A DNA stretch of 64,000 nucleotides. Source: Candidatus Omnitrophota bacterium (GTDB lineage Bacteria; Omnitrophota; Gorgyraeia; Zapsychrales; JANLHA01). The translations under genes were made by a program, and so were the position numbers. Where the stretch lies: positions 638 to 64,637 of the forward strand of contig JACKFI010000008.1 in NCBI GenBank assembly GCA_020632555.1, read 5' to 3'. This document shows positions 1-64,000 of the stretch, piece by piece; positions within the stretch are counted from its first letter, which is position 1, and each line of letters opens with the position of its first letter. The notes under the pieces are model-generated. The model saw nothing but the letters and a program-made list of their open reading frames with translations, was not told where the DNA came from and ran no database searches.

Positions 1-8
1 CCGATAGG

Positions 9-1148
9 GTGTTGAAGGCCGCCGGCAAGGCAGCGCCGCGAAAACTTGAAACATCGGATATGCCTTTGAATTCTGTGGATGCTGATGTTGATCACATTGT
101 GTCGGAAGATCAACAGGACTTGATGGATCAACAGACGGCCGCTAATTCTCAGATCCCAGAAAAAGCCAAAGCGATTCAGAAGGAAAATTTGGTTTTAAAA
201 AACAAATTAGTCAAAGTTGTTGAAATGGCACAACAAGACCAGGATACGATTAAAGATTTAGAGAAGAATGCTCAAGAACAAAATAGTAAAGTCGAGGCTC
301 TTGAAAATGATCTTGTTGACACGAGGAAAACATTGGCTGTCAAAAAAGAAGCTTTGCAAAAACAAGGTGAGAAATTAAAAGAATTGCAGTTGCGGATTAG
401 TACGATGGAGTTGGATCTTCATTCAAAGCAATATGATTTTAAAGATAAGCAATTGGAATATGAAAAGAAATTGCAGGCCATTGAAAAAGAATTCGGTAAT
501 TATAAATCCGAGAAAGCCAAGACTGAGGAAGATTTGAAAGAGCAGTTGAAAATTCTTAAAGAAGCTTTAACGAGAAAGATCGCGGAGCTAAATGAAGCTC
601 AGGAAAGATTGATTTTTGTTGAAGACAAACTTGCCAAGAGTGAAGCCGCTCATGCTGCGACGATTAAGGAATATGAGGGTGTAAAGAAAACGTTAATGGA
701 TTTAGAAGGGCGCTTATCGGATATCCCGACGGAAATGGCAACAGATCAGACGCCTTTGCTTGAGATTGATCCACAAAATCTTCCGGAGCCTAAAAATCAG
801 AATGAAGTGGCTTATCAACAGTGGATACAGCGGCAAGATAAATTGGTCAGGGCTTTGAAAGAAAAATTATTATGGGCGCGGGACCAGATGGATTATTTGG
901 GGCGTTATGATATTAAAATCAGTGATCAAAAAATGGCTGCTCTCAAAGAGCAATTGGTTGTTATTAAGCGGCAGTTGACTGTTCAAGAAGATTCAACCAG
1001 TAAAAAGGCTGCGGATTATACAATGATGGAAGAGCGATTGAAAGATGCGCAGCAGCGTTTGGACATGGTTGAGAAAATTTTGCGTGAGAAGGATGAGCAG
1101 GTTAAAGAGTTGGAAAAGCAGCTTAACGGAGTTTTGTCTGCTTTTTAA
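9..1148 (+). CDS. Coiled-coil protein, probably 5'-truncated by the window edge
   Basis: 379-aa ORF. The frame stays open back to base 3, so the GTG at 9 may not be the true start. K/E/Q/L-rich heptad-like sequence (KDLEKNAQEQNSKVEALENDLVDTRKTLAVKKEALQKQGEKLKELQ). No enzymatic motif recognised. Confidence 0.6.
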   Translation: MLKAAGKAAPRKLETSDMPLNSVDADVDHIVSEDQQDLMDQQTAANSQIPEKAKAIQKENLVLKNKLVKVVEMAQQDQDTIKDLEKNAQEQNSKVEALENDLVDTRKTLAVKKEALQKQGEKLKELQLRISTMELDLHSKQYDFKDKQLEYEKKLQAIEKEFGNYKSEKAKTEEDLKEQLKILKEALTRKIAELNEAQERLIFVEDKLAKSEAAHAATIKEYEGVKKTLMDLEGRLSDIPTEMATDQTPLLEIDPQNLPEPKNQNEVAYQQWIQRQDKLVRALKEKLLWARDQMDYLGRYDIKISDQKMAALKEQLVVIKRQLTVQEDSTSKKAADYTMMEERLKDAQQRLDMVEKILREKDEQVKELEKQLNGVLSAF

Positions 1149-1200
1149 TTGGGTTAATTCTTGGGGGCATGGTTGGTATTAATATTAAATCTTATAAAAA

Positions 1201-1232
1201 ACGGTAATCTTGGGAGAGATTGCCGTTTTTTA
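1201..1232 (+). terminator. Rho-independent terminator after the coiled-coil gene
   Basis: ACGGTAATCT (1201-1210) pairs with AGATTGCCGT (1217-1226), including one G-U. The loop is TGGGAG and a T6 run follows. Confidence 0.7.
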
Positions 1233-1263
1233 TTAAAGATTCTTTAAAAAGGTTCTTTGTCTT

Positions 1264-2034
1264 ATGTCGGTTGAACGAAAATTAATTATTACTAAGTTAA
1301 ATGGGTTTTTAACTGGTGAAATTTCTGCTTCAGAAATTTATGAGTGGACTCTTTTTGTTGCTGTTGCCAGTGATTATGAAAACTTGATTAAAAACGATAA
1401 GTTAGTTGAGCAAATTTTTCAATTTTTAATGGATATCACCAAGCCGCGGTCTTCGTTGGTTTCAGATAAGAAAGTTCTTGAATATTTTATTCAATGCTTG
1501 GAAGATAAACGAAAATTCTCTCAGGAAAATTATCAGTCGATTATTCTTAACAAACCCGTTGGGGCTGCTGATGTTTCTGTTAAGCCCAAGACTAGGGTTG
1601 TCGTAAAGCCGGCAACATCGTTAGGATGGTTGGTTGGAGCGGCGAAGGTTTATGCGCTGATTTTCATTATAATTTCTTTGTTTTTGAATGGCGTTTCTGT
1701 CATGAAACCAGATTTATTGGTCAAAGCTAATGAAATTGCACCGACCACTGGAGAAGTTTGGAGCAGTGCTTTGCCTCATTTGCTGTATGGTGTTTTGATT
1801 TTAATTGCTATGTTTATGAAAGTCCCTAAGGTTGTTTTTTATGGATTTGTTCCGGTCGCGATTTGGGGCATGTTTTTTTATTGGTCGATGGCAACAGGTT
1901 TTGTTTTAAAATATGGTTTATCGGCGAGGAATATCTTGGTGTTGCTCGTTCTTATGGCTCTGCCGCCAACCGCTGCTTTTTTTGTTTTGCTAAATCAATG
2001 GTTTAGTCGTTTGCAGACATTACGGAAAAAATAA
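1264..2034 (+). CDS. Hypothetical membrane protein (soluble N-domain + 4-5 TM helices)
   Basis: 256-aa ORF with hydrophobic helices (VYALIFIIISLFLNGV, LLYGVLILIAMFM, VAIWGMFFYWSMATGFVL, ILVLLVLMALPPTAAFFVLL). No family recognised. Confidence 0.55.
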   Translation: MSVERKLIITKLNGFLTGEISASEIYEWTLFVAVASDYENLIKNDKLVEQIFQFLMDITKPRSSLVSDKKVLEYFIQCLEDKRKFSQENYQSIILNKPVGAADVSVKPKTRVVVKPATSLGWLVGAAKVYALIFIIISLFLNGVSVMKPDLLVKANEIAPTTGEVWSSALPHLLYGVLILIAMFMKVPKVVFYGFVPVAIWGMFFYWSMATGFVLKYGLSARNILVLLVLMALPPTAAFFVLLNQWFSRLQTLRKK

Positions 2035-2103
2035 TGGTTTCAGTAAAAAAATGTGCTCGACTAAAAAGATATTTATGTTAAATTCATTCACAGGAGAAAT
2101 TTT

Positions 2104-2607
2104 ATGTTAGCATTATTTTTATTAATTTTGGGTATCGCGTCTCGTTTGGTGATTCATGTGCCGAATTTTACACCGGTTTTGGCTTTAGCTTTATTTGGCG
2201 GAGTTTATTTAAGCCCTCGCCGTGCTGTCGTGATGCCCTTGGCGTTGATGATGATTTCTGATTTGTTGATTGGTGGGCATAATACGATTTTCTTTACTTG
2301 GGGCAGTGTCGCGCTGATTTCTCTTTTGGGTTTAGTGATTCGTTCACGTAAGAATTTTTATAATATCGCGGCGATGGCTGTTTTATCAGCAATTTTGTTT
2401 TTTGTTGTAACAAATATTGGAGCGTGGTTGATGATGTATCCTAAGACGGTCGCTGGCTTGCAAATGTGTTTTTTGGCTGCGGTTCCGTTTTTTAGAGATA
2501 CTTTGGTGAGCACATTGGTTTATAGTTTTGTTTTGTTTGGTGGGTATGAAATGCTTGCGCAACGGGTTGCTAAAACACGATGGGCCAGTATTTTGCAGGC
2601 TGTTTAA
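2104..2607 (+). CDS. Small polytopic membrane protein, DUF6580-like putative transporter component
   Basis: 167 aa, all-helical. The N-terminus HVPNFTPVLALALFGGVYL resembles the DUF6580 family as I recall it. SD-like AGGAGAAA lies 6 nt upstream. Confidence 0.5.
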   Translation: MLALFLLILGIASRLVIHVPNFTPVLALALFGGVYLSPRRAVVMPLALMMISDLLIGGHNTIFFTWGSVALISLLGLVIRSRKNFYNIAAMAVLSAILFFVVTNIGAWLMMYPKTVAGLQMCFLAAVPFFRDTLVSTLVYSFVLFGGYEMLAQRVAKTRWASILQAV

Positions 2608-2699
2608 TTCTCGTTCTGTTGATGATATTATTGTGCCAGTTTCATCCTTGCGGATGGTTCCGTGTATGATTTTAATTTTGCAGTGAATGTGATTTTTGA

Positions 2700-2916
2700 A
2701 GATTGAAATCATGCTGGAAAGGAGAATCTCGTGAAAATCGAGAGCGGTCCCGCCACTGTGAATTCTAAAATAAGTTTTATGTTTTAGAAAAGTCAGGTCG
2801 CCTAACGGGTACAGAGTGGATTTCTCTGCGAAAGACAGAGGATGAAGACTACCCCTTGGGAATAAAGTGACGAAGGGTGCAATCCCAATTGAATATATAT
2901 TCGATTGGGGTTTTTT
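2700..2916 (+). promoter_or_regulatory. Cobalamin (B12) riboswitch with terminator expression platform
   Basis: The conserved core is read directly: GGAAAGGAGAATCTCGTGAAAATCGAGAGCGGTCCCGCCACTGTGA from 2716 (B12 box GCCACTG at 2752-2758). Then AAGTCAGGTCGCC at 2790-2803. A terminator hairpin CCCAATTGAAT / ATTCGATTGGGG (2884-2910) plus T6 ends 35 nt upstream of a TonB-dependent receptor gene. Confidence 0.8.
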
Positions 2917-2951
2917 GTTTATAAAAGGCAAACCATAACATTGGAGAAGAA

Positions 2952-4961
2952 ATGAAAAGAATTTTAGGGATAAGTTTAGCGATTGTTTTAGCTAATGCTG
3001 CTTTAGCTGCGGCGAATTTGAGTTTTGATTTGGATAAAATTGTTGTGACCAGTTCTCGATTCGAGCAACAAGATTATAAAGTTGGCAGCAATATGACGGT
3101 GATTTCTCAAGAGCAAATTCAAGCGTCGAACGCGAGCAATATTTCCGATCTTTTAAAATCCGCTAATGGTGTTCATATTTATGATTACAACACCAATAGA
3201 ACAGCGGTTATTGATATTCGTGGGTTTGGGGATACTGCGGCGAGAAATGTTTTGATTTTAATAAATGGCCGCAAGGTCAATGCGATTGATATTTCAGCTC
3301 CTGATTTGGGACAAATTCCATTGGGCGCGGTTGAGAGAATCGAAATTCTAAGAGGTGCCGGATCAGTGCTTTATGGGGACAATGCTGTTGGCGGTGTGGT
3401 GAATATTATTACTAAAAAAGGCAAAGGTGATTTGCAAGGTAAAATTGGTGCGGTTTATAGCAGTTATGATTCGCTGGGAGAACACATTGAGTTCTCAGGC
3501 GCGTATCAGAAAATGTCGTATTTCTTTTATTCAAAATATTTGGATCAAAAAGGATATCGAAGCAATAGTGATGAATTATCCAAGAACTTTAATACGCGTT
3601 TGGGATATGAGTTCTCGCAGAATTTCTCATCGGATGTTGAAATCGGATGGCATAAGGATGATACTCGCTTGCCGGGAGGTCTTTCCGCTGCGGATTTGGA
3701 CCAATTTGGTCGTCGATCATCGCGGTATCCCAGTGACTATTCTTCGACGAAAGATCGTTATTTTAAATTGGGCATGAGTGCTAAGCCTTTGATTGACAGT
3801 GTTTATTTTGGGGATATTTCTTTGGCAGTGCTTTATCGTAATCGGGATGCATTTGATGCGTTTAATACCGGAGGGCCGTGGCATACCAATCGTTCAATTG
3901 ATACTTATGGGGTAACGGGTAAATATGTTTTTGATCGAACCATTTTTGATAAGGAGGTTAATTTTATTACCGGCATTGATTATTATGACCACACAAATGA
4001 TATTGTCGGCAGCGGAAATAATGCTGATGATATTACAATCAAAAAGAAAGAATTCGGAATTTATGAATCTTTGCAATTGGAGTTAGTTGATCATGTTTTT
4101 GTGAATACGGCAACGCGTTACAATAAAGTCGATTATGAGTTTCACCAGCGTAATGTTGTTGTCAATCAATCACAAAGCCCTGATAAATGGGTTAATTCGG
4201 GTGGCTTGAAATATGAATATGCCAAAGAGTCAAATCTTCATCTAGGCTGGCAGCAAACTTTTCGTTTCTTAGCAACAGATGAATGGTATAGCACCGCTAA
4301 TTATCCCAGCTTTGGTATTACGCCAGGTTTGAATTTGAATCTTAAACAACAATCTGGTGTTCAATATGAGGCGGGGGTCAAACATAATTTTAATGACAAA
4401 GTCATTGTCGGAATTACGCCGTATTTGATTGTGAATGAAAATGAAATATTTTTTGATCCCATTACATTTGGCAATAGCAATTATGACAAAACTCGACGGA
4501 TGGGTATTGAGTTTGAGCAACAGGTGGATCTTTTGAAAATATTTGAAACGGATTTCTTTGATAAGCTCAAATGGATGACCAGTTATACATATCAAAACGC
4601 GCGTTTTGATAAAGGAGCTAATGATGGAAAAGATATTCCTATGGTTCCAATGCATGTGGCCAGTCAATCACTGAATGCGCGAATCTACAAATATTATGGC
4701 GTTTCGTTAACTGGAAGATATATTGGATCAACGTTTGCTATTAATGATGTGCAAAATAGCACGGACAAGGTGAAGCCTTACGAAATCTTCGACGTTAAAA
4801 TGTCTTACAATAGAAAGAATTATGAGATTTATTTTGCGGTTAATAATGTTTTTGATAAATCCTATTATAGTTATGTCGCTAAGTCGACGTTTTCCGCAGC
4901 TAAATCTTACTTTCCGGCACCGGAAAGAAATTTTAGCTTAGGGGTAGATGTGCAGTTTTAA
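2952..4961 (+). CDS. btuB: TonB-dependent outer-membrane receptor, BtuB-like (riboswitch-controlled)
   Basis: 669 aa. Signal peptide MKRILGISLAIVLANAALA. TonB-box-like DKIVVTSSR. Plug motif IEILRGAGSVLYGDNAVGGVVNIITK. C-terminal barrel ends in aromatic ...NFSLGVDVQF. Sits directly behind the B12 riboswitch. Confidence 0.85.
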   Translation: MKRILGISLAIVLANAALAAANLSFDLDKIVVTSSRFEQQDYKVGSNMTVISQEQIQASNASNISDLLKSANGVHIYDYNTNRTAVIDIRGFGDTAARNVLILINGRKVNAIDISAPDLGQIPLGAVERIEILRGAGSVLYGDNAVGGVVNIITKKGKGDLQGKIGAVYSSYDSLGEHIEFSGAYQKMSYFFYSKYLDQKGYRSNSDELSKNFNTRLGYEFSQNFSSDVEIGWHKDDTRLPGGLSAADLDQFGRRSSRYPSDYSSTKDRYFKLGMSAKPLIDSVYFGDISLAVLYRNRDAFDAFNTGGPWHTNRSIDTYGVTGKYVFDRTIFDKEVNFITGIDYYDHTNDIVGSGNNADDITIKKKEFGIYESLQLELVDHVFVNTATRYNKVDYEFHQRNVVVNQSQSPDKWVNSGGLKYEYAKESNLHLGWQQTFRFLATDEWYSTANYPSFGITPGLNLNLKQQSGVQYEAGVKHNFNDKVIVGITPYLIVNENEIFFDPITFGNSNYDKTRRMGIEFEQQVDLLKIFETDFFDKLKWMTSYTYQNARFDKGANDGKDIPMVPMHVASQSLNARIYKYYGVSLTGRYIGSTFAINDVQNSTDKVKPYEIFDVKMSYNRKNYEIYFAVNNVFDKSYYSYVAKSTFSAAKSYFPAPERNFSLGVDVQF

Positions 4962-5098
4962 AAAATGTTGCTTTTCTGGGCAAGATGGTGAGGCGCTGTT
5001 ATAATGAACGCGGATTTTGCATTAGACTCGCCTTTGCGAGGCCAAGCAAAATTTGGGATGAGCCGTCCGGTGAGGTTTTATAATTTAGAATCACGTGC

Positions 5099-7246
5099 AT
5101 GCCCAAATCAAATCAAAAAAAGATTGATGTTTTTTGGTTCTTCTGTGGATTAACCATAGTCCTATGGGTGTGTTCCTTTTGGATTTTTCTTTCCTATCAA
5201 GCACAGCTGGTTACTGACGCAGTGTCTTTCTATGATCATCTAAAGTTCTATATTGATAATATCGTTCAAGGCATTTATCCTTCGTGGGATTCCTTGTGGA
5301 ATTGCGGTGCTCCCAATGAGTTCTTTTTGCGACGTATCGGGGTGTTTAATCCGTTACTTTTGTTGATTATTATTCCTTATAAATTGGGGCTTGCTTATTG
5401 GACAGCGTTTGCTGTATTTCTTACTTTTTATTTCTTCTTAGGAATGGTTGGATTTTATCGGCTAGTTTTAGAGGTTGTGAAAGATAAAAAGTTGGCAATT
5501 CTTGCTTTTGTCTTTTTAAGCTTTTCATCTTTGGGAACAAGAGTTTTTGACTCGTATATGATGATGATTCTGACGCCAATGATTTGGTTCTTTTATTTTT
5601 CTTTTGTTTTTGGACGGTCAGGCCAAAGATCCGCTTTGTTGGGTATGGTTTTTTGTACAATGCTTTTGATGACGACGTATATCCCATTTTATTTTCTGGT
5701 TTTGGTTCTATCGTTCTTAATTTTCTTTGTGCTTATTTTTCCGAAAGCAGCTGGTTGTTTTGTTGCACGATTATGGCGGTTTTTTCAATGCTATCCATGG
5801 CTAACATTGATTTGTTTATTAGCTTTGGCTGTGTCTTGTTTGCCGGGCATGATGTTTTTTAAATCTGCCGCTCAAGGTGATTTCTCCATGCCTTTGCGGC
5901 ATTTTGCTGCGACAGATCCGCACATTCTAACCGTTCAAACAGAGGTGATCACTTATTGGGCAATTCCTGAGGATTTGATGTATTCGTCCTTTTATCTTGA
6001 AGATTTGCGGCTTTTTGATTTTGCGGTTTTTTATGTTCCGTTATTTGCGATGATTTTGCTATTGCTAGGGATGGTGACGCGCATTAATCGAAAAGTCTTT
6101 TTTATCTTTTTGTGGGGAAGCTTTCTTTTGATTATGGGGTCGCCTTATGTTTTGCCGCTGTATGATATTTTGTATCAGTCGATATTTTTCTTTAAGTATT
6201 TTCGAAATTTGCATTTCTTCCTGTGGTTTGCGATCTTGCCGTTGATGATTATTTTTGTAGTTGAACAGATGCGATTGTTTTTGAAGATGATGGACGATCA
6301 GCCTAGACGGAAATTTTATAATCTTGTTTTTATTATACTTGTCCATCTGGCTTTGGCTGTTTTCTTAGTTTGGCGGCAAAGTTTTAATTATTCCACGTGG
6401 GCTGTTGTGGTGGTCAGTTTGGTATTCTTTATCAGTTATTGGTATCAGCGTTTGCCGGGGTGGTTGATTTGCGCAGTGTGTTTTTTTGCGGCCGTGATTC
6501 AGCCATTGGAAGTGTACCAACATTTGCAACAGAATACAGAGAAAAGCATTTATGTGTCGCCTTATGATCAATTGCCGCGTGAGTTTGAATATACCCGTGG
6601 GCAAAAAAGTAAATTGGCGGATGAGGATGTGGCGCTTAGTGAGCAATCACCGCAGTTGAACAGTCCGTTGTATTTTGGGACACAGTGGTATAACTTTTTG
6701 TGGAATAATATGGATGCTCGTATTCTGAAGAATTATGTTTTTAATAAATTTGTTTTGTATGACCATATTGCGCCTTTTGATGAACAAAAAGATGATTTGA
6801 AAGTCGTCGCTCGCAATTGGGCAAAGAATCTTAATACTGCTTTTGTTACAAAGAAAGATTTCATTGACAGGGATTATGGTGACAGTCAGCAGCAAGCGAT
6901 AAGAATTGAACAGAGTCAGCCCTATTTGAATGTTGTTCAGGTAAACACCAATCGAATTCGAATTACAACGCATTTGCTAACGACCAAGTTCTTGGTTTTT
7001 AATGATTGCTATTATCCAGGGTGGCGGGCGTTTATTAATGGGCAAGAAACCCCTTTGTATCGTGCCAATATTGCTTTTAAAGGCATTTGGGTTCCGCCTG
7101 GTGAACAAAATATCGAATTTACTTTTGGCAACTTCAACAGTAATCAACGTGATGTTTTTATCATGATTTTTTATTTTGTATTTTTTATTTTATTTCTTTG
7201 GCTTTGGCACAAAGATTCTTTATTTATGGACGAGCCCAATGCTTGA
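5099..7246 (+). CDS. YfhO-family polytopic membrane protein (GT-C-like glycosyltransferase candidate)
   Basis: 715 aa with more than 12 hydrophobic helices. C-terminal soluble part has YYPGWRAFINGQETPLYRANIAFKGIWVPPGEQNIEFTF, the YfhO-type signature, then a final TM. No SD. TATAAT at 5079-5084 lies only 15 nt upstream of the ATG. Confidence 0.7.
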   Translation: MPKSNQKKIDVFWFFCGLTIVLWVCSFWIFLSYQAQLVTDAVSFYDHLKFYIDNIVQGIYPSWDSLWNCGAPNEFFLRRIGVFNPLLLLIIIPYKLGLAYWTAFAVFLTFYFFLGMVGFYRLVLEVVKDKKLAILAFVFLSFSSLGTRVFDSYMMMILTPMIWFFYFSFVFGRSGQRSALLGMVFCTMLLMTTYIPFYFLVLVLSFLIFFVLIFPKAAGCFVARLWRFFQCYPWLTLICLLALAVSCLPGMMFFKSAAQGDFSMPLRHFAATDPHILTVQTEVITYWAIPEDLMYSSFYLEDLRLFDFAVFYVPLFAMILLLLGMVTRINRKVFFIFLWGSFLLIMGSPYVLPLYDILYQSIFFFKYFRNLHFFLWFAILPLMIIFVVEQMRLFLKMMDDQPRRKFYNLVFIILVHLALAVFLVWRQSFNYSTWAVVVVSLVFFISYWYQRLPGWLICAVCFFAAVIQPLEVYQHLQQNTEKSIYVSPYDQLPREFEYTRGQKSKLADEDVALSEQSPQLNSPLYFGTQWYNFLWNNMDARILKNYVFNKFVLYDHIAPFDEQKDDLKVVARNWAKNLNTAFVTKKDFIDRDYGDSQQQAIRIEQSQPYLNVVQVNTNRIRITTHLLTTKFLVFNDCYYPGWRAFINGQETPLYRANIAFKGIWVPPGEQNIEFTFGNFNSNQRDVFIMIFYFVFFILFLWLWHKDSLFMDEPNA

Positions 7247-8174
7247 GCATTGCAAGCGAATTGGAAATTTCATTAAGAGTGTATTTTTACGCACATTCTT
7301 TCTTTATTGTGCGTTGGGGATTGTGCTTTTTTCTTGTGTGGATATGGAGCGGGCTTGGAGTCATGTGGTAACAACGACTTTAAGCCGGTATATGCCGCCG
7401 CATGATTATTTGATTGCTTTTGATCATGACCGCAAAAAATTTGATTTGAAAAAAACGCAAGAATTTGAACGGTATTATCGTAAGGTTTCGCAATTTATGC
7501 CGTTTTTATCTGAGGCGCATGGGTTATTAGGTTTTTGTTATTTTTATGACGGACAAATTGGCAAAGCAGAGAAGGCTTACCAAGCGGCAACGCGCGCATA
7601 TTTTAAAATTTTTAATTTTCATTATAACTTAGCAGTTATTTCGCTTCGCAAGAATGATCATCGTAAAGCCTTGGAACATTTTAGAAATAGTGTTGATGTT
7701 TCACCCATTGAGAATATTCAATATATTGTTAATGCGCGAATGTATAAACCCTTCTTGCCTTTTGCAAAACAGCCGAATCTTTTAGCCGCGGCGATGGGTG
7801 AATATACTCACGATGTTTATTGGCGGGCTTATTTGCAAATTTTTGTGATTTGTGAGGAGCTCAAAGATTATCCGACGATGTTGTTTTACGCGCGTCATGC
7901 AATTGCTGGTGGATTCTCAAAGCAAGGGATTGCTTATTATTATGCGGGGCGAGCGGCGTATGAATTAAAAGAGTATAAAAGTGGGGCGTGGTATTTGCAT
8001 CAGGCGATTAGTGAGGGTTTTGATTACGCTCAGGCGTATCAGTTTATGGGTTTATCTTTAAGTGCATTGGGACGCGCGGAAAAGGACGCAGCGTTTATTG
8101 CAGCGGCGCGTTTAAGTTCTCAAGGAAAAGTTTTTTTGGGTCAAGAATTAAAGATGGAGTTATTGGTTTTTTGA
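7239..8174 (+). CDS. TPR-repeat protein with N-terminal membrane anchor
   Basis: The ORF track starts at 7176. The ATG at 7239 overlaps the upstream stop (ATGCTTGA) and is the likelier start. TPR-like A/Y/G periodicity (GKAEKAYQAATRAY..., YYYAGRAAYELKEYKSGAWYLHQAI, AQAYQFMGLSLSALGRAEKD). Confidence 0.6.
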   Translation: MLEHCKRIGNFIKSVFLRTFFLYCALGIVLFSCVDMERAWSHVVTTTLSRYMPPHDYLIAFDHDRKKFDLKKTQEFERYYRKVSQFMPFLSEAHGLLGFCYFYDGQIGKAEKAYQAATRAYFKIFNFHYNLAVISLRKNDHRKALEHFRNSVDVSPIENIQYIVNARMYKPFLPFAKQPNLLAAAMGEYTHDVYWRAYLQIFVICEELKDYPTMLFYARHAIAGGFSKQGIAYYYAGRAAYELKEYKSGAWYLHQAISEGFDYAQAYQFMGLSLSALGRAEKDAAFIAAARLSSQGKVFLGQELKMELLVF

Positions 8175-8190
8175 TTAGGGGCGGATTTAA

Positions 8191-9279
8191 TTAATCATCG
8201 TCGGTCATAATTTTGAATTGTGCCCAGATGGGTTTGTTGGCAGCGATAGGTTTCTTTTGCCGTGAAGGGAAGGCATCTTCTTTCATGTTGATGATGCCAA
8301 ATTTGCCGTTGTATTCAATAAGTTGGTTTCGTTTAAACCAAAAATTTCCCAGAAGATTAATTTGTGTTTTATTTGCGGGAGCGGATTTGGCAATGATTGG
8401 CAAAAAGGAGGAGGCACTATTCCAGTTTAATGCTTCTGAGTGAAAAGCAAAATCACCAAATATCATTGTGTCTTTAATATCGGGATTTTCATTTTGCAGG
8501 GTTTCATAAAATTCTTCTAATGGTTCAAGAGAAGCAAGGTTGATCCCGGCCAGGGGAGTATGAAATGTCGCGATGGTAAAATCAAAGTCGCCAATTTTAA
8601 ATGATTCATAATAAGGCTGGGATGGAAAAGCGTCAGTTTGGGGATATAGTTTACCGGCAGTTAAAGCTTGAATTTTATCACTGCGATACAAGTAGGCGGT
8701 GATTGTTTTGTCGTTGTTGGTTGCCGGGCTGGCTTCAACAGCCGCGTCATAGCGCAGAATTTTTAATAAAGTTGTCGCTTGAGGCAGAAATCTTTGATTG
8801 GTCAGACCGGCAATACTGCTTAAATCACAAAAACGAAGAATGTTGGCAAGATGGACCATTTCTGGATCAGTGAGTGAATTATTCAAAATAAAATTAGCGT
8901 CAAATGAACAGACTGTAATTTCATCGGGTTGATGCCGAATCATTTCGGCGGGGATGTCTTTTTCCAGCGCTTCGGCCGTATAGATCAGTTCTTCAAAGGT
9001 TCGGGTTTCAACTTTAGGCGCCGCTAATTTTTCTTGGGTTTTTTGAAGGCGGGCTTCTTTCCATTGAGCTATTTTATCATTGAATTTTTTGCTGAATTCT
9101 TTGGCAGATTTATTGTAATCTCTTAAGTAAAAATTAATTTTTGCGATTTCTCGTTTGTGAGAGCGCTGAAAATCCTTGTTATTATAAACCACATATCCTG
9201 CGCCAATGATGATAACCAGACAAAAAATAATGGTTAAAAAAGCTTTGCCATGTTTATTTTCGTTTTGAGTGGAATTCAT
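8191..9279 (-). CDS. Membrane-anchored DNase I / endonuclease-exonuclease-phosphatase (EEP)-like protein, possibly catalytically degenerate
   Basis: 362 aa with an N-terminal TM (AFLTIIFCLVIIIGAGYVVY) and a coiled-coil linker. Blocks have EEP-like spacing: ITVCSFDANFI, CDLSSIAGL, AYLYRSDKI, FDFTIATFHTP, MIFGDFAFH. The fold call is by eye only. Confidence 0.4.
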   Translation of the reverse strand: MNSTQNENKHGKAFLTIIFCLVIIIGAGYVVYNNKDFQRSHKREIAKINFYLRDYNKSAKEFSKKFNDKIAQWKEARLQKTQEKLAAPKVETRTFEELIYTAEALEKDIPAEMIRHQPDEITVCSFDANFILNNSLTDPEMVHLANILRFCDLSSIAGLTNQRFLPQATTLLKILRYDAAVEASPATNNDKTITAYLYRSDKIQALTAGKLYPQTDAFPSQPYYESFKIGDFDFTIATFHTPLAGINLASLEPLEEFYETLQNENPDIKDTMIFGDFAFHSEALNWNSASSFLPIIAKSAPANKTQINLLGNFWFKRNQLIEYNGKFGIINMKEDAFPSRQKKPIAANKPIWAQFKIMTDDD

Positions 9280-9481
9280 AGTTTCACTTAGGGATTAAAG
9301 GTATTTATTTTATAGAGATTTTTAATGGTTTTTATTATAGCATTAAGTTGTCATGCGAGAAGTATTGTGTCAAAAAAATGTTTATTATGCAGGACATTCT
9401 TACAAAATTAATATTTAATTGTAATGGGCACATGGCGGATGATTGGGTATACTTTCACTGTTAACAACAGGAGGACAGGCT

Positions 9482-9964
9482 GTGCAAGAATCCTATCATA
9501 TTCTTAAAAAAACCATTGAGCGGGCTGGTGTGAAGAAAGTCGCACTGCACATGGGTTTGTCTCAGTCTTTGGTTTATAAATGGTGCCAAAAGGCCGCGGA
9601 TGAGGAGTCTTGGCGCCAGGGTGGCGCGGTTAATCCGTTGGATCGCATCAAACAAATTTATGACATGACGCAAGATGTCGAGTTGATCAATTGGATTTGT
9701 CAGATTGCCGACGGATATTTTGTTAAGAACCCTCCGGTTAAGTGTTCGAATCCTGACGCGCATGCTTTAAAAAACATTCAGTTGTTTATTAAGGAATTTT
9801 CACAAGCTTTAGATATCATTTCGAAATCCTATGACAATGACAAAAGAATTGATGTAAAGGAATCTGCCAAGATCAGAAGAGCTTGGGAAGGTTTAAAGCG
9901 CGTGGGAGAGGCTTTTGTTGTGGAATGTGAACATGGTGATTTTAACGGGAAAAACGAACAATGA
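9482..9964 (+). CDS. HTH regulatory protein (phage CII/CP76-like as recalled)
   Basis: The ORF track starts at TTG 9443. The in-frame GTG at 9482 sits 6 nt after AGGAGGA (9469-9475). HTH-like GVKKVALHMGLSQSLVYKWCQ. The stop overlaps the next start (ATGA at 9961-9964). Confidence 0.5.
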   Translation: MQESYHILKKTIERAGVKKVALHMGLSQSLVYKWCQKAADEESWRQGGAVNPLDRIKQIYDMTQDVELINWICQIADGYFVKNPPVKCSNPDAHALKNIQLFIKEFSQALDIISKSYDNDKRIDVKESAKIRRAWEGLKRVGEAFVVECEHGDFNGKNEQ

Positions 9965-10884
9965 GCGATGATCGCGATATTTTTCTTGCTTGTCTTGGTT
10001 TTGGCGGCGGGATTTGGTGGTTTTTCAACGGGTTTAAACTTTTTCGAAAGAAACAATTAATTGATAATATCCCGACGTCCACGGTTCGCGCAATGGCGAT
10101 GGGGTTGGTCGAATTAAGTGGACGAGCTTGTCGTCAAACACCCTTAAAAGCGCCATTTACTCAAGAGGATTGTGTTGCTTATACCTACTTGATTGAACGT
10201 TATGAACGACGAGAAAAATCTAGTTCTTGGGTGACGATTGCCAAGGGCAATAGTTTTCAATGTTCTTTTGATTTAGAGGATGAGACGGGGCGTGTTACGA
10301 TTGTTCCGCATAATGTTGAATTTATTGTGGATGCCGCATATTCATTTACAACGGGATGGGGCAAGGCTCTACCAGTTAATTTAATTAACTTTATGACCAA
10401 AAACAGCATTGCTTATCGAGGACTTTTTGGTAATCACACATTACGCTTTACTGAAAGAAGTATTTGTGCGGGTGATCCGATTTATGTTTTGGGTACGGCA
10501 AAGAAAATTGTGTCAAGCGTGCAGGAACATCAGATTCGCAAGAGTCGGTTGGTTGAGCGTTTAAATGAAGTAAAAAGTGACCCGAAATTTATGGCACAAG
10601 CGGATACGAACAAAGACGGCCATATTAGTGAAGACGAATGGCAGCGGGCGGTATTAAAAGTTGAGCAAGAACTTTTGCAAAATGAAATGAGTCAAGCGAC
10701 GGAAGACATTCCCGACGTGGTCATCGGTCAGGGAGAAACGGAAAAGACGTTTATTGTTTCCAACAAAAGTCAGGAAGATTTAGATCAGAGTTTTGCTTGG
10801 CAAATGATTGGTGGAATTTTGGGTGGGGCAATGGCGACCGTTGTTTGTTTGTGGTATTTATTAGTGCGATTTGGTATTTTCTAA
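9961..10884 (+). CDS. GIDE-domain two-TM membrane protein with an inserted canonical EF-hand
   Basis: 307 aa with N-terminal TM (FLACLGFGGGIWWFFNGF) and C-terminal TM (MIGGILGGAMATVVCLWYLLV). GIDE-type block IPTSTVRAMAMGLVELSGRA...APFTQEDCVAYTY. EF-hand loop DTNKDGHISEDE encoded at 10603-10638. Confidence 0.65.
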   Translation: MSDDRDIFLACLGFGGGIWWFFNGFKLFRKKQLIDNIPTSTVRAMAMGLVELSGRACRQTPLKAPFTQEDCVAYTYLIERYERREKSSSWVTIAKGNSFQCSFDLEDETGRVTIVPHNVEFIVDAAYSFTTGWGKALPVNLINFMTKNSIAYRGLFGNHTLRFTERSICAGDPIYVLGTAKKIVSSVQEHQIRKSRLVERLNEVKSDPKFMAQADTNKDGHISEDEWQRAVLKVEQELLQNEMSQATEDIPDVVIGQGETEKTFIVSNKSQEDLDQSFAWQMIGGILGGAMATVVCLWYLLVRFGIF

Positions 10885-10899
10885 AAAAAGGAGAGGCGT

Positions 10900-11469
10900 A
10901 TGGGATTTGTTATCCTTGCAGTTGTGTTGTTTGTGGTGATCGGCGTCGCGATGTATTTCGTCGGTGTTTACAATGGCCTGATTTTGCTGTCTCGCAATAT
11001 CGATAAAGCGTGGGCTAATATTGATGTTTTGCTCAAGCAGCGTTACGACGAGATTCCCAAACTTGTCAAAGTGTGTGAAGGGTATATGAAGTTTGAAAGG
11101 GAGACTTTGGAAAAAATCACGTTGGCTCGTACCGCCTGTATGGGAGCTAAGTCGGTGGGTGAAACGGCCGCCGCGGAAGGGATGTTGACCCAATCTTTAA
11201 AAACTTTGTTTGCGGTTTCGGAAAATTATCCGGATTTAAAAGCCAATAATAATTTTACGCAGTTGCAAGGCCGCGTGAGTTATTTAGAAAGCCAATTGGC
11301 GGATCGACGAGAGTTTTATAATGATTCGGTCAATACATATAATATTCGCATTGCTTCAATTCCCGATATGTTTGTTGCTAATTCTTTGAACATGACCTCC
11401 CGGGAAATGTTTAAGGTCGCCGAACAAGAACGGCAAGATGTTGAAATCAAGTTCGATTTTCCTAAATAG
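10900..11469 (+). CDS. lemA: LemA family protein
   Basis: 189 aa. N-terminal TM, then YNGLILLSRNIDKAWANIDVLLKQRYDEIPKLV and ...SENYPDLKANNNFTQLQGRVSYLESQLADRREFYNDSVNTYN, typical LemA blocks. SD AAGGAGAGG upstream. Confidence 0.85.
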   Translation: MGFVILAVVLFVVIGVAMYFVGVYNGLILLSRNIDKAWANIDVLLKQRYDEIPKLVKVCEGYMKFERETLEKITLARTACMGAKSVGETAAAEGMLTQSLKTLFAVSENYPDLKANNNFTQLQGRVSYLESQLADRREFYNDSVNTYNIRIASIPDMFVANSLNMTSREMFKVAEQERQDVEIKFDFPK

Positions 11470-11518
11470 TTGCTGTAAAGGGATCAGTGATCAATTGCGT
11501 CCGGTCAAGTTGATTGTC

Positions 11519-11579
11519 ATCCCCGAAAGTTTACCCGCCAATGCTTTGTGGCGGGTTTTTATCGGGGATCCACTTTTTT
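11519..11579 (+). terminator. Nested-hairpin rho-independent terminator after lemA
   Basis: Outer stem ATCCCCGA (11519-11526) / TCGGGGAT (11562-11569). Inner stem CCCGCC / GGCGGG. Followed by CAC + T6. Confidence 0.7.
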
Positions 11580-11602
11580 GGATTCCTGGACAGGGGATTT
11601 TT

Positions 11603-11626
11603 CAATTGTGAGCGCGCTCACAATTG
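11603..11626. promoter_or_regulatory. Perfect 24-bp palindrome resembling a symmetric lac operator
   Basis: CAATTGTGAGCG|CGCTCACAATTG. Each half equals the left half-site of E. coli lacO1 (AATTGTGAGCG). It lies ~85 bp upstream of the CMD-family gene. It is followed by GGTTTTT, so a terminator role cannot be excluded. Confidence 0.45.
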
Positions 11627-11710
11627 GGTTTTTAATTAGTCCTGGTGCCGCAAGACTTAATTCAATTTAAGCGGATTTTTAAGAAGGCAGGAATTTGGTA
11701 AGGAGGGTTG

Positions 11711-12259
11711 ATGCATATTTTACCTAAAGAAATTTCTCAATATCCATTTTATTTAAGATGGGCTTTTCGGTCACAAGAAAAAAAGTTAGGACAGGTTTTG
11801 CTTCCGGGTTTATTTTGGGGAAGGATGCCTTTTTTGAAAATACTTTTTTCACTGTTTTGGGGATATCTTGATCGAAAAAAGTCTATTCTGGACCCGGCCT
11901 TACGGGCAATCGTGCAGGTTCGTGTCGCTCAATTAAATTGGTGTGCGTTTTGCATTGATTATAATGCTATGAATTTGTTGAAGCGGACCAACGCTACGGA
12001 GAAACTTGCTTCTCTCTCGGAATGGAGAACTCATTCAAGTTTTACTGAAATGGAAAGAGTCGCCCTAAATTACACCGAAGAGATGTCTAAATTAGAGGTG
12101 AAGATCTTTGATGATTTGATGAATCGTTTAAAAAAGCATTTCACCGATGATCAGATTGTGGAATTGACGGCCCTGATTGCTTTTCAGAATATGTCGGCAA
12201 AATTTAATGCGGCATTAGATATTCCGTCACAGGGAATGTGCAAGATTTCTAACAAATAG
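11711..12259 (+). CDS. Carboxymuconolactone decarboxylase (AhpD-like) family protein
   Basis: The ORF begins TTG 11708 / ATG 11711, behind GTAAGGAGGG. AhpD-type CxxC in QLNWCAFCIDYNAM. About 180 aa, typical size. Confidence 0.7.
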   Translation: MHILPKEISQYPFYLRWAFRSQEKKLGQVLLPGLFWGRMPFLKILFSLFWGYLDRKKSILDPALRAIVQVRVAQLNWCAFCIDYNAMNLLKRTNATEKLASLSEWRTHSSFTEMERVALNYTEEMSKLEVKIFDDLMNRLKKHFTDDQIVELTALIAFQNMSAKFNAALDIPSQGMCKISNK

Positions 12260-12384
12260 TTCTAAAAATCAGAAGGTCATAAAGGGCTCACGCTTTCTGT
12301 GTTCGGCCATTCAAATGTTTAGGGCGACGCGGCAATCCTCCACTGACCGTCATTTACGTATTTTGCCTGGACTTATATATAAAT

Positions 12385-12439
12385 CAATATTGCCTGGAAT
12401 CCCGGCAATATTGACATTATTGAGCAATCCTGGTATATT
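12385..12439 (+). promoter_or_regulatory. Sigma70-type promoter with overlapping inverted-repeat operator. It predicts a leaderless mRNA.
   Basis: IR CAATATTGCC-N9-GGCAATATTG (12385-12413) overlaps -35 TTGACA (12411-12416). A 17-nt spacer is followed by extended -10 TGgTATATT (12431-12439). The ATG at 12446 is 7 nt after the -10 and there is no SD. Confidence 0.5.
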
Positions 12440-12445
12440 TTCATT

Positions 12446-13411
12446 ATGAAAATACATATTCCCAATAGTGTTTGGCTGGGCAATATTAATCCATTTTTGG
12501 CTAGTTTTGATCCGTCTGATCCTGACTCATTGGACTTAACAGTCAATGAAAAATGGTTTTCGGTGCATCCAGTGGTTTTAGCAATGATCGCGTCTGTGGG
12601 TGTGAATGTTGATGCTTCCCGCATAAGATGCGCCAAACTAGAAGCCAAATCGCGATATTATTTACAGCGTATGGGGCTTTTTCATGCTTTGAAGATTGAT
12701 GGCGGGATGGACGATATTACCGAACATGAACCTGCCGGAAGATTTATCCCTTTAACTCAAATTCATACAGCGGATGATTTAAGTTCGTTTGTAGCGAATA
12801 TGATACCACTGCTTCATTTGCCCGCTGAACATGCCAAAACAATTGGTTATATTATGAGTGAATTGGGGCGCAATGTGATCGAACATGCGCGGACATCCGA
12901 GGGAGCATTTTTGTGTGCTCAATATTATCAGAAAAGTAACACCATTCGTATTGGTATCGCTGACACAGGGATTGGGATTAAAGAAGCGATCAGTCAGTCC
13001 CATAGCGTTAGCACAGATGCAGAGGCCATTCGTTTAGCGTTAACCCCGGGAATCACCGGAGTAACTTCTCGTGAAGGGGGCAATGATGTTAATGCTGGGG
13101 CGGGGCTTTTTTTTATTAAATCTATTGCGCAGGCTAATCGAGATTTTTTTATTTTGTATAGTGGAAGTACTTTGTATAAATTGCTCAAACGAACATCTTC
13201 ATCAAGGTTGCGTCTATTCGCTGATCCGTTTAAAGATAGACATTCTCTTCAAACAGATTTGCCTTATTGGCAGGGAACGATGGTTGGGATTGATATTAAT
13301 TTAGATGACACAAAAGAATTCATTTTGCTTTTAGACGCTATTCATGAAGTGTACATCAAGGCTATTCAAGAACGAAAAAAAGCGAGATATAAAAAAGCGA
13401 AATTTGTATGA
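12446..13411 (+). CDS. GHKL/HATPase-type ATP-binding protein (RsbW/SpoIIAB-like kinase fold)
   Basis: 321 aa. N-box MSELGRNVIEHA, G1 box IGIADTGIGI, G2-like NAGAGLFFIKS. No HisKA or sensor domain seen. Confidence 0.65.
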   Translation: MKIHIPNSVWLGNINPFLASFDPSDPDSLDLTVNEKWFSVHPVVLAMIASVGVNVDASRIRCAKLEAKSRYYLQRMGLFHALKIDGGMDDITEHEPAGRFIPLTQIHTADDLSSFVANMIPLLHLPAEHAKTIGYIMSELGRNVIEHARTSEGAFLCAQYYQKSNTIRIGIADTGIGIKEAISQSHSVSTDAEAIRLALTPGITGVTSREGGNDVNAGAGLFFIKSIAQANRDFFILYSGSTLYKLLKRTSSSRLRLFADPFKDRHSLQTDLPYWQGTMVGIDINLDDTKEFILLLDAIHEVYIKAIQERKKARYKKAKFV

Positions 13412-13704
13412 AAAAAATCAATATCGTTGAATATGTCGGCGCATTTGCAGAAAATAAAGATAAAGCGCGCGCATTGCGTTTGCAAGAGATTGTTCCGGCG
13501 TTAGAACAGGGGCAAGATGTGGTTTTGGACTTTAACGGTGTTGATGCGGCGACACAATCATTTATTCATGCGTTAATTAGTGAAATTTTGCGACAATATG
13601 GATCGGATATTCTGGAACGAATCACATTCAAATCGTGTGTGCCCGCGGTGCGCAAGATGATTGAGATCGTTGTTGAATACACGCAGGAAGGCATGACGGA
13701 TTAA
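13408..13704 (+). CDS. STAS-like small protein (DUF4325-like)
   Basis: 98 aa. The start overlaps the upstream stop (ATGA at 13408-13411). ...QGQDVVLDFNGVDAATQSFIHALISEIL... matches the DUF4325/STAS-like pattern as I recall it. Confidence 0.55.
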   Translation: MKKINIVEYVGAFAENKDKARALRLQEIVPALEQGQDVVLDFNGVDAATQSFIHALISEILRQYGSDILERITFKSCVPAVRKMIEIVVEYTQEGMTD

Positions 13705-13862
13705 GCAAAGGTAAAAAAGGGTGTAGTCACTGTGTTCGCGATCACAGGGGGTTTTATCAATGGGTCCCCATATGCTTGTTTTATATATTTCGATTAATAT
13801 TTTTAAGAAGCAGAATAAATTAGAAAACACAACATTATAAAAAACAGCGATAAGGAGCTTTC

Positions 13863-14651
13863 ATGTCTGAAGAACCAAAGGTGAACTCTGAAGAAGAATT
13901 GCAGTTTGATAAAGCTGTCCCCGCCGTTCAAGCGCAAGGACAAACAACATGTACCCATTGTCAATCTAGTTTGGTTGGAGAGTATTTTGCAATCAATGGT
14001 GATGTGGTGTGCGCATTTTGTAAACAAAGAATTGAGAAAGAGTTTGTTGGCGGAAGTCCTTTTGGCCGGGTAATCAAAGCTTTTGCTTTAGGCATCCCAG
14101 CTGGGATGATTGGCGCTGGAATTTATTATGCGATTAGCGCTTTAACCGGTTATGAGTTTGGCTTGATTTCGATTTTAATCGGTTACATGGTTGGTTTTGC
14201 CGTGCGGCTTGGCGCGCAACATCGTGGGGGACTGCCGTATCAAATCATTGCAGTATTGATTACTTATATGGCGATTTGTTCGACGTATGTGCCACCCATT
14301 ATTGAAGAATGGAAAAAGAGCAGTGCCATCGAAGTAAATGGGCAAAAAAATATTGAGGATGTGACTCAACCTGAAATGTCCGGGTCGGCTAGTGAGACTG
14401 TTCAAATCGATTCAACTGAAGAATCCACGCCGGGAGCAATAACTGCTTCGAATCAACAGGTTCATTTTAAAGCCATCCATTATATCGTTGCTTTTATTTT
14501 ATCGTTGACTATTCCTTTTATGATGGGATTTTCAAATGTTATTGGGATATTAATAATTGCTTTTGGTATATTTCAGGCTTGGCAACTCAACAGAAAAGTA
14601 AAACTTAATTTTGAGGGTCCGTTTGAGTTAAAGACTCCGACAACCGAATAA
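13863..14651 (+). CDS. Zinc-ribbon membrane protein (anti-sigma-like architecture)
   Basis: 262 aa, with SD AAGGAG upstream. N-terminal CTHC-x17-CAFC zinc ribbon, then 3 TM helices, an acidic/Ser-rich linker and 2 more TM helices. Confidence 0.55.
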   Translation: MSEEPKVNSEEELQFDKAVPAVQAQGQTTCTHCQSSLVGEYFAINGDVVCAFCKQRIEKEFVGGSPFGRVIKAFALGIPAGMIGAGIYYAISALTGYEFGLISILIGYMVGFAVRLGAQHRGGLPYQIIAVLITYMAICSTYVPPIIEEWKKSSAIEVNGQKNIEDVTQPEMSGSASETVQIDSTEESTPGAITASNQQVHFKAIHYIVAFILSLTIPFMMGFSNVIGILIIAFGIFQAWQLNRKVKLNFEGPFELKTPTTE

Positions 14652-14661
14652 TTCTTTGACT

Positions 14662-15687
14662 ATGAATAATAATTTCGTAAAAGTTTGTCCACAATGTCAA
14701 ACTCAGATTGCTTGTGGGATTTTGAGTTGTCCAGCGTGTAATTCTTTGATTTTTAGCCAGCAGATCAAAACACTTGCGGCAGAAGCCAAACAATGTATTG
14801 AAGAAGGAAATTCTTTGGAAGGATTGATTCGCTGGCGAAAAGTTCTTGAGTTTTTGCCTCCATCTTCACAGCAATATCGTCTTGTCGAGAGGAAAGTTGA
14901 AGATTTAAGTAAAAAAGTTGATACCCGGGATTTGGAGAAAGCTGAATTTAAAAAACAAAAGATCCCACCAGGTTTGCTGGGATTAGGCGTGGTTGGAGTT
15001 TTTTTGTGGAAGTTTAAGTTTTTATTGGTGATGTTGTTGACAAAAGGGAAATTGCTTTTGTTGGGTTTAACCAAAGCGCAAACATTCTTTAGTATGTTTT
15101 TAACTTTTGGTATTTATTGGACCGTTTGGGGCTGGAAATTTGCTTTGGGGCTGGTTCTTTCGATTTATGTTCATGAAATGGGACATGTTGTGGCTTTAAA
15201 AAAATTGGGGATGCCTTTGTCAGCTCCGGTTTTTATCCCCGGGGTGGGGGCCTATATTCGTCTTAAGCAAACTGTTCTGACCCCGCGTGAAGATGCTCGA
15301 ATTGGTTTGGCTGGTCCGATTGCGGGACTTGTAGCGGCACTATTTTGTTATAGTGCATTTTACGTTACCGGTTGGCACAGTTGGGCGGCCATCGCAAAAG
15401 TCGGAGCGTGGATTAATCTCTTTAATCTGTTGCCGTTTATTCCACTCGACGGGGGGAGAGGTTTTCATGTGTTGAACCAAAAACAAAAATGGATTGCGGT
15501 TTGTGTTGTTGCCGCGATGTGGTTGGCAACCAAGGAAGGGTTGTTGATTCTCTTATTTTTGGGCGGCATCTTTTCTGCGTTGAAAAAACCCAAACACACT
15601 GATTTTGATCAAAGGGCTTTGATTGAGTATTGTCTTTTGGTTATCTTGTTATCAATATTGTCGCAATTGCCCGTCATCACGCCGTAA
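14662..15687 (+). CDS. Site-2 protease (peptidase M50) with N-terminal zinc ribbon
   Basis: The ORF opens at TTG 14656; the first ATG is 14662. CPQC-x10-CPAC ribbon. Polytopic core with HEMGH (SIYVHEMGHVVAL) and a downstream NLLPFIPLDGG motif, both M50 hallmarks. Confidence 0.75.
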   Translation: MNNNFVKVCPQCQTQIACGILSCPACNSLIFSQQIKTLAAEAKQCIEEGNSLEGLIRWRKVLEFLPPSSQQYRLVERKVEDLSKKVDTRDLEKAEFKKQKIPPGLLGLGVVGVFLWKFKFLLVMLLTKGKLLLLGLTKAQTFFSMFLTFGIYWTVWGWKFALGLVLSIYVHEMGHVVALKKLGMPLSAPVFIPGVGAYIRLKQTVLTPREDARIGLAGPIAGLVAALFCYSAFYVTGWHSWAAIAKVGAWINLFNLLPFIPLDGGRGFHVLNQKQKWIAVCVVAAMWLATKEGLLILLFLGGIFSALKKPKHTDFDQRALIEYCLLVILLSILSQLPVITP

Positions 15688-15761
15688 CGGGGCGCAAGAT
15701 AGATTTATTGTATAATTGCTGATATCAAAAATTTTTTCTAGAATAAAGTTGGCGAGGGGAA

Positions 15762-17258
15762 ATGAAATTGTCTTTTAAGAATACAAAAATTGTTTATGTA
15801 TTGTTTATTTTATTTTTTTGTTTATTGGCATATGCTAATAGTTTCCGAAATGTCAATTTTCTCATCGACGATTGGGACAGCATTGTCGATAACGCAAGGC
15901 TTAGCCAACCAAAATATTTATTTTATGAATTCTTTCCAATCGTAGATTCATCTGCTGCGCTACAGCCTTATTATCGGCCGCTGATTTCAGTTGTGTTGGC
16001 GGTTTCCTATTGGATTTGTGGTTTTAATGTTTTGGGTTATCACATTCTAAATTTTATGTTTCTTTGTTTGGCTTGCTTATCGATTTATATCTTTATTGAA
16101 AAATATTTTGAAAATTCTTCGATGGCTGTGATGACAGCTATTTTTTGTGCTATTCACCCATTTAATAGTTATATTGTTAACAATGCTTCGGCTGGTTTTA
16201 GTGCCTTGAAGTTGGCGGTTCTTTGTTGGGCAGCGATTTTTTTTAAATCTTTCCATGACCATCCGGCGCGGAAAGTTTATTTGGTGGTGAGTGTCAGTTT
16301 ATATACACTGGCTTTATTGTTTCATGACAATGCTTTAACGTTTCCACTTTTTCTTTTAGCTTTAAGTTCTGCGTGTTTGAAAAATAACTCCTTGAGTCGA
16401 TTATTTTTGCGGATGAGTCCTTATGTGATTGTTTCTGTGATTTTGTATTTGATTAAGGAATATTGCTCGGGAGATATGGTAAATATATTTGATCATGAGG
16501 CTGTTAGTATTTGGCAATATGGGGCGTCGGTTACCAAGTTAATGGCGTGGTATGTTGAAAAGTTATTTACTGGGGTTGATGTTGTTTTTATTTGGGCAAC
16601 TCATACGGTTGTTACCCATTTAGCGTGGTGGAACATATTGTTATTGCTCGTTATATTGGTATGTGTTCGAATTTGTTTTTTGAAAAAGATAGTTTCTGTT
16701 GTGCGATTTGCGGCGGGAAGTTTTTTGCTTTCTGTTTTTTCTGTGGCCGGCGCTTGTCGTTTTGAACCTGCACATGGATGGATTATCGAACCTTCTTGGT
16801 TGTCTTTTGCGGCGATTGCTTTTTTTGCTGGCATAAGTTTTACGCTTTTAAAGATTCGAGAGATCTTTCCTAAGTTTATTTTTGTTTTGATCTTCTCCGC
16901 CTATGTTGGTACGTTACTCTTTAATAGTTGGGCGTTAAATCAGGTGTGGGCAACGGAAGAAAGATATTGCATGTTTTGGGCAAAACAAGTGCCAGGATTC
17001 ACGACTCCTTTAAGCTATTTGGCTTCCCATTATATGAGAGAAGGGGATGAGGTCAAAGGAGAAGTCGTTCTGCGAGAAGCTCTCAAAGAGTCTCAGCAGC
17101 CGATTTTGTTATATAAATTGGGAATGATTTATTATGAGCGTCAAGAATTCGATCAGGCAAAGCTATATTTTGAACAAGCGCGGATATTAGCTCCGGAATC
17201 AAAAACACTTCGATTTTTACTTGAGCAGATTGAAGAAATTAATGGTGGGAAATTTTAA
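15762..17258 (+). CDS. GT-C-like polytopic membrane protein with C-terminal TPR (PMT_2/ArnT-like)
   Basis: 498 aa, about 11 TM helices. C-terminal TPR-like YKLGMIYYERQEFDQAKLYFEQARILAPES. Confidence 0.55.
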   Translation: MKLSFKNTKIVYVLFILFFCLLAYANSFRNVNFLIDDWDSIVDNARLSQPKYLFYEFFPIVDSSAALQPYYRPLISVVLAVSYWICGFNVLGYHILNFMFLCLACLSIYIFIEKYFENSSMAVMTAIFCAIHPFNSYIVNNASAGFSALKLAVLCWAAIFFKSFHDHPARKVYLVVSVSLYTLALLFHDNALTFPLFLLALSSACLKNNSLSRLFLRMSPYVIVSVILYLIKEYCSGDMVNIFDHEAVSIWQYGASVTKLMAWYVEKLFTGVDVVFIWATHTVVTHLAWWNILLLLVILVCVRICFLKKIVSVVRFAAGSFLLSVFSVAGACRFEPAHGWIIEPSWLSFAAIAFFAGISFTLLKIREIFPKFIFVLIFSAYVGTLLFNSWALNQVWATEERYCMFWAKQVPGFTTPLSYLASHYMREGDEVKGEVVLREALKESQQPILLYKLGMIYYERQEFDQAKLYFEQARILAPESKTLRFLLEQIEEINGGKF

Positions 17259-17274
17259 AGAGAGAGGATATTCT

Positions 17275-18405
17275 ATGAAAATTTTGATCACAGGCGGGGC
17301 AGGTTTTATAGGAACACACACCACACGGGCTCTTTTGAAACAAGGTCATCAGGTGCGTTTGTTTGATAATCTTGATCCACAAATTCATGGACCTAATGCT
17401 AGTTTCCCAGATTGGCAGGGTAAGGTGGAATGTCAACGTGGTGATATCCTGAATTCTGATGAACTCGAAAAAGCTTTGGAAGGCATTGATGTTGTTTATC
17501 ACTTGGCTTCATTAACTGGTGTTGGGCAAAGTATGTATGAAATACGTCATTATGCGGATACGAATATCAACGGAACAGCGAATCTTGTGGAGGTTATTGC
17601 TAAGAAAAAACAAAGGATATCTCGATTGGTTCTGTCTTCTTCTCGGGCGGTTTATGGGGAAGGAGCCGCTTTGTGTGAGCGTTGTGGTTTGGTTCATCCT
17701 CAGGATCGAAAAAGAAGTAATTTAGATAAAGGCATATTCCATGTTTTTTGTCCTTCTTGTAATATGAATGTTAAACCTATTGCTACCGGCGAGGGGTTTT
17801 CCTGTTCTCCAGTTTCCATTTATGGATGGTCAAAATTGCAGCAAGAGGAAATTTTCCGGTTTGCCACAAAATATTTTAATCTTCCTGTGGTGATGCTGCG
17901 TTATTTTAATGTTTATGGTGCGGGACAAGCTTTGAATAACCCCTATACGGGCGTGGTATCTATTTTTTATGCTCGTCTTAAAAATAATAATCCGGTATCT
18001 CTTTATGAGAAGGGATTACCCTTAAGGGATTTTATTAATATAGCGGATATTGTCGACGCTAACCTTTTGGCTTTGGACCAAGAGCTTCTTGTGGATAATA
18101 TTTTTAATATTGGCAGCGGTGAAATCTTAACCGTTTGTGATTTGGTAAATGCCCTAGGCAAGGTTATGGGAATTACTCCGCAAATTTTAGATCAAGGAGA
18201 GTTTAGAGAAGGGGATATTTTTTCCTGCTTTGCTGACCTTGAGAAATCTAAGAGAATTCTAGGGTTTAACCCGAAGGTGTCCTTGCAACAAGGTCTTGAG
18301 GAATTTGTAAAATGGGCTGATGGTAAAAAGACAGAAGATTTGTATGAGAAGACTGTTAAGGAATTAAGTATGTACGGCCTTTTTGGAAAGGGCGCAAAGA
18401 GTTAA
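17275..18405 (+). CDS. NAD-dependent sugar epimerase/dehydratase (SDR) with an inserted Cys4 zinc-ribbon
   Basis: The ORF track starts at 17221, but MKILITGGAGFIGTH at 17275 follows AGAGAGGA. Catalytic YGWSK (YxxxK). Insert CERCGLVHPQDRKRSNLDKGIFHVFCPSCN lies between the Rossmann core and the catalytic Tyr. Confidence 0.85.
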   Translation: MKILITGGAGFIGTHTTRALLKQGHQVRLFDNLDPQIHGPNASFPDWQGKVECQRGDILNSDELEKALEGIDVVYHLASLTGVGQSMYEIRHYADTNINGTANLVEVIAKKKQRISRLVLSSSRAVYGEGAALCERCGLVHPQDRKRSNLDKGIFHVFCPSCNMNVKPIATGEGFSCSPVSIYGWSKLQQEEIFRFATKYFNLPVVMLRYFNVYGAGQALNNPYTGVVSIFYARLKNNNPVSLYEKGLPLRDFINIADIVDANLLALDQELLVDNIFNIGSGEILTVCDLVNALGKVMGITPQILDQGEFREGDIFSCFADLEKSKRILGFNPKVSLQQGLEEFVKWADGKKTEDLYEKTVKELSMYGLFGKGAKS

Positions 18406-18419
18406 TTTCTTGTCGAATT

Positions 18420-19484
18420 TTATTCATTTATAAAAAGCTCTTCAGGATCTTTGCGCAGGGATTTTATTTGACATTCATCTGCATAACCGACCCGCAATAA
18501 AGCCAGTAATTCTGTTATTTTAATACCTGCTTGTTTTTGAAAATTTGTATGCACGCGAGAAACGGCTTTCATTTCTTGCGTGCTTAAGAATGATTTGCCA
18601 ATATTTGCCATATCAATTGGTGACACAATTAAATGGGAGCTTAATCCTTTTAGCTGCAAATAATTTAGAATTTTTTGAATATACATCCAATCGCGTACAA
18701 GGTTTGCTGAAGAATGGCTGGACTCCTTAAAGGCTAGCAATAATGGGGTGGTTACAAGGCTTTTTCTAAAAACGGTGCTAGCGAAATATTGGATTAAGAG
18801 GCTTTTGCTTATGATGTTTCTAAAGAATTTATTTCTATTAAGCTTTAAGTATTCCCTAACATAAAATGGGGATTCCAGAACGCGCACGTCAAGCCCCCAG
18901 CGACGTGTTTGGGCTTCTTGTTGGCTGTACGAAAAGATTTCTACGAGGTCATCACGAATAGAGTCATTCATGGTCCAGATTTTATTTAATAAGACAAAGT
19001 TTTCAATTAGAGCAGATTGGCCTGTTATATCGAGAATCTCGTGACTCGGTCCATGATAAATGGATCGCATTTCGTTAATAACAGGGGTTGGGACCAGTTG
19101 AGGGTGGTATGCTTTCCTGTTGGTGTAACGGGACATGATATGCCCGATTTCATGATTGTTCATATCATTTGTTTTTATAAAATGTACTTCACAAATAGGC
19201 CTTGTCATATTCATCTGAGTATCGTTGACATGGGTATATGTCATTGTGTAATGCCAATGTTTTGCCCCTTCTGACAAATTTTCAAGAAATGCGCCGAGGG
19301 AGAAAAAGATGACATCTTTAAATTTCCAGAAACCACGGTCATTATGTCGTGTATAAATTAAGAGATGGCCATCCTTGAGTTGGAATTCCCACGGTTGGGC
19401 ATTGTATGGCGAAACCGCCTTAAGGCCGACACGCAGAATTTCAATGATTTCTTCACGTTTGATTGGTAATGTTGATTCAGTCAT
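18420..19484 (-). CDS. Two-domain nitroreductase-family protein (Acg-like size)
   Basis: 354 aa. LRVGLKAVSPYNAQPWEF is a nitroreductase N-terminal signature. Its start overlaps the upstream GT gene stop by 8 nt. Confidence 0.5.
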   Translation of the reverse strand: MTESTLPIKREEIIEILRVGLKAVSPYNAQPWEFQLKDGHLLIYTRHNDRGFWKFKDVIFFSLGAFLENLSEGAKHWHYTMTYTHVNDTQMNMTRPICEVHFIKTNDMNNHEIGHIMSRYTNRKAYHPQLVPTPVINEMRSIYHGPSHEILDITGQSALIENFVLLNKIWTMNDSIRDDLVEIFSYSQQEAQTRRWGLDVRVLESPFYVREYLKLNRNKFFRNIISKSLLIQYFASTVFRKSLVTTPLLLAFKESSHSSANLVRDWMYIQKILNYLQLKGLSSHLIVSPIDMANIGKSFLSTQEMKAVSRVHTNFQKQAGIKITELLALLRVGYADECQIKSLRKDPEELFINE

Positions 19485-20703
19485 ACGTCAGCTTTCCTCG
19501 GTCCCAGTCGTCAACGAACGCAATAAAGTTTTTCACGGCGTTATATTGGTCAATTTCTTTGGCTAATAGTTCTGCCTTCTTTGTATAAGAAGGCTTAGAT
19601 AGAATTTCATCAATGCTGGAATTTATATTCTTGATGGTTGCTTTATCAGATGTGATCAGTTTTCCAGCGCCTTGGGCGGCGATCATGGAGATGCATAAAA
19701 ATTGATCCATATTCGTTGGAAAACCAATGACCGGACGGCCGCAGGATAATGGTTGATACGCACTTCCAGAGCCACCATTAAAAAGCATCAAATGTGCATT
19801 TTTTGCGGCTTCTTGCCCGGGGATATATGGAGCAACAAAGAAATTCTTAGGCCAGTGTTTGCGTGTGATTCTTTGGGCGGTTGCTAACAAAACAGTAATT
19901 TCTGGTCGGTCAAGACTGCGGATGATCTTTTCCAGAACCGGGACATCGCCTGTTGAACCAAGGCTGACATATACAATTGGCTTGTCTTTTGGCCATTGTT
20001 GCCACCATTCAGGCAAAGGAATATGGGGCATTTCAAGGATTGGGCCGATGTATTTTTGGTGCGATGGGAGATCTTTAGTCGGTGCTAAACTGGGAATATC
20101 AAGATACAATGTCCAATTCCCACAGGTGTAAACCTCCTCCAAAGATTTTAGGATAGGCAGATGATATGATTTGCGCAGTTCATTAATACCCTTGGCATGG
20201 AATAAATATGAGGCCAGGGGATACGACATGTCGAAAATAATTTGCCCTAAGGTCCGACCAGCCAATTTTCCGATGGGCAGGTTTGGTAAAATTCTTCTTT
20301 GGGTTGAATAAGGACTCCAAAAAGCGTTTGCGAATGCAATGTGAGGAAGTTGATAAACTGCAGTTGAAATATTCAGTGATAATCTAAAGTCACTAATCAC
20401 TAAGTCCGGGGAAATCTTTTTTAATAGGATTAATTCCGAATCAATGTATTCCTTAAGACGTTGCTGATCATAGAGCGGTTTTCCCCGGTTTAAAAGTTGA
20501 CGGAATTCTTCGCCGGGCATGGTCAACAAGGGATGAAATGTAAATCCGCTGTCGTCGATCAGCCATTGATACCATTCGGCACAAGCAAAAGAAATTTCGA
20601 AACGGTCCAAATCCAAATATTTGGAGAGTGCTAGAGGGCGGACGATATGGGCTAGGCTGGCACCTTCTCCAACAAATAATATTTTCTTTTTCTGAACGGA
20701 CAT
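19477..20703 (-). CDS. GT-B glycosyltransferase, UDP-glycosyltransferase/MGT-like
   Basis: The ORF opens at 20766. MSVQKKKILFVGEGASLAHIVRPLAL begins at ATG 20703. C-terminal nucleotide-sugar signature-like FNGGSGSAYQPLSCGRPVIGFPTNMDQF. Confidence 0.65.
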   Translation of the reverse strand: MSVQKKKILFVGEGASLAHIVRPLALSKYLDLDRFEISFACAEWYQWLIDDSGFTFHPLLTMPGEEFRQLLNRGKPLYDQQRLKEYIDSELILLKKISPDLVISDFRLSLNISTAVYQLPHIAFANAFWSPYSTQRRILPNLPIGKLAGRTLGQIIFDMSYPLASYLFHAKGINELRKSYHLPILKSLEEVYTCGNWTLYLDIPSLAPTKDLPSHQKYIGPILEMPHIPLPEWWQQWPKDKPIVYVSLGSTGDVPVLEKIIRSLDRPEITVLLATAQRITRKHWPKNFFVAPYIPGQEAAKNAHLMLFNGGSGSAYQPLSCGRPVIGFPTNMDQFLCISMIAAQGAGKLITSDKATIKNINSSIDEILSKPSYTKKAELLAKEIDQYNAVKNFIAFVDDWDRGKLTYD

Positions 20704-20937
20704 ATTCTTACAGAAACTTTTTCGACTGTGTGATAAAGATTGTTTAAAAATATTATACTTGATCAATAATTTCTTGTGGGTATTTTCCTTTTTTTATGCA
20801 AAGGGGACAGAAGATTTTGATGCTGAATGATGTTTCTCTGAGCAATAGGTTTGAATTATTGAGGTTTATTTAGCATAAAACCCGATGGGGTGGTTTAATC
20901 AGTTTTCGTCAGGCATTAAAAATGACGGATTAATGTT

Positions 20938-22476
20938 TTAACTCATTCCCCACCCCTCGCGATCCAAACTCCGATAACCGATGGCCTCGGCGATATGTTG
21001 CGGCAGTATTTCGTCTTTTTCTTCAAGGTCAACAATGGTGCGGCTCACTTTCAAGATTTTGTCATGCGCGCGGGCAGAGAGTTTCAACTCCTCGATAGCG
21101 GTTTTGAGCAGATCCTGACTATCTTTATTTAAAGGACAAAATTTTTGAATTTGCTTTTGATCCATTTGCGCATTGGCAAATATTCCAGAATTTTTGAAAC
21201 GATGTTGCTGAATAGATCGTGCGATGACGGTTCGTTTTTTGATGTCCGCCGAATGCTCTGCGTGGTGATGCTGCATCAGTTCCAATGGTTTGAGCGCTGG
21301 AACCTCCAGATGAATATCTATACGATCCAGCAGTGGCCCGGAAATTTTTCCCATATATTTCGCGATTTGTTGCGGTGAGCATTGGCATTGACGACGAGGA
21401 TCACTCAAATATCCGCACGGGCAGGGATTCATGCTGGCAATCAGCATAAATTTCGCAGGAAAATGAGCGCAACGGTTGGCACGCGAAACAGTGACACAGT
21501 GATCTTCCAGCGGTTGACGCAGAGATTCCAAAACATTTCGTCCGAATTCAGGCAGTTCATCCAAAAAGAGAACACCGTGATGACTCAAAGTGACTTCACC
21601 GGGTTTGGGAACAGAGCCGCCGCCGACTAAGGCCACGTCGGAAGCGGTATGATGCGGCGAACGAAATGGCCGTGTTGTCAACAGGCTCATTTGCGGCGGA
21701 ATCAAGCCCATAACAGAATAAATTTTTGTAATTTCTAAAGATTCTTCCAAAGTCATATCTGGCAAGATTGTGGGTACTCTTTTGGCCAGCATGGTTTTGC
21801 CGCTGCCCGGCGGCCCGATCAACAGACAATTGTGCCCTCCGGCGGCCGCGATTTCAATGCCGCGTTTGACATGCGCTTGCCCTTTGACGTCGCTAAAATC
21901 AATCGGATAGGTATTGGTTTTTTGAAAGAGCTCCGCGGTATTGACTGTAAAATGTTCGTCGGGAATTTCTTGAGAAAGAAAATGAATAACGTCTTTGAGT
22001 GTTCGCATTGGATAAATCGCAATACTTTCGGTTACCGCAGCCTCACAAGCATTGGCTTGCGGTAAAAGCAATCCTTTGAATTGATTCTTCGGAAGGCTTA
22101 AGGCGACCGATAAAGCGCCGGTTACGGGCATGATTTTTCCATCTAAAGATAACTCTCCTAAAATGACATATTCAGATAGGTGTTGGTTTGGGATTTGTTC
22201 GGTTGCGCTCAAGTAGCCTAAAGCGATGGCCAAGTCAAACGATGGCCCTTCTTTGGGAATATTGGCTGGCGAAAGATTGATGGTGATACGTTGGGGCTTG
22301 TAGCGATAGCCGCTGTTGCGAATAGCGGCACGCACGCGTTCCTTGCTTTCTTTAACCGCATTGTTGGGCAGGCCGACGATGACAGTCCCCGGCAAACCAG
22401 AAGAAACATCCACTTCAATTGTGATTGGATAAGCATCCAGCGACGAGATGCCATAGCTATAGACTTTGGCTAACAT
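20938..22476 (-). CDS. yifB: YifB/ComM family Mg-chelatase-like AAA+ ATPase
   Basis: 512 aa. N-terminal Lon-like domain, Walker A LLIGPPGSGKTMLA, Walker B VLFLDELPEF, and the zinc motif CPCGY...C-x-C characteristic of ComM/YifB. Confidence 0.9.
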   Translation of the reverse strand: MLAKVYSYGISSLDAYPITIEVDVSSGLPGTVIVGLPNNAVKESKERVRAAIRNSGYRYKPQRITINLSPANIPKEGPSFDLAIALGYLSATEQIPNQHLSEYVILGELSLDGKIMPVTGALSVALSLPKNQFKGLLLPQANACEAAVTESIAIYPMRTLKDVIHFLSQEIPDEHFTVNTAELFQKTNTYPIDFSDVKGQAHVKRGIEIAAAGGHNCLLIGPPGSGKTMLAKRVPTILPDMTLEESLEITKIYSVMGLIPPQMSLLTTRPFRSPHHTASDVALVGGGSVPKPGEVTLSHHGVLFLDELPEFGRNVLESLRQPLEDHCVTVSRANRCAHFPAKFMLIASMNPCPCGYLSDPRRQCQCSPQQIAKYMGKISGPLLDRIDIHLEVPALKPLELMQHHHAEHSADIKKRTVIARSIQQHRFKNSGIFANAQMDQKQIQKFCPLNKDSQDLLKTAIEELKLSARAHDKILKVSRTIVDLEEKDEILPQHIAEAIGYRSLDREGWGMS

Positions 22477-22537
22477 AGATAAAAAAACTTTTAGGGGGTA
22501 AATTCTTGGGGAAGCAGTGATCAGAATTGTTTGAATG

Positions 22538-23572
22538 TTAACATAAATTCTTTGAGTTTTCCAAAACTATTTGTTTTAAGCACTCAATCCATTGGGGGGA
22601 ATTGTTTAAACTTTCGACCAATTGCCAGCGTTCTCCGCCGAGCTTTTGGAAGAGGTGCCGGTATTCCATTCCGATCTCGACGGTAGTCTCCAAACAATCA
22701 GCGATAAAAGCGGGTGAAAAAACAAGAACATTTTTTTTGCCGTTTTTAATCAAATCACCAATGACGTGATCGGTATAAGGTTTAACCCACGGATCTTTGC
22801 CCAAGCGGGATTGGAAGCAGAGCGTGTATTGATCTTCGCTTATGCCCAGCTCTTGGGTTAATAACCGAGTCGTAGCAAAACATTGAGCGCGATAACAGTA
22901 GCGATTTTTATTGTGATAGGTTTTGCAACAATCCCCCAAACGGCAATATCCGTCGCAGGAAGCTTTCAAAATTTGGCGTTCGGGCAAACCATGATAGCTA
23001 AATAGAAAATGATCATAATGTGCCTGCGCCATATACTTTTTGCCCAAGGCGACAAAAGCTTTGATAAACAGAGGATGATCAAAGAATTGACTGATCATGG
23101 TTAAGGTCGGGATCACTTCCCAACTTTTGATTTCATCCATTAATTTTTCATGGGTTGAACCGGTGGAGGCGCTGGCATATTGCGGATACAGAGGGATTAC
23201 AATGATTTCTTTAAGACCTTGATTCTTGAATTGGTCCAGAGCTGACTTTAGGCTGGGATTTTGGTAGCGCATACCTAAAACAACCTGATAATGTTCGCCC
23301 AGCGATTTTTGCAAAAGGTCCGCGACTTGATAACCATAAATTTTCAGTGGCGAACCGTCTGGAGTCCAAAGTTGTTGATAACCTTTGGCGCTTTGCGGTG
23401 CGCGGAAAGGAGCAATGATGAGATTGACCAAGGCCCAGCGTTGTAAATAAGGAATGTCAATAACGCGACCATCCATGAGGAATTCTCTCAAGTAGGTAGC
23501 TACGTCTTTTGTAGACGGGCTGTCGGGAGTTCCTAGATTGAGTAATAAAACACCAATGGAGGCTTTAGTCAT
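22538..23572 (-). CDS. hemH: Ferrochelatase
   Basis: 344 aa. IGVLLLNLGTPDSPSTKDVATYLREFL, ...PLYPQYASASTGS..., LFSYHGLPE and a C-terminal CLETTVEIG block are ferrochelatase hallmarks. Confidence 0.85.
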   Translation of the reverse strand: MTKASIGVLLLNLGTPDSPSTKDVATYLREFLMDGRVIDIPYLQRWALVNLIIAPFRAPQSAKGYQQLWTPDGSPLKIYGYQVADLLQKSLGEHYQVVLGMRYQNPSLKSALDQFKNQGLKEIIVIPLYPQYASASTGSTHEKLMDEIKSWEVIPTLTMISQFFDHPLFIKAFVALGKKYMAQAHYDHFLFSYHGLPERQILKASCDGYCRLGDCCKTYHNKNRYCYRAQCFATTRLLTQELGISEDQYTLCFQSRLGKDPWVKPYTDHVIGDLIKNGKKNVLVFSPAFIADCLETTVEIGMEYRHLFQKLGGERWQLVESLNNSPQWIECLKQIVLENSKNLC

Positions 23573-23655
23573 AAGGGGGTATTTTATATCAAATTTAGAG
23601 ATTTGCCAGCAATATGCACAGACCTTTTAGCAAGATGTCAGGAATGGTAAAAATC

Positions 23656-23684
23656 TTGCTTTTGATAAGTATAAAAACTATAAT
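23656..23684 (+). promoter_or_regulatory. Sigma70-type promoter for the DUF212 gene
   Basis: -35 TTGCTT (23656-23661), 17-nt spacer, -10 TATAAT (23679-23684). The downstream SD AAGAAGG precedes TTG 23731. Confidence 0.5.
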
Positions 23685-23730
23685 GTGGCGATTGTTGACG
23701 TCAATGGACCAAATGTGAAAGAAGGCAGCC

Positions 23731-24210
23731 TTGAATTGTTCCCTAGCCAGTGATTTATCGGCGCCGGTTGGTCATAAAATACTTTTTATAACACTTGTGG
23801 TTTGGGCTATCACTCAGACGATAAAAGTTGCATTGGGTGTTATTGTAGAACGGCGGTTTGATTTTCGTTGGTTTATTGGAACCGGAGGCATGCCTTCAAG
23901 TCACGCGGCTGGCGTTACCGCTTTAGCTGTTTTATGCGGATTGAATGTGGGTTTCAACTCGGTGGCGTTTGCCTTAGCTTCGGTTTTTGCTTTGGTGACT
24001 ATGTTTGACGCGCAGGGTGTGCGGCGGGCAACAGGTCATCAGGCAGAAGTTTTGAACAAAATTGTGGATGACATTTATCGGCACGGTAACATTGAAGTCA
24101 ATCGATTAAAAGAGTTGATTGGGCATACGCCATTTCAGGTTTTTGTTGGTTCTTTGATTGGGTTTTTATTAGCGGTCATTTTTTATAATGCGTGGATTAA
24201 ATCAGGATAA
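23731..24210 (+). CDS. Divergent PAP2 / DUF212 (acid phosphatase-vanadium haloperoxidase-related) membrane protein
   Basis: 159 aa. GTGGMPSSHAA and ...FDAQGVRRATGHQAEVLN... match the DUF212 family. TTG start. Confidence 0.75.
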   Translation: MNCSLASDLSAPVGHKILFITLVVWAITQTIKVALGVIVERRFDFRWFIGTGGMPSSHAAGVTALAVLCGLNVGFNSVAFALASVFALVTMFDAQGVRRATGHQAEVLNKIVDDIYRHGNIEVNRLKELIGHTPFQVFVGSLIGFLLAVIFYNAWIKSG

Positions 24211-24247
24211 CTTTTTAGTTCTATAATATTTGTTGAGGAGGCTTAAG

Positions 24248-25069
24248 GTGAATAAGAAAATTTTGATCGCTGGTATTGTGGTGGCTGCCCTTGTTGTGAT
24301 CGTTATTGTTTGGCCTAAAAGAGCAGATGTTAAATCAGAAAATCCGGTAGCGGTGTCTCACTCTCAAGAGGCAAAAAAGTTATACGCGCAAGCTGTGGAA
24401 TTGCGGCAAAAGAATGAATTGGCTCACGCTAAAGAGGTTTATAAAGAAATTATTCAGAATTATTCTGATGTGGATAATATCGCCGCAATCCAACAGGAAT
24501 CAGAAACAGTGAATTTGCAGATTTTATTTTCTCGAATAGAAGTTCCTCAAAAGACAGTGATGCATGAGGTTGTGGTCGGAGACAGTTTGGTTAAGATTGC
24601 CAAAAAGTATAATACAACCATTGAATTGCTTCGTCGTAGTAATAATTTGACTGGAGATATTGTGCGGTTGGGAGATAAGTTGCGCGTTTGGACGGGCTCG
24701 TTTAATGTTTTTGTTGATAAATCGCAAAACATTCTGATTCTTAAAGATGGCAATGAAGTTGTTAAGGTTTATAGTGTTTCAACCGGTGAAAATAATAGTA
24801 CGCCTGTTGGAACATTTAAAATCACGACCAAATTAGAGAACCCCGTTTGGTTTAATAAAGGGATTGTTGTTCCGCCGGAAAGCCCGCAAAATGTGCTGGG
24901 AACCCGTTGGTTGGGTTTTGATATCCCCGGATATGGTATTCATGGCACGGTAGAGCCGGATAATATTGGCAAACAGGTGACGGCTGGATGTGTTCGTATG
25001 CGTAATGAAGAAGTTGAAGAGCTGTATAGTATTTTACCGATTGGGACAGAAGTTGTGGTTGTTGATTAA
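24248..25069 (+). CDS. LysM-domain L,D-transpeptidase (YkuD family)
   Basis: GTG 24248 follows GAGGAGG. N-terminal TM. LysM block HEVVVGDSLVKIAKKYNTTIELLRRSNNL. Catalytic HGT...GCVRMRNEEV. Confidence 0.85.
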   Translation: MNKKILIAGIVVAALVVIVIVWPKRADVKSENPVAVSHSQEAKKLYAQAVELRQKNELAHAKEVYKEIIQNYSDVDNIAAIQQESETVNLQILFSRIEVPQKTVMHEVVVGDSLVKIAKKYNTTIELLRRSNNLTGDIVRLGDKLRVWTGSFNVFVDKSQNILILKDGNEVVKVYSVSTGENNSTPVGTFKITTKLENPVWFNKGIVVPPESPQNVLGTRWLGFDIPGYGIHGTVEPDNIGKQVTAGCVRMRNEEVEELYSILPIGTEVVVVD

Positions 25070-25092
25070 TCTTTTAATTTTAAGGTGAGCTG

Positions 25093-26052
25093 ATGAGTGG
25101 ATTAGATTTCGAAAAACCGATTATTGAGCTGGAAGCCAAGATCAATGATCTTAAGAAAATGGGTAAGACCAAGAAGATTGATTTTGAACCTGAGATTAAG
25201 AAAATTGATCAAAAAATCGAGAAAATGAAGAATGAGATTTATTCGAACTTGACCGATTGGCAAAAAGTGCAAATTGCCCGTCATCCCAACCGGCCCTATA
25301 CGCTGGATTATATTCATTTGATGACTTCTGAATTTATTGAATTGCATGGAGATCGGCTTTTTGCAGATGATTTGGCAATGGTCGCGGGTTTTGCTAAGCT
25401 CAACGGGCATCGGATTTTGATTCTAGGGCACCAAAAAGGACGGGATACCACAGACAATATCCGTCGGAATTTTGGTTGCGCGCATCCTGAGGGGTATCGC
25501 AAAGCCATTCGTTTGATGCGTTTAGCTGAAAAGTTTCATTTGCCGGTTGTGGTTTTGATTGACACGCCGGGAGCTTACCCGGGGGTGGGGGCAGAAGAGC
25601 GTGGCCAGGCGCAGGCGATTGCCGAGAATTTGATGGAAATGTCGCAATTAAAAACACCGATTGTGGCTGTCATTATTGGTGAAGGCGGTAGCGGAGGAGC
25701 GTTGGGTGTTGGCGTGGCGGATCGGGTTTTGATTTTACAAAATGCGTATTATTCAGTTATTTCTCCGGAAGGTTGCGCTTCTATTCTTTGGCGCAGTAGC
25801 ACTAAAGCTTCTGAGGCGGCCAATGCGTTAAAGTTGACCGGTGAACATTTATTAAAGTTTGGCATTGTTGATGAAGTGATCCCGGAACCGCAAGGCGGAG
25901 CTCATCGCGATCCGGAATCTGTTGCTAGCCAGTTAAAAAAATCGATTCTTAAGAATATCAAAGAACTCTCTTCTCTTTCTACCCAAGAATTGCTCGATCA
26001 GCGTTATGAGAAATTTCGTTGTATCGGCCATGTCCTTGAAGCAAAAGCATAA
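25093..26052 (+). CDS. accA: Acetyl-CoA carboxylase carboxyltransferase subunit alpha
   Basis: 319 aa. ARHPNRPYTLDY, IDTPGAYPGVGAEERGQAQAIA and IGEGGSGGALGVGV are AccA signatures. Confidence 0.9.
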   Translation: MSGLDFEKPIIELEAKINDLKKMGKTKKIDFEPEIKKIDQKIEKMKNEIYSNLTDWQKVQIARHPNRPYTLDYIHLMTSEFIELHGDRLFADDLAMVAGFAKLNGHRILILGHQKGRDTTDNIRRNFGCAHPEGYRKAIRLMRLAEKFHLPVVVLIDTPGAYPGVGAEERGQAQAIAENLMEMSQLKTPIVAVIIGEGGSGGALGVGVADRVLILQNAYYSVISPEGCASILWRSSTKASEAANALKLTGEHLLKFGIVDEVIPEPQGGAHRDPESVASQLKKSILKNIKELSSLSTQELLDQRYEKFRCIGHVLEAKA

Positions 26053-26090
26053 AAGAGATTGTCATTTTTGTTAATAAAATAACACACCCT

Positions 26091-27134
26091 ATGGTATCTA
26101 ACTTTGATAAACCAGATATTCGTGGACTTTCCTTAAAAGAGCTTGAGGATGTTTTCCAAGCTATGGGTGAAAAAACTTTTCGTAGTCGCCAGGTTTTTGA
26201 TTGGATTTATAAAAAAGGGGCAATGGACTTTGATGTGATGCTTAATTTGTCGTCAACCTTGCGCGGTAAGTTAAAGGAGAAGTTTGCATTAGCTTTGCCG
26301 TCGGTTGTATCGGAACATTATTCTCAGGATGGGACAAAGAAATTTTTATTAGCAATGTTTGATGGCGAAAAAGTCGAAACGGTTTTGATTCCTTCTAAGG
26401 CTCGGGCTACGGTTTGTGTTTCGACACAGGCTGGCTGTAAATTCGGGTGCAAGTTTTGTGCCAGTGGCATTGGTGGCTGGACGAGAAACTTGACCAGCGC
26501 AGAAATCATGACAGAAGTTTTGTATGCAAAATCCAAAAGTCATGCCCAGCCGCTTTCGCATATTGTTTTTATGGGCACCGGCGAGCCGCTGGACAATTAT
26601 GAGAATTTAATGAAGGCGATCCGTTTGATTAATTCCTCGGATGGTTTGGGAATTGCTGCTCGTCGGATTACGGTGTCAACATGCGGTGTTATTCCGCAAA
26701 TTCGTAAAATGGCTGCGGAAGGTTTGCAGATTGAATTGGCTATTTCATTACATGGATATAACGATGAATCACGTAAAGTGCTGATGCCGGTTAATAAAAA
26801 GTATCCAATGAATGAATTGATTTTGGCTTGTCGCGAATATATTAAGGCGACCAATCGTCAGATTACGTTTGAGTATATTTTAATTAAGGATGTGACCTGT
26901 AGTCCGCAGGCTGTGCGTGAGTTAGGTGTTCTTCTAAAAGGCATGATTTGCAAAATGAATTTGATTCCCTACAACCCTGTTTCGGAATTTGATCATAAAA
27001 CGCCAACGCGCCAAGAGATGTTTGATTTTCAAGACAGTTTGCAGCGCGCGGGAATTCACGCAACGATACGCACTCCGCGTGGTCGTGATGTGGCGGCCGC
27101 TTGCGGGCAGTTGAGGCATGATCAGAAGAAATAA
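26091..27134 (+). CDS. rlmN: 23S rRNA/tRNA (adenine-C2)-methyltransferase RlmN (radical SAM)
   Basis: 347 aa. FRSRQVFDWIYKKG, radical-SAM cluster CKFGCKFCASG, C-terminal DVAAACGQL. Confidence 0.9.
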   Translation: MVSNFDKPDIRGLSLKELEDVFQAMGEKTFRSRQVFDWIYKKGAMDFDVMLNLSSTLRGKLKEKFALALPSVVSEHYSQDGTKKFLLAMFDGEKVETVLIPSKARATVCVSTQAGCKFGCKFCASGIGGWTRNLTSAEIMTEVLYAKSKSHAQPLSHIVFMGTGEPLDNYENLMKAIRLINSSDGLGIAARRITVSTCGVIPQIRKMAAEGLQIELAISLHGYNDESRKVLMPVNKKYPMNELILACREYIKATNRQITFEYILIKDVTCSPQAVRELGVLLKGMICKMNLIPYNPVSEFDHKTPTRQEMFDFQDSLQRAGIHATIRTPRGRDVAAACGQLRHDQKK

Positions 27135-27155
27135 TCCTGCGCCCCGCCAGTTTTA

Positions 27156-30100
27156 TTATTTTCTTATATTAGGTGTAGTATAGAAATTAGTGTTATTGCT
27201 GTCGTCGATGACATTGATAATGACGTAATCAGATGATGTTAGTTCCCCGTCGCTAGCTGTTAATCTAAAGATGTAAAATCCTTTTTGAGGAAATTTGACA
27301 GAGGTTGTTAAACTATTGGGATTGTCGAGAATGGCTTGTGATCTGCCATAAATTTGACTCCAGGAAATTGTAAGTGAATTGTTTGGATTTCCGTCATCTG
27401 TCGCTTTGCCTTGTAAAGTGACAGATGAGTTGAGTTGGACACGTTGGTGTAAGCCGGCATCCACAACAGGAGCTTTGTTGTTGGTAATGGGCTTGAAATT
27501 AGCGGTAACAGATTTATTGCCGTCGATAGTGATTGTCACGGGATTGCTTGAGCTGCTGATATCTCCGCTCCAAGAATCAAACTGATAACCTTTGTTTGGA
27601 ATAGCAGTTAAAGTGACTTTGTCGCCGGCTTGATAACTGGCTTGATTGGGACTTCGGGTAACTGCCCCGTTGGTTGCGGTTGTATTTAAAGTGTATGCAG
27701 GAACAGCTTTGACCGTGACGATAATATCGTCGCTGGAAGATAATTCACCGTCACTGACGGTGAGTCTTAGCATATAAGTTCCTGTCGCATAGAATGAAAC
27801 TGATGTTGTTAAAGCATGCTTGTCAGTAAATAATGCACTGCTGGGTCCTTCAACCATGCTCCAAGTTGAAGTTAATGTTTGGCTGGGCAATCCATCATCA
27901 GTTGCGCTGCCACGCAAACTAGCCGTATTGGGCAATTGAATGGTTTGATCTGTGCCTGCATTGACGACGGGAGCTTTGTTGGTAATGATCAAGGTAAAAT
28001 TAGCGGTAACAGATTTATTGCCGTCGATAGTGATTGTCACGGGATTGCTTGAGCTGCTGATATCTCCGCTCCAAGAATCAAACTGATAACCTTTGTTTGG
28101 AATAGCAGTTAAAGTGACTTTGTCGCCGGCTTGATAACTGGCTTGATTGGGACTTCGGGTAACTGCCCCGTTGGTTGCTGCTGTATTTAAAGTGAATGTC
28201 GAAACGGCTTTGACCGTGACGACAATATCGTCGCTGGAAGATAATTCACCGTCACTGACGGTGAGTCTTAGCATATAAGTTCCTGCCGCATAGAATGAAA
28301 CTGATGTTGTTAAAGCATGTTTGTCGGTGAATAATGCACTGCTGGGTCCTTCAACCATGCTCCAAGTTGAAGTTAATGTTTGATTGGGCAGCCCATCATC
28401 AGTTGCGCTGCCATGCAAACTAGCCGTATTGGGCAATTGAATGGTTTGATCTGTGCCTGCATTGACGACGGGAGCTTTGTTGGTAATGATCAAGGTAAAA
28501 TTAGCGGTAACAGATTTATTGCCGTCGATAGTGATTGTCACGGGATTGCTTGAGCTGCTGATATCTCCGCTCCAAGAATCAAACTGATAACCTTTGTTTG
28601 GAATAGCAGTTAAAGTCACTTTGTCGCCGGCTTGATAACTGGCTTGATTGGGACTTCGGGTAACTGCCCCGTTGGTTGCTGCTGTATTTAAAGTGAATGT
28701 CGAAACGGCTTTGACCGTGACGACAATATCGTCGCTGGAAGATAATTCACCGTCGGAAACGGTCAATCTCAATAAATACGTCCCTGCTGTTGAAAAGGCA
28801 GCGGATGTTTTAAGTGCCTGTGCATTGGCAAAGGTCACTTGCCCAGCCCCTTCGACCAGACTCCATTGAGACGTTAATGTTTGATTGGGCAGCCCATCAT
28901 CAGTTGCACCACCACTTAGATTGACAGTATTGGGCAATTGAATGGTTTGATCTGTGCCTGCATTGACGACGGGAGCTTTGTTGGTAATGATCAAGGTAAA
29001 ATTAGCGGTAACAGATTTATTGCCGTCGATAGTGATTGTCACGGGATTGCTTGAGCTGCTGATATCTCCGCTCCAAGAATCAAACTGATAACCTTTGTTT
29101 GGAATAGCAGTTAAAGTGACTTTGTCGCCAGCTTGATAGCTGGCTTGATTGGGACTTCGGGTAACTGCCCCGTTGGTTGCTGCTGTATTTAAAGTGAATG
29201 TCGAAACGGCTTTGACCGTGACGACAATATCGTCGCTGGAAGATAATTCACCGTCACTGACGGTGAGTCTTAGCATATAAGTTCCTGCCGCATAGAATGA
29301 AACTGATGTTGTTAAAGCATGTTTGTCGGTGAATAATGCACTGCTGGGTCCTTCAACCATGCTCCAAGTTGAAGTTAATGTTTGGCTGGGCAGCCCATCA
29401 TCAGTTGCACCACCACTTAGATTGACAGTATTGGGCAATTGAATGGTTTGATCTGTGCCTGCATTGACGACGGGAGCTTTGTTGGTAATGATCAAGGTAA
29501 AATTAGCGGTAACAGATTTATTGCCGTCGATAGTGATTGTCACGGGATTGCTTGAGCTGCTGATATCTCCGCTCCAAGAATCAAACTGATAACCTTTGTT
29601 TGGAATAGCAGTTAAAGTCACTTTGTCGCCGGCTTGATAACTGGCTTGATTGGGACTTCGGGTAACTGCCCCGTTGGTTGCTGCTGTATTTAAAGTGAAT
29701 GTCGAAACGGCTTTGACCGTGACGACAATATCGTCGCTGGAAGATAATTCACCGTCGGAAACGGTCAATCTCAATAAATATGTTCCTGCTGTTGAAAATG
29801 ATACAGATGTATTAAGTGCTTGCGCGTTGGCAAAGGCTACTTGGCTGGGGCCTTGGATAAGGCTCCAAGTTGAAGTTAATGTTTGGCTGGGCAGCCCATC
29901 ATCAGTTGCGCTGCCACGCAAACTAGCCGTATTGGGCAATTGAATGGTTTGATCTGTGCCTGCATTGACGACGGGAGCTTTGTTGATAATGATCAAGGTA
30001 AAATTAGCGGTAACAGATTTATTGCCGTCGATAGTGATTGTCACGGGATTGCTTGAGCTGCTGATATCTCCGCTCCAAGAATCAAACTGATAACCTTTGT

Positions 30101-32306
30101 TTGGAATAGCAGTTAAAGTCACTTTGTCACCAGCTTGATAACTGGCTTGATTGGGACTTCGGGTAACTGCCCCGTTGGTTGCTGCTGTATTTAAAGTGAA
30201 TGTCGAAACGGCTTTGACTGTGACGACAATATCGTCGCTGGAAGATAATTCACCGTCAGAAACAGTCAATCTCAATAAATACGTTCCTGCTGTTGAAAAT
30301 GATACAGATGTATTAAGTGCTTGCGCGTTGGCAAAGGCTACTTGGCTGGGGCCTTGGATAAGGCTCCAAGTTGAAGTTAATGTTTGACTGGGCAATCCAT
30401 CATCAGTTGCGCTGCCATGCAAACTAGCCGTATTGGGCAATTGAATGGTTTGATCTGTGCCTGCATTGACGACGGGAGCTTTGTTGGTAATGATCAAGGT
30501 AAAATTAGCGGTAACAGATTTATTGCCGTCGATAGTGATTGTCACGGGATTGCTTGAGCTGCTGATATCTCCGCTCCAAGAATTAAATTTATAACCTTTG
30601 TATGGTATTGCGGTTAAAGTTATTGTGTCGCCTAATCCATAGCTTGATTGTGTAGGATTTATAAGGATACTTCCGTTAATGGCGGAAGTTGTTACAGTAT
30701 ATCTGGCAGTATTGTAGTTATAATCGGCCCATGAATTGATGAATGCAAGGCTTGAGCTGATTCTATCGAATTCTCTGGGAGTTCCGTTACCGACAATTTC
30801 TTCACCGGTTGCAGTATTAATGAGTTTGAAATTTTTCAGTATTGTTGAATTCCCGGCCGCGTTATCAAAGACTTGAATATAATATCGAGTTAATGTTGAG
30901 CCAGAAGGGAGAAGATCGGTAAAGTCAACGACGAAATTTCCGTCTATTGCGGTGGTTGATCCATTGTAGGAAAAAGCTCCGCCATTATAATGAGGTTGAC
31001 CCAAGGAATAGTTAGTGATTGTTGGTGTTGTAGCTGTTGTATTTGAAGTTCCTAAAACGATCAGATTTTGATTTCTTTGTGCTTGATTGAGTGTAAATTG
31101 ACCGATGAGTTTTGGTGTGTAATTAGATTTGACCGTCATGACATAAGCCCAATTGCCCCAAATGGCTCCTTCTCGTGCTGTTGGAGCCCCAGCGACTTTA
31201 GATGTGGTTTGGATGGCGTCATAAGCTAACCACATAAAGCCACTATTTCCCCAGCCGCTGCCCCAAGAGTTAGCGATTTTCAAAGCGCCCAATTCACCGG
31301 TATCAACAACACCATTGCCATTAATATCCGTCCAAATATCATCATTGTAGCCGACGATGGTCATCGAATGGCCACCTTTGCTATTGTTTATTGCGTAGGA
31401 GGCAATGTTTTGATTGATAAATGGATCGTCTGCAGATGATAAAACATTGTTTTTGATAGTGGTAAATCGCCAGTCATAAATGTAGGTTCCGAAAATAAGA
31501 ATATAACCATTATTCAAAAGTTGTTTGAGCTGTTCTAGCCCAGCTGGGGTGTTAATGTCGCGCGTGTATTGAACAGGATTGATTCGAGCATTAAGAGCAT
31601 TGCGCCAGATTTGGGCGTTGGTTGGCCAAGAAAGGTAATCACTATTATAGGGAAGCTCCGCCCATGTGGGTGCGCCATTGTTTTCCAGAATTTGATAATT
31701 GTCAGAAAAAGAAGATCCAGCATTTTGTCCGTAATTAATGAGGTTATAAACAAATTTTGGTGAGTAAACAACATTTGTATCTCCGGTATTAATGGCAATA
31801 TCTTTATCGCGAGCCTGCATGTAAGAAAGTTGGTAATAGGTGATTGAAAAAGGAGCACAAGAACCCAGTGACCCTTGGCTTCTAATTGGTGGAAACCAGG
31901 GATTTTGACTATTGTCAACAAAGGTTGGCAAGGTGCCTCCAACTTGGGATGAATAGCTGGCAGATAAAGATAGTGAAGAAACACCTGAACTTGTTGTTGA
32001 GGGATCAATTTCAGATTCAATATCTTGGTTATTATCAGCAATAATTTCCTGCTGAACTGTAGCGCGGCGCAGGGTCCTTCCTTGTTTTTTTAATTGAGCC
32101 TTGATGCGGTCATTTCCCAGCTGGTTAATATGGACTTTTTTAATACGTTTTCCGTTGTAGCGGATAAAGTCATCACTGGCTTGACTGTTGATTAAACCAG
32201 TCGGCTGCGAATGGTCGGTTTTCCAATCCTCTGCATACAAAGGTTGAGAATAAATGGTTAATAAGGCTAATAATGTGAAAATAATAAGGCAAGAACGTCT
32301 GATCAT
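27156..32306 (-). CDS. Giant secreted papain-like (C1) cysteine protease with 7 tandem [InlB-B-repeat-like + PKD-like] modules
   Basis: The ORF opens at 32381. MIRRSCLIIFTLLALLTIYSQPLYA (signal peptide) starts at ATG 32306 behind AAAGGAAA. C1 catalytic blocks QGSLGSCAPFS, GGHSMTIVGY, NSWGSGWGNSGFMW. Seven ~167-aa units follow, each of form ...NGAVTRSPNQASYQAGDKVTLTAIPNKGYQFDSWSGD...NKAPVVNAGTDQTIQLP...LRLTVSDGELSSSDDIVVTV. Confidence 0.85.
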   Translation of the reverse strand: MIRRSCLIIFTLLALLTIYSQPLYAEDWKTDHSQPTGLINSQASDDFIRYNGKRIKKVHINQLGNDRIKAQLKKQGRTLRRATVQQEIIADNNQDIESEIDPSTTSSGVSSLSLSASYSSQVGGTLPTFVDNSQNPWFPPIRSQGSLGSCAPFSITYYQLSYMQARDKDIAINTGDTNVVYSPKFVYNLINYGQNAGSSFSDNYQILENNGAPTWAELPYNSDYLSWPTNAQIWRNALNARINPVQYTRDINTPAGLEQLKQLLNNGYILIFGTYIYDWRFTTIKNNVLSSADDPFINQNIASYAINNSKGGHSMTIVGYNDDIWTDINGNGVVDTGELGALKIANSWGSGWGNSGFMWLAYDAIQTTSKVAGAPTAREGAIWGNWAYVMTVKSNYTPKLIGQFTLNQAQRNQNLIVLGTSNTTATTPTITNYSLGQPHYNGGAFSYNGSTTAIDGNFVVDFTDLLPSGSTLTRYYIQVFDNAAGNSTILKNFKLINTATGEEIVGNGTPREFDRISSSLAFINSWADYNYNTARYTVTTSAINGSILINPTQSSYGLGDTITLTAIPYKGYKFNSWSGDISSSSNPVTITIDGNKSVTANFTLIITNKAPVVNAGTDQTIQLPNTASLHGSATDDGLPSQTLTSTWSLIQGPSQVAFANAQALNTSVSFSTAGTYLLRLTVSDGELSSSDDIVVTVKAVSTFTLNTAATNGAVTRSPNQASYQAGDKVTLTAIPNKGYQFDSWSGDISSSSNPVTITIDGNKSVTANFTLIIINKAPVVNAGTDQTIQLPNTASLRGSATDDGLPSQTLTSTWSLIQGPSQVAFANAQALNTSVSFSTAGTYLLRLTVSDGELSSSDDIVVTVKAVSTFTLNTAATNGAVTRSPNQASYQAGDKVTLTAIPNKGYQFDSWSGDISSSSNPVTITIDGNKSVTANFTLIITNKAPVVNAGTDQTIQLPNTVNLSGGATDDGLPSQTLTSTWSMVEGPSSALFTDKHALTTSVSFYAAGTYMLRLTVSDGELSSSDDIVVTVKAVSTFTLNTAATNGAVTRSPNQASYQAGDKVTLTAIPNKGYQFDSWSGDISSSSNPVTITIDGNKSVTANFTLIITNKAPVVNAGTDQTIQLPNTVNLSGGATDDGLPNQTLTSQWSLVEGAGQVTFANAQALKTSAAFSTAGTYLLRLTVSDGELSSSDDIVVTVKAVSTFTLNTAATNGAVTRSPNQASYQAGDKVTLTAIPNKGYQFDSWSGDISSSSNPVTITIDGNKSVTANFTLIITNKAPVVNAGTDQTIQLPNTASLHGSATDDGLPNQTLTSTWSMVEGPSSALFTDKHALTTSVSFYAAGTYMLRLTVSDGELSSSDDIVVTVKAVSTFTLNTAATNGAVTRSPNQASYQAGDKVTLTAIPNKGYQFDSWSGDISSSSNPVTITIDGNKSVTANFTLIITNKAPVVNAGTDQTIQLPNTASLRGSATDDGLPSQTLTSTWSMVEGPSSALFTDKHALTTSVSFYATGTYMLRLTVSDGELSSSDDIIVTVKAVPAYTLNTTATNGAVTRSPNQASYQAGDKVTLTAIPNKGYQFDSWSGDISSSSNPVTITIDGNKSVTANFKPITNNKAPVVDAGLHQRVQLNSSVTLQGKATDDGNPNNSLTISWSQIYGRSQAILDNPNSLTTSVKFPQKGFYIFRLTASDGELTSSDYVIINVIDDSNNTNFYTTPNIRK
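27470..30600. repeat. Intragenic tandem repeat, 501-bp period, ~6 near-identical copies plus diverged flanking copies
   Basis: The marker AGCGGTAACAGATTTATTGCCGTCGATAGTGATTGTCACGGG recurs at 27501, 28002, 28503, 29004, 29505, 30006 and 30507, an exact 501-bp spacing. The unit is in-frame (167 codons). Confidence 0.95.
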
Positions 32307-32466
32307 GATTAATTTCCTTTCAGTATTAATGTATTGTGTGCCAGAAGTCAGCAGAGCAGAAAAAGCTTTGGTATTTGTCAAACACGATGTTCTCGTGAGA
32401 GTTTACCTGATGAAATGGACAGAAGCAAGGGCATGGGGAGTTTTAGGGGATTATTTTCTTAATTAA

Positions 32467-32507
32467 TAAAAAAACCAGCCAGCGACAGATGTCACTGGCT
32501 GGTTTTT
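32467..32507 (-). terminator. Bidirectional-looking terminator after the S8 protease gene
   Basis: A-run, then CCAGCCAG (32475-32482) ... CTGGCTGG (32495-32502), then T-run. It lies 12 nt beyond the S8 stop, so the giant protease has its own promoter. Confidence 0.75.
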
Positions 32508-32518
32508 GAATATAACTG

Positions 32519-34330
32519 TTATTTTCGAGATGTTCTAAAGTTGCTAACTAATGTTGTCTCATTTGAGCTGCCATCATTGCTGATGACTGTTATTTTATAG
32601 AAATATCGTGTGGATTTTGTTAGATTCTTTAGGGTTATAACGTGATCGGTTGCCAGTGTGTTATCCGTTGCGGAAAGATTTAAGCTGGATTTTGCTGTTC
32701 CGTAAGAAATAATGCCAGTCGAAGGCAAATTTGTCGTCCAAGCAATGGTTGCTGTTGTCGCATTCTTTTCTGTGACTGAATAGGAATTAATGCTGACAAT
32801 TTGAGGTGCTTGGGGAATGATTGCGGTTGCAACATTGCTAGCTTGAGAAATATTGCCAGCTGCGTCAAAAGCTTTAATCGTGTAATTATATGTTGCCTCA
32901 GGAACAACCGTATTGTCACTATAGCTTGTCATTGTGTTTGTTCCAATTTCAATATTATCGCGATAAATTTTATAACCGCTTACGCCGACCAAATCGATTG
33001 ACGCATTCCATGACATTTGGACACTGGTACTGTCTAATGCTGTGATAATAAGATTGGTTGGTGCTGTTGGAGGTGTTGTATCAACATTGCCTGTTGCATT
33101 TCTTGCGGCTAAAACAGCAGCTGCCGCATTCACGCGACCCCATCCATAGTATAGATCCCAACCAACAGAACCTAGATCAACAGCTGTTGATTTTAAAATA
33201 CTTTCCGCTTGATCAGGTGTTAAATTTGGATTAGCGGCAAAAATCAAAGCAAGAACAGCTGCAGTTGTTGGCGTGGCAAAAGAAGTTCCTGAAACGCTCG
33301 TGTAACCGCCGCTTGAGCTGGTTGTATAAATGCCGACGCCTGGAGCTGAAATATCAATTGCGTCACCATAGTTAGACCAACCTGCTCTATTGTCATTAGC
33401 GTCTGTAGCCGCAACAGTAATAACGGATGTTGGGTTAGGTGTGGTCAATAAGACCCCTTCATTTCCGGCAGCAGCAAGAAATAAACCATTTTTGCTGCGC
33501 AAATAACTGGCCGCACTTTGTACAGAAGCACTATTAGAGGAAGCATAGCTGTTGGTTGCAATTTTTGCGCCATGATCAGCTGCATAAACAATGCCATTGG
33601 CAACATCTGAAAAGTAAGCGTAACCTGTCGTATCGTTTGTAATACGAATGGGCATGATTTTTGCTTCAAAAGCTACGCCAGCAGAGCCAATATTATTATT
33701 GCCAGTTTCTGCGACAACTCCTGCGACTTTTGTTCCGTGCCCGTAAATATCAGTAAAATCATTGTTGTTGCTGATAACATTCCAGCCAGAAATACAATTT
33801 GCCACAAGGTCAGCATGGTTGCAATTGACTCCAGTATCAAGCACGGCTACCACAACACCTTGACCTTTGGTTGTATTCCAGGCAGAAGGAGCTTCAATTT
33901 TTGTTGCGTGCCATTGATCTGAGAAGTTGGGGTCATTGGGGATAAGGCTAGGTTCAATGAGAGCATCTACTTCTGCAAATTCAATGGTATTTGTTTCTTG
34001 CGCATTGAGTCGATCAACAACTTCCTGTGGAGTATCGTCTAGTGAAATGCTAAGGAGTTTGATTCCCAGTTGACGAATTTCTTTCTTCTCTTTCAGATTG
34101 TGCTTAGAGAGAAGTTTATCTTTGGCCATCGGGCTGGCATTATTTTTGAATTTAACAATGATATGGTCGCTTGCTTCGCCAAGATGGCGTCCTTTAGAAA
34201 TATCAGAAGATTTTTCTGATGCTTGCGATGGTATTTTGGGTGCGGCTAATGCGAATGAAGTAAAGACCAGGAGAATGGTTAGTGAAAGCAAACATTGGCA
34301 GCATTTTCTTGTGTGTTTGAGCCAGTTCAT
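32519..34330 (-). CDS. Secreted subtilisin-like serine protease (S8) with I9 propeptide and two C-terminal FN3 domains
   Basis: 603 aa with a signal peptide (...LLVFTSFALA). Triad blocks VAVLDTGV (D), HGTKVAGVVA (H), SGTSFATPTTAAV (S). FN3-like PPTAPTNLIITALDSTSVQMSWNAS...YKIYRD. Confidence 0.9.
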   Translation of the reverse strand: MNWLKHTRKCCQCLLSLTILLVFTSFALAAPKIPSQASEKSSDISKGRHLGEASDHIIVKFKNNASPMAKDKLLSKHNLKEKKEIRQLGIKLLSISLDDTPQEVVDRLNAQETNTIEFAEVDALIEPSLIPNDPNFSDQWHATKIEAPSAWNTTKGQGVVVAVLDTGVNCNHADLVANCISGWNVISNNNDFTDIYGHGTKVAGVVAETGNNNIGSAGVAFEAKIMPIRITNDTTGYAYFSDVANGIVYAADHGAKIATNSYASSNSASVQSAASYLRSKNGLFLAAAGNEGVLLTTPNPTSVITVAATDANDNRAGWSNYGDAIDISAPGVGIYTTSSSGGYTSVSGTSFATPTTAAVLALIFAANPNLTPDQAESILKSTAVDLGSVGWDLYYGWGRVNAAAAVLAARNATGNVDTTPPTAPTNLIITALDSTSVQMSWNASIDLVGVSGYKIYRDNIEIGTNTMTSYSDNTVVPEATYNYTIKAFDAAGNISQASNVATAIIPQAPQIVSINSYSVTEKNATTATIAWTTNLPSTGIISYGTAKSSLNLSATDNTLATDHVITLKNLTKSTRYFYKITVISNDGSSNETTLVSNFRTSRK

Positions 34331-34545
34331 AACGGATTTCCTTTCTTTGATTATATTGTATAATTGTTCATGTTGTCCGTGTTGTCTGGCGAAAGGGTAA
34401 CATTTTTAGGCCAGAGGAGCAAGTGGGTCGCTGGGTTTTTCCCTTTGAGACACAAAAGAGCTTTTTTAATTTGTGTTTGTTTGAATTAGCTTTATAATTT
34501 CACAGAAGGTATGGGTTTTTAATAAGACTGGGTGTTTCCTATTTA

Positions 34546-35076
34546 GTGATGATAGTTAAGCCGAATAAGAGTATTTTAAAGCGATTATTTAAGCGTCGGC
34601 CTTCGGCTTTGTTTGTTTTACAAATTTTTTTAGTAGCGGTGATTTTGGTTTCTGTTGGTATTGCTGTTTTTCGTTATCAGCGAACAGTTTTTGTGATGGC
34701 AGAACCCAAGAATCATCAGTCGCAAAAAAGCCAATCTGTGGATAGTGTCTTGGCGAAAGATGGTAAGCCATTGAGCTTTTATCAGGATCTTATAAATCAA
34801 CGGGATATTTTTCATTTTCAATCTTCTGTTGTTGAGCCCGTCGGAGAAGTTGGTGAATTGATAACTGCGGCGGATAGCAATTTTTCTTCACGGTATATTG
34901 TGCAGGGTATTGTGATTGATCAAAATTCGCAAGCAATTATTAAAGATATGCAAAGTGCCAAAACACTTTTTGTACATCGCAATGAACAACTCAATGGAGC
35001 AACCCTGGTTGATATTCAGGGCAATCGACTGACTTTTAATCTCAATGGCAAAACTTTCGAATTGATTAAAAAATGA
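34546..35076 (+). CDS. GspC/PilP-like inner-membrane secretin-coupling protein
   Basis: 176 aa. One N-terminal TM (ALFVLQIFLVAVILVSVGIAVF). C-terminal beta domain YIVQGIVIDQNSQAIIKDMQSAKTLFVHRNEQLNGATLVDIQGNRLTF. The stop overlaps the secretin start (ATGA). Confidence 0.5.
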   Translation: MMIVKPNKSILKRLFKRRPSALFVLQIFLVAVILVSVGIAVFRYQRTVFVMAEPKNHQSQKSQSVDSVLAKDGKPLSFYQDLINQRDIFHFQSSVVEPVGEVGELITAADSNFSSRYIVQGIVIDQNSQAIIKDMQSAKTLFVHRNEQLNGATLVDIQGNRLTFNLNGKTFELIKK

Positions 35077-36749
35077 ACTCACCCTTATTGAATTTATTAA
35101 ACATTCGACAGAAGATTATTAAAAATTTTTTACTTGGCGGGATATTGGTGTTTTTTGGGCTGGTGTTGGTGAATGCTCAAGCGCAAGAGAGTGATGTTTT
35201 GCCTGATAACATGTTGCCTGACGTCGTTGCTCAACAGGCGGATGGAGGTGTTTTGGCAGAACCGGCAGTTGCGCCAATTGTTAAAAGGGATGTTGGGATG
35301 ACCATTAGCCCAGGTTTTAAAAGTGATGAGGGCAGCGCGGGAAGCTTGACGCTGATTGATGAATTGGATTTAAAGAATGTGGATATTGCGGATGTTTTAA
35401 AATTGGTTTCGCAAAAAAGCGGAATGAACATCGTTGTTGGCAGTACGGTTGCGGGTAACGTGACTTTGTATTTGAAGAATGTCACAGCTTTGGATGTGTT
35501 GGGTATTATTTCTAAAACAAATGATTTGGCTTATGTTCAAGAAGCCAGATTGATTCATGTTATGACGGGTGCGGATTATGAAAGAATTTATGGCCGAAAG
35601 TTTTTTAATCAAAATAAAATTATTTTGCAAAAGTTAAATTATATCAGTATCGCTGAAGCTGTTCCTATGCTTGAGCGAATGAAAAGTCCCAATGGTGTTA
35701 TTCTTGCTGATGCCCGCAGCGGCACCATTTCTTTAAATGATTTGCCGGAGAATATTCTGGATATGGTGGCTTTTATCCGTGAGATTGATGTCCCGCGGAT
35801 GACCAAGGTCTTTCATTTGACCTATGCCACGGCAGAAGATTTAGCGGAAAGAATCACGCTGATCCTGACACCGACGGTTGGGTCAATGCGGTTTGATAAG
35901 CGAACCAATAAGATTTCGGTGACCGATATTCCTGATAAGATTCGGGAAATTGAGCAGATGATTATTGCGTTTGATGTTAAAGAACAGCAAGTTTCCATTG
36001 AAGCTAAAATTGTGCAGGTTATTTTGAGTGATCAATTCCAAATGGGGGTCAATTGGCAGGCTGTTTTGAATACAGCACATGATTTGAATGCGATTAGCAA
36101 TTTTGATGTTTTAGGATCAACGGCAAAACATGGGCGGATGAGCATTGGGACTTTGGCGGATGATAATTATACAGCGATGATTGAGGCTTTACAGACTTTT
36201 GGCAAGACGGAGAATCTTTCTAACCCGCATATTATGGTTACTAATAATCAAGAAGCGAAGATTTTGGTGGGTTCCAGTGAGCCTTATGTGACTTCAACAA
36301 CAACGACGCCATCTTCTGGACCGACCACAACAGCCGAAACGATCAATTTTATTGAAGTCGGGGTTAAGCTATATGTCACGCCAACGGTTCATCAAGACGG
36401 TTATATCACAATGAAAATTAAGCCGGAAGTCAGTGCGGTGACCCGCAATGTGACGACCAGCAATAATAATACCATTCCCGTAGTGGAGACGTCAGAAGCT
36501 GAAACAACAGTGTTGGTCAAGAATGGCGTGACTATTGTGATTGGTGGATTGATTAAAGATGAGACGATTAATACCGATTTAAGCGTTCCGATACTGGGCA
36601 AGATTCCTCTGCTGGGTGCCGCTTTTCGCAGCAAAGATCATTACAATCGTAAAACAGAATTGGTTATATTTTTAACTCCTCGCATAGTTTCAGGTGGCCC
36701 ATCAATTGCGCAAAAATCAGAAAAACTTAAATCTGACTCCTTGCAATGA
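35073..36749 (+). CDS. gspD: Secretin (GspD/PilQ family)
   Basis: 558 aa with a signal peptide. N-domain DLKNVDIADVLKLVSQKSGMNIVVG. C-terminal secretin core ...TVLVKNGVTIVIGGLIKDE...VPILGKIPLLGAAFRSKDHYNRKTELVIFLTPRIV. Confidence 0.9.
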   Translation: MNSPLLNLLNIRQKIIKNFLLGGILVFFGLVLVNAQAQESDVLPDNMLPDVVAQQADGGVLAEPAVAPIVKRDVGMTISPGFKSDEGSAGSLTLIDELDLKNVDIADVLKLVSQKSGMNIVVGSTVAGNVTLYLKNVTALDVLGIISKTNDLAYVQEARLIHVMTGADYERIYGRKFFNQNKIILQKLNYISIAEAVPMLERMKSPNGVILADARSGTISLNDLPENILDMVAFIREIDVPRMTKVFHLTYATAEDLAERITLILTPTVGSMRFDKRTNKISVTDIPDKIREIEQMIIAFDVKEQQVSIEAKIVQVILSDQFQMGVNWQAVLNTAHDLNAISNFDVLGSTAKHGRMSIGTLADDNYTAMIEALQTFGKTENLSNPHIMVTNNQEAKILVGSSEPYVTSTTTTPSSGPTTTAETINFIEVGVKLYVTPTVHQDGYITMKIKPEVSAVTRNVTTSNNNTIPVVETSEAETTVLVKNGVTIVIGGLIKDETINTDLSVPILGKIPLLGAAFRSKDHYNRKTELVIFLTPRIVSGGPSIAQKSEKLKSDSLQ

Positions 36750-38458
36750 CGGATATTTTAAAACACAGGCATATTCGTTTAGGCGAAATTCTGATCGCCG
36801 AGAAATTAATAACTGAAGATGATTTGCAGGCTGCTTTAAAGGAACAAGAACGATCTGGCGGCGGGTTAGCTGAGGTGTTGTTGCGGACAAAATTTCAGCA
36901 GCAGCCGCAGGTGCTTTATCGTGTTTTAGCTAAACAGCTGCGTGTTGATTTTGTGGATTGTGCCGCTATTGAAATTCCGCCGACAGTGGTGTCAGCTATT
37001 TCTGCGCAAGCAGCTTTGTATTTTAAAGTCTTGCCGATTGAATTTCAAAATGATGAATTGGTGATCGCGACGTCTGATCCGGCGAATGTTGATAAGCTCG
37101 ACGGATTGACAAGTATTGTTGGCAAACGCATTCGTTTTGTTTTGGCCATTGAAGCGGATATTCTCGATGGCATTCGTCAGTATTATGGCTTGGGCGCGGA
37201 AACTATCGCGCGCATGTTAGAAGGTAAAGAGACTGTTGTAGCAGCTGCTGAACCGGTCATTGAAGACATTTCTGATGTTAATAGTGAGGCGTCGATTGCT
37301 CGTTTTGTTAATCAGGTTTTGCTGGAAGCATGTCGCAATCGCGCGACGGATATTCATTTTGAACCATATGAAAATGATTTGCGGGTCCGGTATCGTATTG
37401 ATGGTGTTTTGCATGACGCGCCGGTTCCGGCAGAAATCAGGCATTTTAAAGATGCGATTAATTCACGAATTAAAATTCTGTCGCGTTTAAATATTGCCGA
37501 AAAACGTCTTCCGCAGGATGGACGTTTTAATGTGTTGGCTGGAAAACAGACTTTGGATTTGCGCATTTCATTTTTGCCGACGGCTTGGGGTGAAAGTTTG
37601 GTTTTGCGTATTTTAGAGCATGATCGTTTGCGGGATTTATCGGAGTTGGGTTTTGCCCCGCATGATTTAGCTATTTTAGAAAAGTTGTTGCAAGTGCCAC
37701 ATGGTCTTATTTTTGTTACCGGTCCAACAGGAAGCGGTAAAACCACCACGCTGTATTCGTGTTTGTCGCGGTTAAATCGTCCGGAACATAAAATTATTAC
37801 TATTGAGGACCCTATTGAAGTTCAATTGAAAGGAATTTCGCAAATTCAAGTTAATCCGGCTATTGGGTTAACGTTTAGTCATGGTTTGCGTTCTATTTTG
37901 CGGCATGATCCCGATATTATGATGGTCGGAGAAGTTCGTGACCGGGAAACGGCTGAGATTGCCGTACAGGTGGCTTTAACCGGGCATTTGGTGTTTTCCA
38001 GTATCCATACCAATGATGCATCATCAGGTGCCGCTCGTCTTATTGATATTGGTTGTGAACCGTATTTGATTTCAAGTTCAGTAATATGTTTTATTGCTCA
38101 GCGACTGGTGCGGGTTTTGTGTCCGTCTTGCAAGAAGCCCAGCAGTTTAAATGAAGAGTTGGCGGCAGATTTTGGTTTAAAACCAGCCGACATTAAGGCA
38201 ATACAATTTTTCGCATCGACAGGATGTGAACTTTGTCAAATGACAGGTTTTCGTGGACGAATCGCGATTTATGAATTTCTTCTTGTAACCAATGATATTC
38301 GTCAGTTGATTCAGGCGCGTGCCTCCGCACAGGATATTCGGCGGCAAGCTTTAAAGCAAGGGATGATTCCTTTGCGGCAAACAGGTTGGCAAAAAGTGTG
38401 TCAAGGTTTGACAACTCCAGAAGAAGTTTTGCGGGTGACTCGAGATGAGGCGATGTAG
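36746..38458 (+). CDS. gspE: GspE/PilB-type secretion ATPase with N-terminal MshEN (T2SSE_N) domain
   Basis: 570 aa with an ATGA overlap upstream. Walker A GPTGSGKTTT, Asp box ITIEDPIE, Walker B IMMVGEVRD, His box, tetracysteine CPSC...CELC. N-terminal RLGEILIAEKLITEDDLQAALKEQ. Confidence 0.9.
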   Translation: MTDILKHRHIRLGEILIAEKLITEDDLQAALKEQERSGGGLAEVLLRTKFQQQPQVLYRVLAKQLRVDFVDCAAIEIPPTVVSAISAQAALYFKVLPIEFQNDELVIATSDPANVDKLDGLTSIVGKRIRFVLAIEADILDGIRQYYGLGAETIARMLEGKETVVAAAEPVIEDISDVNSEASIARFVNQVLLEACRNRATDIHFEPYENDLRVRYRIDGVLHDAPVPAEIRHFKDAINSRIKILSRLNIAEKRLPQDGRFNVLAGKQTLDLRISFLPTAWGESLVLRILEHDRLRDLSELGFAPHDLAILEKLLQVPHGLIFVTGPTGSGKTTTLYSCLSRLNRPEHKIITIEDPIEVQLKGISQIQVNPAIGLTFSHGLRSILRHDPDIMMVGEVRDRETAEIAVQVALTGHLVFSSIHTNDASSGAARLIDIGCEPYLISSSVICFIAQRLVRVLCPSCKKPSSLNEELAADFGLKPADIKAIQFFASTGCELCQMTGFRGRIAIYEFLLVTNDIRQLIQARASAQDIRRQALKQGMIPLRQTGWQKVCQGLTTPEEVLRVTRDEAM

Positions 38459-38479
38459 AGTCAGGATGCAGAGGTTTTT

Positions 38480-39691
38480 ATGATGAGATTTTTTTATAAA
38501 GCGCGAGACGTTCAGGGAGTTTTGGTTGAAGGTCAGCTGGATGCGCAATCGCGCGCGGAAGCTGTTCAACAGATTTTGCGTGATAAATTAGTGCCGCTTG
38601 AAGTTGAAGGGCAAGAAGTCAAAAGTTCACAACGAACATCTGTATTGAATAAAGGGCGCGTTCGTTTAGAAGATTTGGCTGATTTTCTTCGACGGTTATC
38701 TGATTTGGTGGAAGCGGATCTTCCCTTGATTCGCGCTTTACAGATTGTTGAAAAACGAACGACGCGCGTGCTGTTGAAAGAAGCGATTGGTCGGATTTTG
38801 GTGAAAGTTTCGGATGGGTCGACTTTGTCGGCGGCTATTGCCGCGGAACCGCGAGTTTTTCCGGCATTTTGGCCGGGGTTGATTTATGCCGGAGAATTGA
38901 GCGGGCGGCTTAAACAAATCCTTTCGCGTTTGAGTCAATTGGTTGAAAAGGAATTGGAAACACGTTCACGATTGATCAGCGGCGCGATTTATCCTTTGAT
39001 TATTTTGATTGTTGGTATTTTGACTGTTTTTGCTTTATTGGTTTTTGCAGTTCCTCGATTGAGCGCGATGTTTGTTGAATTGGGGCAACAGTTGCCCTTG
39101 ATTACAAAGATTTTATTAGCCGTCAGTGCTTTTTTGGTTAAAACGTGGTGGATGTTTTTGGTGCTGGGTTTTGTCGTGGGTTTTTGGATTAAATTTTTAT
39201 TTTCGACGGCATCGGGGAAATTGATGTGTGAACGCTATTTATTGCGATTACCCTTTTGGGGTGAATTTATTAGTGTTGATGATATGGAACGTTTGGCGCG
39301 AACCATCGGGATTCTTTTAGAAAGCGGCGTTGAAACCGTGACAGCTTTAGATTGTGGGATGCAAACTGTCAAGCGTGAAACTTTTAAAGTTCATCTTAAA
39401 AGAGTGATTGAATCGGTTCGGCAGGGTGTGGGCTTAAGCGCGGCTTTTGCCCGCTCGCCGGTATTTTCAGAAGATATCGTTAATATGCTTAATGTCGGAG
39501 AGGAATCAGGACGAGGTTATCAAGGATTTTTGCAATGGGCGCAAGTGTGTGATCGTCGGTTGGAGCGGATGACAAAAATGGCCACGGCTTTGATTGAGCC
39601 GGCATTGATTCTTTTGATTGGGGGTATGGTTGGTTTTATTGTGATGGCGCTTTTGTTGCCGATTTTCCAAATGAGCATGGGGATGGGATAA
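38480..39691 (+). CDS. gspF: GspF/PilC inner-membrane platform protein
   Basis: 403 aa. Duplicated T2SSF architecture with 3 TM helices. ...AIYPLIILIVGILTVFALLVFAVP... and C-terminal LIEPALILLIGGMVGFIVMALLLPIFQM. Confidence 0.9.
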   Translation: MMRFFYKARDVQGVLVEGQLDAQSRAEAVQQILRDKLVPLEVEGQEVKSSQRTSVLNKGRVRLEDLADFLRRLSDLVEADLPLIRALQIVEKRTTRVLLKEAIGRILVKVSDGSTLSAAIAAEPRVFPAFWPGLIYAGELSGRLKQILSRLSQLVEKELETRSRLISGAIYPLIILIVGILTVFALLVFAVPRLSAMFVELGQQLPLITKILLAVSAFLVKTWWMFLVLGFVVGFWIKFLFSTASGKLMCERYLLRLPFWGEFISVDDMERLARTIGILLESGVETVTALDCGMQTVKRETFKVHLKRVIESVRQGVGLSAAFARSPVFSEDIVNMLNVGEESGRGYQGFLQWAQVCDRRLERMTKMATALIEPALILLIGGMVGFIVMALLLPIFQMSMGMG

Positions 39692-39697
39692 ATCGAG

Positions 39698-40129
39698 ATG
39701 AGTGCTTATCAAAGAAATTTTTTTGTGTTTTCGCTACATTGTTTTAAGCAGCAACGAGCCAGTTTTTTGTTAGAAGCTTTGCTGGCTGTTTTGATTCTTT
39801 CTGTTGGTTTGGTTGGTTTGATTCGGGGACTTTTGTCGTCACTTAACGCGGCCAAAGAGGCACAGGCTTATTCACGTGCGACCATTGTGGCGGATAATGC
39901 TTTGTTGGATGTGATACGACTTAACAGTGTCAAAACAACTTCGCCCGTACAGGTTGATTTACAGTCGGATCAACTTAAGGCGCAGATTGATGTGGTTGAA
40001 TCGGATAATATTTTTGTGCCTGGTATTTTGCGGGAAGCTCGCCTTATGATTAAATGGCCTGGGGCATTGCAAGATAAAAAACTCCAAGCTACAACTTTGA
40101 TATTTGGATCGCCTGATGAGAATAAATAG
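39698..40129 (+). CDS. GspI-like minor pseudopilin with non-canonical leader
   Basis: 143 aa. Hydrophobic pilin helix SFLLEALLAVLILSVGLVGL, with Glu at +5 if cleaved after Ala21. It is preceded by a 21-aa leader with no Gly at -1. C-terminal ...REARLMIKWPG... resembles GspI. Confidence 0.5.
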   Translation: MSAYQRNFFVFSLHCFKQQRASFLLEALLAVLILSVGLVGLIRGLLSSLNAAKEAQAYSRATIVADNALLDVIRLNSVKTTSPVQVDLQSDQLKAQIDVVESDNIFVPGILREARLMIKWPGALQDKKLQATTLIFGSPDENK

Positions 40130-40139
40130 GGGGCTTTTT

Positions 40140-40829
40140 ATGAACCGTCAGGGATTTACGCTTATTGAAGTTTTAATTTCAGTTATGATTATTGCTTTTA
40201 TGGCAGGAAGTCTTTATGCGACGTTTGCGGCGGGTTTAAAATTGGAGCGACGCGCGCGACAAAGTTTTCAAGATATTGGCGAGACGCGCTTGATTATTGA
40301 GCAATTGACTAGAGATTTTGGGAGAGTTGTTTACTATGATTTTACTGGATCATTTGCCGATAAAAAGAGTTTTGCAGTCGACGAGACACATTTGACTTTT
40401 GTTATTGATGATGCAGGACAGTTAAGATGGATTCGGTATTCGCTTGTTAGAGAAGATTTTGGAAAAGTCAAAACAACGCAATTGGGGATTACTTCTTCAC
40501 GTAATGTGGCCGTTTCGACGGTGTCGAGCACAGAAGATCACTTATTGACTCTGGTGCGTGAAGAAAATGATTTTTCCCCCGCTCTTTCATTAACGGATGA
40601 TTTTCAGGAAAGAGAAGTTTTGACAAAGCGGGTTGTGGATAAGGGATGGAATCTTTCTTTCGCGAGCACATTGGAAAGCCAGCCTAAAATGGAATGGCAA
40701 ACAGATTGGGCAAATGATTACATGCCGGCGGCGGTGCGCATGAGTTTGTCGATTCAATCAGCCAGCGGTGAGATAAAGAAAATTGTGCGGGATTTTATTC
40801 TGCCGGCAGGGGGGCGTCGTGAGTCGTAG
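40140..40829 (+). CDS. GspJ-like minor pseudopilin (prepilin-type N-terminal cleavage/methylation domain)
   Basis: The ORF track opens at 40104. ATG 40140 follows AGGGGG and gives MNRQG|FTLIEVLISVMIIAFMAG, a canonical prepilin signal. About 230 aa, GspJ-sized. Confidence 0.65.
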   Translation: MNRQGFTLIEVLISVMIIAFMAGSLYATFAAGLKLERRARQSFQDIGETRLIIEQLTRDFGRVVYYDFTGSFADKKSFAVDETHLTFVIDDAGQLRWIRYSLVREDFGKVKTTQLGITSSRNVAVSTVSSTEDHLLTLVREENDFSPALSLTDDFQEREVLTKRVVDKGWNLSFASTLESQPKMEWQTDWANDYMPAAVRMSLSIQSASGEIKKIVRDFILPAGGRRES

Positions 40830-41907
40830 AAATCATTCAAAATATATTTTTATTAATCAGACTGGATCGATTTTGATTGTATCTGTGTGGATGTTGGCTT
40901 TACTTTTTTTGTTAACCATTGGCTTGGGCCGCCGGGTTAATCAAGAGTTGATATATGTAAAATACTCTTTGCAGAAAATGCAAGCGCGTTATTTGGCTTG
41001 GGCTGGCTTTCATTATGCTTTAGAACAGATTCGGGAAGATATGCAAGATGACACAAGCAAACTTTTTGATAATAATTTTGCATGTGGTGTTCATTTAACA
41101 GAGGGGCAGTCAGCGGAAGATATTTTTAAGAGTACGGCATTAAGTACAGGAAGTTTTGAGATTGCAAGGCAAAAAATAGATGGAGAGAATGTTGAAACAC
41201 ACTTTGGGTTTAGCGATGAAGATGGTAAGGTAAATTTGAATGCGTTAAATTTACAAAATTATGGCATTTTAAAAGAGCTTTTTGTCACAGTTGGGGTTGC
41301 TGAAGCAGAAGCTTTGCGACTTGCCGTGGCAGTAGTGGATTGGCAGGATGAGGATACGGTTCCGGTTTTGAAACAGTCGCAAAGTGAAGAAGGTCCTTTT
41401 GGATGGAACCAAAAAAAAATACCGGCAAAGAATAGACCATTTGATCATCGTTTTGAGTTGATGTTTATTGATGGTATGACGCCAGAAATTTATCAAAAGG
41501 TTGAAAATTTGATAACTGTTTTTCCCCGTCGTTCGCAAGGATTGAAAATCAATTTAGCTACAGCTTCACAAGAGGTGATTAGGGCTTTGACAAGAAATTT
41601 CTCAGGACCATTGACGAATACTTCTGCGGTGGATGCTGAAAGTTTAGCGGCTAAAATTCTGGTTTCACGAATGGGGGCGGATCAAGTCGAAGGAACTCAG
41701 GATGATCCGGTTTTGAATGAACAAGAATTGGGCTTGACAGCGCCTGAGGCTAATATTTTCCGGGCGATGGGGCCTGTGCGAACATTAACATCGCGGTTTT
41801 TGGTGGCGCATGTTACAGGATTGGACGCGACTGGTCAGCGCAGAAGCCATATTGATGCGGTGATTGATCGTGATAGTTTAACCGTAGTGTCATGGAAAGC
41901 GGATTAG
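40819..41907 (+). CDS. gspK: GspK-like minor pseudopilin
   Basis: GTG 40819 follows GCAGGGGGG and overlaps the upstream stop. GSILIVSVWMLALLFLLTIGL, FSDEDGKVNLNAL and ELMFIDGMTPEIYQKVENLITVF are T2SS-K type blocks. Confidence 0.7.
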   Translation: MSRRNHSKYIFINQTGSILIVSVWMLALLFLLTIGLGRRVNQELIYVKYSLQKMQARYLAWAGFHYALEQIREDMQDDTSKLFDNNFACGVHLTEGQSAEDIFKSTALSTGSFEIARQKIDGENVETHFGFSDEDGKVNLNALNLQNYGILKELFVTVGVAEAEALRLAVAVVDWQDEDTVPVLKQSQSEEGPFGWNQKKIPAKNRPFDHRFELMFIDGMTPEIYQKVENLITVFPRRSQGLKINLATASQEVIRALTRNFSGPLTNTSAVDAESLAAKILVSRMGADQVEGTQDDPVLNEQELGLTAPEANIFRAMGPVRTLTSRFLVAHVTGLDATGQRRSHIDAVIDRDSLTVVSWKAD

Positions 41908-43343
41908 GCATGTTGGCATTAAGCAAAAAATTGATCACAGTGATATCTGTGGGGCCGTCGCGGGTGACCGTTGCGCAGGGATCTGGTTTGAAGCTTGATT
42001 TTTTTGCTGGCGCCGATGTGGTTTGGTCCGATGAACAAAAATCTCGGGATGCTTTGCTAACGCTTATGCCATTGAAACGTCGGCGGCATGTGCGGGAATT
42101 GTGCGTGGTTTTGCCGCGGGCGATGTTTTTTACTAAATTGATTCATTTGCCTTCTGTTGATGAACAAGAAATACGCAAGATGGCTGCTTTACAAATTGGT
42201 CAATTGTTACCTTATGCTCAAGAGCAAGCTGTTTGGGATTGTATTGTTTGCGGGCAAACAGATTTGGTCAGTGATGTCTTGATTGTGGCGGCACAGCGTG
42301 AAGCGGTAATGAAGTATTTGCGTGTTCTTTTATCGGCAGGTTTGTCGCCGACATTTGTCACTTTAAGCTCTCAGGTTTTGGCTAACCTTTTGGGTACAGG
42401 AGATTTAACGGATCATAGGGTTTTGTTTTTCTTGGATGAGCGCTCAACTGAAATTTGTTTTTGTTTGAATGGAAGATTTTATTCTTCGCGCGGGATTATT
42501 TATGGCGCCAAAGATTTGACCGATGGAAATTTTACCGATTTTTGGGCACAAGTGCGATTGACGTTTGCTTCACAACGCAAGAATTTCCCGCAATATGCTG
42601 CTCCGTCGGGATTATGCCTGACGCGATTTATGGATAATTTGCCATCAGGGTTTTTAGAACATTTGATACAGGAGTCTGGTATTGCATGGGATTATTTTTC
42701 TTTTGATGATTTTAAAAAGAAATTGGGTGCATTTTCATTGTCAAGTCAACAAATCGTGGATGTTGATGTTTTGATGGTTTTAGCGATTTTGCGACAAAAT
42801 ATTAGGAATATGAATAATTTTTTGCCCAAGGATTTTAGAGATCGACATAGTGTTAAGGCGGGTCGCAAGAATGCGATGGTGTTGATTTTTTTCATCCTAA
42901 TGAGTGTTTTGACTATGACTTTATCTGTGGGTGCTCCGGTTGTGAAAAAAACCCAACAGTTGCAATTATTAAATGAAGAACTAGAGCGGGTTAAGAATCC
43001 GTTTTTGCAATTGCGTAAAGAACAAGAACTTTGGACAGCTGTAAAGAGTAGTTTGCAAAAACATGCTGCGCCTTTGTCTGTGATCCAAGAGCTTTATCGG
43101 ATTATTCCACAAGGAATTTCTTTTTCAAAGATTCGTATTGGTTCACAGAATGAATTTCAGTTGGAAGGTCAGGCTTTGCAATCGGCGGCTGTTAATGAGT
43201 TGCAGGAAAAAATGATGGCGGGCAGGTTATTGCGGGATGTGCGACTTGATCATACTGTTCGTCGGGCAAGTTCACAGGGGGAAGTTATTTGGTTTGTCAT
43301 TTCAGCTAAGGTCCGGGACATTGGAGGAGATCAAGGTGAATGA
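41892..43343 (+). CDS. GspL-like assembly protein (PilM-like actin-fold N-domain + TM + PilN-like C-domain)
   Basis: 483 aa. PilM-like ...VLPRAMFFTKLIHLPSVDEQEIRKMAALQIGQLLPYAQEQAVWDCIV. Single TM AMVLIFFILMSVLTMTLSV. The periplasmic coiled-coil/ferredoxin-like tail is PilN/GspL-like. Confidence 0.6.
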   Translation: MESGLGMLALSKKLITVISVGPSRVTVAQGSGLKLDFFAGADVVWSDEQKSRDALLTLMPLKRRRHVRELCVVLPRAMFFTKLIHLPSVDEQEIRKMAALQIGQLLPYAQEQAVWDCIVCGQTDLVSDVLIVAAQREAVMKYLRVLLSAGLSPTFVTLSSQVLANLLGTGDLTDHRVLFFLDERSTEICFCLNGRFYSSRGIIYGAKDLTDGNFTDFWAQVRLTFASQRKNFPQYAAPSGLCLTRFMDNLPSGFLEHLIQESGIAWDYFSFDDFKKKLGAFSLSSQQIVDVDVLMVLAILRQNIRNMNNFLPKDFRDRHSVKAGRKNAMVLIFFILMSVLTMTLSVGAPVVKKTQQLQLLNEELERVKNPFLQLRKEQELWTAVKSSLQKHAAPLSVIQELYRIIPQGISFSKIRIGSQNEFQLEGQALQSAAVNELQEKMMAGRLLRDVRLDHTVRRASSQGEVIWFVISAKVRDIGGDQGE

Positions 43344-43893
43344 CCGTAAGACAGTCTTAAAGAGTAGAGAAAAAGTCATGATGGTTGCCGCCGGGGTAGC
43401 TGTTTTTTCTTTATTGTGGACATATATTATTGTGCGCCCGATTCAAAATTATGAGCATGACATTGATGTGAATTTGAAGTCTAAGAATTTGAAATTGTTG
43501 GAAGCAAAAAAAGCTCTTTTGGAGACATCTGTAAATTCTGCGGTGAAGAATTTTTTGCAAAAGTTCTCTGCGCAAGGTTCAGCTCAGGAAGAAATGTCGC
43601 GTTTGATTAAAGATATTGAGATGGTAGCAACGCGATCCGGCTTGCGTGTTATTGAGATCAAGCCTCAGCCGCGCTTACAAAATGCAGGCTGGTTTGAATT
43701 AAAAGTTAATATTTCGTTTGAAGGTTCTTGGGATGACATTGTTGGTTTTTTATATCAGCTCGAGCAAGATGATAATCCGTTTTTGGTTAATGAAATGACT
43801 TTGGAAATGATTGTGGCGCAACAAACCATGGTTCGTGGAAAACTTGAGATTGAGCGACTGTTTGTTGTGAAATCAGAAAATCTTGGTCCGTGA
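43336..43893 (+). CDS. GspM/PilO-like assembly protein
   Basis: The ORF track opens at 43237. GTG 43336 follows GGAGGA and overlaps the upstream stop. One TM, a coiled coil, then SGLRVIEIKPQPRLQNAGWFELKVNISFEGSWDDIVGFLYQLEQDDNPFLVNEMTLE (PilO-type). Confidence 0.6.
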   Translation: MNDRKTVLKSREKVMMVAAGVAVFSLLWTYIIVRPIQNYEHDIDVNLKSKNLKLLEAKKALLETSVNSAVKNFLQKFSAQGSAQEEMSRLIKDIEMVATRSGLRVIEIKPQPRLQNAGWFELKVNISFEGSWDDIVGFLYQLEQDDNPFLVNEMTLEMIVAQQTMVRGKLEIERLFVVKSENLGP

Positions 43894-43941
43894 AGCTATC
43901 TTTTTGTTTTCTTAGAAAAATGTTGGTTTGAGTTTAAAATT

Positions 43942-44793
43942 ATGCTGCGCAAAAGAAATATAAAAAAGGTTCTGACCTTAGAATTAAAAATTGCTTTAGT
44001 GATTGTTGTTCTGGTGGTGTATTTTCATGATTTTATTAGGCAATATATTAAGCCGCCAGTTATGGAGTATGTGAGCACTCACATTGATTTTTTGAAGCTG
44101 GTGATTTTTTGTGTTTTTGTCTTTTGTTCTTTGTCTTTAATCCTGATTGTTTGGCTATTGGAGTGGGGTGATAAGAAACAGCAGTCGGTGGTTACAAAAT
44201 ATGTGAGCCAATTGGTGTGCAGTAATTATTATGGAGATTATCGCAAGACGAATGTCTACCAAGCAATCAAAACGTGTTTGAGCAAATTTTCACGTGATGG
44301 GGCACAGGAAGAGGATCAGCCGCAGGTGGTTCAAGATCCTAGACGACGTTTTGCGCGACGTCAGGTGGATTCAAAACGTTTTGCGCAAAGAACATTTCCT
44401 TGGGAAGAGAAAGACGCGCAGTCAAGAGAGAAGAGAGCTGATGGGGTCCATCAAACGTTTTATAAAAATGGCCGATTAGAAAAAGAAATCAGTTATAAGA
44501 ACAATGTTTTGGATGGTGTTTTTAAAACTTATTATGATGATGGCCGTTTACATCAAGAGGGATGTTATAAAGAAGGAAAGTTGGATGGTGTTTATAAGGC
44601 TTATGATGAGGATGGCATTTTATATTTTGATATGAATTATCGGCAAGGCAAACAAGATGGTATCACAAATATGTATTTTAAAAATGGTGTTTTGCAGTAT
44701 CGCGATACTTTCAAGAATGGCAAAAGAGTTTTTCGGGAAACATACAGCGAAGTTGGCGATTTATTGTTTCGCCAGAAAGAGATTATTTCCTAG
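43942..44793 (+). CDS. Membrane-anchored MORN-repeat (YwqK-like) protein
   Basis: 283 aa with two N-terminal TM helices. C-terminal repeats YKNGRLEKEISYKNNVLDGVFKTYYDDGRLHQEGCYKEGKLDGVYKAYDEDGILYFDMNYRQGKQDGI. Confidence 0.6.
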   Translation: MLRKRNIKKVLTLELKIALVIVVLVVYFHDFIRQYIKPPVMEYVSTHIDFLKLVIFCVFVFCSLSLILIVWLLEWGDKKQQSVVTKYVSQLVCSNYYGDYRKTNVYQAIKTCLSKFSRDGAQEEDQPQVVQDPRRRFARRQVDSKRFAQRTFPWEEKDAQSREKRADGVHQTFYKNGRLEKEISYKNNVLDGVFKTYYDDGRLHQEGCYKEGKLDGVYKAYDEDGILYFDMNYRQGKQDGITNMYFKNGVLQYRDTFKNGKRVFRETYSEVGDLLFRQKEIIS

Positions 44794-44822
44794 GCAACAG
44801 TTTTTTTTCTAAATTTGTGATT

Positions 44823-45338
44823 TTATTGTATGGGTGTATTTTGCATTTTCTGGGCGGTGATTCTGAGTATTTCTTGCATGGTGGGGTTTTGAATTAATTT
44901 TTGCACGTCGGGGTTGTTTTGAACTTGCTGGGGATCCATGGATAAAGCAGCTTGCATTAATGTCGGGTTTTGCAATATTTCTGTAACAGAGGGGTCTTCG
45001 GCTAATTTTTGCAGCAAAGCAATGATTTGGGGATCTTGCAGCATATTTGCTTTAATCGTATTGATCGCGCTGGTGGATAATGTTCCGTGTTCAGTGGTGA
45101 GGTTATTCATTGTGGGAACAACATTGGCTGCGTTAATGCTGACAATTTGTCCAGCCGGTATTTTCACTTGACCCATGGTTTTGCTCTCGATGGTGTAAGT
45201 TCCGTTGGTGACGTTGGAAAGAAAGCCCTTGATGGATGTTCCGTCTTTGAGCACAATGGTTTGTTCTGGTTGTTGCGCAAAGGACGGGGTGGTAAAGATC
45301 ACTGTGAGAAAAGCTATCGCAAGAAAAGTTTTTTTCAT
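44823..45338 (-). CDS. Secreted protein with STI1/DP-like helical repeats
   Basis: 171 aa with signal peptide MKKTFLAIAFLTVIFTTPSFA. C-terminal MLQDPQIIALLQKLAEDPSVTEILQNPTLMQAALSMDPQQVQNNPDVQKLIQNPTMQEIL. Confidence 0.5.
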   Translation of the reverse strand: MKKTFLAIAFLTVIFTTPSFAQQPEQTIVLKDGTSIKGFLSNVTNGTYTIESKTMGQVKIPAGQIVSINAANVVPTMNNLTTEHGTLSTSAINTIKANMLQDPQIIALLQKLAEDPSVTEILQNPTLMQAALSMDPQQVQNNPDVQKLIQNPTMQEILRITAQKMQNTPIQ

Positions 45339-46897
45339 ATGTTGTGAAGTGTAACATTGGCCCAGAGCTGTGTCAATATCGACGGGTTTAAATTTTCTTT
45401 CTCGTAAATTCTAAAGAATGATTCTGCAACTTTTTCAAGAAACAATTCTCCATTATGCCAATCTTCACTGATTCTTTGCCCGCGGTATTCTAATTGATAG
45501 TGTGTTTTGATATAGGAAGAGAAAGCGCCTGATTGATCATAGGTGTAGAGTCCTGTCGAGGTAATGTAAATAGGGATATTGGCGGCAAGGTGATTGTCTA
45601 AAATTTCCTTAAAGCTGTTTAAGTCTTCTTTTCTATAAGGGCCCATGTTTTTAGGGCGGCCCAGAGTTTGGCGCTGACCGTAATAGTTGAAGAATGCTTC
45701 ATCATCACCGCTGATGATCATGGCATTGGGTTCGGTGTGATTTTTAACATAATGGGCCCAATCGGGCAAAAGAGCGTGAGTGTGGCGGAACAAAAGGATA
45801 GAGAAAATATTCGTTACATTAGGCAGAAGGATCATAAGAACACAAATCATTGTGAGATTTAATTTCACTATAAATTTTCTAGTGCACAATAATCTGTCGA
45901 TACCATAACCAAATGCCAAGCACAGCGGTGGAATTGAGATTAAGAAAAATCTTGGAACAGAGGTCAGGAGATTGCCGTAGAACAGCAGGGGGATGCTAAA
46001 CCATGCTGTGACCAAAATAGCTAAAGGTGGTTTTTCTTTAAGCATTTTAGTGAAGCCAAGCCACGCGACGAGCATGCTGGATAATGTTGTGCTAAAGCCG
46101 ATGATTTTAAGGCTGCGCATCAAGTAGGGTGAAAAAAGTCCAAGGAAATTTTTTGTTAATCCAATGGTCCAAAATATTCTAAATTGCGATGAGTATTGTA
46201 AATAGGTGCTGTTTAATAAATAAGGAATGTGGAATAAGCCGGCGATTAAAAGTGCGCCACTGATACAAAGTGTCAAGGAAAAAACCCTTCGTCCAAAAAC
46301 AGGAATGGTATTCTTATGCCAATAGATCCAGAAAATGCTGATAGGTAAAATCATGAGAACCATATCCTGTAGTCGGGCGGCACCCATTAAGCCGAAGAAG
46401 ACAGTGAATAATAATTGCGAGAATCTTAGTTTTGAAGAGGTGAGAGCATAAAGACTGCAAAGAAGAAAGAAAATACTGACGGTGTGACTGTTTCCATAAA
46501 CAGAAAGGCTTAAGAAAATAGGGTGTAATGAAAAAAGCAAAGCGCTAAAAAAAGCGGCGCGGGTATTGAAAAGATTTTCGACCAGTAAATATAAAATCAA
46601 AACTGATAATGAGCTAAATATTACGCTCATCAGATTAACGGCAAAAACAGGATCATAGAGAGCAAATAGGTGTGATAGGCCAATAAAAAAAGATCCAGTT
46701 AAAACAGTTAGTGGATACCCTGTTCCAAATTGATAATGCAATTGATGATTAGCTAGTGTTTGTTGCGCATTGATGGCTAAGGTTAAGCAGTCGACATGAT
46801 AAGGACCTTTGCTGATGAGAGCTAATCGCAGTAAAAGATTAAAAAAAAGAAGCAAGCTGGGGATGATCCAGCGATGGAGATGAAAATGACTTTTCAT
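45335..46897 (-). CDS. GT-C-like polytopic membrane protein (PMT_2/DUF2723-like) with C-terminal soluble domain
   Basis: 520 aa with more than 10 TM helices. The start codon is 16 nt downstream of tRNA-Leu, with a pyrimidine-only leader (no SD). The stop overlaps the next gene start. Confidence 0.55.
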   Translation of the reverse strand: MKSHFHLHRWIIPSLLLFFNLLLRLALISKGPYHVDCLTLAINAQQTLANHQLHYQFGTGYPLTVLTGSFFIGLSHLFALYDPVFAVNLMSVIFSSLSVLILYLLVENLFNTRAAFFSALLFSLHPIFLSLSVYGNSHTVSIFFLLCSLYALTSSKLRFSQLLFTVFFGLMGAARLQDMVLMILPISIFWIYWHKNTIPVFGRRVFSLTLCISGALLIAGLFHIPYLLNSTYLQYSSQFRIFWTIGLTKNFLGLFSPYLMRSLKIIGFSTTLSSMLVAWLGFTKMLKEKPPLAILVTAWFSIPLLFYGNLLTSVPRFFLISIPPLCLAFGYGIDRLLCTRKFIVKLNLTMICVLMILLPNVTNIFSILLFRHTHALLPDWAHYVKNHTEPNAMIISGDDEAFFNYYGQRQTLGRPKNMGPYRKEDLNSFKEILDNHLAANIPIYITSTGLYTYDQSGAFSSYIKTHYQLEYRGQRISEDWHNGELFLEKVAESFFRIYEKENLNPSILTQLWANVTLHNI

Positions 46898-46913
46898 GAG
46901 AGGAAAAGAAAAG

Positions 46914-46997
46914 TGCTGGAGGAGGGAATCGAACCCTCACCAAGTTGCCCTGACTGGTTTTTGAGACCAGCGCGTATACCAGTTCCGCCACTCCAGC
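46914..46997 (-). tRNA. tRNA-Leu (anticodon CAA)
   Basis: Reverse complement GCTGGAGTGGCGGAACTGGTATACGCGCTGGTCTCAAAACCAG...GGTTCGATTCCCTCCTCCAGCA. Anticodon loop CT-CAA-AA. Long variable arm. T-loop GGTTCGATTCC. No encoded CCA. Confidence 0.9.
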
Positions 46998-47035
46998 AAT
47001 AATTTTGTAGAAATCAGAGAATATTTAAGAACAAC

Positions 47036-47300
47036 CAGCTTGCTCTGCGAAGCTCAAACCTGTATTCATTTCGCAAGTTGTAGAGCATACTCTGCGAGGC
47101 ATAAATTTGTAATTATTTCGCGAGTTGCAGAGCTTGCTCAGCGAAGCTCAAATCTGTAATCATTTCGCAAGTTGTAGAGCATACTCTGCGAGGCATAAAT
47201 TTGTAACTATTTCGCGAGTTGCAGAGCTGGCTCTGCGAAGTACAAATTTGTAATTATTTCGCCAGTTGCAGAGCTTGCTCTGCGAAGCTCAAACGTGAAA
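47036..47300. repeat. 47-bp tandem repeat (5.5 copies; 94-bp higher-order period) between the two tRNA genes
   Basis: Units start at 47068, 47115, 47162, 47209 and 47256, with a partial unit from ~47036. Two alternating unit types. Each contains a 6-bp-stem hairpin (GCAGAG-CTTG-CTCTGC or GTAGAG-CATA-CTCTGC). Confidence 0.9.
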
Positions 47301-47319
47301 ACTTTTGAGCGAAGCAGAG

Positions 47320-47392
<73 letters not shown>

Positions 47393-47407
47393 AAATTACC
47401 TTATATT

Positions 47408-47570
47408 TACAAAACTTACTTAGAAGAATTTGGGGCTAGTACTTGCTTACAAAGGTGTTTTCTTGAATCAGCAAGTGCAGCCCTCCAAAAACAAATCTAT
47501 CTACAAAACTTACTTAGAAGAATTTGGGGCTAGTACTTGCTTACAACAGTATTTTTAGAATCAGCAAGCA
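47408..47570. repeat. Two direct copies (~69 bp, 94 bp apart) of a hairpin-containing element next to tRNA-Ala
   Basis: TACAAAACTTACTTAGAAGAATTTGGGGCTAGTACTTGCTTACAA occurs at 47408 and again, identical, at 47502. Each continues into the partner arm ...GAATCAGCAAG (ACTTGCT / AGCAAGT 7-bp stem). Confidence 0.85.
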
Positions 47571-47697
47571 ACACTCACAGAAAACAAATAGACCTACAAA
47601 TCCCCAAAAATATTTCCCAATGATAGCATCGGGTTTATCTTTTGTCAACGAAGGGTTAATTCTTTGATTTCATATGTAAACCAATAATTTTGGTAAG

Positions 47698-47726
47698 TTG
47701 ACAATAGATTGGCAGGATAGTAAGAT
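47698..47726 (+). promoter_or_regulatory. Sigma70-type promoter for nifS
   Basis: -35 TTGACA (47698-47703), 17-nt spacer, -10 TAAGAT (47721-47726), ~30 nt upstream of ATG 47758. Confidence 0.45.
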
Positions 47727-47757
47727 GGTTTTTATTTTGATCAGAGAAAAGAGAGTT

Positions 47758-48897
47758 ATGAAAAAAACATATTTTGATTATGCTTCTACGACACCAGTTG
47801 ACGCGCGCGTGGTCAGCGCGATGTTGCCATTTTTTACAGAGAAGTTTGGCAATGCTTCTTCAGCGCATAGTTTTGGTTTTGCAGCGCAAAAAGCACTGGA
47901 AGATAGTCGTGAAACTATAGCAAAGTTTTTGGGTGCGCGGCGGGAAGAGATTGTGTTTACTTCCGGCGGGACGGAAGCAAATAATTTAGCATTGATGGGT
48001 TTGGCGCATCGTTTGAAAGATAAGGGAAATCATATTATTGTTTCAGCTATCGAACATCCTTCCGTTTTAGAGACAGCACGCTATTTAGAGAAGCAAGGTT
48101 TTCAGGTGACCTATTTGAATGTTAATGCGCAAGGGCAGATTGCATTGGATCAGTTGCGGTCGGCTCTTTCGGATCAAACGATTCTTGTTTCAGTGATGCA
48201 TGCAAGTAATGAGATCGGGACGGTAGAACCGATAGCCGAGATTGGACGGATAACCAGAGAACGAAAAATTATTTTTCATGTGGATGCTGTTCAAACGGCC
48301 GGACACTTGCCTATCGATGTACAAGCTTTGAATGTGGATTTATTGTCATTGTCTGCGCATAAATTCTATGGGCCCAAAGGGGTGGGAGCTTTGTATGTTC
48401 GTAAAGGTGTGCATTTGGACAGTTGCCTTTTGGGTGGAGATCAAGAGCAAGGTTTACGTGCGTCGACACAAAATGTTGCTGGAGCCGTTGGTTTGGCTAA
48501 AGCGATCGATTTAGCTGCACAGACAATGGTGGATGAAGCGGTGAGGCAAAGCGCGTTGCGAGATTTTCTTATTGCTGAGGTTTTAAAGAATATTGATGGC
48601 GCGCGGCTTAATGGTCATGCTCAAGAGCGTTTGCCAAATAATGCTCATTTTGTTTTTGAAAAGATCAAGGGTGAAGCTTTGTTGATGAATTTGGATCGGG
48701 TTGGCATTGCGGCATCGATGGGATCAGCTTGTAAAGCGGGTTTAATGGAGCCTTCGCATGTTTTGCGAGCGATTGGTGTTTCAGATGATTTGGCGGCAGG
48801 AGCTTTGCGCATATCTTTGGGACGATCAACGACGAGAACTGAAATTGATGATTTACTTGAGAAATTGATTGCTGCGGTTAAGAGGTTGAGAGCTTGA
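47758..48897 (+). CDS. nifS: Cysteine desulfurase (NifS/IscS class)
   Basis: The ORF track opens at 47698. MKKTYFDYASTTP starts at ATG 47758. PLP-lysine block SLSAHKFYGPKG, catalytic Cys loop MGSACKAG. Confidence 0.9.
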   Translation: MKKTYFDYASTTPVDARVVSAMLPFFTEKFGNASSAHSFGFAAQKALEDSRETIAKFLGARREEIVFTSGGTEANNLALMGLAHRLKDKGNHIIVSAIEHPSVLETARYLEKQGFQVTYLNVNAQGQIALDQLRSALSDQTILVSVMHASNEIGTVEPIAEIGRITRERKIIFHVDAVQTAGHLPIDVQALNVDLLSLSAHKFYGPKGVGALYVRKGVHLDSCLLGGDQEQGLRASTQNVAGAVGLAKAIDLAAQTMVDEAVRQSALRDFLIAEVLKNIDGARLNGHAQERLPNNAHFVFEKIKGEALLMNLDRVGIAASMGSACKAGLMEPSHVLRAIGVSDDLAAGALRISLGRSTTRTEIDDLLEKLIAAVKRLRA

Positions 48898-48902
48898 CAG
48901 GA

Positions 48903-49027
48903 AGCTATTTAGGGAAACTTCTGCCGCTCAGACAGTCCTCGCATCAGTCGCTTACTCAGAATTCAAAAGACTAACAGGTAACCGACTGGGCTGCGGAACT
49001 GGCGTGGAGAAGTTCCCCTAAACAGCT
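48903..49027. repeat. Long-hairpin element A (125 bp; ~20-bp terminal inverted repeats) between nifS and birA
   Basis: AGCTATTTAGGGAAACTTCT (48903-48922) pairs with AGAAGTTCCCCTAAACAGCT (49008-49027), 18/20. Internal stem CAGTCG/CGACTG. The termini resemble those of element B. Confidence 0.7.
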
Positions 49028-49059
49028 TAATCGTTTTTCTATATTACAAGAGAGGTTGT

Positions 49060-50022
49060 ATGCAGGAGCGGATTATTCATTTACTAAGAAAAAGTTCGGG
49101 CTATGTTTCAGGAGAAGAGATTAGCCGTGATTTAAATATCAGCCGAGCTGGAATTTGGAAATACATCGAAGACTTTCGTCGGCAAGGTTATGATATCGAT
49201 GCTATATCTCGTCGAGGATATCGCATAAAAACTTCTCCGGATAAGCTTTTGCCATGGGAAGTCAAATGCAATCTGGGGACGAAAACAATGGGTCGTGAAA
49301 TTGTTTATCGGGATACGATGACCTCGACTATGGATGAAGCTGTCACTTTGGGTTTGGTTGGTGCAGTGGCTGGAACTGTTGTTTGCGCAGAATCCCAAAG
49401 CAAAGGGCGTGGGCGTTTGGGGCGACCGTGGGTTTCGGTTTCGGGAAAAGGGATTTATGCGTCGGTGATCTTGCGTCCTAAGACGTCATTAAATGAAGTT
49501 GCGCGGTTGACCTTGGTGTCGGCAGTCGCGATTTGTGAAGCAATACGAACAGTGTCGGGTTTGGACGCGCGCATCAAGTGGCCAAATGATATTTTGATTG
49601 GTGGGAAAAAAGTCGTCGGAATTTTGACAGAATTAAATGCAGAAATGGATCAGGTTCGGTTTGTTGTCGTCGGGTTTGGAGTCAATGTGAATATGCTGGC
49701 ATCCCAGTTGCCAGAGCAAGCGACATCTTTAAAGATTGAAGCTGGGCAAGAATTTTCTCGTATTGGTGTTTTTCAGGAAATTTTGCGTTCGTTTGAAAAA
49801 TGGTCAAATATTTTTGAACAACAAGGGTTTGCTGTGATTCGGCAATATTGGAAAGACCTTTCGTGGACTTTAGGACAATCAGTTAAGTTTATTGAGCCGT
49901 CAGGCGAAGTTGTCGGACTAGCATTTGATTTGGACATTGATGGAAGTTTATTGTTGCGAACAGCTGCGGGAGAAGTGATTAAAAAACATTCGGGAGAGGC
50001 GCTGCATTTAAGTACGAGTTGA
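49060..50022 (+). CDS. birA: Bifunctional biotin-[acetyl-CoA-carboxylase] ligase / biotin operon repressor
   Basis: 320 aa. N-terminal wHTH LLRKSSGYVSGEEISRDLNISRAGIWKYIEDFRRQGYDI. Ligase core ESQSKGRGRLGRPW and KWPNDILIGGKKVVGILTE. Confidence 0.9.
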   Translation: MQERIIHLLRKSSGYVSGEEISRDLNISRAGIWKYIEDFRRQGYDIDAISRRGYRIKTSPDKLLPWEVKCNLGTKTMGREIVYRDTMTSTMDEAVTLGLVGAVAGTVVCAESQSKGRGRLGRPWVSVSGKGIYASVILRPKTSLNEVARLTLVSAVAICEAIRTVSGLDARIKWPNDILIGGKKVVGILTELNAEMDQVRFVVVGFGVNVNMLASQLPEQATSLKIEAGQEFSRIGVFQEILRSFEKWSNIFEQQGFAVIRQYWKDLSWTLGQSVKFIEPSGEVVGLAFDLDIDGSLLLRTAAGEVIKKHSGEALHLSTS

Positions 50023-50023
50023 T

Positions 50024-51199
50024 ATGAAAATGAAAGCATTCTTAGATGAGACTTTGGATCAATTGGCTGATCGGGATTTGTTACGTCAGATGCGCACGAT
50101 CGACGGCAGCCAAAGCCGTCAGCTGCGTATTGATGGGCGGGATGTTCTGAACTTTTGTTCGAATAATTATTTGGGTTTGGCTGATGATGCCCGATTGACG
50201 CAAGCCGCGATGGAAAGTTTGCGTATTGATGGGTTTGGTTGTGGTGCGTCGCGTTTGGTTTGCGGGAATATGTCCAGCCATGCTCGCCTGGAAAAGGCAA
50301 TGGCTGAGTTTAAAGCAACCGAGAGCTGCGTATTGTTTAATAGCGGTTATACTGCAAATATTGGCATTATTTCTTCTCTGCTGGGTCGCGGCGATATGAT
50401 TTTTAGTGATAAGTTAAATCACGCATCGATTATCGACGGTATCCTTTTGAGCGGAGCTCAATACAAGCGTTACGCTCATGCCAATATGGGCTCATTGGAG
50501 GCTTTGCTTAAAGCTGCTGCGCCTTTGAGCAAAAAGTTGATTGTGACCGATAGTGTTTTTAGTATGGACGGGGATATCGCGCCATTGCCGGAGATTGTTG
50601 CTTTGGCTAAGAAATATGATTGCGCGATTATGGTCGATGAAGCACATGCTTTGGGTGTGTTAGGTCAGCACGGCAAAGGGGCGGTTGAGCATTTTGGTCT
50701 TGAGGGACAGATCGATATTCAGATGGGGACGTTTTCTAAGGCGGTGGGAAGTTTTGGCGCGTATTGCTGTGGTTCAAAACAGTTAGTGGAATTTCTTCGT
50801 AATAAAGCACGGAGTTTTATTTATACAACGGGCTTGCCGCCGTCGGTTGCCGCTGCGTCTTTGCGGGGACTTGAAATTATTGTGCAGCAACCAGAGCGGC
50901 GTAAAGAACTTTTGGCGAAAACACAATTTGTGTCACAGGCCTTAAATCATTTGGGATTTGATACTTTAAATACGCAAACACCGATCATCCCCATTGTGGT
51001 GAAAGATACAGCATTGAGTCTGAGTTTTTCACGAAAACTTTTTGAAGCCGGGATTTTTGTCTCGGCGATTCGGCCGCCAACGGTTCCAGCCAATACGGCA
51101 CGTTTGCGAGTGACTGTTATGGCAATACATACTCAGCAAGATTTGGAATTACTGTTAAAACATGTTGAACGGATTGGGAAAGAATTATGCCTGATTTAA
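50024..51199 (+). CDS. bioF: 8-amino-7-oxononanoate synthase
   Basis: 391 aa. NNYLGLA, MVDEAHALGVLG and PLP-lysine GTFSKAVGSFG. Sits in the biotin operon. Confidence 0.85.
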   Translation: MKMKAFLDETLDQLADRDLLRQMRTIDGSQSRQLRIDGRDVLNFCSNNYLGLADDARLTQAAMESLRIDGFGCGASRLVCGNMSSHARLEKAMAEFKATESCVLFNSGYTANIGIISSLLGRGDMIFSDKLNHASIIDGILLSGAQYKRYAHANMGSLEALLKAAAPLSKKLIVTDSVFSMDGDIAPLPEIVALAKKYDCAIMVDEAHALGVLGQHGKGAVEHFGLEGQIDIQMGTFSKAVGSFGAYCCGSKQLVEFLRNKARSFIYTTGLPPSVAAASLRGLEIIVQQPERRKELLAKTQFVSQALNHLGFDTLNTQTPIIPIVVKDTALSLSFSRKLFEAGIFVSAIRPPTVPANTARLRVTVMAIHTQQDLELLLKHVERIGKELCLI

Positions 51200-51996
51200 T
51201 AACACCGCGGGGTTTACATTGGCATTATGAAATCACTGGACAAGGACCGACATTACTTTTTTTGCATGGGTTTGGTGTTAATCATCGTATTTGGCGCCAG
51301 CAGAGCAAGTATTTTTCAGAACATTATCAAGTGATTGCTCTGGATCTTCCTGGACATGGTCAAAGCGATTGGCAAGAAGTCACATTGCAGTGTATGGCCC
51401 AGGACGTGGAGTTTTTGTTGCAACACTTAAATTGCAGTGAGGTTGGTATCATTGCCAGTTCATTCGGAGGTTTGGTGGCTTTAAAACTTTTTGAACTGAA
51501 TAAAGGACGCGTGAAGTTTTTTGTTTTTGCTGGTTCACAGCCAAAATTTTGTCGATCGCCCGATTATCCTTTTGGTTTAGAAGCACAGCGGATTCATAAA
51601 TTAGCCAATCAGTTAAATAGTGATTATCCGTCGATGGTACATATATTTTTTCGTTCGCTTTTCACGCGTCAAGAACGAGCAACACGGCGGTTCAGATGGA
51701 TACAGACCTTTAAGAAATTTGAGGATGTTCCTAGCCAGGCCGCATTGCTCAATGTGTTAAAGATTCTGGAACAGGCTGATTTGCGAACTGTTTTTTATGC
51801 ATTGCAGTTGCCGGTTTTGTTTGTCAACGGAACAGAAGATTATATTTGTCAGCGTGATTTTTATGAAGGGTTAGAACAAAAAATGACATCAGCACGATTT
51901 CATTGGTTTGAGCGCTGTGGTCATTTTCCTTTTTTGAGTCAACCCCATGAATTTAATCGCGCCGTGGAAAAGTTCTTAGAAAGTTGCGAGATATGA
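51187..51996 (+). CDS. Alpha/beta hydrolase, BioH-like pimeloyl-ACP methyl ester esterase candidate
   Basis: 269 aa. LLFLHGFG, nucleophile elbow IIASSFGGLVA, C-terminal CGHFPFLSQP. Lies between bioF and bioC and overlaps bioF by 13 nt. Confidence 0.6.
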   Translation: MPDLITPRGLHWHYEITGQGPTLLFLHGFGVNHRIWRQQSKYFSEHYQVIALDLPGHGQSDWQEVTLQCMAQDVEFLLQHLNCSEVGIIASSFGGLVALKLFELNKGRVKFFVFAGSQPKFCRSPDYPFGLEAQRIHKLANQLNSDYPSMVHIFFRSLFTRQERATRRFRWIQTFKKFEDVPSQAALLNVLKILEQADLRTVFYALQLPVLFVNGTEDYICQRDFYEGLEQKMTSARFHWFERCGHFPFLSQPHEFNRAVEKFLESCEI

Positions 51997-52778
51997 TTTT
52001 GAAAACATTGAATCAACAGATTCGTCGAGCATTTTCCAATTCAGCCGTTCATTATGAAGTTCTGGCTGGGATGCAGTATGAAATTGGACGAGATTTGATC
52101 AAAACATTGGAGTGGAGCGAGGATTGCCAGCGCATTCTCGACGTTGGCATGGGAACGGGCAAGTTGACTAATCGTTTGAGTCATTTATGCCCCGGAGCTA
52201 AAATTTTTGGATTAGACTTTGCTCAAGGCATGGTCATGCAAGCCGCAGAAAAATATGAAACTTTTTTACCGTTGCAAGCTGATGCGAGCCATCTTCCTTT
52301 TACCAATGAAAGTTTTGACGCAGTTTTTTCCAATTTAGCGTATCAATGGGTAGATAATTTGCCAGGCGCATTCACAGAAGCTAGACGGGTTCTAAAAAAA
52401 GACGGAAAGTTTTGTGCTACATTATTTGGTCGTCAGACATTGGATGAATTCTTTCAGGCTTTAGCGAGTGTTGAGAGTTTCAGTCAAAAAAGAACTCATT
52501 TGCAAAGATTGCCGGATCAAGCAGCAGTGCGTGAGGCATTGAAGGTAGCGGGTTTTAAGGATTTGACAATCAAGACGGAGATTATCAAAACGCATTTTGA
52601 TGATTTGCAAAGTTTGTTGCAATGGTTAAAGTTAATTGGGGCAAATCGGTTAAACCGTGATGTTTATTTGGGCCCGCGATGTTTAAGAGAGGCTTCAGAT
52701 TATTATGAAAAAGAATTTAAAGGGCGCTGGGGCGTGGTGGCGTCTTTTGAAGTGATTTGGGTGAAAGGGAAAAAATGA
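51993..52778 (+). CDS. bioC: Malonyl-ACP O-methyltransferase
   Basis: ATG 51993 overlaps the upstream stop (ATGA). SAM motif ILDVGMGTGKLT. FDAVFSNLAYQW. Operon context. Confidence 0.7.
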   Translation: MILKTLNQQIRRAFSNSAVHYEVLAGMQYEIGRDLIKTLEWSEDCQRILDVGMGTGKLTNRLSHLCPGAKIFGLDFAQGMVMQAAEKYETFLPLQADASHLPFTNESFDAVFSNLAYQWVDNLPGAFTEARRVLKKDGKFCATLFGRQTLDEFFQALASVESFSQKRTHLQRLPDQAAVREALKVAGFKDLTIKTEIIKTHFDDLQSLLQWLKLIGANRLNRDVYLGPRCLREASDYYEKEFKGRWGVVASFEVIWVKGKK

Positions 52779-54982
52779 ATAAAAATAAAGATGAAGTGAT
52801 CAGTCCGCTAGATTTTTTTGATGATTATGACCAAGAGAGTGTTGAAAAGCCAGAGCTGAAGGTTGCTAAATCTGGCCGTCGTGAACGTCGGCCAGCTGTG
52901 CAGAGAACGCAATCTCGTCGTGGACCGGTCAAAAAAGGGCGAGCATTTTTTATTTCTGCCACTGATACTGGGGTTGGGAAAACAACAGCAATTAAGGTGA
53001 TTGCAACACTTTTGAAAGATCAAGGCCTGGATGTCGGGGTCATGAAGCCGGTGCAATGTGGCGGAGATGATGCCAAAGCATTAAAAGAGTTTCTGCAAAT
53101 TACAGATCCATTGGAAGAGATCAATCCTTATTTAGCCAAAGAGCCTTTGTCTCCGCATGTGGCTTTTCGACGGGATAAGATTCAGGTGCATCGGGACAAA
53201 ATCATTTCGATTTTTCAAAAACTGCGTCGTCGGCATGATGTTGTTTTGGTTGAAGGAGCTGGTGGACTTTTGGTGCCCATTCGCGAAGACTATTGTATGG
53301 CCGACTTGGCCAAAGATTTGGAACTGGAACTTTTGATTGTAAGTCGGTTGGGTTTGGGGACTATCAATCATACGTTGTTGACCATTGATAAAGCCCGTGA
53401 GTTGGGCATTATGGTTGCAGGTGTGATTTTTTCAGAAACAGAAAAGAAAGTTCACGGAGTTCCAGAACGAACCAATCCGGCGACAATTAGGCATTTACGC
53501 AAAGTTGCTGGTTTAGGGATTATTCCTTTTTGTGAAGACTTGTCTGTTGAAACGATTTTAAAAGTTTGTAAGAGCAAAATTGATCTTAAATTGTTCTTGG
53601 CGCAGCCGGCCTCAAAAAAAACGGCACAGTTAAGAGAGGGAGATAAAAATTTTCTTTGGCATCCCTTTACACCGATGAAGGATTGGTTGGAGTCAGATCC
53701 TTTGATTATTGATCGTGCTCAGGGTTGTCATTTGATTGATACGGAAGGTCGTCGCTATTTGGATGGTGTTTCAAGTTTGTGGGTTAATGTTCACGGGCAT
53801 AATCATCCGCAGATTACGGCGGCTATTAAGGATCAGTTAAATCGTTTGGATCATTCGACTTTATTGGGATTGTCCAATACGCCAGCCGTGGAATTAGCAA
53901 AGAAATTGGTGGCGATCGCACCCAAAGGTTTAGAAAAAGTTTTTTATTCTGATAATGGATCGACGGCGGTTGAAGTGGCGATCAAGATGGCGTATCAGTA
54001 TTGGCAAAATAGTGGACGGCTGGAAAAAACACAGTTGGTACATTTGGCAAATTCGTATCATGGGGATACGCTGGGCAGTGTCAGTGTCGGGGGTATTGAT
54101 TTATTTCATCACGTGTATCAAAAGCTGACTTTCCCAACAGTTAAAATTGATTTTCCGGATGGTTATCGTAATCAGGACTTTGAGGCGGCAATGAATCAGC
54201 TGCAAGAGCTTTTAAAAAAGTCTGCAGATAAAATTGCGGCTTTGATTGTTGAGCCTTTGGTGCAGGGGGCAGCAGGAATGATTGTTTGGCCAGAGGGACT
54301 TTTGAAGCGAATGAAAGATTTGTGTGAGCAGCATGAAGTTTTTTTGATTGCCGATGAAGTGGCGACGGGGTTTGGCCGAACGGGAAAGATGTTTGCCTGT
54401 GAACACGAAGAGGTTGTTCCGGACTTTTTGTGTTTGGCTAAGGGGTTAACTGGAGGTACTTTGCCTTTGGCGGCAACATTGACGACCAAGAAAGTCTTTG
54501 AGGGTTTTCTTTTTGATACCAAAGATCAAAAAACTTTCTTTCATGGACATACGTACACAGGAAATCCTTTAGCTTGTGCCGCGGCACTGGCGAATTTGAA
54601 AGTTTTTTCTGTTGAGCACACTTTATCACGACTGCAGTCGAAGATTGCTCTTATGAGGGAGAAGTTAAAAAAGCTTGAACAATTGCTTCATGTTGGCCAA
54701 GTTCGGCAAAAGGGCATGATGGTGGGCATTGAATTGGTTAAGGATAAGCAAAGCAAACAGCCTTTTGCTTTGCAAGAAAAAATAGGCTTTGCGGTTTGTC
54801 AGCAAGCTCGGCAGCGCGGTGTGATTCTGCGGCCCTTGGGGAATGTGATTGTATTGATGCCGCCCTTAGCGATTTCCAAAAGGGAATTGGATTATTTATT
54901 GCAAGTTGTGTATCGAGCGATTGAGAATTTAGGACAAACCTCTCGGCTCAAAGGAACGGTCCCCGGCGGAAGTTCCACCTAA
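52775..54982 (+). CDS. bioDA: Fused dethiobiotin synthetase (BioD) + adenosylmethionine-8-amino-7-oxononanoate aminotransferase (BioA), with a basic N-terminal extension
   Basis: ATG 52775 overlaps the bioC stop (ATGA). ~55-aa K/R-rich leader, then BioD P-loop FFISATDTGVGKTT and VLVEGAGG. Then BioA FLWHPFTPMKDW, LIADEVATGFGRTGKMFA, CLAKGLTGG, HGHTYTGNPLACAAA. The last ~12 codons lie inside hairpin element B. Confidence 0.85.
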   Translation: MNKNKDEVISPLDFFDDYDQESVEKPELKVAKSGRRERRPAVQRTQSRRGPVKKGRAFFISATDTGVGKTTAIKVIATLLKDQGLDVGVMKPVQCGGDDAKALKEFLQITDPLEEINPYLAKEPLSPHVAFRRDKIQVHRDKIISIFQKLRRRHDVVLVEGAGGLLVPIREDYCMADLAKDLELELLIVSRLGLGTINHTLLTIDKARELGIMVAGVIFSETEKKVHGVPERTNPATIRHLRKVAGLGIIPFCEDLSVETILKVCKSKIDLKLFLAQPASKKTAQLREGDKNFLWHPFTPMKDWLESDPLIIDRAQGCHLIDTEGRRYLDGVSSLWVNVHGHNHPQITAAIKDQLNRLDHSTLLGLSNTPAVELAKKLVAIAPKGLEKVFYSDNGSTAVEVAIKMAYQYWQNSGRLEKTQLVHLANSYHGDTLGSVSVGGIDLFHHVYQKLTFPTVKIDFPDGYRNQDFEAAMNQLQELLKKSADKIAALIVEPLVQGAAGMIVWPEGLLKRMKDLCEQHEVFLIADEVATGFGRTGKMFACEHEEVVPDFLCLAKGLTGGTLPLAATLTTKKVFEGFLFDTKDQKTFFHGHTYTGNPLACAAALANLKVFSVEHTLSRLQSKIALMREKLKKLEQLLHVGQVRQKGMMVGIELVKDKQSKQPFALQEKIGFAVCQQARQRGVILRPLGNVIVLMPPLAISKRELDYLLQVVYRAIENLGQTSRLKGTVPGGSST

Positions 54983-55038
54983 AAGTGGAAGAAATTCGGG
55001 GCTGCGTTCAATTCACCTCTGAGATTTGTCCTAAATTC
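54925..55038. repeat. Long-hairpin element B (114 bp) spanning the bioDA stop and ending 10 nt before the mnmA SD
   Basis: GAATTTAGGACAAACCTC (54925-54942) pairs with GAGATTTGTCCTAAATTC (55021-55038), 17/18. Internal stems GAACG/CGTTC, CCCCG/CGGGG and TTCCAC/GTGGAA, with loop CTAAAA. Confidence 0.7.
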
Positions 55039-55054
55039 TTAGGAGAGTATTTGT

Positions 55055-56140
55055 ATGAAAAGTTCTAAAAAAGTTTTTGTCGCGATGAGCGGCGGAGTGG
55101 ATTCATCGGTTGTTGCCGGTTTGATGAAAGATGCCGGGCACGATGTCGTTGGGGTTACGATGTGTTTTAGCATTTCGCACCCCAATAGCAAAAAGCCCTC
55201 GTGCTGCGGAGTGGATGGGATTGGCGATGCCCGTCGGGCAGCGCAGATTCTAGATATTCCCCATTATGTTTTGGACTTTGCCGCGGACATTAATGACTTT
55301 ATTATCGAAGATTTTACCAATGAATATTTGAATGGCCGAACACCTAATCCTTGCGTACGGTGTAATCAACATTTGAAATTTGGTTCGTTGTATAAACAAG
55401 TGATGGCGCAAGGCGCGGATTATTTGGCGACCGGTCATTATGGCAAGATTGTTTACAATGAGGCGCGCCAGCAATATGAATTGAGCAAGGCGGTTGATGA
55501 GCGTAAGGACCAAAGTTACTTTCTCTACAGTATGGCCAAGGAAACATTGCCCAAGGTTTTGTTTCCGTTGGGGGATTTGAATAAAGCCCAAGTTCGTGAG
55601 CTTGCCAGAAAGTATCAGTTGAATACGGCTGATAAGCCCGAGAGTCAGGATATTTGTTTTGTTCCCGACGCAGGATATAAGGAATTTATTCGTCAGCGAG
55701 TTGGTGAACAGGTTTTCGTGCCGGGTCCGTTTAAAAATGAACGCGGCGAAATTGTTGGTCAGCATCAGGGCATTGCTAATTATACAATTGGTCAGCGTGA
55801 TAAGTTGGGCATTGCTTTGGGGGTGCCGGTGTATGTTTATAAAATTGAAAAAGAAACCAATACGGTTTTTGTTGGTCCTTTGACGCAATTGTACTCGAAT
55901 GGTTTGATTGCCAGAGCGTTTAATCCGTTGAGCATGGATATTCCCAAAACTCCTATTGAGGTTCAGGCACGTATTCGTTACAATGCGCACGTTGTTGGAG
56001 CACGATTGACTTATTTGGGTGACCAAACGATTCAGCTGGATTTTTATGAGCCGCAAAAATCAGTGACCCCGGGACAAGCAGTGGTTTTTTATGATGGCGA
56101 TGTTGTCTTAGGCGGCGCGACGATTGAAAAGGCGATTTGA
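55055..56140 (+). CDS. mnmA: tRNA 2-thiouridine(34) synthase
   Basis: 361 aa with SD AGGAGAG. PP-loop VAMSGGVDSSV, catalytic NPCVRCN and DQSYFL, ESQDICF. Confidence 0.9.
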   Translation: MKSSKKVFVAMSGGVDSSVVAGLMKDAGHDVVGVTMCFSISHPNSKKPSCCGVDGIGDARRAAQILDIPHYVLDFAADINDFIIEDFTNEYLNGRTPNPCVRCNQHLKFGSLYKQVMAQGADYLATGHYGKIVYNEARQQYELSKAVDERKDQSYFLYSMAKETLPKVLFPLGDLNKAQVRELARKYQLNTADKPESQDICFVPDAGYKEFIRQRVGEQVFVPGPFKNERGEIVGQHQGIANYTIGQRDKLGIALGVPVYVYKIEKETNTVFVGPLTQLYSNGLIARAFNPLSMDIPKTPIEVQARIRYNAHVVGARLTYLGDQTIQLDFYEPQKSVTPGQAVVFYDGDVVLGGATIEKAI

Positions 56141-56354
56141 TGTGGAAGAATACAAGGGCGCGGTGTTTCGTTTTTTTTGTAGACCAAGGCGTAATTGTGA
56201 CATCTGACTTTAGCTCTTATCGTCGGGGGATGGGTTGAATTGTGTCTGCCCAGACTCAATTGAGCAGAGTTTAAATTCAAATAATTTTGATTATTATTAG
56301 CATAAGAGTTTGTTGTCTTTGGGTACAGCATGCTTAACTTCAGAAAGGATGAGT

Positions 56355-57629
56355 ATGAAAATCGGTTTGGATTTAACAAATTTAAAAGGATGTGTGGGAG
56401 AAAAAGATTTTCAAGCGTTGTTGCCGCGTATGACAAAAACGCATGAAGATTTACATTCTGGTTCTGGCAAGGGCGCGGAATTTACCGGTTGGTTGAATTT
56501 GCCCAGTCAGACGGATAAAGCGTTTTTAGCGGAATTAAGAACTCTGGGTGAAAAAGTTCGCAAGACTTCTGATTGTATTATTTCGATTGGTATTGGCGGT
56601 TCGTATATTGGGATTCGGGCGGCTTTGGATTTTTTGTCGCGCGAACAAAAACTTCCTGTTTATTATGCTGGACATAATTTGAGTGCGGGGTATTTGCAGG
56701 ATCTTTTTGCGAAGTTAAAGAATAAAAGAGTTGCGGTTTTGGTTATTTCAAAATCAGGTACAACCACGGAACCTGCTTTGGCATTTCGTTTGGTCAAACA
56801 ATTTATGGAAAGCAAATATTCAGCTGCACAATTAAAGCAGCGGATTATTTGTATTACCGATGAGAAAAAAGGCGCTTTGCGCGCGATTGCCAATGAACAA
56901 GGGTATAGGACTTATCCGATTGCCGATAATATTGGCGGCCGGTTTTCGGTTTTGGCGCCGGTTGGTTTGGTGCCATTGGCTATTGCCGGTATTGATGTCT
57001 CTTCCCTGGTAAAGGGAGCGCAAGATGCGGAAAGAGAATTAGCGCAACCGGGGTTTGCTACAAATTTGGCGTGGCAATACGCGGCCAGTCGATATTTATT
57101 GTATCAACAAAAAAAATCGATTGAAATTATGTCGTTCTTTTATGAAGAAATGGATTTTATTGCCGAATGGTGGAAACAGCTTTTTGGCGAGAGCGAAGGA
57201 AAAGAAGGGCAAGGAATTTTTCCGGCATCTGCGAATTTTACGGCCGATTTGCATTCGATGGGCCAATTGATTCAAGAAGGCGAGCGCAATCTTTTTGAAA
57301 CCTTTGTCGTGGTCAAAGATACCGGTCATAAATTACTGGTGCCTAAAGACAAAGTTAATCAGGATAATTTCAATTGTGTTGCCGGGAAGAATTTGGATTG
57401 GGTTAATGAACAAGCTTATAAAGCAACCGCAATGGCGCATTTTGAGGGTGGGGTTCCAAATATGACAATAACATTGCCTAAATTTGATGCTTATACTTTA
57501 GGTCAGTTGTTTTATTTTTACCAAAAAGCTGTCGCATTGACTGGTTATTTGATGGGTGTTAATCCATTTAATCAGCCTGGAGTTGAGGCATATAAGAGCA
57601 AAATGTTTGCTTTATTGGGGCGTAAGTAA
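56355..57629 (+). CDS. pgi: Glucose-6-phosphate isomerase (short bacterial/archaeal type)
   Basis: The ORF track opens at 56310. ATG 56355 is 6 nt after AAAGGA. ISIGIGGSYIG, VISKSGTTTEP, GGRFSVL, GESEGKEG. Confidence 0.9.
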   Translation: MKIGLDLTNLKGCVGEKDFQALLPRMTKTHEDLHSGSGKGAEFTGWLNLPSQTDKAFLAELRTLGEKVRKTSDCIISIGIGGSYIGIRAALDFLSREQKLPVYYAGHNLSAGYLQDLFAKLKNKRVAVLVISKSGTTTEPALAFRLVKQFMESKYSAAQLKQRIICITDEKKGALRAIANEQGYRTYPIADNIGGRFSVLAPVGLVPLAIAGIDVSSLVKGAQDAERELAQPGFATNLAWQYAASRYLLYQQKKSIEIMSFFYEEMDFIAEWWKQLFGESEGKEGQGIFPASANFTADLHSMGQLIQEGERNLFETFVVVKDTGHKLLVPKDKVNQDNFNCVAGKNLDWVNEQAYKATAMAHFEGGVPNMTITLPKFDAYTLGQLFYFYQKAVALTGYLMGVNPFNQPGVEAYKSKMFALLGRK

Positions 57630-57680
57630 AGTTGATGAAATGCTGTATTTTGCATTTTAATATTATGGTATGATGACTTC

Positions 57681-58295
57681 ATGAAATTTCCATTTGGAAA
57701 GAAATTGGATGCATCTGTTCAGCCAGCGGCGACGCCCAAAGTGGTTTCTAAAACAGCAGTCAAGGCTTCTTCGGTTGTGATTAAGCCCGCGGTTGTTGCG
57801 GGCGGACGAAAGCAGGTTATTTCAGGACTTATTTTTGTTTCTGTTTCTTTTGTGGGTGCGGTTTTTTTATTATATTTGACGGTTAATGCGCAAAGTGCGA
57901 AAGACAGCGAACTGCAGGATTTGAACGCGGAGTATGTTTTGGTTAGCAGTGAGAAGGAAGTTGCTGACAGCAAGGTGCAAACATTGCAATCTCAAGTTGG
58001 ACGTTTTTTAGATCGGGCCAAAGTGATGGATGTTGCCCAGAGTATTCATGGTCAGGATGAAGCGGACCGCCGCGAAGGTTCTTTTTGGATTGATCATAAG
58101 AGCGGTCGCTGCATGATTACCTTGGGCGTGTTGAATGGTGTTGATAAAGGAAGTCGGTTGGGTGTTTATGATGGAGAGAATAAAATAGCAACAGTGAATG
58201 TTATTTCAGCTTTGGACGTGGTTTCTTTCGTTGAGCCGGTAGATAAAACAATCAAAGATTTTAAGCGGGATTATTATCATGTCAAATTACAATAA
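57681..58295 (+). CDS. Hypothetical single-pass membrane protein with coiled coil
   Basis: 204 aa. TM ISGLIFVSVSFVGAVFLLYLTV, then a coiled-coil segment and a small C-terminal beta domain. No family recognised. Confidence 0.5.
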   Translation: MKFPFGKKLDASVQPAATPKVVSKTAVKASSVVIKPAVVAGGRKQVISGLIFVSVSFVGAVFLLYLTVNAQSAKDSELQDLNAEYVLVSSEKEVADSKVQTLQSQVGRFLDRAKVMDVAQSIHGQDEADRREGSFWIDHKSGRCMITLGVLNGVDKGSRLGVYDGENKIATVNVISALDVVSFVEPVDKTIKDFKRDYYHVKLQ

Positions 58296-58326
58296 AATTT
58301 TTAGTATGACCGACAGGAGTTAAATT

Positions 58327-58500
58327 ATGGGCCGTATTGGATTCTCAGAATTACTTTTAATCTTAGTTGTAGTTTTGGTATTATTTGGCGCTAAGCGCTT
58401 GCCAGAAATTGGGAATTCTTTGGGGAAGGCGATACGGGAATTTCAAAAAGCGTTAAAAGGTGAAGATGACAAAAAAAATGAAGACCGCAAAGATGTTTAA
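58327..58500 (+). CDS. tatA: Twin-arginine translocase subunit TatA/E
   Basis: Not in the ORF track (57 aa). [64 protein letters not shown] upstream. Immediately precedes tatC. Confidence 0.85.
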
Positions 58501-58549
58501 TGGTTTTTCTGTGTTTTGTTTTTTTGCTTAAATCCTTCCAGGTTTTATA

Positions 58550-59254
58550 ATGTCAAAATCTCCTCTAGTCCTTTCATTTTTCAGCCATTTATATGAGTTG
58601 CGTGAGCGCATGATCAAATCTTTAGCAGCTTTTGGAATAGCCACGGTTGTGGTCTGGAATTTTCTTGACCCGGTGATTCATTGGGTTGTTCGTCCATTAG
58701 GACGGCTTGTTTTTACAGCGCCGGCCGAAGCTTTTAACGCGCGAATGACGTTGGCGATGATTGGCGGTTTGGTTTTTTCTTTACCAGTGATTTTGTATCA
58801 ACTGTGGCAATTTATTGCATTGGGGTTAAAATTGCAGGAACAGCGATACATTAAAGTCTTCGGCCCGCTTTCATTGGTATTTTTCTTTGCGGGGATTGTT
58901 TTTGGATATTTTGTGTTGTTGCCTATTTCACTTAATTTTTTATTGAGTTTTTCTTCATCCTGGATGGTTCCGATGATCACCGTCGATAAGTATATTTCTT
59001 TTGTTGGAACGATTCTTATCTCATCGGGAGTTGCTTTTGAATTGCCCTTGATTTTAGCTTTTCTTGCTCGGTTGGGAATTGCGACGCCTGAGTTTTTGCG
59101 GCAAAAACGCCGTTACGCGATTGTTATGATTCTGATCATCGCCGCGATTCTAACCCCGCCGGATATTGTCAGTCAAATTCTATTGACGATACCGCTTTTA
59201 GTTTTGTATGAATTAGGAATTTTATTTTCGCGGTGGGCCCAAGTTCAAAGATAA
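58550..59254 (+). CDS. tatC: Twin-arginine translocase subunit TatC
   Basis: 234 aa with six TM helices. HLYELRERMIKSL, ...YQLWQFIALGL..., AAILTPPDIVSQ are TatC blocks. Confidence 0.85.
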   Translation: MSKSPLVLSFFSHLYELRERMIKSLAAFGIATVVVWNFLDPVIHWVVRPLGRLVFTAPAEAFNARMTLAMIGGLVFSLPVILYQLWQFIALGLKLQEQRYIKVFGPLSLVFFFAGIVFGYFVLLPISLNFLLSFSSSWMVPMITVDKYISFVGTILISSGVAFELPLILAFLARLGIATPEFLRQKRRYAIVMILIIAAILTPPDIVSQILLTIPLLVLYELGILFSRWAQVQR

Positions 59255-59276
59255 TGAGAATGATCGGAAGGCGCAG

Positions 59277-59795
59277 ATGAGGATGGCACGACGATATATT
59301 AATGTGATTTTTGTTTTTCTAATTTTGATTTTAGGATATGGGAAAAAAGCATGGAGTGATGATTCAACGGACAAAGCTTTGCGTATTGCGGCGGATACCG
59401 CCGAGGTGAAAGCGTTATTATCTTATCGTCAAGGAGTTTTGGCGTCTTGTTTGAAAGTGACCATTGCCCGTTCGTGTGACAGCGAATGGGTCACGTGTCG
59501 CGACAATGCGTGGGTTGTGCAATATTTGCTGTCGCCGCAATGTCCAGTTCAAGGAGATGGACGTTTGGGGATGAATATTGTGATTGATGATGTTTCAGGT
59601 CAGATTATTTCTCATTATCCAGAAATTGAATATTTTGAAGATGTTTCTTTCTGCCGTGATGATGCTGATTGTGTCGGTGGTAAAGCAGACAATCAAAATA
59701 AATGTTTAAATTTTGTTGCGGCGCCATTTGCTAATTTTCAAACTGTAAGCCCTTGCCAATGTCAAAGGGGGCATTGTATACTCAAAAAGCAATGA
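59277..59795 (+). CDS. Secreted cysteine-rich hypothetical protein
   Basis: 172 aa with a signal-anchor (YINVIFVFLILILGYGKKAWS). 10 Cys in the mature part. No family recognised. Confidence 0.5.
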   Translation: MRMARRYINVIFVFLILILGYGKKAWSDDSTDKALRIAADTAEVKALLSYRQGVLASCLKVTIARSCDSEWVTCRDNAWVVQYLLSPQCPVQGDGRLGMNIVIDDVSGQIISHYPEIEYFEDVSFCRDDADCVGGKADNQNKCLNFVAAPFANFQTVSPCQCQRGHCILKKQ

Positions 59796-59885
59796 TTCGA
59801 TAATTGCGATTTTTATTTATGTTTTAATAGATGTACGCTATACTGCGTGCATTATTGGCAATAACGTTCTTTTAGGGAGGGCTTT

Positions 59886-60155
59886 ATGAAAATTGATGAA
59901 CTTCGAGACTTGCTCAAAGATAAACGCGTGATTGAAGAAATCAATCGGCACTTGTGGCTTGAGAGCCAGAAGGCAGGATATTCGATTGGTATTGAACGAG
60001 CAACAGATGAGTGGTTGAAGTTATACGCTGAAGGTTGGATGAAGTATCATCTTCCCGAGAAATATAACGCTGTTCAGGCGAAGAAACGTAAAGGACAAAT
60101 ACGGTCTAAGCGTGATGAAAAAATAAAGAAAGCCGTGAGTCGTAGCAAAAAATAA
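59886..60155 (+). CDS. Small conserved-looking protein with basic C-terminal tail
   Basis: 89 aa with SD AGGGAGGG. EEINRHLWLESQKAGYSIGIERATDEWLKLYAEGWMKYH, then a K/R-rich tail. Family not named with confidence. Confidence 0.5.
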   Translation: MKIDELRDLLKDKRVIEEINRHLWLESQKAGYSIGIERATDEWLKLYAEGWMKYHLPEKYNAVQAKKRKGQIRSKRDEKIKKAVSRSKK

Positions 60156-60176
60156 AGTTTTGCGTTTAAATTCAAA

Positions 60177-60208
60177 CCCCTGTTTGCGAAAGTGAACGGG
60201 GGTTTTTT
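60177..60208. terminator. Hairpin terminator between convergent genes
   Basis: CCCCTGTT (60177-60184) / AACGGGGG (60195-60202) plus T6. The T-run abuts the stop codon of the convergent YfhO gene. Confidence 0.6.
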
Positions 60209-62573
60209 AATGGGAGTTGATTTTGCGAAAGAAAGATTTTGGAAAGGCAAAAAGAAAGAGGAGCAGTAAGAGCGAAAGTGAACTAACGATTATTCCTGCG
60301 TAAAAAGAAAATGGAATGAATTTAAACGTGATTTGGTGTCGGCCGGCGCCGACAAAGACCGAACGCACAAGATAGTTGGTTTGAAAGATTTGGGATTTTT
60401 GCCCATCGACATAAACTTTCCAATCGGGATGATAAGCATCAGATAAGACAACAAATCCCGCATGTTCCATTGTCGCTTCTAAGTGCACTTCGTTAGGGTT
60501 TGTATTGATCATTTTGACGGTTGAGTTATCTACAAGAGGTGAAGCAGCAAGTTGAGTATAGAGTTCTTGATTTGGTTGAGCGGTGATCACAACCCCTTCG
60601 CGGCCGGCTGAGCCTAAACGGTTAATTAAATTGAGAGTTTTCATTGTGTCAGGTTCAAAGATCGCTCGGTGAACAATGTACGCTCGCGGCAAAGCGCTGG
60701 GTCTTTCGAAAATATTGACTTCTTTTGAGTAAATTAGTTTTAACTTGTCTTGAAGGCTCGAGTAGTGGGTTAATAGGGTTGATAATTTTTCCTCTGACGG
60801 AACAATAAAATAGCGGATATTTAAAAGATCTAAAATATGACTTTTGTTTGCTCCAATCGGCATAGCGCGCAAAGCTGGTGGGCGTAAATCTTTTTGAAAA
60901 TGATTGTCAATGACCAGAACATTAACAAATTCAACAAAACGCGCGGGGACCAGCCCAAGAAAATAGCCCAGATCGTCAACGCCAAAACCAGTGGCTGTAT
61001 TGGGATAAAATACCCAAAAGATGCCATAACTGCGGGCGCTTTGGTCTTGCGATTTTAGAAATTCAATGTAAGGAACTTTAGAAAAAGAATCAAATCGTCG
61101 GGGGTGTTCGCGGTGAATGTAGAGAAATAATTCAGAAAAGATCAGGGTGATAAGGAGGATGCTTAATATTTGTTTCTTGAGCAAAGCGTGGTCTTTGAGC
61201 CATAAAATGATTTGGAAGATAATCAGGAGAGACAAAGCAAAAATACTTGCGTTTATTGAAATGCGAAAATGCTGTGCTTCTTTGAGGACAATCAAATGAA
61301 CAGCGATGATTAATAAAAGGAGAAAAGAAAAAATTAATCCTTTAAAAAATAGATTTCTTGCATTAAGAATACAGCGAAATCCCATTGCGCTGAGGACAGC
61401 AACAGTAAAAGCGGCTAAAGGCGGTGTGTGAATGGCGTAACGGCAGGTATTGAAAATAGGCAAATAGCCAATCCAGTTGATAAAGGGCAAACCATATTCT
61501 TTGCCAATGATAAGAATTAAAAGAATTCCGAAGAAATAATTGAGCCCGCGTTTATGTTTATTGAAAAAACTTAACGCAGTCAAAGCCAGCGGCAATGTGC
61601 CCAGATAGCCGCCCCACCACCCAGCAAATGTGAAATCAAATGTTAAATTTTCTTTTTGGAAAAAGTGCGGCAGTGCTAAAGAGAGTGCCCGATCGCGCTG
61701 TTCTTCCATTAGTAGACCGGTTCCGGCGGGATGACCATTCCAGAATTCTCCCAAAAGATTCCTTAAAAAAGGAAAGAAGGCGACCGCCGCGAGTCCTGCG
61801 CCGAGAAAATAAGCTCCGGTGTAAGATAAGAAAAGTTTTTTCCAGTGGGTTTTATTACGTGAAGAAAATATACGAAAAATAAAGAAAGCAAACCCAAAGG
61901 CATTGACCAAAAAGACATGCTCGGGATGTCCGGCAAAAATTGTTAATCCTACAACAATCGCAAGTGTTGCCAGCGAGTTGTGGCTAGCTTCTCTTATAAT
62001 AAGCCGATCAAGTGCTAAAAGTAACAGAGGCAGCAACAGGTCAACATTGGCTGTCCAATATTGCAGCAAAACCATTGGCCCGCTGAACATAAAAACAATT
62101 GCGCTGCACAGGGCGGGGGCATTCTTAAATCCAATGCGACGCATAAACCAAAAAGTAAATAGTCCTGCTAACAAAAGTCGGCTTAAAATTAAAATATCTA
62201 TTGAAATGATGTTGGGTAACAAATAGACAATAAGTGTTAAGGGATAAAAGATTCCAATCTCCAGCATTCCAATCAATGAATAACCGCATGCTTGATGGGG
62301 ATTCCAGAGCGGTAAGATTCCTCGACGGAGATTCTGTTTGATAAATTCATAAATGGGTTCCTCGGAAACAGGGGCATCCGTGCCGTTGGCTGGGATAAAG
62401 CGCGGTTTATTCAGCGCTTGGCCGTAAACGCCATTGGATAAGGCTTGTGAATTGGCGGTGGTGACTTTAAATGTTTTATTTAAAAAAACAATGTCATAAA
62501 AAGCTGCGGCTAATAAAAGTATCAGCACCAAAGAAATTTTTAAAAAAATATGTTTGGATCGGGAATGGAGCAT
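60207..62573 (-). CDS. YfhO-family polytopic membrane protein (second paralogue)
   Basis: 788 aa with more than 14 TM helices. C-terminal YHPDWKVYVDGQKSQIFQTNYLVRSVFVGAGRHQITFKF plus a final TM, the same signature as the 5099-7246 gene. Confidence 0.75.
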   Translation of the reverse strand: MLHSRSKHIFLKISLVLILLLAAAFYDIVFLNKTFKVTTANSQALSNGVYGQALNKPRFIPANGTDAPVSEEPIYEFIKQNLRRGILPLWNPHQACGYSLIGMLEIGIFYPLTLIVYLLPNIISIDILILSRLLLAGLFTFWFMRRIGFKNAPALCSAIVFMFSGPMVLLQYWTANVDLLLPLLLLALDRLIIREASHNSLATLAIVVGLTIFAGHPEHVFLVNAFGFAFFIFRIFSSRNKTHWKKLFLSYTGAYFLGAGLAAVAFFPFLRNLLGEFWNGHPAGTGLLMEEQRDRALSLALPHFFQKENLTFDFTFAGWWGGYLGTLPLALTALSFFNKHKRGLNYFFGILLILIIGKEYGLPFINWIGYLPIFNTCRYAIHTPPLAAFTVAVLSAMGFRCILNARNLFFKGLIFSFLLLLIIAVHLIVLKEAQHFRISINASIFALSLLIIFQIILWLKDHALLKKQILSILLITLIFSELFLYIHREHPRRFDSFSKVPYIEFLKSQDQSARSYGIFWVFYPNTATGFGVDDLGYFLGLVPARFVEFVNVLVIDNHFQKDLRPPALRAMPIGANKSHILDLLNIRYFIVPSEEKLSTLLTHYSSLQDKLKLIYSKEVNIFERPSALPRAYIVHRAIFEPDTMKTLNLINRLGSAGREGVVITAQPNQELYTQLAASPLVDNSTVKMINTNPNEVHLEATMEHAGFVVLSDAYHPDWKVYVDGQKSQIFQTNYLVRSVFVGAGRHQITFKFIPFSFYAGIIVSSLSLLLLLFLFAFPKSFFRKINSH

Positions 62574-62703
62574 GGGCCTAGTATAGAGGCAAGGCTGTTT
62601 ATGAGCAAGTATCTTTCCGTGTGGTTTGTGTGTTTTGGATTATAAACCAAAACCCCCCGGGGTTAATTCCGAGGGGTTTTGGTAAATGCTAGCTTGGAGA
62701 AAT

Positions 62704-62766
62704 TTACTTTCTCTTTGCTGTTTTTTTCTTGGCTACTTTCTTTGCTGCTTTTTTCTTTGTTGCCAT
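62704..62766 (-). CDS. 20-aa Lys/Ala-rich micro-protein candidate
   Basis: MATKKKAAKKVAKKKTAKRK. SD GGAAAGGAG lies 6 nt upstream. A GC-rich hairpin (AAAACCCC...GGGGTTTT) plus T-run lies ~20 nt downstream. Not in the ORF track because of its size. Confidence 0.4.
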   Translation of the reverse strand: MATKKKAAKKVAKKKTAKRK

Positions 62767-63021
62767 CGTTTTCTCCTTTCCAGAGATAATGATGTTGATT
62801 TGTAATGATGATTTAATAGTAGCATATGCACTTAGAGATGCAAAAAATTTCTTAATTATTTTTTTAATTTTTTGAGAATTTGTTAATAAAAAAAATAATT
62901 CTTGGTTTTTTATCGACGGAGAATTGCACGTTGATTATGCATGTGAAATTGTGCTAGTAAAAATGATCATTGCCTGAGAAAATAATTTTAATTATGCGCT
63001 AAAAATAAAATTTAATTATTT

Positions 63022-64000
63022 ATGTCGGCCCTTTACATCCATATTCCTTTTTGTGAACGAAAATGTTTTTATTGTTCTTTTGCGGTAGCCATAGGACAAG
63101 AGCATCGCATGGATCAGTATGTGTCTGCTTTGTTAGCGGAGGCGGATTTATACCAAAGACAGGAAATTAAGACAATTTATTTTGGCGGCGGGACGCCCAG
63201 CATGTTGACGACAGTCCAATGGGCGCGATTGATCAATGTGCTAAAACAACGGTTTATATTCTCAGCGGATTGTGAAATTACGGTGGAAGCGAATCCGGAA
63301 AATTTAGATTTAGAAAAAGCACAACAATTGTTTGATCTGGGTGTCAATCGTATTAGTTTGGGCATTCAAACGTTTCATGATGAGTATTTACGGTATTTGG
63401 GACGGGCGCATGATTCTTTTAAAGCATTAAGCGCTTTTAATGATTTGCGCCGGGCAGGATTTAAAAATATTAATATTGACCTCATGTATTCTTTCCCGAG
63501 GCAGACAACGGAGGAAATCATCCGGGATGTGCAGACAGTCTTGGGTTTGGGCAGTGAACATGTTTCTCTGTATACATTGACGGTTGAGCCTAATAGTAAG
63601 TTTTATGCGCAAAAAATCAAAGAGCAAGATAATCAAATGCAAGGTGATCAATATGAATTGGTCACGGCTTTATTGCAAGAGTCAGGGTTGGGTCAGTATG
63701 AGGTCAGCAATTTTAGCCGGGCAGGTTTTGAATCACGGCATAATTTAAATTGTTGGACAGGAGGAAATTATATTGGTTTGGGGATGAGTGCTCATAGTCA
63801 TTGTGACGGCTGCCGCAGTTGGAATGTTGAACGGCTAGGCGAGTATTTAAAAAGAATCGAATCCGGCGGGAGTTCGCAAGAAGGTTGTGAGGTTTTGGCG
63901 GCTGATGCCCGATTACGGGAAGCTTTGGTTTTTGGTTTGCGCATGAACCGTGGCGTTGATCTGGGTACTTTAGAAGAGAATTTTGCTTGTCGTTTGTCAC
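63022..64000 (+). CDS. hemW: Radical-SAM HemW/HemN-like protein (3'-truncated by the window edge)
   Basis: Open to the window end, so absent from the ORF track. MSALYIHIPFCERKCFYCSFA (CxxxCxxC), ...IYFGGGTPS..., ...RISLGIQTF... Confidence 0.8.
   Translation, partial: MSALYIHIPFCERKCFYCSFAVAIGQEHRMDQYVSALLAEADLYQRQEIKTIYFGGGTPSMLTTVQWARLINVLKQRFIFSADCEITVEANPENLDLEKAQQLFDLGVNRISLGIQTFHDEYLRYLGRAHDSFKALSAFNDLRRAGFKNINIDLMYSFPRQTTEEIIRDVQTVLGLGSEHVSLYTLTVEPNSKFYAQKIKEQDNQMQGDQYELVTALLQESGLGQYEVSNFSRAGFESRHNLNCWTGGNYIGLGMSAHSHCDGCRSWNVERLGEYLKRIESGGSSQEGCEVLAADARLREALVFGLRMNRGVDLGTLEENFACRLS

Follow-up and report, generated by a model that had tools for sequence, protein, structure and literature searches.

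A 64-kb window of an Omnitrophota genome, the whole stretch of DNA analyzed here, probably holds a fairly ordinary T2SS of this phylum in a rearranged form specific to one clade, beside which two independently transcribed exoprotease genes, encoding plausible cargo, were recently inserted. Members of the Omnitrophota are uncultured and mostly ultra-small, and predatory or parasitic lifestyles are suspected for them. With respect to how they act on other cells, the locus provides concrete candidate exo-enzymes together with a candidate export route. Its practical value is modest, amounting to a testable pair of cargo and machine, with the caution that the adjacency of proteases and operon is recent and not conserved.

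For comparison, we retrieved 80 species-representative related T2SS loci, most of them labelled Omnitrophota, in which secretin identity ranges from 42% to 83%. Domain scans with Pfam covered the long open reading frames (ORFs; at least 100 aa) of the window that were judged real. A check of the ORFs in the window found all of those listed in an earlier annotation made from the DNA alone (hereafter, the sequence-only reading) at the positions given there.

A putative T2SS operon without gspG and gspH

The operon spans 34546-44793 on the forward strand and encodes a GspC-like protein, a secretin, an ATPase with an MshEN domain, GspF, three pseudopilin-like proteins, a PilM-PilN fusion, a PilO/GspM-like protein and a MORN_2 protein. 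As the sequence-only reading had described, these ten genes run divergently from a gene for an S8 protease, with 215 bp between the S8 start and the first gene of the operon. That reading also took almost every junction for a start/stop overlap; most junctions overlap or span <25 bp.

The first gene (34546-35076) encodes a GspC-like protein, in which an HR domain accompanies a single TM segment and which matches TIGR01713 at E=0.006. A profile built from 23 Omnitrophota homologues matches the HR domain of ETEC GspC (3OSS_C, E=1.5e-5) and gives three further weak matches to GspC/OutC (E 0.34-0.64) and none to PilP; neither a PDZ nor a coiled-coil domain was found in the protein. The secretin gene (35073-36749) follows, with an N0 domain (24.8 bits, slightly below cut-off), two Secretin_N domains and a secretin domain (169.7 bits) in Pfam. 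Its NCBIfam scores for GspD (250.8 bits) and PilQ (249.1 bits) both fall short of the cut-off, and Pfam detected no AMIN domain, so that the N-terminal region, previously called PilQ-like, is not specifically so. The assembly ATPase (36746-38458; T2SSE, 431 bits) carries an N-terminal MshEN domain with a c-di-GMP-binding motif (NF053729, 44.3 bits against a cut-off of 38) and scores marginally higher as PilB (579 bits) than as GspE (573 bits). The inner-membrane platform protein (38480-39691), with two T2SSF domains, scores 317.9 bits as GspF and 248.9 bits as PilC.

Three minor pseudopilin genes come next. The first (39698-40129) is GspI/PilV-like, matching PilV (TIGR02523, E=3.8e-9) and GspI (E=0.0065), and its prepilin site as read in the sequence, A|SFLLE, is non-canonical. 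The GspJ-like protein (40140-40829; N_methyl; GspJ, E=1e-7) bears the only canonical prepilin signal that a motif scan found in the window, G|FTLIE. The model matches of these two proteins are weak. The third (40819-41907) is assigned to GspK by its T2SSK_1st domain (53.4 bits against a cut-off of 26.2) and by a match to NF037980 (E=3e-27) that lies below that model's cut-off. Beyond these lies a gene (41892-43343; PilM_2 and PilN in Pfam) for a platform protein of GspL architecture, in which one polypeptide combines an actin-fold domain resembling PilM with a TM segment and a domain resembling PilN. Its profile matches PilM (3JC8, E=2e-21; 5EOU; 2YCH) and PilN, with no match to GspL/EpsL, and tblastn alignments of the fusion span both parts in most related loci. 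A GspM/PilO-like platform protein (43336-43893) scores 32.5 bits for PilO and 28.9 bits for T2SSM_b and matches GspM_XpsM at E=1.5e-7. The last gene on this strand (43942-44793) encodes a membrane protein with MORN_2 repeats (E=1e-16). It holds the same position in the close relative L164, and in a further locus (L036) a MORN_2 protein is encoded between gspC and gspD; the protein may be a T2SS accessory component.

A motif scan and tblastn with Omnitrophota GspG both indicate that GspG is missing from the whole 64-kb window, operon included, and GspH, which relatives possess, was not found anywhere in the window. No match to Peptidase_A24, expected for the prepilin peptidase GspO/PilD, was obtained among the long ORFs. 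Genes for this peptidase are often located apart from the other T2SS genes (PMC6668835), and GspG may likewise be encoded elsewhere in the genome. Because the operon carries none of the three in cis, the machine cannot work without genes outside the window, and the operon, described earlier as complete-looking, is incomplete. In related loci the common gene order is E-F-G-H-I-J-K-L-M...C-D, and the orthologous operons carry both GspH and a GspG that scores above the equivalog cut-off (155 bits in L009 and 138 bits in L005; TIGR01710 cut-off, 88.85). These comparisons support assignment of the apparatus to the T2SS family, as a system conserved across Omnitrophota. The matches to PilM, PilN and PilO appear to represent a GspL-architecture fusion and a GspM/PilO-like protein in a divergent T2SS lineage; given the bona fide GspG of relatives, a T2SS/T4P hybrid, as proposed earlier, is an overstatement.

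Two secreted proteases as candidate cargo

Both proteases are encoded on the reverse strand, and the domain content ascribed to them from the letters alone was recovered by Pfam and repeat searches. The larger (27156-32306; 1,716 aa) is a secreted C1A papain-family cysteine protease. A signal peptide (aa 1-25) and a pro-region of ~100 aa precede the catalytic domain (aa ~127-364), which is followed by a beta-sandwich domain (aa ~386-530) and by seven copies of a unit that Pfam resolves into a Flg_new_2/InlB-B and a K319L-like PKD domain. The Pfam match to Peptidase_C1 (PF00112, aa 127-364) is weak (32.9 bits against a cut-off of 20.7). In an alignment of 24 sequences, the catalytic set Q144/C150/H313/N346/W348 is invariant, and an AlphaFold model (pLDDT 78, pTM 0.78) adopts a papain fold. 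The top Foldseek matches of this model are xylellain, cathepsins K/L/S, Cwp84 and Lpg2622, with TM scores of up to 0.75 on the target for xylellain and the cathepsins. On the evidence of alignment and model, the C1 enzyme looks catalytically competent.

The repeats form a tandem array of 7 x 501 bp (167 aa each) at 27206-30749, with an identity of 90-98% among the inner copies that falls to 69-78% for the end copies. TRF overlooked the array, the longest period that it reports being 500. A short-read contig (L001), on which an independent gene call agrees with the C1 start codon, breaks at the array. The closest C1 homologue found anywhere is 50% identical. An annotated family of "C1A cysteine protease / PKD repeat protein" occurs in Planctomycetota, Verrucomicrobiota, Omnitrophota, Desulfobacterota and other phyla, and the N-terminal 550 aa of the window protein share its architecture at 36-50% identity, with invariant catalytic residues and an ensuing PKD domain in both. 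Typical members have 700-980 aa and one PKD domain with an FN3-like or TIG tail, whereas the window protein has a recently amplified seven-unit InlB-B and PKD array.

The smaller protease (32519-34330; 603 aa) is a secreted S8 subtilase comprising a signal peptide, a Fervidolysin-type N-prodomain (Fervidolysin_NPro-like, 32.8 bits), a catalytic domain at aa 156-398 (PF00082, 168.9 bits) and two FN3-like domains. Its translation contains the triad motifs VLDTG (Asp), HGTKVAG (His) and GTSFATP (Ser) in subtilisin order, and this protease too looks catalytically competent. A homologue search found S8-FN3 proteins ~50% identical to it in CPR bacteria, which to our knowledge have neither an outer membrane nor a T2SS.

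Sec-type signal peptides can be read in both translations. The sequence-only reading regarded the proteases as cargo and named a different sorting signal as evidence that would count against this; Pfam detected no PEP-CTERM, T9SS, autotransporter or LPXTG domain in either, and the C-termini read ...TTPNIRK and ...FRTSRK. Given the signal peptides and the lack of alternative sorting domains, export by the T2SS is the most plausible route, in keeping with its role in diderms as the usual way out for folded hydrolases exported by Sec. With ~185 kDa, the C1 protein would rank among the largest T2SS substrates known. We know of no recognizable sequence signal in such substrates, and cargo status is for this reason something we infer. 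There is precedent in NttB/Lpg2622 of Legionella pneumophila, a C1 peptidase that leaves the cell through the Lsp T2SS (PMC6617341; PDB 6A0N/6A0Q). The two proteins share a papain fold; Lpg2622 is only ~15% identical to the window C1 protein and has no PKD/InlB-B repeat stalk. The Lpg2622 gene is not known to adjoin the Legionella T2SS genes.

Under the explanation we favor, gspC-D-E-F-I-J-K-L-M and the MORN-repeat gene would constitute a single operon from which gspG and gspH were removed. Both proteases would be exported by Sec and fold in the periplasm with the help of their pro-regions. A pseudopilus of GspG, encoded elsewhere, with a tip of GspI-J-K would then most probably drive them out through the GspD secretin. 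A c-di-GMP-responsive GspE would supply power on a GspF/L/M platform that GspC couples to the secretin. Outside the cell, the C1 enzyme would be borne by a long stalk made up of 14 beta-sandwich domains; the S8 enzyme would cut external protein substrates in foraging or attack.

Proteases and operon are not co-conserved

The close relative L164, whose S8 protein is 89% identical, keeps the divergent arrangement of S8 and gspC; its contig stops 38 bp past the S8 stop codon, before any C1 sequence. Both proteases are absent beside the operon in three further relatives whose secretins are 78-83% identical to that of the window. In one of these (L003; secretin 83%), the order is ferrochelatase-DUF212-YkuD-AccA-RlmN-gspC, with ~190 bp and nothing else between rlmN and gspC, and in the other two (L002 and L004), unrelated membrane-protein genes (HAD, PMT/TPR and MFS) occupy this junction. 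Within 10 kb, the other 79 of the 80 species-representative T2SS loci contain no C1 gene, and a C1-S8 pair was not found elsewhere in the loci examined. The protease genes thus appear to have been inserted between rlmN and the operon promoter recently, at roughly the species level, and the operon/protease synteny that a dedicated module calls for breaks down in L002, L003 and L004 and in the other species loci, an outcome that the sequence-only reading had itself named as one that would refute it.

Directly 3' of the S8 stop codon, on the reverse strand, is an intrinsic-terminator-like hairpin (32470-32507) with a 17-bp stem, eight GC pairs and a T tract, by which S8 and C1 are predicted to be split into separate transcripts. 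On the forward strand, a promoter-like segment 5' of gspC (34454-34507), with an exact TATAAT at 34493-34498, is kept in an alignment of the window with L164, L002, L003 and L004, whatever gene lies 5' of it. The operon would accordingly be driven by its own conserved putative promoter.

Most C1 and S8 homologues lie away from T2SS genes (78 of 80 C1 loci, in addition to P0122, P0124, P0186, which is ~50 kb off, and P0244). In two distant lineages, L087/L167 and L088, a C1 gene of the same C1-PKD family as that of the window directly follows the secretin gene on its 3' side. These lineages differ from each other substantially, with C1 proteins 47% identical, secretin C-termini 47% identical and GC contents of 38% and 47%. 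Under a rough random-placement model, ~0.02-0.05 such adjacencies are expected by chance in the 49 loci whose upstream flank is long enough, and the probability of two or more is ~1e-4 to 1e-3. The adjacency probably reflects a loose linkage, recurrent and non-obligate, between exoprotein genes and the T2SS, and not a co-evolved, dedicated module.

This recurrence bears on the possibility that operon and proteases have no functional link, the junction of rlmN and gspC being simply a permissive insertion site and the proteases being released through vesicles, through lysis or by a second T2SS, or acting in the periplasm or on the surface. We regard this as possible, if on the unlikely side. It accommodates a junction that, among close relatives, is empty, filled with a HAD/PMT/MFS block or occupied by the proteases, the distance of most family members from T2SS genes and an operon without its own GspG and GspH; in Caulobacter, moreover, elpS adjoins a 12-gene T2SS cluster, and an exoprotein gene so placed need not encode a direct substrate (PMC2996285). 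It fits poorly with the immediate C1-secretin adjacency in two more divergent lineages, which is well above the rough chance expectation, with the lack of another sorting signal and with the standard use of the T2SS by diderms for enzymes of this type. The cargo proposal is thus supported in part, by signals and recurrent adjacency, and weakened in that the linkage is not conserved.

A dedicated export machine for attack or foraging, co-evolved with both proteases in the manner of Hxc/LapA or Pul/PulA, is in our estimation doubtful. The close divergent layout (215 bp) retained in a ~90% relative would agree with it, as would the adjoining C1 and secretin genes of the two other lineages. The operon also falls in a secretin clade of its own, and a single MAG, nzgw301, holds both a window-type (L006) and a typical (L045) secretin, which would allow the window type to represent a second, specialized T2SS; this paralogy rests on one MAG and a neighbor-joining tree without support values. 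Weighing more heavily against co-evolution are the same operon without either protease at 78-83% secretin identity, a promoter segment conserved regardless of its 5' neighbor, the predicted separate transcripts and the lack of a C1-S8 pair elsewhere.

A broader reading, which we judge improbable, is that the operon is a second, specialized T2SS paralogue of one Omnitrophota clade that has lost its own GspG and GspH and borrows them from a housekeeping T2SS. Its GspL would have kept an ancestral PilM-PilN type, and its MORN protein would add a new component to the machine, either accessory or for cargo recognition. The operon would also offer a docking site to recently acquired exoproteases, which a nanobacterium, predatory or dependent on a host, would use on that host.

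Least probable is a type IVa-like pilus on the cell surface, used to adhere to host cells or move on them, with the proteases as unrelated neighbors: although three components match PilV, PilM/PilN and PilO best, the ATPase scores marginally higher as PilB than as GspE and a TXSScan survey called T4aP clusters, which may or may not include this locus, in nearly all Omnitrophota (PMC10066038), the orthologous operons have equivalog-level GspG together with GspH, the profile of the first gene finds the HR domain of GspC rather than PilP, a GspK domain is present, GspF outscores PilC, PilM is fused to PilN in GspL style, and the operon and window contain no PilA, PilT, PilY1 or AMIN-domain secretin. 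The clean T4a pilus classification that the sequence-only reading had named as a counter-test was thus not obtained, with no PilT, PilA or AMIN domain among the scanned window ORFs. Compared with type IVa PilMNOPQ (e.g., Myxococcus 3JC8), the L- and M-like genes of the window match PilM, PilN and PilO best, but here PilM and PilN are fused, GspC stands in for PilP and a GspK-type minor pseudopilin is added.

Relation to described systems

In Klebsiella, pulA lies divergent from pulC-O. With such Gsp/Pul-type T2SSs adjoined by a substrate gene, the window shares C, D, E, F, I, J, K, L-like and M-like components, a tight operon, and Sec-dependent exoprotein genes alongside, one of them divergent. 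It differs in having no GspG, GspH, GspO or GspN in cis, an HR-only GspC, a GspL-like protein that resembles PilM plus PilN, and an exoprotein linkage that is not conserved among congeners.

Adjacent exoproteins, a C1 substrate of a T2SS and Omnitrophota T2SS-like loci beside giant genes have all been published, and the locus does not bear out the suggestion that it represents no described system. Published surveys of the phylum label clusters of this kind T4aP or Tad, save for the T2SS-like locus beside giant genes; our comparison identifies the widely conserved filament operon of the phylum as a T2SS that includes a bona fide GspG. In those giant-gene loci, T2SS-like genes lie upstream of the giant genes (West-Roberts et al. 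2023, bioRxiv 10.1101/2023.11.21.568195; also bioRxiv 10.64898/2026.06.07.730766), an arrangement interpreted as serving prey adhesion or degradation (bioRxiv 10.1101/2023.11.21.568195). They contain rcpC and a Rotamase_2 PPIase and are flanked by genes of >20 kb, whereas the window has neither RcpC nor a PPIase, and its neighbors are a 5.1-kb protease gene and the S8 gene. The likeness is one of theme: in the same phylum, a gspD/E/F locus lies beside a gene for a large, repeat-rich, adhesin- or enzyme-like secreted protein.

A probable divergent T2SS operon

The locus is best explained as a clade-specific version of the Omnitrophota T2SS that lacks GspG and GspH, next to which two exoprotease genes with transcription units of their own were recently inserted. 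An ORF map and Pfam searches bore out the gene placement and domains of the sequence-only reading. Ten tightly packed genes occupy 34546-44793 (+): a small transmembrane protein with no Pfam match, a secretin, a T2SSE ATPase with MshEN, a T2SSF platform protein, three pilin-like proteins (N_methyl in one, T2SSK_1st in one), a PilM_2-PilN fusion, a PilO/T2SSM_b protein and a MORN_2 membrane protein. Housekeeping genes lie on both sides, encoding ferrochelatase, a DUF212 protein, YkuD, AccA and RlmN on the left and a PMT-like glycosyltransferase, NifS and a biotin operon on the right.

A profile of the first gene product and 22 homologues matched the GspC HR domain 3OSS_C (E=1.5e-5), with three weaker GspC/OutC matches (E 0.34-0.64) and none to PilP. 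Given the HR match, a GspK domain in the operon and GspF as the best match of the platform protein, we identify the operon as a predicted T2SS. Pfam, motif and homology scans of the window found no PilA, PilT, PilY1 or AMIN domain. The profile of the 483-aa protein matched PilM (3JC8, E=2e-21; 5EOU; 2YCH) and PilN but gave no match to GspL. The T4P signals that had led to the description of a T2SS/T4P hybrid are real at the level of sequence, but the PilM-like and PilN-like domains are fused in the fashion of GspL, which speaks against a hybrid. T2SSs descend from T4aP (PMC6668835), and we read the operon as a putative divergent T2SS lineage and not as a hybrid of two machines. At its N terminus (aa 11-64), the GspE ATPase (36746-38458) carries an MshEN c-di-GMP-binding motif scoring 44.3 bits against an NCBIfam cut-off of 38, suggesting that secretion may be under c-di-GMP control.

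Secretin homologues at 50-91% identity are MAG-derived, and their named sources are Omnitrophota/Omnitrophica or its genus Candidatus Aceula. Scanning one genome per species yielded 80 related loci, the majority labelled Omnitrophota. Mapping the window proteins onto them by tblastn showed the system to be conserved across the phylum, usually in the order gspE-F-(~1.5 kb)-[I]-J-K-L-M ... gspC-D. The ~1.5-kb gap encodes a ~145-aa protein of classic GspG sequence, scoring 155 and 138 bits with the GspG equivalog TIGR01710 (cut-off 88.85), and a ~165-aa GspH-like pseudopilin.

Missing components and a clade-specific gene order

The order C-D-E-F-I-J-K-L-M is confined to the window and its nearest relatives (loci L001-L008); in a neighbour-joining tree of secretins, computed without support values, they make up a single clade. 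Within this group, G and H still follow F in L005 and are absent from the window, L002 and L006-L008. The operon had been described as complete-looking, yet homology searches found no GspG or GspH anywhere in the 64-kb window, a motif scan found no second canonical prepilin motif there, and Pfam found no prepilin peptidase among the ORFs scanned (those of 100 aa or more judged real). Each operon gene recovered from the relatives aligns to its window counterpart without interruption (tblastn; gene calls on the related contig L164), which makes it probable that the operon is functional. In that case, GspG and GspO would have to be taken from elsewhere. MAG nzgw301 encodes both a window-type secretin (L006) and one of the typical type (L045); this one MAG, together with a tree lacking support values, hints that the window-type operon may be a second T2SS paralogue. 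At least two secretin paralogues occur in several MAGs (L006/L045, L046/L061, L048/L050), and one Omnitrophota MAG has two gspC-gspD pairs in tandem (L048, 9459-13833).

A gene for a MORN_2-repeat protein comes last in the operon both in the window (43942-44793, +) and in L164. In a distant locus (L036, 838-1629), gspC and gspD are separated by a gene for another MORN_2 protein, which has a signal peptide. Such proteins may represent an accessory part of the Omnitrophota T2SS that has yet to be characterised.

The two proteases

The C1 cysteine protease gene (27156-32306, -) encodes 1,716 aa from an ATG that was also picked by an independent gene call on L001, a public contig with an identical locus. 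Its product comprises a Peptidase_C1 domain (32.9 bits, aa 127-364) followed by seven Flg_new_2 (divergent InlB B-repeat) and seven K319L-like PKD domains. A DNA repeat search placed a tandem array of 7 x 501 bp at 27206-30749 (-), with inner copies 90-98% and end copies 69-78% identical; Tandem Repeats Finder did not detect it because the 501-bp period exceeds the program's limit of 500. The short-read contig L001 breaks off at this array, and the copy number of seven hangs on the assembly behind the window and could be wrong.

Residues Q144, C150, H313, N346 and W348 are invariant in 24 homologues. Since a PDB sequence search with the C1 region returned a single weak match (3OIS, E=3e-4), we built an AlphaFold model (pLDDT 77.9, pTM 0.78), which shows a papain fold plus a beta-sandwich domain. 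Foldseek matched it to xylellain, cathepsins K/L/S, C. difficile Cwp84 and Legionella Lpg2622; the last of these (Lpg2622/NttB) is a documented T2SS substrate (PMC6617341). The catalytic region places the protein in a large family whose members often carry the annotation "C1A cysteine protease/PKD repeat protein", are 700-980 aa long and come from Planctomycetota, Verrucomicrobiota, Omnitrophota, Desulfobacterota and others; the closest homologue is only 50% identical.

The S8 subtilase (32519-34330, -) has a Fervidolysin-type prodomain and two FN3-like domains by Pfam, and its Asp, His and Ser motifs are intact in the translation. S8-FN3 relatives at ~50% identity are present in CPR bacteria, indicating that this family is not T2SS-specific. 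Read by eye from the translation, the N termini of both proteases resemble Sec signal peptides (MIRRSCLIIFTLLALLTIYSQPLYA|ED and ...LLVFTSFALA|AP). Pfam found no PEP-CTERM, T9SS, autotransporter or LPXTG domain in either protein, and thus none of the competing sorting signals, T9SS/PEP-CTERM for example, that had been put forward as counterevidence to T2SS cargo. In three contigs unrelated to one another (L162, 6655-7413; L165, 1273-2061; L166, 4708-5550), the gene directly upstream of a C1 or S8 homologue encodes a 250-280-aa PEP-CTERM-domain protein, which is absent from the window. Among five homologue contexts read gene by gene, three have this neighbour versus one with a T2SS.

A variable junction upstream of gspC

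The sequence-only reading had joined proteases and operon into a dedicated protease-export module for attack or foraging. Synteny does not sustain this claim: only the relative at ~90% keeps S8, and L002, L003 and L004 have no proteases at this position. In the former (L164, S8 89% identical), the divergent S8|gspC... arrangement is kept, and the contig stops 38 bp past the S8 stop, ahead of any C1 sequence. L003 (secretin 83%) runs ferrochelatase-DUF212-YkuD-AccA-RlmN, ~190 bp, gspC-gspD, with no protease between RlmN and gspC. A block of unrelated genes takes up this position in L002 (secretin 83%) and L004 (78%). In L002 the whole block runs in the direction of the operon and comprises genes for a HAD hydrolase, a small lipoprotein, two PMT/TPR membrane proteins and an MFS transporter; the last three genes of such a block are visible in L004 before the contig ends. 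Across the other 79 species loci, tblastn found no C1 match within 10-kb flanks, and one locus (L021) has an S8 gene ~6 kb off. An S8 homologue at 66% identity (L165) has no adjoining T2SS. The rlmN|gspC junction is variable in the loci compared, and the proteases appear to be a recent, roughly species-level insertion.

A segment of ~55 bp ahead of gspC, with a perfect TATAAT at 34493-34498, is conserved in five of five close loci, whatever the upstream neighbour. A terminator with a 17-bp stem follows the S8 stop, and S8 and C1 are therefore predicted to form separate transcripts. A mobile element was considered as the cause of the insertion but gained no support: in the window ORFs scanned, Pfam detected neither integrase nor transposase domains, and GC is little raised (to 0.456 in the repeat region). 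A search for a conserved C1-S8 pair outside the window gave only FN3-region cross-matches, and the idea of such a pair was dropped.

A looser association between C1 genes and secretins

Metagenome loci encoding the C1 family have no T2SS genes in their flanks in 78 of 80 cases. The nearest C1 homologues (loci P0122 and P0124) sit among housekeeping genes with no T2SS link, and a third locus (P0186), with a T2SS ~50 kb away on the same contig, was counted as unlinked. In L088 and L087/L167, an Omnitrophota-type secretin gene is followed directly at its 3' end by the C1 gene in the same orientation; these two cases are well diverged (C1 proteins 47% identical, secretin C termini 47%, GC 38% vs 47%). 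For the 49 loci whose upstream flank is 1.5 kb or longer, placing genes at random in a genome of 1,000-3,000 genes would yield 0.02-0.05 such adjacencies, with P(>=2) of ~1e-4 to 1e-3 under this rough, post hoc model. By that same approximate measure, C1-secretin adjacency is sporadic but non-random.

A general "cargo slot" after gspD in Omnitrophota was ruled out by Pfam on 50 downstream proteins, which include an AmiC-type amidase (the first member scanned), histidine kinases (7/50), response regulators and others; PKD domains occur in only three (L087, L088, L065). The secretin upstream of the C1 gene in L087/L167 (3-923) has a Lys/Glu-rich C-terminal extension of ~210 aa, probably a coiled coil; judged by eye, the end of the extension looks like a TonB C-terminal domain.

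Relation to known systems

In Klebsiella, pulA is divergent from pulC-O, an exoprotein gene adjoining a T2SS. Caulobacter elpS likewise adjoins a T2SS, and its product proved to be no direct substrate (PMC2996285), a caution for reading the window proteases as cargo. Such loci are classical, and the present locus, which had been thought not to be a described system, is a further example. It shares its theme with known T2SS-like loci beside giant genes, except that proteases stand where those loci have giant proteins. A survey of Omnitrophota with TXSScan reported T4aP and Tad systems (PMC10066038). The two exoproteases are plausible candidate T2SS substrates.

Other features of the window

GC skew is positive in each 2-kb bin (0.09-0.28) across 1-64000, including the stretch of minus-strand genes, and the plus strand carries nearly all genes, consistent with one replichore with strong strand bias. 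In the biotin operon, a 741-aa ORF (52757-54982) encodes a fusion of a dethiobiotin-synthase-like domain (AAA_26/BioD) with a BioA-like class-III aminotransferase, alongside genes for BirA, a BioF-like protein, an alpha/beta-hydrolase and a methyltransferase. Elsewhere, the window encodes a GIDE-domain protein (9961-11469) that has EF-hand motifs and whose gene adjoins one of the LemA family, a TonB-dependent receptor plug protein (2952-4961) and two YfhO-like membrane proteins (5099-7246 and 60207-62573).

Follow-up and report, generated by a model that had tools for sequence, protein, structure and literature searches.

Periscope Proteins (SasG, Aap, Rib and Sgo_0707) join a functional N-terminal head to a long series of folded domains whose DNA sequences hardly differ, an identity that is expected to drive intragenic recombination, and their defining behaviour is the variation in repeat number from strain to strain (Whelan et al. 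2021, PMC8201768). Mosaic genes, in which variable segments lie within a conserved frame, are found in cassette antigenic variation (pilE/pilS, vlsE and msp2), where gene conversion does the shuffling, and in diversity-generating retroelements. Among long Omnitrophota proteins, coding sequences made up in large part of near-identical nucleotide tandems are reported to be rare (2026 preprint, 10.64898/2026.06.07.730766). The gene analysed here stands out against this last background, as seven modules, each made of a B-repeat and a PKD domain, fill its C-terminal two-thirds and account for 68% of the coding sequence. It encodes a C1 family peptidase and lies in a stretch of 64,000 nucleotides (hereafter, the window) from a Candidatus Omnitrophota metagenome-assembled genome (MAG). 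From the single assembly available, the array was probably amplified recently and in this lineage specifically, and its seven modules homogenised by gene conversion, with old alleles reshuffled inside them.

Like the Periscope Proteins, the C1 peptidase presents a head followed by a long array of folded repeats of nearly identical DNA, although in this case one contig is known. The differences are that its head is a papain-like protease and not an adhesin, that its host is an environmental Omnitrophota bacterium, that its units enclose a zone in which old alleles have been reshuffled, and that Periscope Proteins are surface-anchored, whereas Pfam and NCBIfam matched no anchor or sorting domain in the C1 peptidase. 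The 12 residues that follow unit 7 (NTNFYTTPNIRK) are also devoid of an LPXTG motif, a PEP-CTERM signal and a type IX secretion C-terminal domain; a non-covalent attachment is nevertheless conceivable. In the G5-E repeats of SasG two different folds alternate; the same is true of the present array, so that identical domains are never direct neighbours.

The translation start was assigned to the ATG at position 32306, which is preceded by an AAAGGA Shine-Dalgarno sequence, and a longer frame opening with TTG and reaching 32381 was discarded as mechanical. The N-terminal Peptidase_C1 head, at the end distal to the repeat stalk, matched the PF00112 (family C1) profile with 32.9 bits (cut-off 20.7) and retained the Cys, His and Asn motifs, and the solved chain nearest to it by sequence was 3ois, a cysteine protease. 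For the protease half, more than 300 homologues were retrieved, all of them at most 50% identical, 550-920 aa long and with 1-3 PKD domains. Members of this C1 peptidase and PKD family, such as P0001 from a Candidatus Omnitrophota MAG, are 37-50% identical to the present protein over the signal peptide, the catalytic domain and the middle beta-rich region, and likewise carry their PKD domains at the C-terminus. In contrast to the seven B-repeat and PKD modules found here, these relatives have one to three PKD domains and no listed Flg_new_2 domain (0 of the 120 listed protease-half homologues in the precomputed Pfam domains). The repeat itself finds a counterpart in P0298 (1616 aa), in which B-repeat and PKD domains also alternate with a didomain period of about 167 aa (PKD starts at 1008, 1188, 1355 and 1521) and the B-repeat is very similar to that of the present units (…RVTRNPNQASY…GYQFVGWSGD…). 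However, P0298 has a different N-terminal part without a C1 peptidase, and its units are mutually 36-51% identical, as is normal for neighbouring domains, unlike those of the present array. Scans of genome contigs and of two metagenome contig sets yielded close relatives of neither the gene nor the repeat, the best match being 50% identical on a 2.2-kb contig.

A repeat search recovered seven in-frame copies of 501 bp on the minus strand. The 40-nt marker AGCGGTAACAGATTTATTGCCGTCGATAGTGATTGTCACG was found at exactly 27501, 28002, 28503, 29004, 29505, 30006 and 30507, in agreement with the spacing given by the first-pass annotation, whose limits for the array (27470-30600) proved too narrow, since the units span 27195-30701. 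Tandem Repeats Finder did not report the array in the window because the longest period that it handles is 500, one nucleotide short of the unit. Each unit encodes 167 aa, comprising one divergent InlB B-repeat and one K319L-type PKD domain: Pfam detected Flg_new_2 (PF18998, divergent InlB B-repeat) seven times (383.6 bits) and K319L-like_PKD (PF22352) in seven stretches (311 bits), and the NCBIfam B-repeat model TIGR02543 matched with 119.9 bits. The AlphaFold2 model of unit 3 consists of two beta-sandwich domains (mean pLDDT 93.7), and Foldseek aligned the PKD half of the unit model to the PKD domains of KIAA0319, KIAA1837 and AAVR with TM scores of 0.69-0.82. The patch 1 variants (ASLHGS, ASLRGS and VNLSGG) and the three alleles of patch 2 (A, B and C) read exactly as annotated, and their succession (H+A, R+A, VNL+B, VNL+C, H+B, R+B and a diverged last unit) is that of the protein, which, as the gene is on the minus strand, follows descending window coordinates (Table 1).

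Table 1. Features of the C1 peptidase gene, its repeat array and its surroundings, in window coordinates.
Feature	Position	Strand	Remarks
C1 family peptidase CDS, 1716 aa, MCB9757576.1	27156..32306	-	Candidatus Omnitrophota MAG
Sec signal peptide MIRRSCLIIFTLLALLTIYSQPLYA	32232..32306	-	cleavage before ED predicted by eye from the letters
Papain-like Peptidase_C1 catalytic domain	31215..31928	-	GSC (Cys), GGHS (His) and NSWG (Asn) motifs
Middle beta-rich region	30702..31214	-	common to more than 300 homologous C1 and PKD peptidases
Unit 1, ASLH + allele A	30201..30701	-	first 117 nt are an old diverged array edge
Unit 2, ASLR + allele A	29700..30200	-	
Unit 3, VNL + allele B	29199..29699	-	modelled with AlphaFold2
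Unit 4, VNL + allele C	28698..29198	-	
Unit 5, ASLH + allele B	28197..28697	-	
Unit 6, ASLR + allele B	27696..28196	-	
Unit 7, homogenised B-repeat and old diverged PKD	27195..27695	-	followed by the 12-aa tail
82-nt core	27496..27577; other starts 27997, 28498, 28999, 29500, 30001, 30502	-	identical in 7 of 7 units
Unhomogenised 172-nt zone, unit 6	27753..27924	-	unit nt 273-444: patch 1, DDGLP motif, patch 2
172-nt zone, units 5 to 1	28254-28425, 28755-28926, 29256-29427, 29757-29928, 30258-30429	-	
Accessory segment, 7.3 kb	27137..34461	.	C1-array protease and S8 subtilase; 131 nt in sister-species loci
S8 subtilase with fn3 domains	32519..34330	-	own strong terminator 32470-32507
Start of type II secretion operon (GspD, GspE, GspF onward)	35073..39691	+	

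Overall identity among units 2-6 is 85-97%, rising to 98.5-100% in the B-repeat half, and dS is 0 across units 1-6 over scaffold codons 40-90. The units had been described as almost identical save for two short patches in the PKD half; this holds for the scaffold of units 2-6 but not for the first 117 nt of unit 1 (dS 1.4-2.0 against units 2-6), nor for unit 7, whose B-repeat is 96-97% identical to those of the other units while its PKD half shows 52% DNA identity. Neither are the two patches separate entities, as they turned out to be the ends of a single unhomogenised zone of 172 nt, broken by a constrained ATDDGLP motif, with conflicting synonymous sites of its own in the stretch between them. 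Comparison of the patch alleles gave pS values of 0.70-0.85, which amounts to synonymous saturation, and dN/dS values of 0.12-0.19 (A against B in patch 2, pS 0.74 and dN/dS 0.12; A against C, dS 0.86 and dN/dS 0.13); ASL and VNL in patch 1 are also saturated at synonymous sites, and a serine codon switches from TCT to AGT between alleles. The dN/dS of the patches showed no excess over other old, diverged parts of the array (0.18-0.23 between the B-repeats of units 1 and 2, 0.2-0.3 between unit 7 and the others). The "cassettes" are best read as old alleles under purifying selection and not as fast-evolving sites.

The sites that vary among the units support conflicting partitions, with {3,4} found at 10 sites and {3,5,6} at 30, and 558 of the 1378 site pairs are incompatible. 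The permutation PHI test for recombination was significant (p<1e-4), and with an Rmin of 6 a minimum of six recombination events is required. The table of alleles does not fit any one duplication tree; a fit to such a tree had been named beforehand as an outcome that would refute the first-pass reading. Together with the contrast between a dS of 0 in the scaffold and saturation in the patches, these results support the proposal that the array was shaped by recombination within the gene or by gene conversion, and not by duplication followed by drift.

Under the explanation that we favour, concerted evolution, the units would exchange sequence by unequal crossing-over and short-tract gene conversion, which would have wiped out all synonymous differences around the 82-nt core of the B-repeat. 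This homogenising effect would weaken with distance from the core, and the 172-nt zone (PKD strands B to F) may keep ancient alleles, under purifying selection, because it is the part of the unit farthest from it; conversion would in turn re-sort the surviving alleles among units and so produce the observed combinations of H, R or VNL with A, B or C. As for its origin, the array may have arisen from a shorter ancestor when the segment flanked by its homologous B-repeats was amplified. The interior units fit such an amplification, since they combine a 5' B-repeat part of the unit 7 type (nt 1-117 of units 2-6; dS 0.08-0.16 against unit 7 and above 1.4 against unit 1) with a PKD scaffold of the unit 1 type (a 97% match to unit 1, against 52% to unit 7). 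It should be considered, against this explanation, that a neutral model based on distance from the core and selective retention of the alleles predict an identical static picture.

Such retention would take the form of diversifying or balancing selection keeping the patch alleles apart, with a ligand for each PKD variant and an adaptive value for the shuffling. Persistence of the alleles until synonymous saturation is what long-term balancing selection produces, the diverged zone is sharply bounded inside otherwise identical units, and in bacterial proteases, as in bacterial chitinases, PKD domains can attach to insoluble substrates. The replaced residues, whose exposure was judged by proxy (family conservation plus hydrophobicity), are also mostly non-core and located in strands B to F and loops, at positions that vary in the wider family: unit-variable and family-variable positions coincide (2.2 vs 1.5 bits, p=5e-5), and only three core-like positions changed between units, all of them between A and V. 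However, that placement is expected of any old divergence in a folded domain and does not favour a binding or antigenic role. Moreover, the dN/dS of the patches does not exceed that of old sequence elsewhere in the array, the use of the repertoire is poor (allele B three times, allele A twice), and the zone is the one farthest from the homogenisation core, as the neutral decay model predicts; we regard this kind of selection as unlikely. Its strongest version, with the 172-nt zone as a selected, combinatorially shuffled binding surface in which conversion re-deals PKD specificities (A, B and C with H, R or VNL), seems very unlikely. Were it true, the repertoire of the tail would adjust the protease's attachment to particular cell envelopes or polymers, in a phylum suspected of host or prey dependence, and the gene would be a donor-free cassette system working within one gene of an environmental bacterium.

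The variable patches had also been taken as a sign of binding-specificity or antigenic variation, for which, as for positive selection, dN/dS, the substitution spectrum and the donor search in the window gave no support: the alleles are ancient, their dN/dS is low, no donor is present in the window, no anchor was detected and the host is an environmental bacterium. Donor-cassette systems and retroelements differ from the present array in this low dN/dS and in the silent cassettes or template repeat, which are missing from the window. The differences between alleles fall on all four bases (A 13, T 15, C 11, G 7), with a bias towards third codon positions (24 of 46), so they do not reflect hypermutation. 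A diversity-generating retroelement was rejected, given differences that are not adenine-specific and the lack of a second unit copy or template repeat in the window.

Copying of the B, C and VNL segments from other PKD genes or strains into a young, uniform array would also account for interior units that resemble one PKD scaffold of the unit 1 type yet bear synonymous-saturated segments. The gene lies on an accessory segment, and large repeat proteins very often carry PKD and B-repeat domains (60,531 hits), both of which are in keeping with such an import. No source was found, as blastn and tblastn searches of all the units against the 64-kb window with the array masked returned nothing significant, and the database proteins listed, other than the C1 peptidase itself, are at most 60% identical to the unit. 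A search of one unit in an index of 5.8 billion proteins gave short proteins only, at 60% identity or less, and says little about donors since it failed to return the protein itself. We judge the import quite improbable.

The number and order of the units depend on one assembly with a longest internal exact repeat of 353 nt, and this also weighs against the favoured explanation. Repeat-graph threading or the joining of strain variants could have created the unit number, the order or part of the mosaic: the array contains 12 exact repeats of at least 150 nt, the gene is found on one contig of the collection (its protein forms a singleton cluster), and of two assemblies made independently from short reads of the same population (k=31) neither crosses the array. 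The Logan contigs of SRR12358675 and SRR12358676, which are 100% identical to the window, end 28-31 nt inside the 82-nt core, bearing out the earlier warning of an assembly hazard. Nevertheless, both edges of the array in these assemblies match the window exactly, the frame is kept throughout with exact 501-nt spacing in an intact 1716-aa ORF, and the combinations within units are resolvable from short reads because fewer than 31 nt separate the informative sites that link the two patches. One can reason, in addition, that if each unit is given once a single linear path takes all of them in. An artefact of this kind is, in our view, highly improbable, although the locus does break short-read assemblies and its unit count is not to be trusted without long reads.

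The two proteases of the accessory segment have no place in a sister species, whose loci are collinear on both flanks with 131 nt replacing the 7.3 kb; the gene is missing from the closest relatives. The segment showed neither repeats nor mobile-element genes at its borders. The GspD/E/F genes lie 2.8 kb from the C1 peptidase gene, and this proximity makes the adjacent type II secretion system the likely export route of the protease. The fourteen beta-sandwich domains, with no more than about 5 residues of linker between them, may serve as an extended stalk or as a multivalent tail for substrate binding; we infer this role, like the type II secretion export, from domain content and gene neighbourhood.

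Taken by itself, the array opens no new biological question, as the locus is clearly an ordinary instance of concerted repeat evolution, of a kind already known. It does offer a clean and quantifiable case within a single bacterial gene, in which a scaffold with a dS of 0 surrounds islands of alleles saturated at synonymous sites, and it illustrates that what appear as "variable cassettes" in raw sequence can be old relics instead of fast-evolving sites.

The array lies in a minus-strand gene for a C1 peptidase; the mechanical ORF holding it spans 27156-32381, and translation really begins at the ATG at 32306, with AAAGGA upstream. Its 1716-aa product matches NCBI MCB9757576.1 ("C1 family peptidase [Candidatus Omnitrophota bacterium]") exactly, a protein found on one 67.8-kb MAG contig only. 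Pfam assigned to it one Peptidase_C1 domain, seven Flg_new_2 domains (divergent InlB B-repeat, 383 bits) and seven K319L-like PKD domains (311 bits), NCBIfam also matched the TIGR02543 repeat, and the papain Cys, His and Asn motifs were all found. From its sequence, the N-terminus looks like a Sec signal peptide; no recognisable sorting signal was found in the 12-aa C-terminal tail by sequence, Pfam or NCBIfam. A repeat search of the window returned seven copies at 501-nt spacing, each with one B-repeat and one PKD domain (u1 to u7 in protein order), which make up 68% of the gene. Tandem Repeats Finder missed the array for the sole reason that it reports no period above 500. The AlphaFold2 model of unit 3 (mean pLDDT 93.7) contained two all-beta domains, and its PKD half superposed on KIAA0319/AAVR PKD domains (TM 0.7-0.82). 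The first-pass annotation had listed seven coordinates for a 40-nt marker, and all proved exact; its patch sequences, ASLHGS (H), ASLRGS (R) or VNLSGG (VNL) in patch 1 and alleles A, B and C in patch 2, were recovered as given, and so was the protein order H+A, R+A, VNL+B, VNL+C, H+B, R+B and then a diverged unit.

Units of the C1 peptidase array, in protein order
Unit	Window coordinates	Strand	Feature
u1	30201-30701	-	array unit
u2	29700-30200	-	array unit
u3	29199-29699	-	array unit
u4	28698-29198	-	array unit
u5	28197-28697	-	array unit
u6	27696-28196	-	array unit
u7	27195-27695	-	array unit

Within the array, 12 exact repeats of at least 150 nt were found (longest, 353 nt), and the suspected assembly hazard was borne out. 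The Logan short-read assemblies SRR12358675 and SRR12358676 matched the window at 100% identity over 13.8 and 11.4 kb, and both broke inside the outermost copies of an 82-nt core shared by the units, at 30554 and 27525 (28 and 31 nt into the cores). The patch combinations within units are safe, since informative sites lie less than 31 nt apart; the number and order of units are provisional, as they come from one assembly, in which identical units could have collapsed.

Identity along the 501-nt unit was very unequal. The core (unit nt 119-200) showed no difference among all seven units, dS was 0 at codons 40-90 among u1-u6, and the B-repeat halves of u2-u6 were 98.5-100% identical, whereas alleles differed by 30-40% at nt 273-444, hereafter the unhomogenised zone. 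The first 117 nt of u1 were diverged; in u7 the B-repeat was homogenised and the PKD half was just 52% identical to the other units. Interior units are thus composite: their 5' B-repeat part is of the u7 type (dS 0.08-0.16 against u7) and their PKD scaffold is of the u1 type (97% identical to u1). In allele-B units the right edge of the zone coincides exactly with a perfect 8-bp palindrome, TCACCGTCAGTGACGGTGA (29248-29266, 28246-28264 and 27745-27763, minus strand); where the allele is A or C, the palindrome is weaker, at 6 bp.

Among the 53 informative sites of u1-u6, 10 (nt 273-291) separated units {3,4} from the rest and 30 (nt 340-443) separated {3,5,6} from {1,2,4}, while {1,5}, {1,6}, {4,5} and {2,4} were each marked by one site. 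The four-gamete test was failed by 558 of 1378 site pairs, the permutation PHI statistic gave p<1e-4 and the Hudson-Kaplan Rmin was 6. The units are thus a mosaic that no duplication tree can produce, and the earlier proposal of intragenic recombination, rather than simple duplication plus drift, holds.

Synonymous divergence and dN/dS were estimated by the Nei-Gojobori method.

Divergence and constraint of the old parts of the array
Comparison	Synonymous divergence	dN/dS
Patch 2, A vs B	pS = 0.74 (dS about 3)	0.12
Patch 2, A vs C	dS = 0.86	0.13
Patch 1, ASL vs VNL	saturated	not computable
u1 B-repeat start vs others	dS 1.4-2.0	0.18-0.23
u7 vs others	dS 0.5 to saturated	0.2-0.3

The patches are at least as constrained as the array's other old parts, and they are not fast-evolving. 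Third codon positions held 24 of the 46 A-B differences; allele differences involved all four bases, with transitions and transversions equal in number, and included a TCT/AGT serine switch. Units varied where the wider family is variable too (2.2 vs 1.5 bits, p=5e-5), and only three core-like positions changed among units, all between A and V. Taken together, these data indicate ancient alleles under ordinary purifying selection in a scaffold that is very young or continually overwritten. They lend no support to the antigenic or specificity variation suggested initially; selection for a binding repertoire may still act on the patches, but nothing that we measured favours it. A diversity-generating retroelement was ruled out by the substitution spectrum and because the window contains no other copy; no donor cassettes were found in the 64-kb window.

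The array may have arisen from a shorter ancestor, in which the segment between two homologous B-repeats would have been amplified by unequal crossing-over; the u7-type/u1-type composition of interior units would be the pattern expected from such amplification. Conversion would then start in the 82-nt core and weaken with distance, and the high divergence of the unhomogenised zone would block more of it. The zone lies at about the maximal distance from the core within the period, a position that appears to fit conversion of this kind.

There are more than 300 homologues of the protease half (37-50% identity), mostly of 550-920 aa with 1-3 PKD domains, and Flg_new_2 was absent from the 120 homologues listed. 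The closest (50%), in another Omnitrophota MAG (L003, JBAXBM010000313.1, 2232 nt), is likewise cut off by the end of a very short contig, near query residue 481; the C-terminal part of this homologue, too, may be repetitive and difficult to assemble. Tandem C1 peptidase paralogues, two or three side by side, occur in several distant relatives, among them L004 (6807-8282 and 10001-11476), L007 and L010. Both the B-repeat and the PKD domain are found throughout very large repeat proteins (60,531 matches). One protein of 1616 aa, P0298, shares the didomain period of about 167 aa, but its units are just 36-51% identical, unlike the near-identical ones here.

Sister-species loci (L013-L017, 87-89% DNA identity) are collinear on either side of window 27137-34461, where they have 131 nt; the C1-array protease and an S8/fn3 subtilase thus form a 7.3-kb accessory segment, flanked by rlmN and a type II secretion operon, with no repeats or mobility genes visible at its junctions. 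The subtilase gene, which has a strong terminator to itself, is thus transcribed separately from the C1-array protease gene. Sister-species collinearity is also lost left of the DUF212 gene (from about 23651 leftwards), where L013, L014 and L017 (1-3741) carry a very long ORF (>2193 aa, PPDK_N/PEP-utilizers domains) and the window has a ferrochelatase and a ComM-like Mg-chelatase gene. Elsewhere, a 47/94-nt tandem repeat (47037-47293, possibly to about 47600; 5.5 copies, 79-90% matches) lies between tRNA-Leu(CAA) (46913-46997) and tRNA-Ala(GGC) (47319-47392), an area with overlapping self-similar matches in the sister species, and a cobalamin riboswitch match (2673-2823, plus strand; 31.5 bits, exactly the Rfam gathering score) sits upstream of a 669-aa ORF (2952-4961).

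The closest described class for this array, known from one contig, is that of the Periscope Proteins, whose highly identical tandem domains form variable-length stalks and in which DNA identity favours intragenic recombination (PMC8201768). The C1 peptidase has the repeats and the head domain of that class, but surface anchoring is not evident. In complete Omnitrophota genomes, near-identical nucleotide tandems are reported seldom to fill much of a long coding sequence (10.64898/2026.06.07.730766, 2026 preprint), against which the 68% found here stands out. West-Roberts et al. described giant Omnitrophota genes adjoined by type II secretion-like loci (10.1101/2023.11.21.568195); the neighbourhood here fits that description but proves nothing about export. 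Concerted evolution that leaves relic allele islands is well illustrated by this array, part of a protease secreted by an uncultured bacterium.
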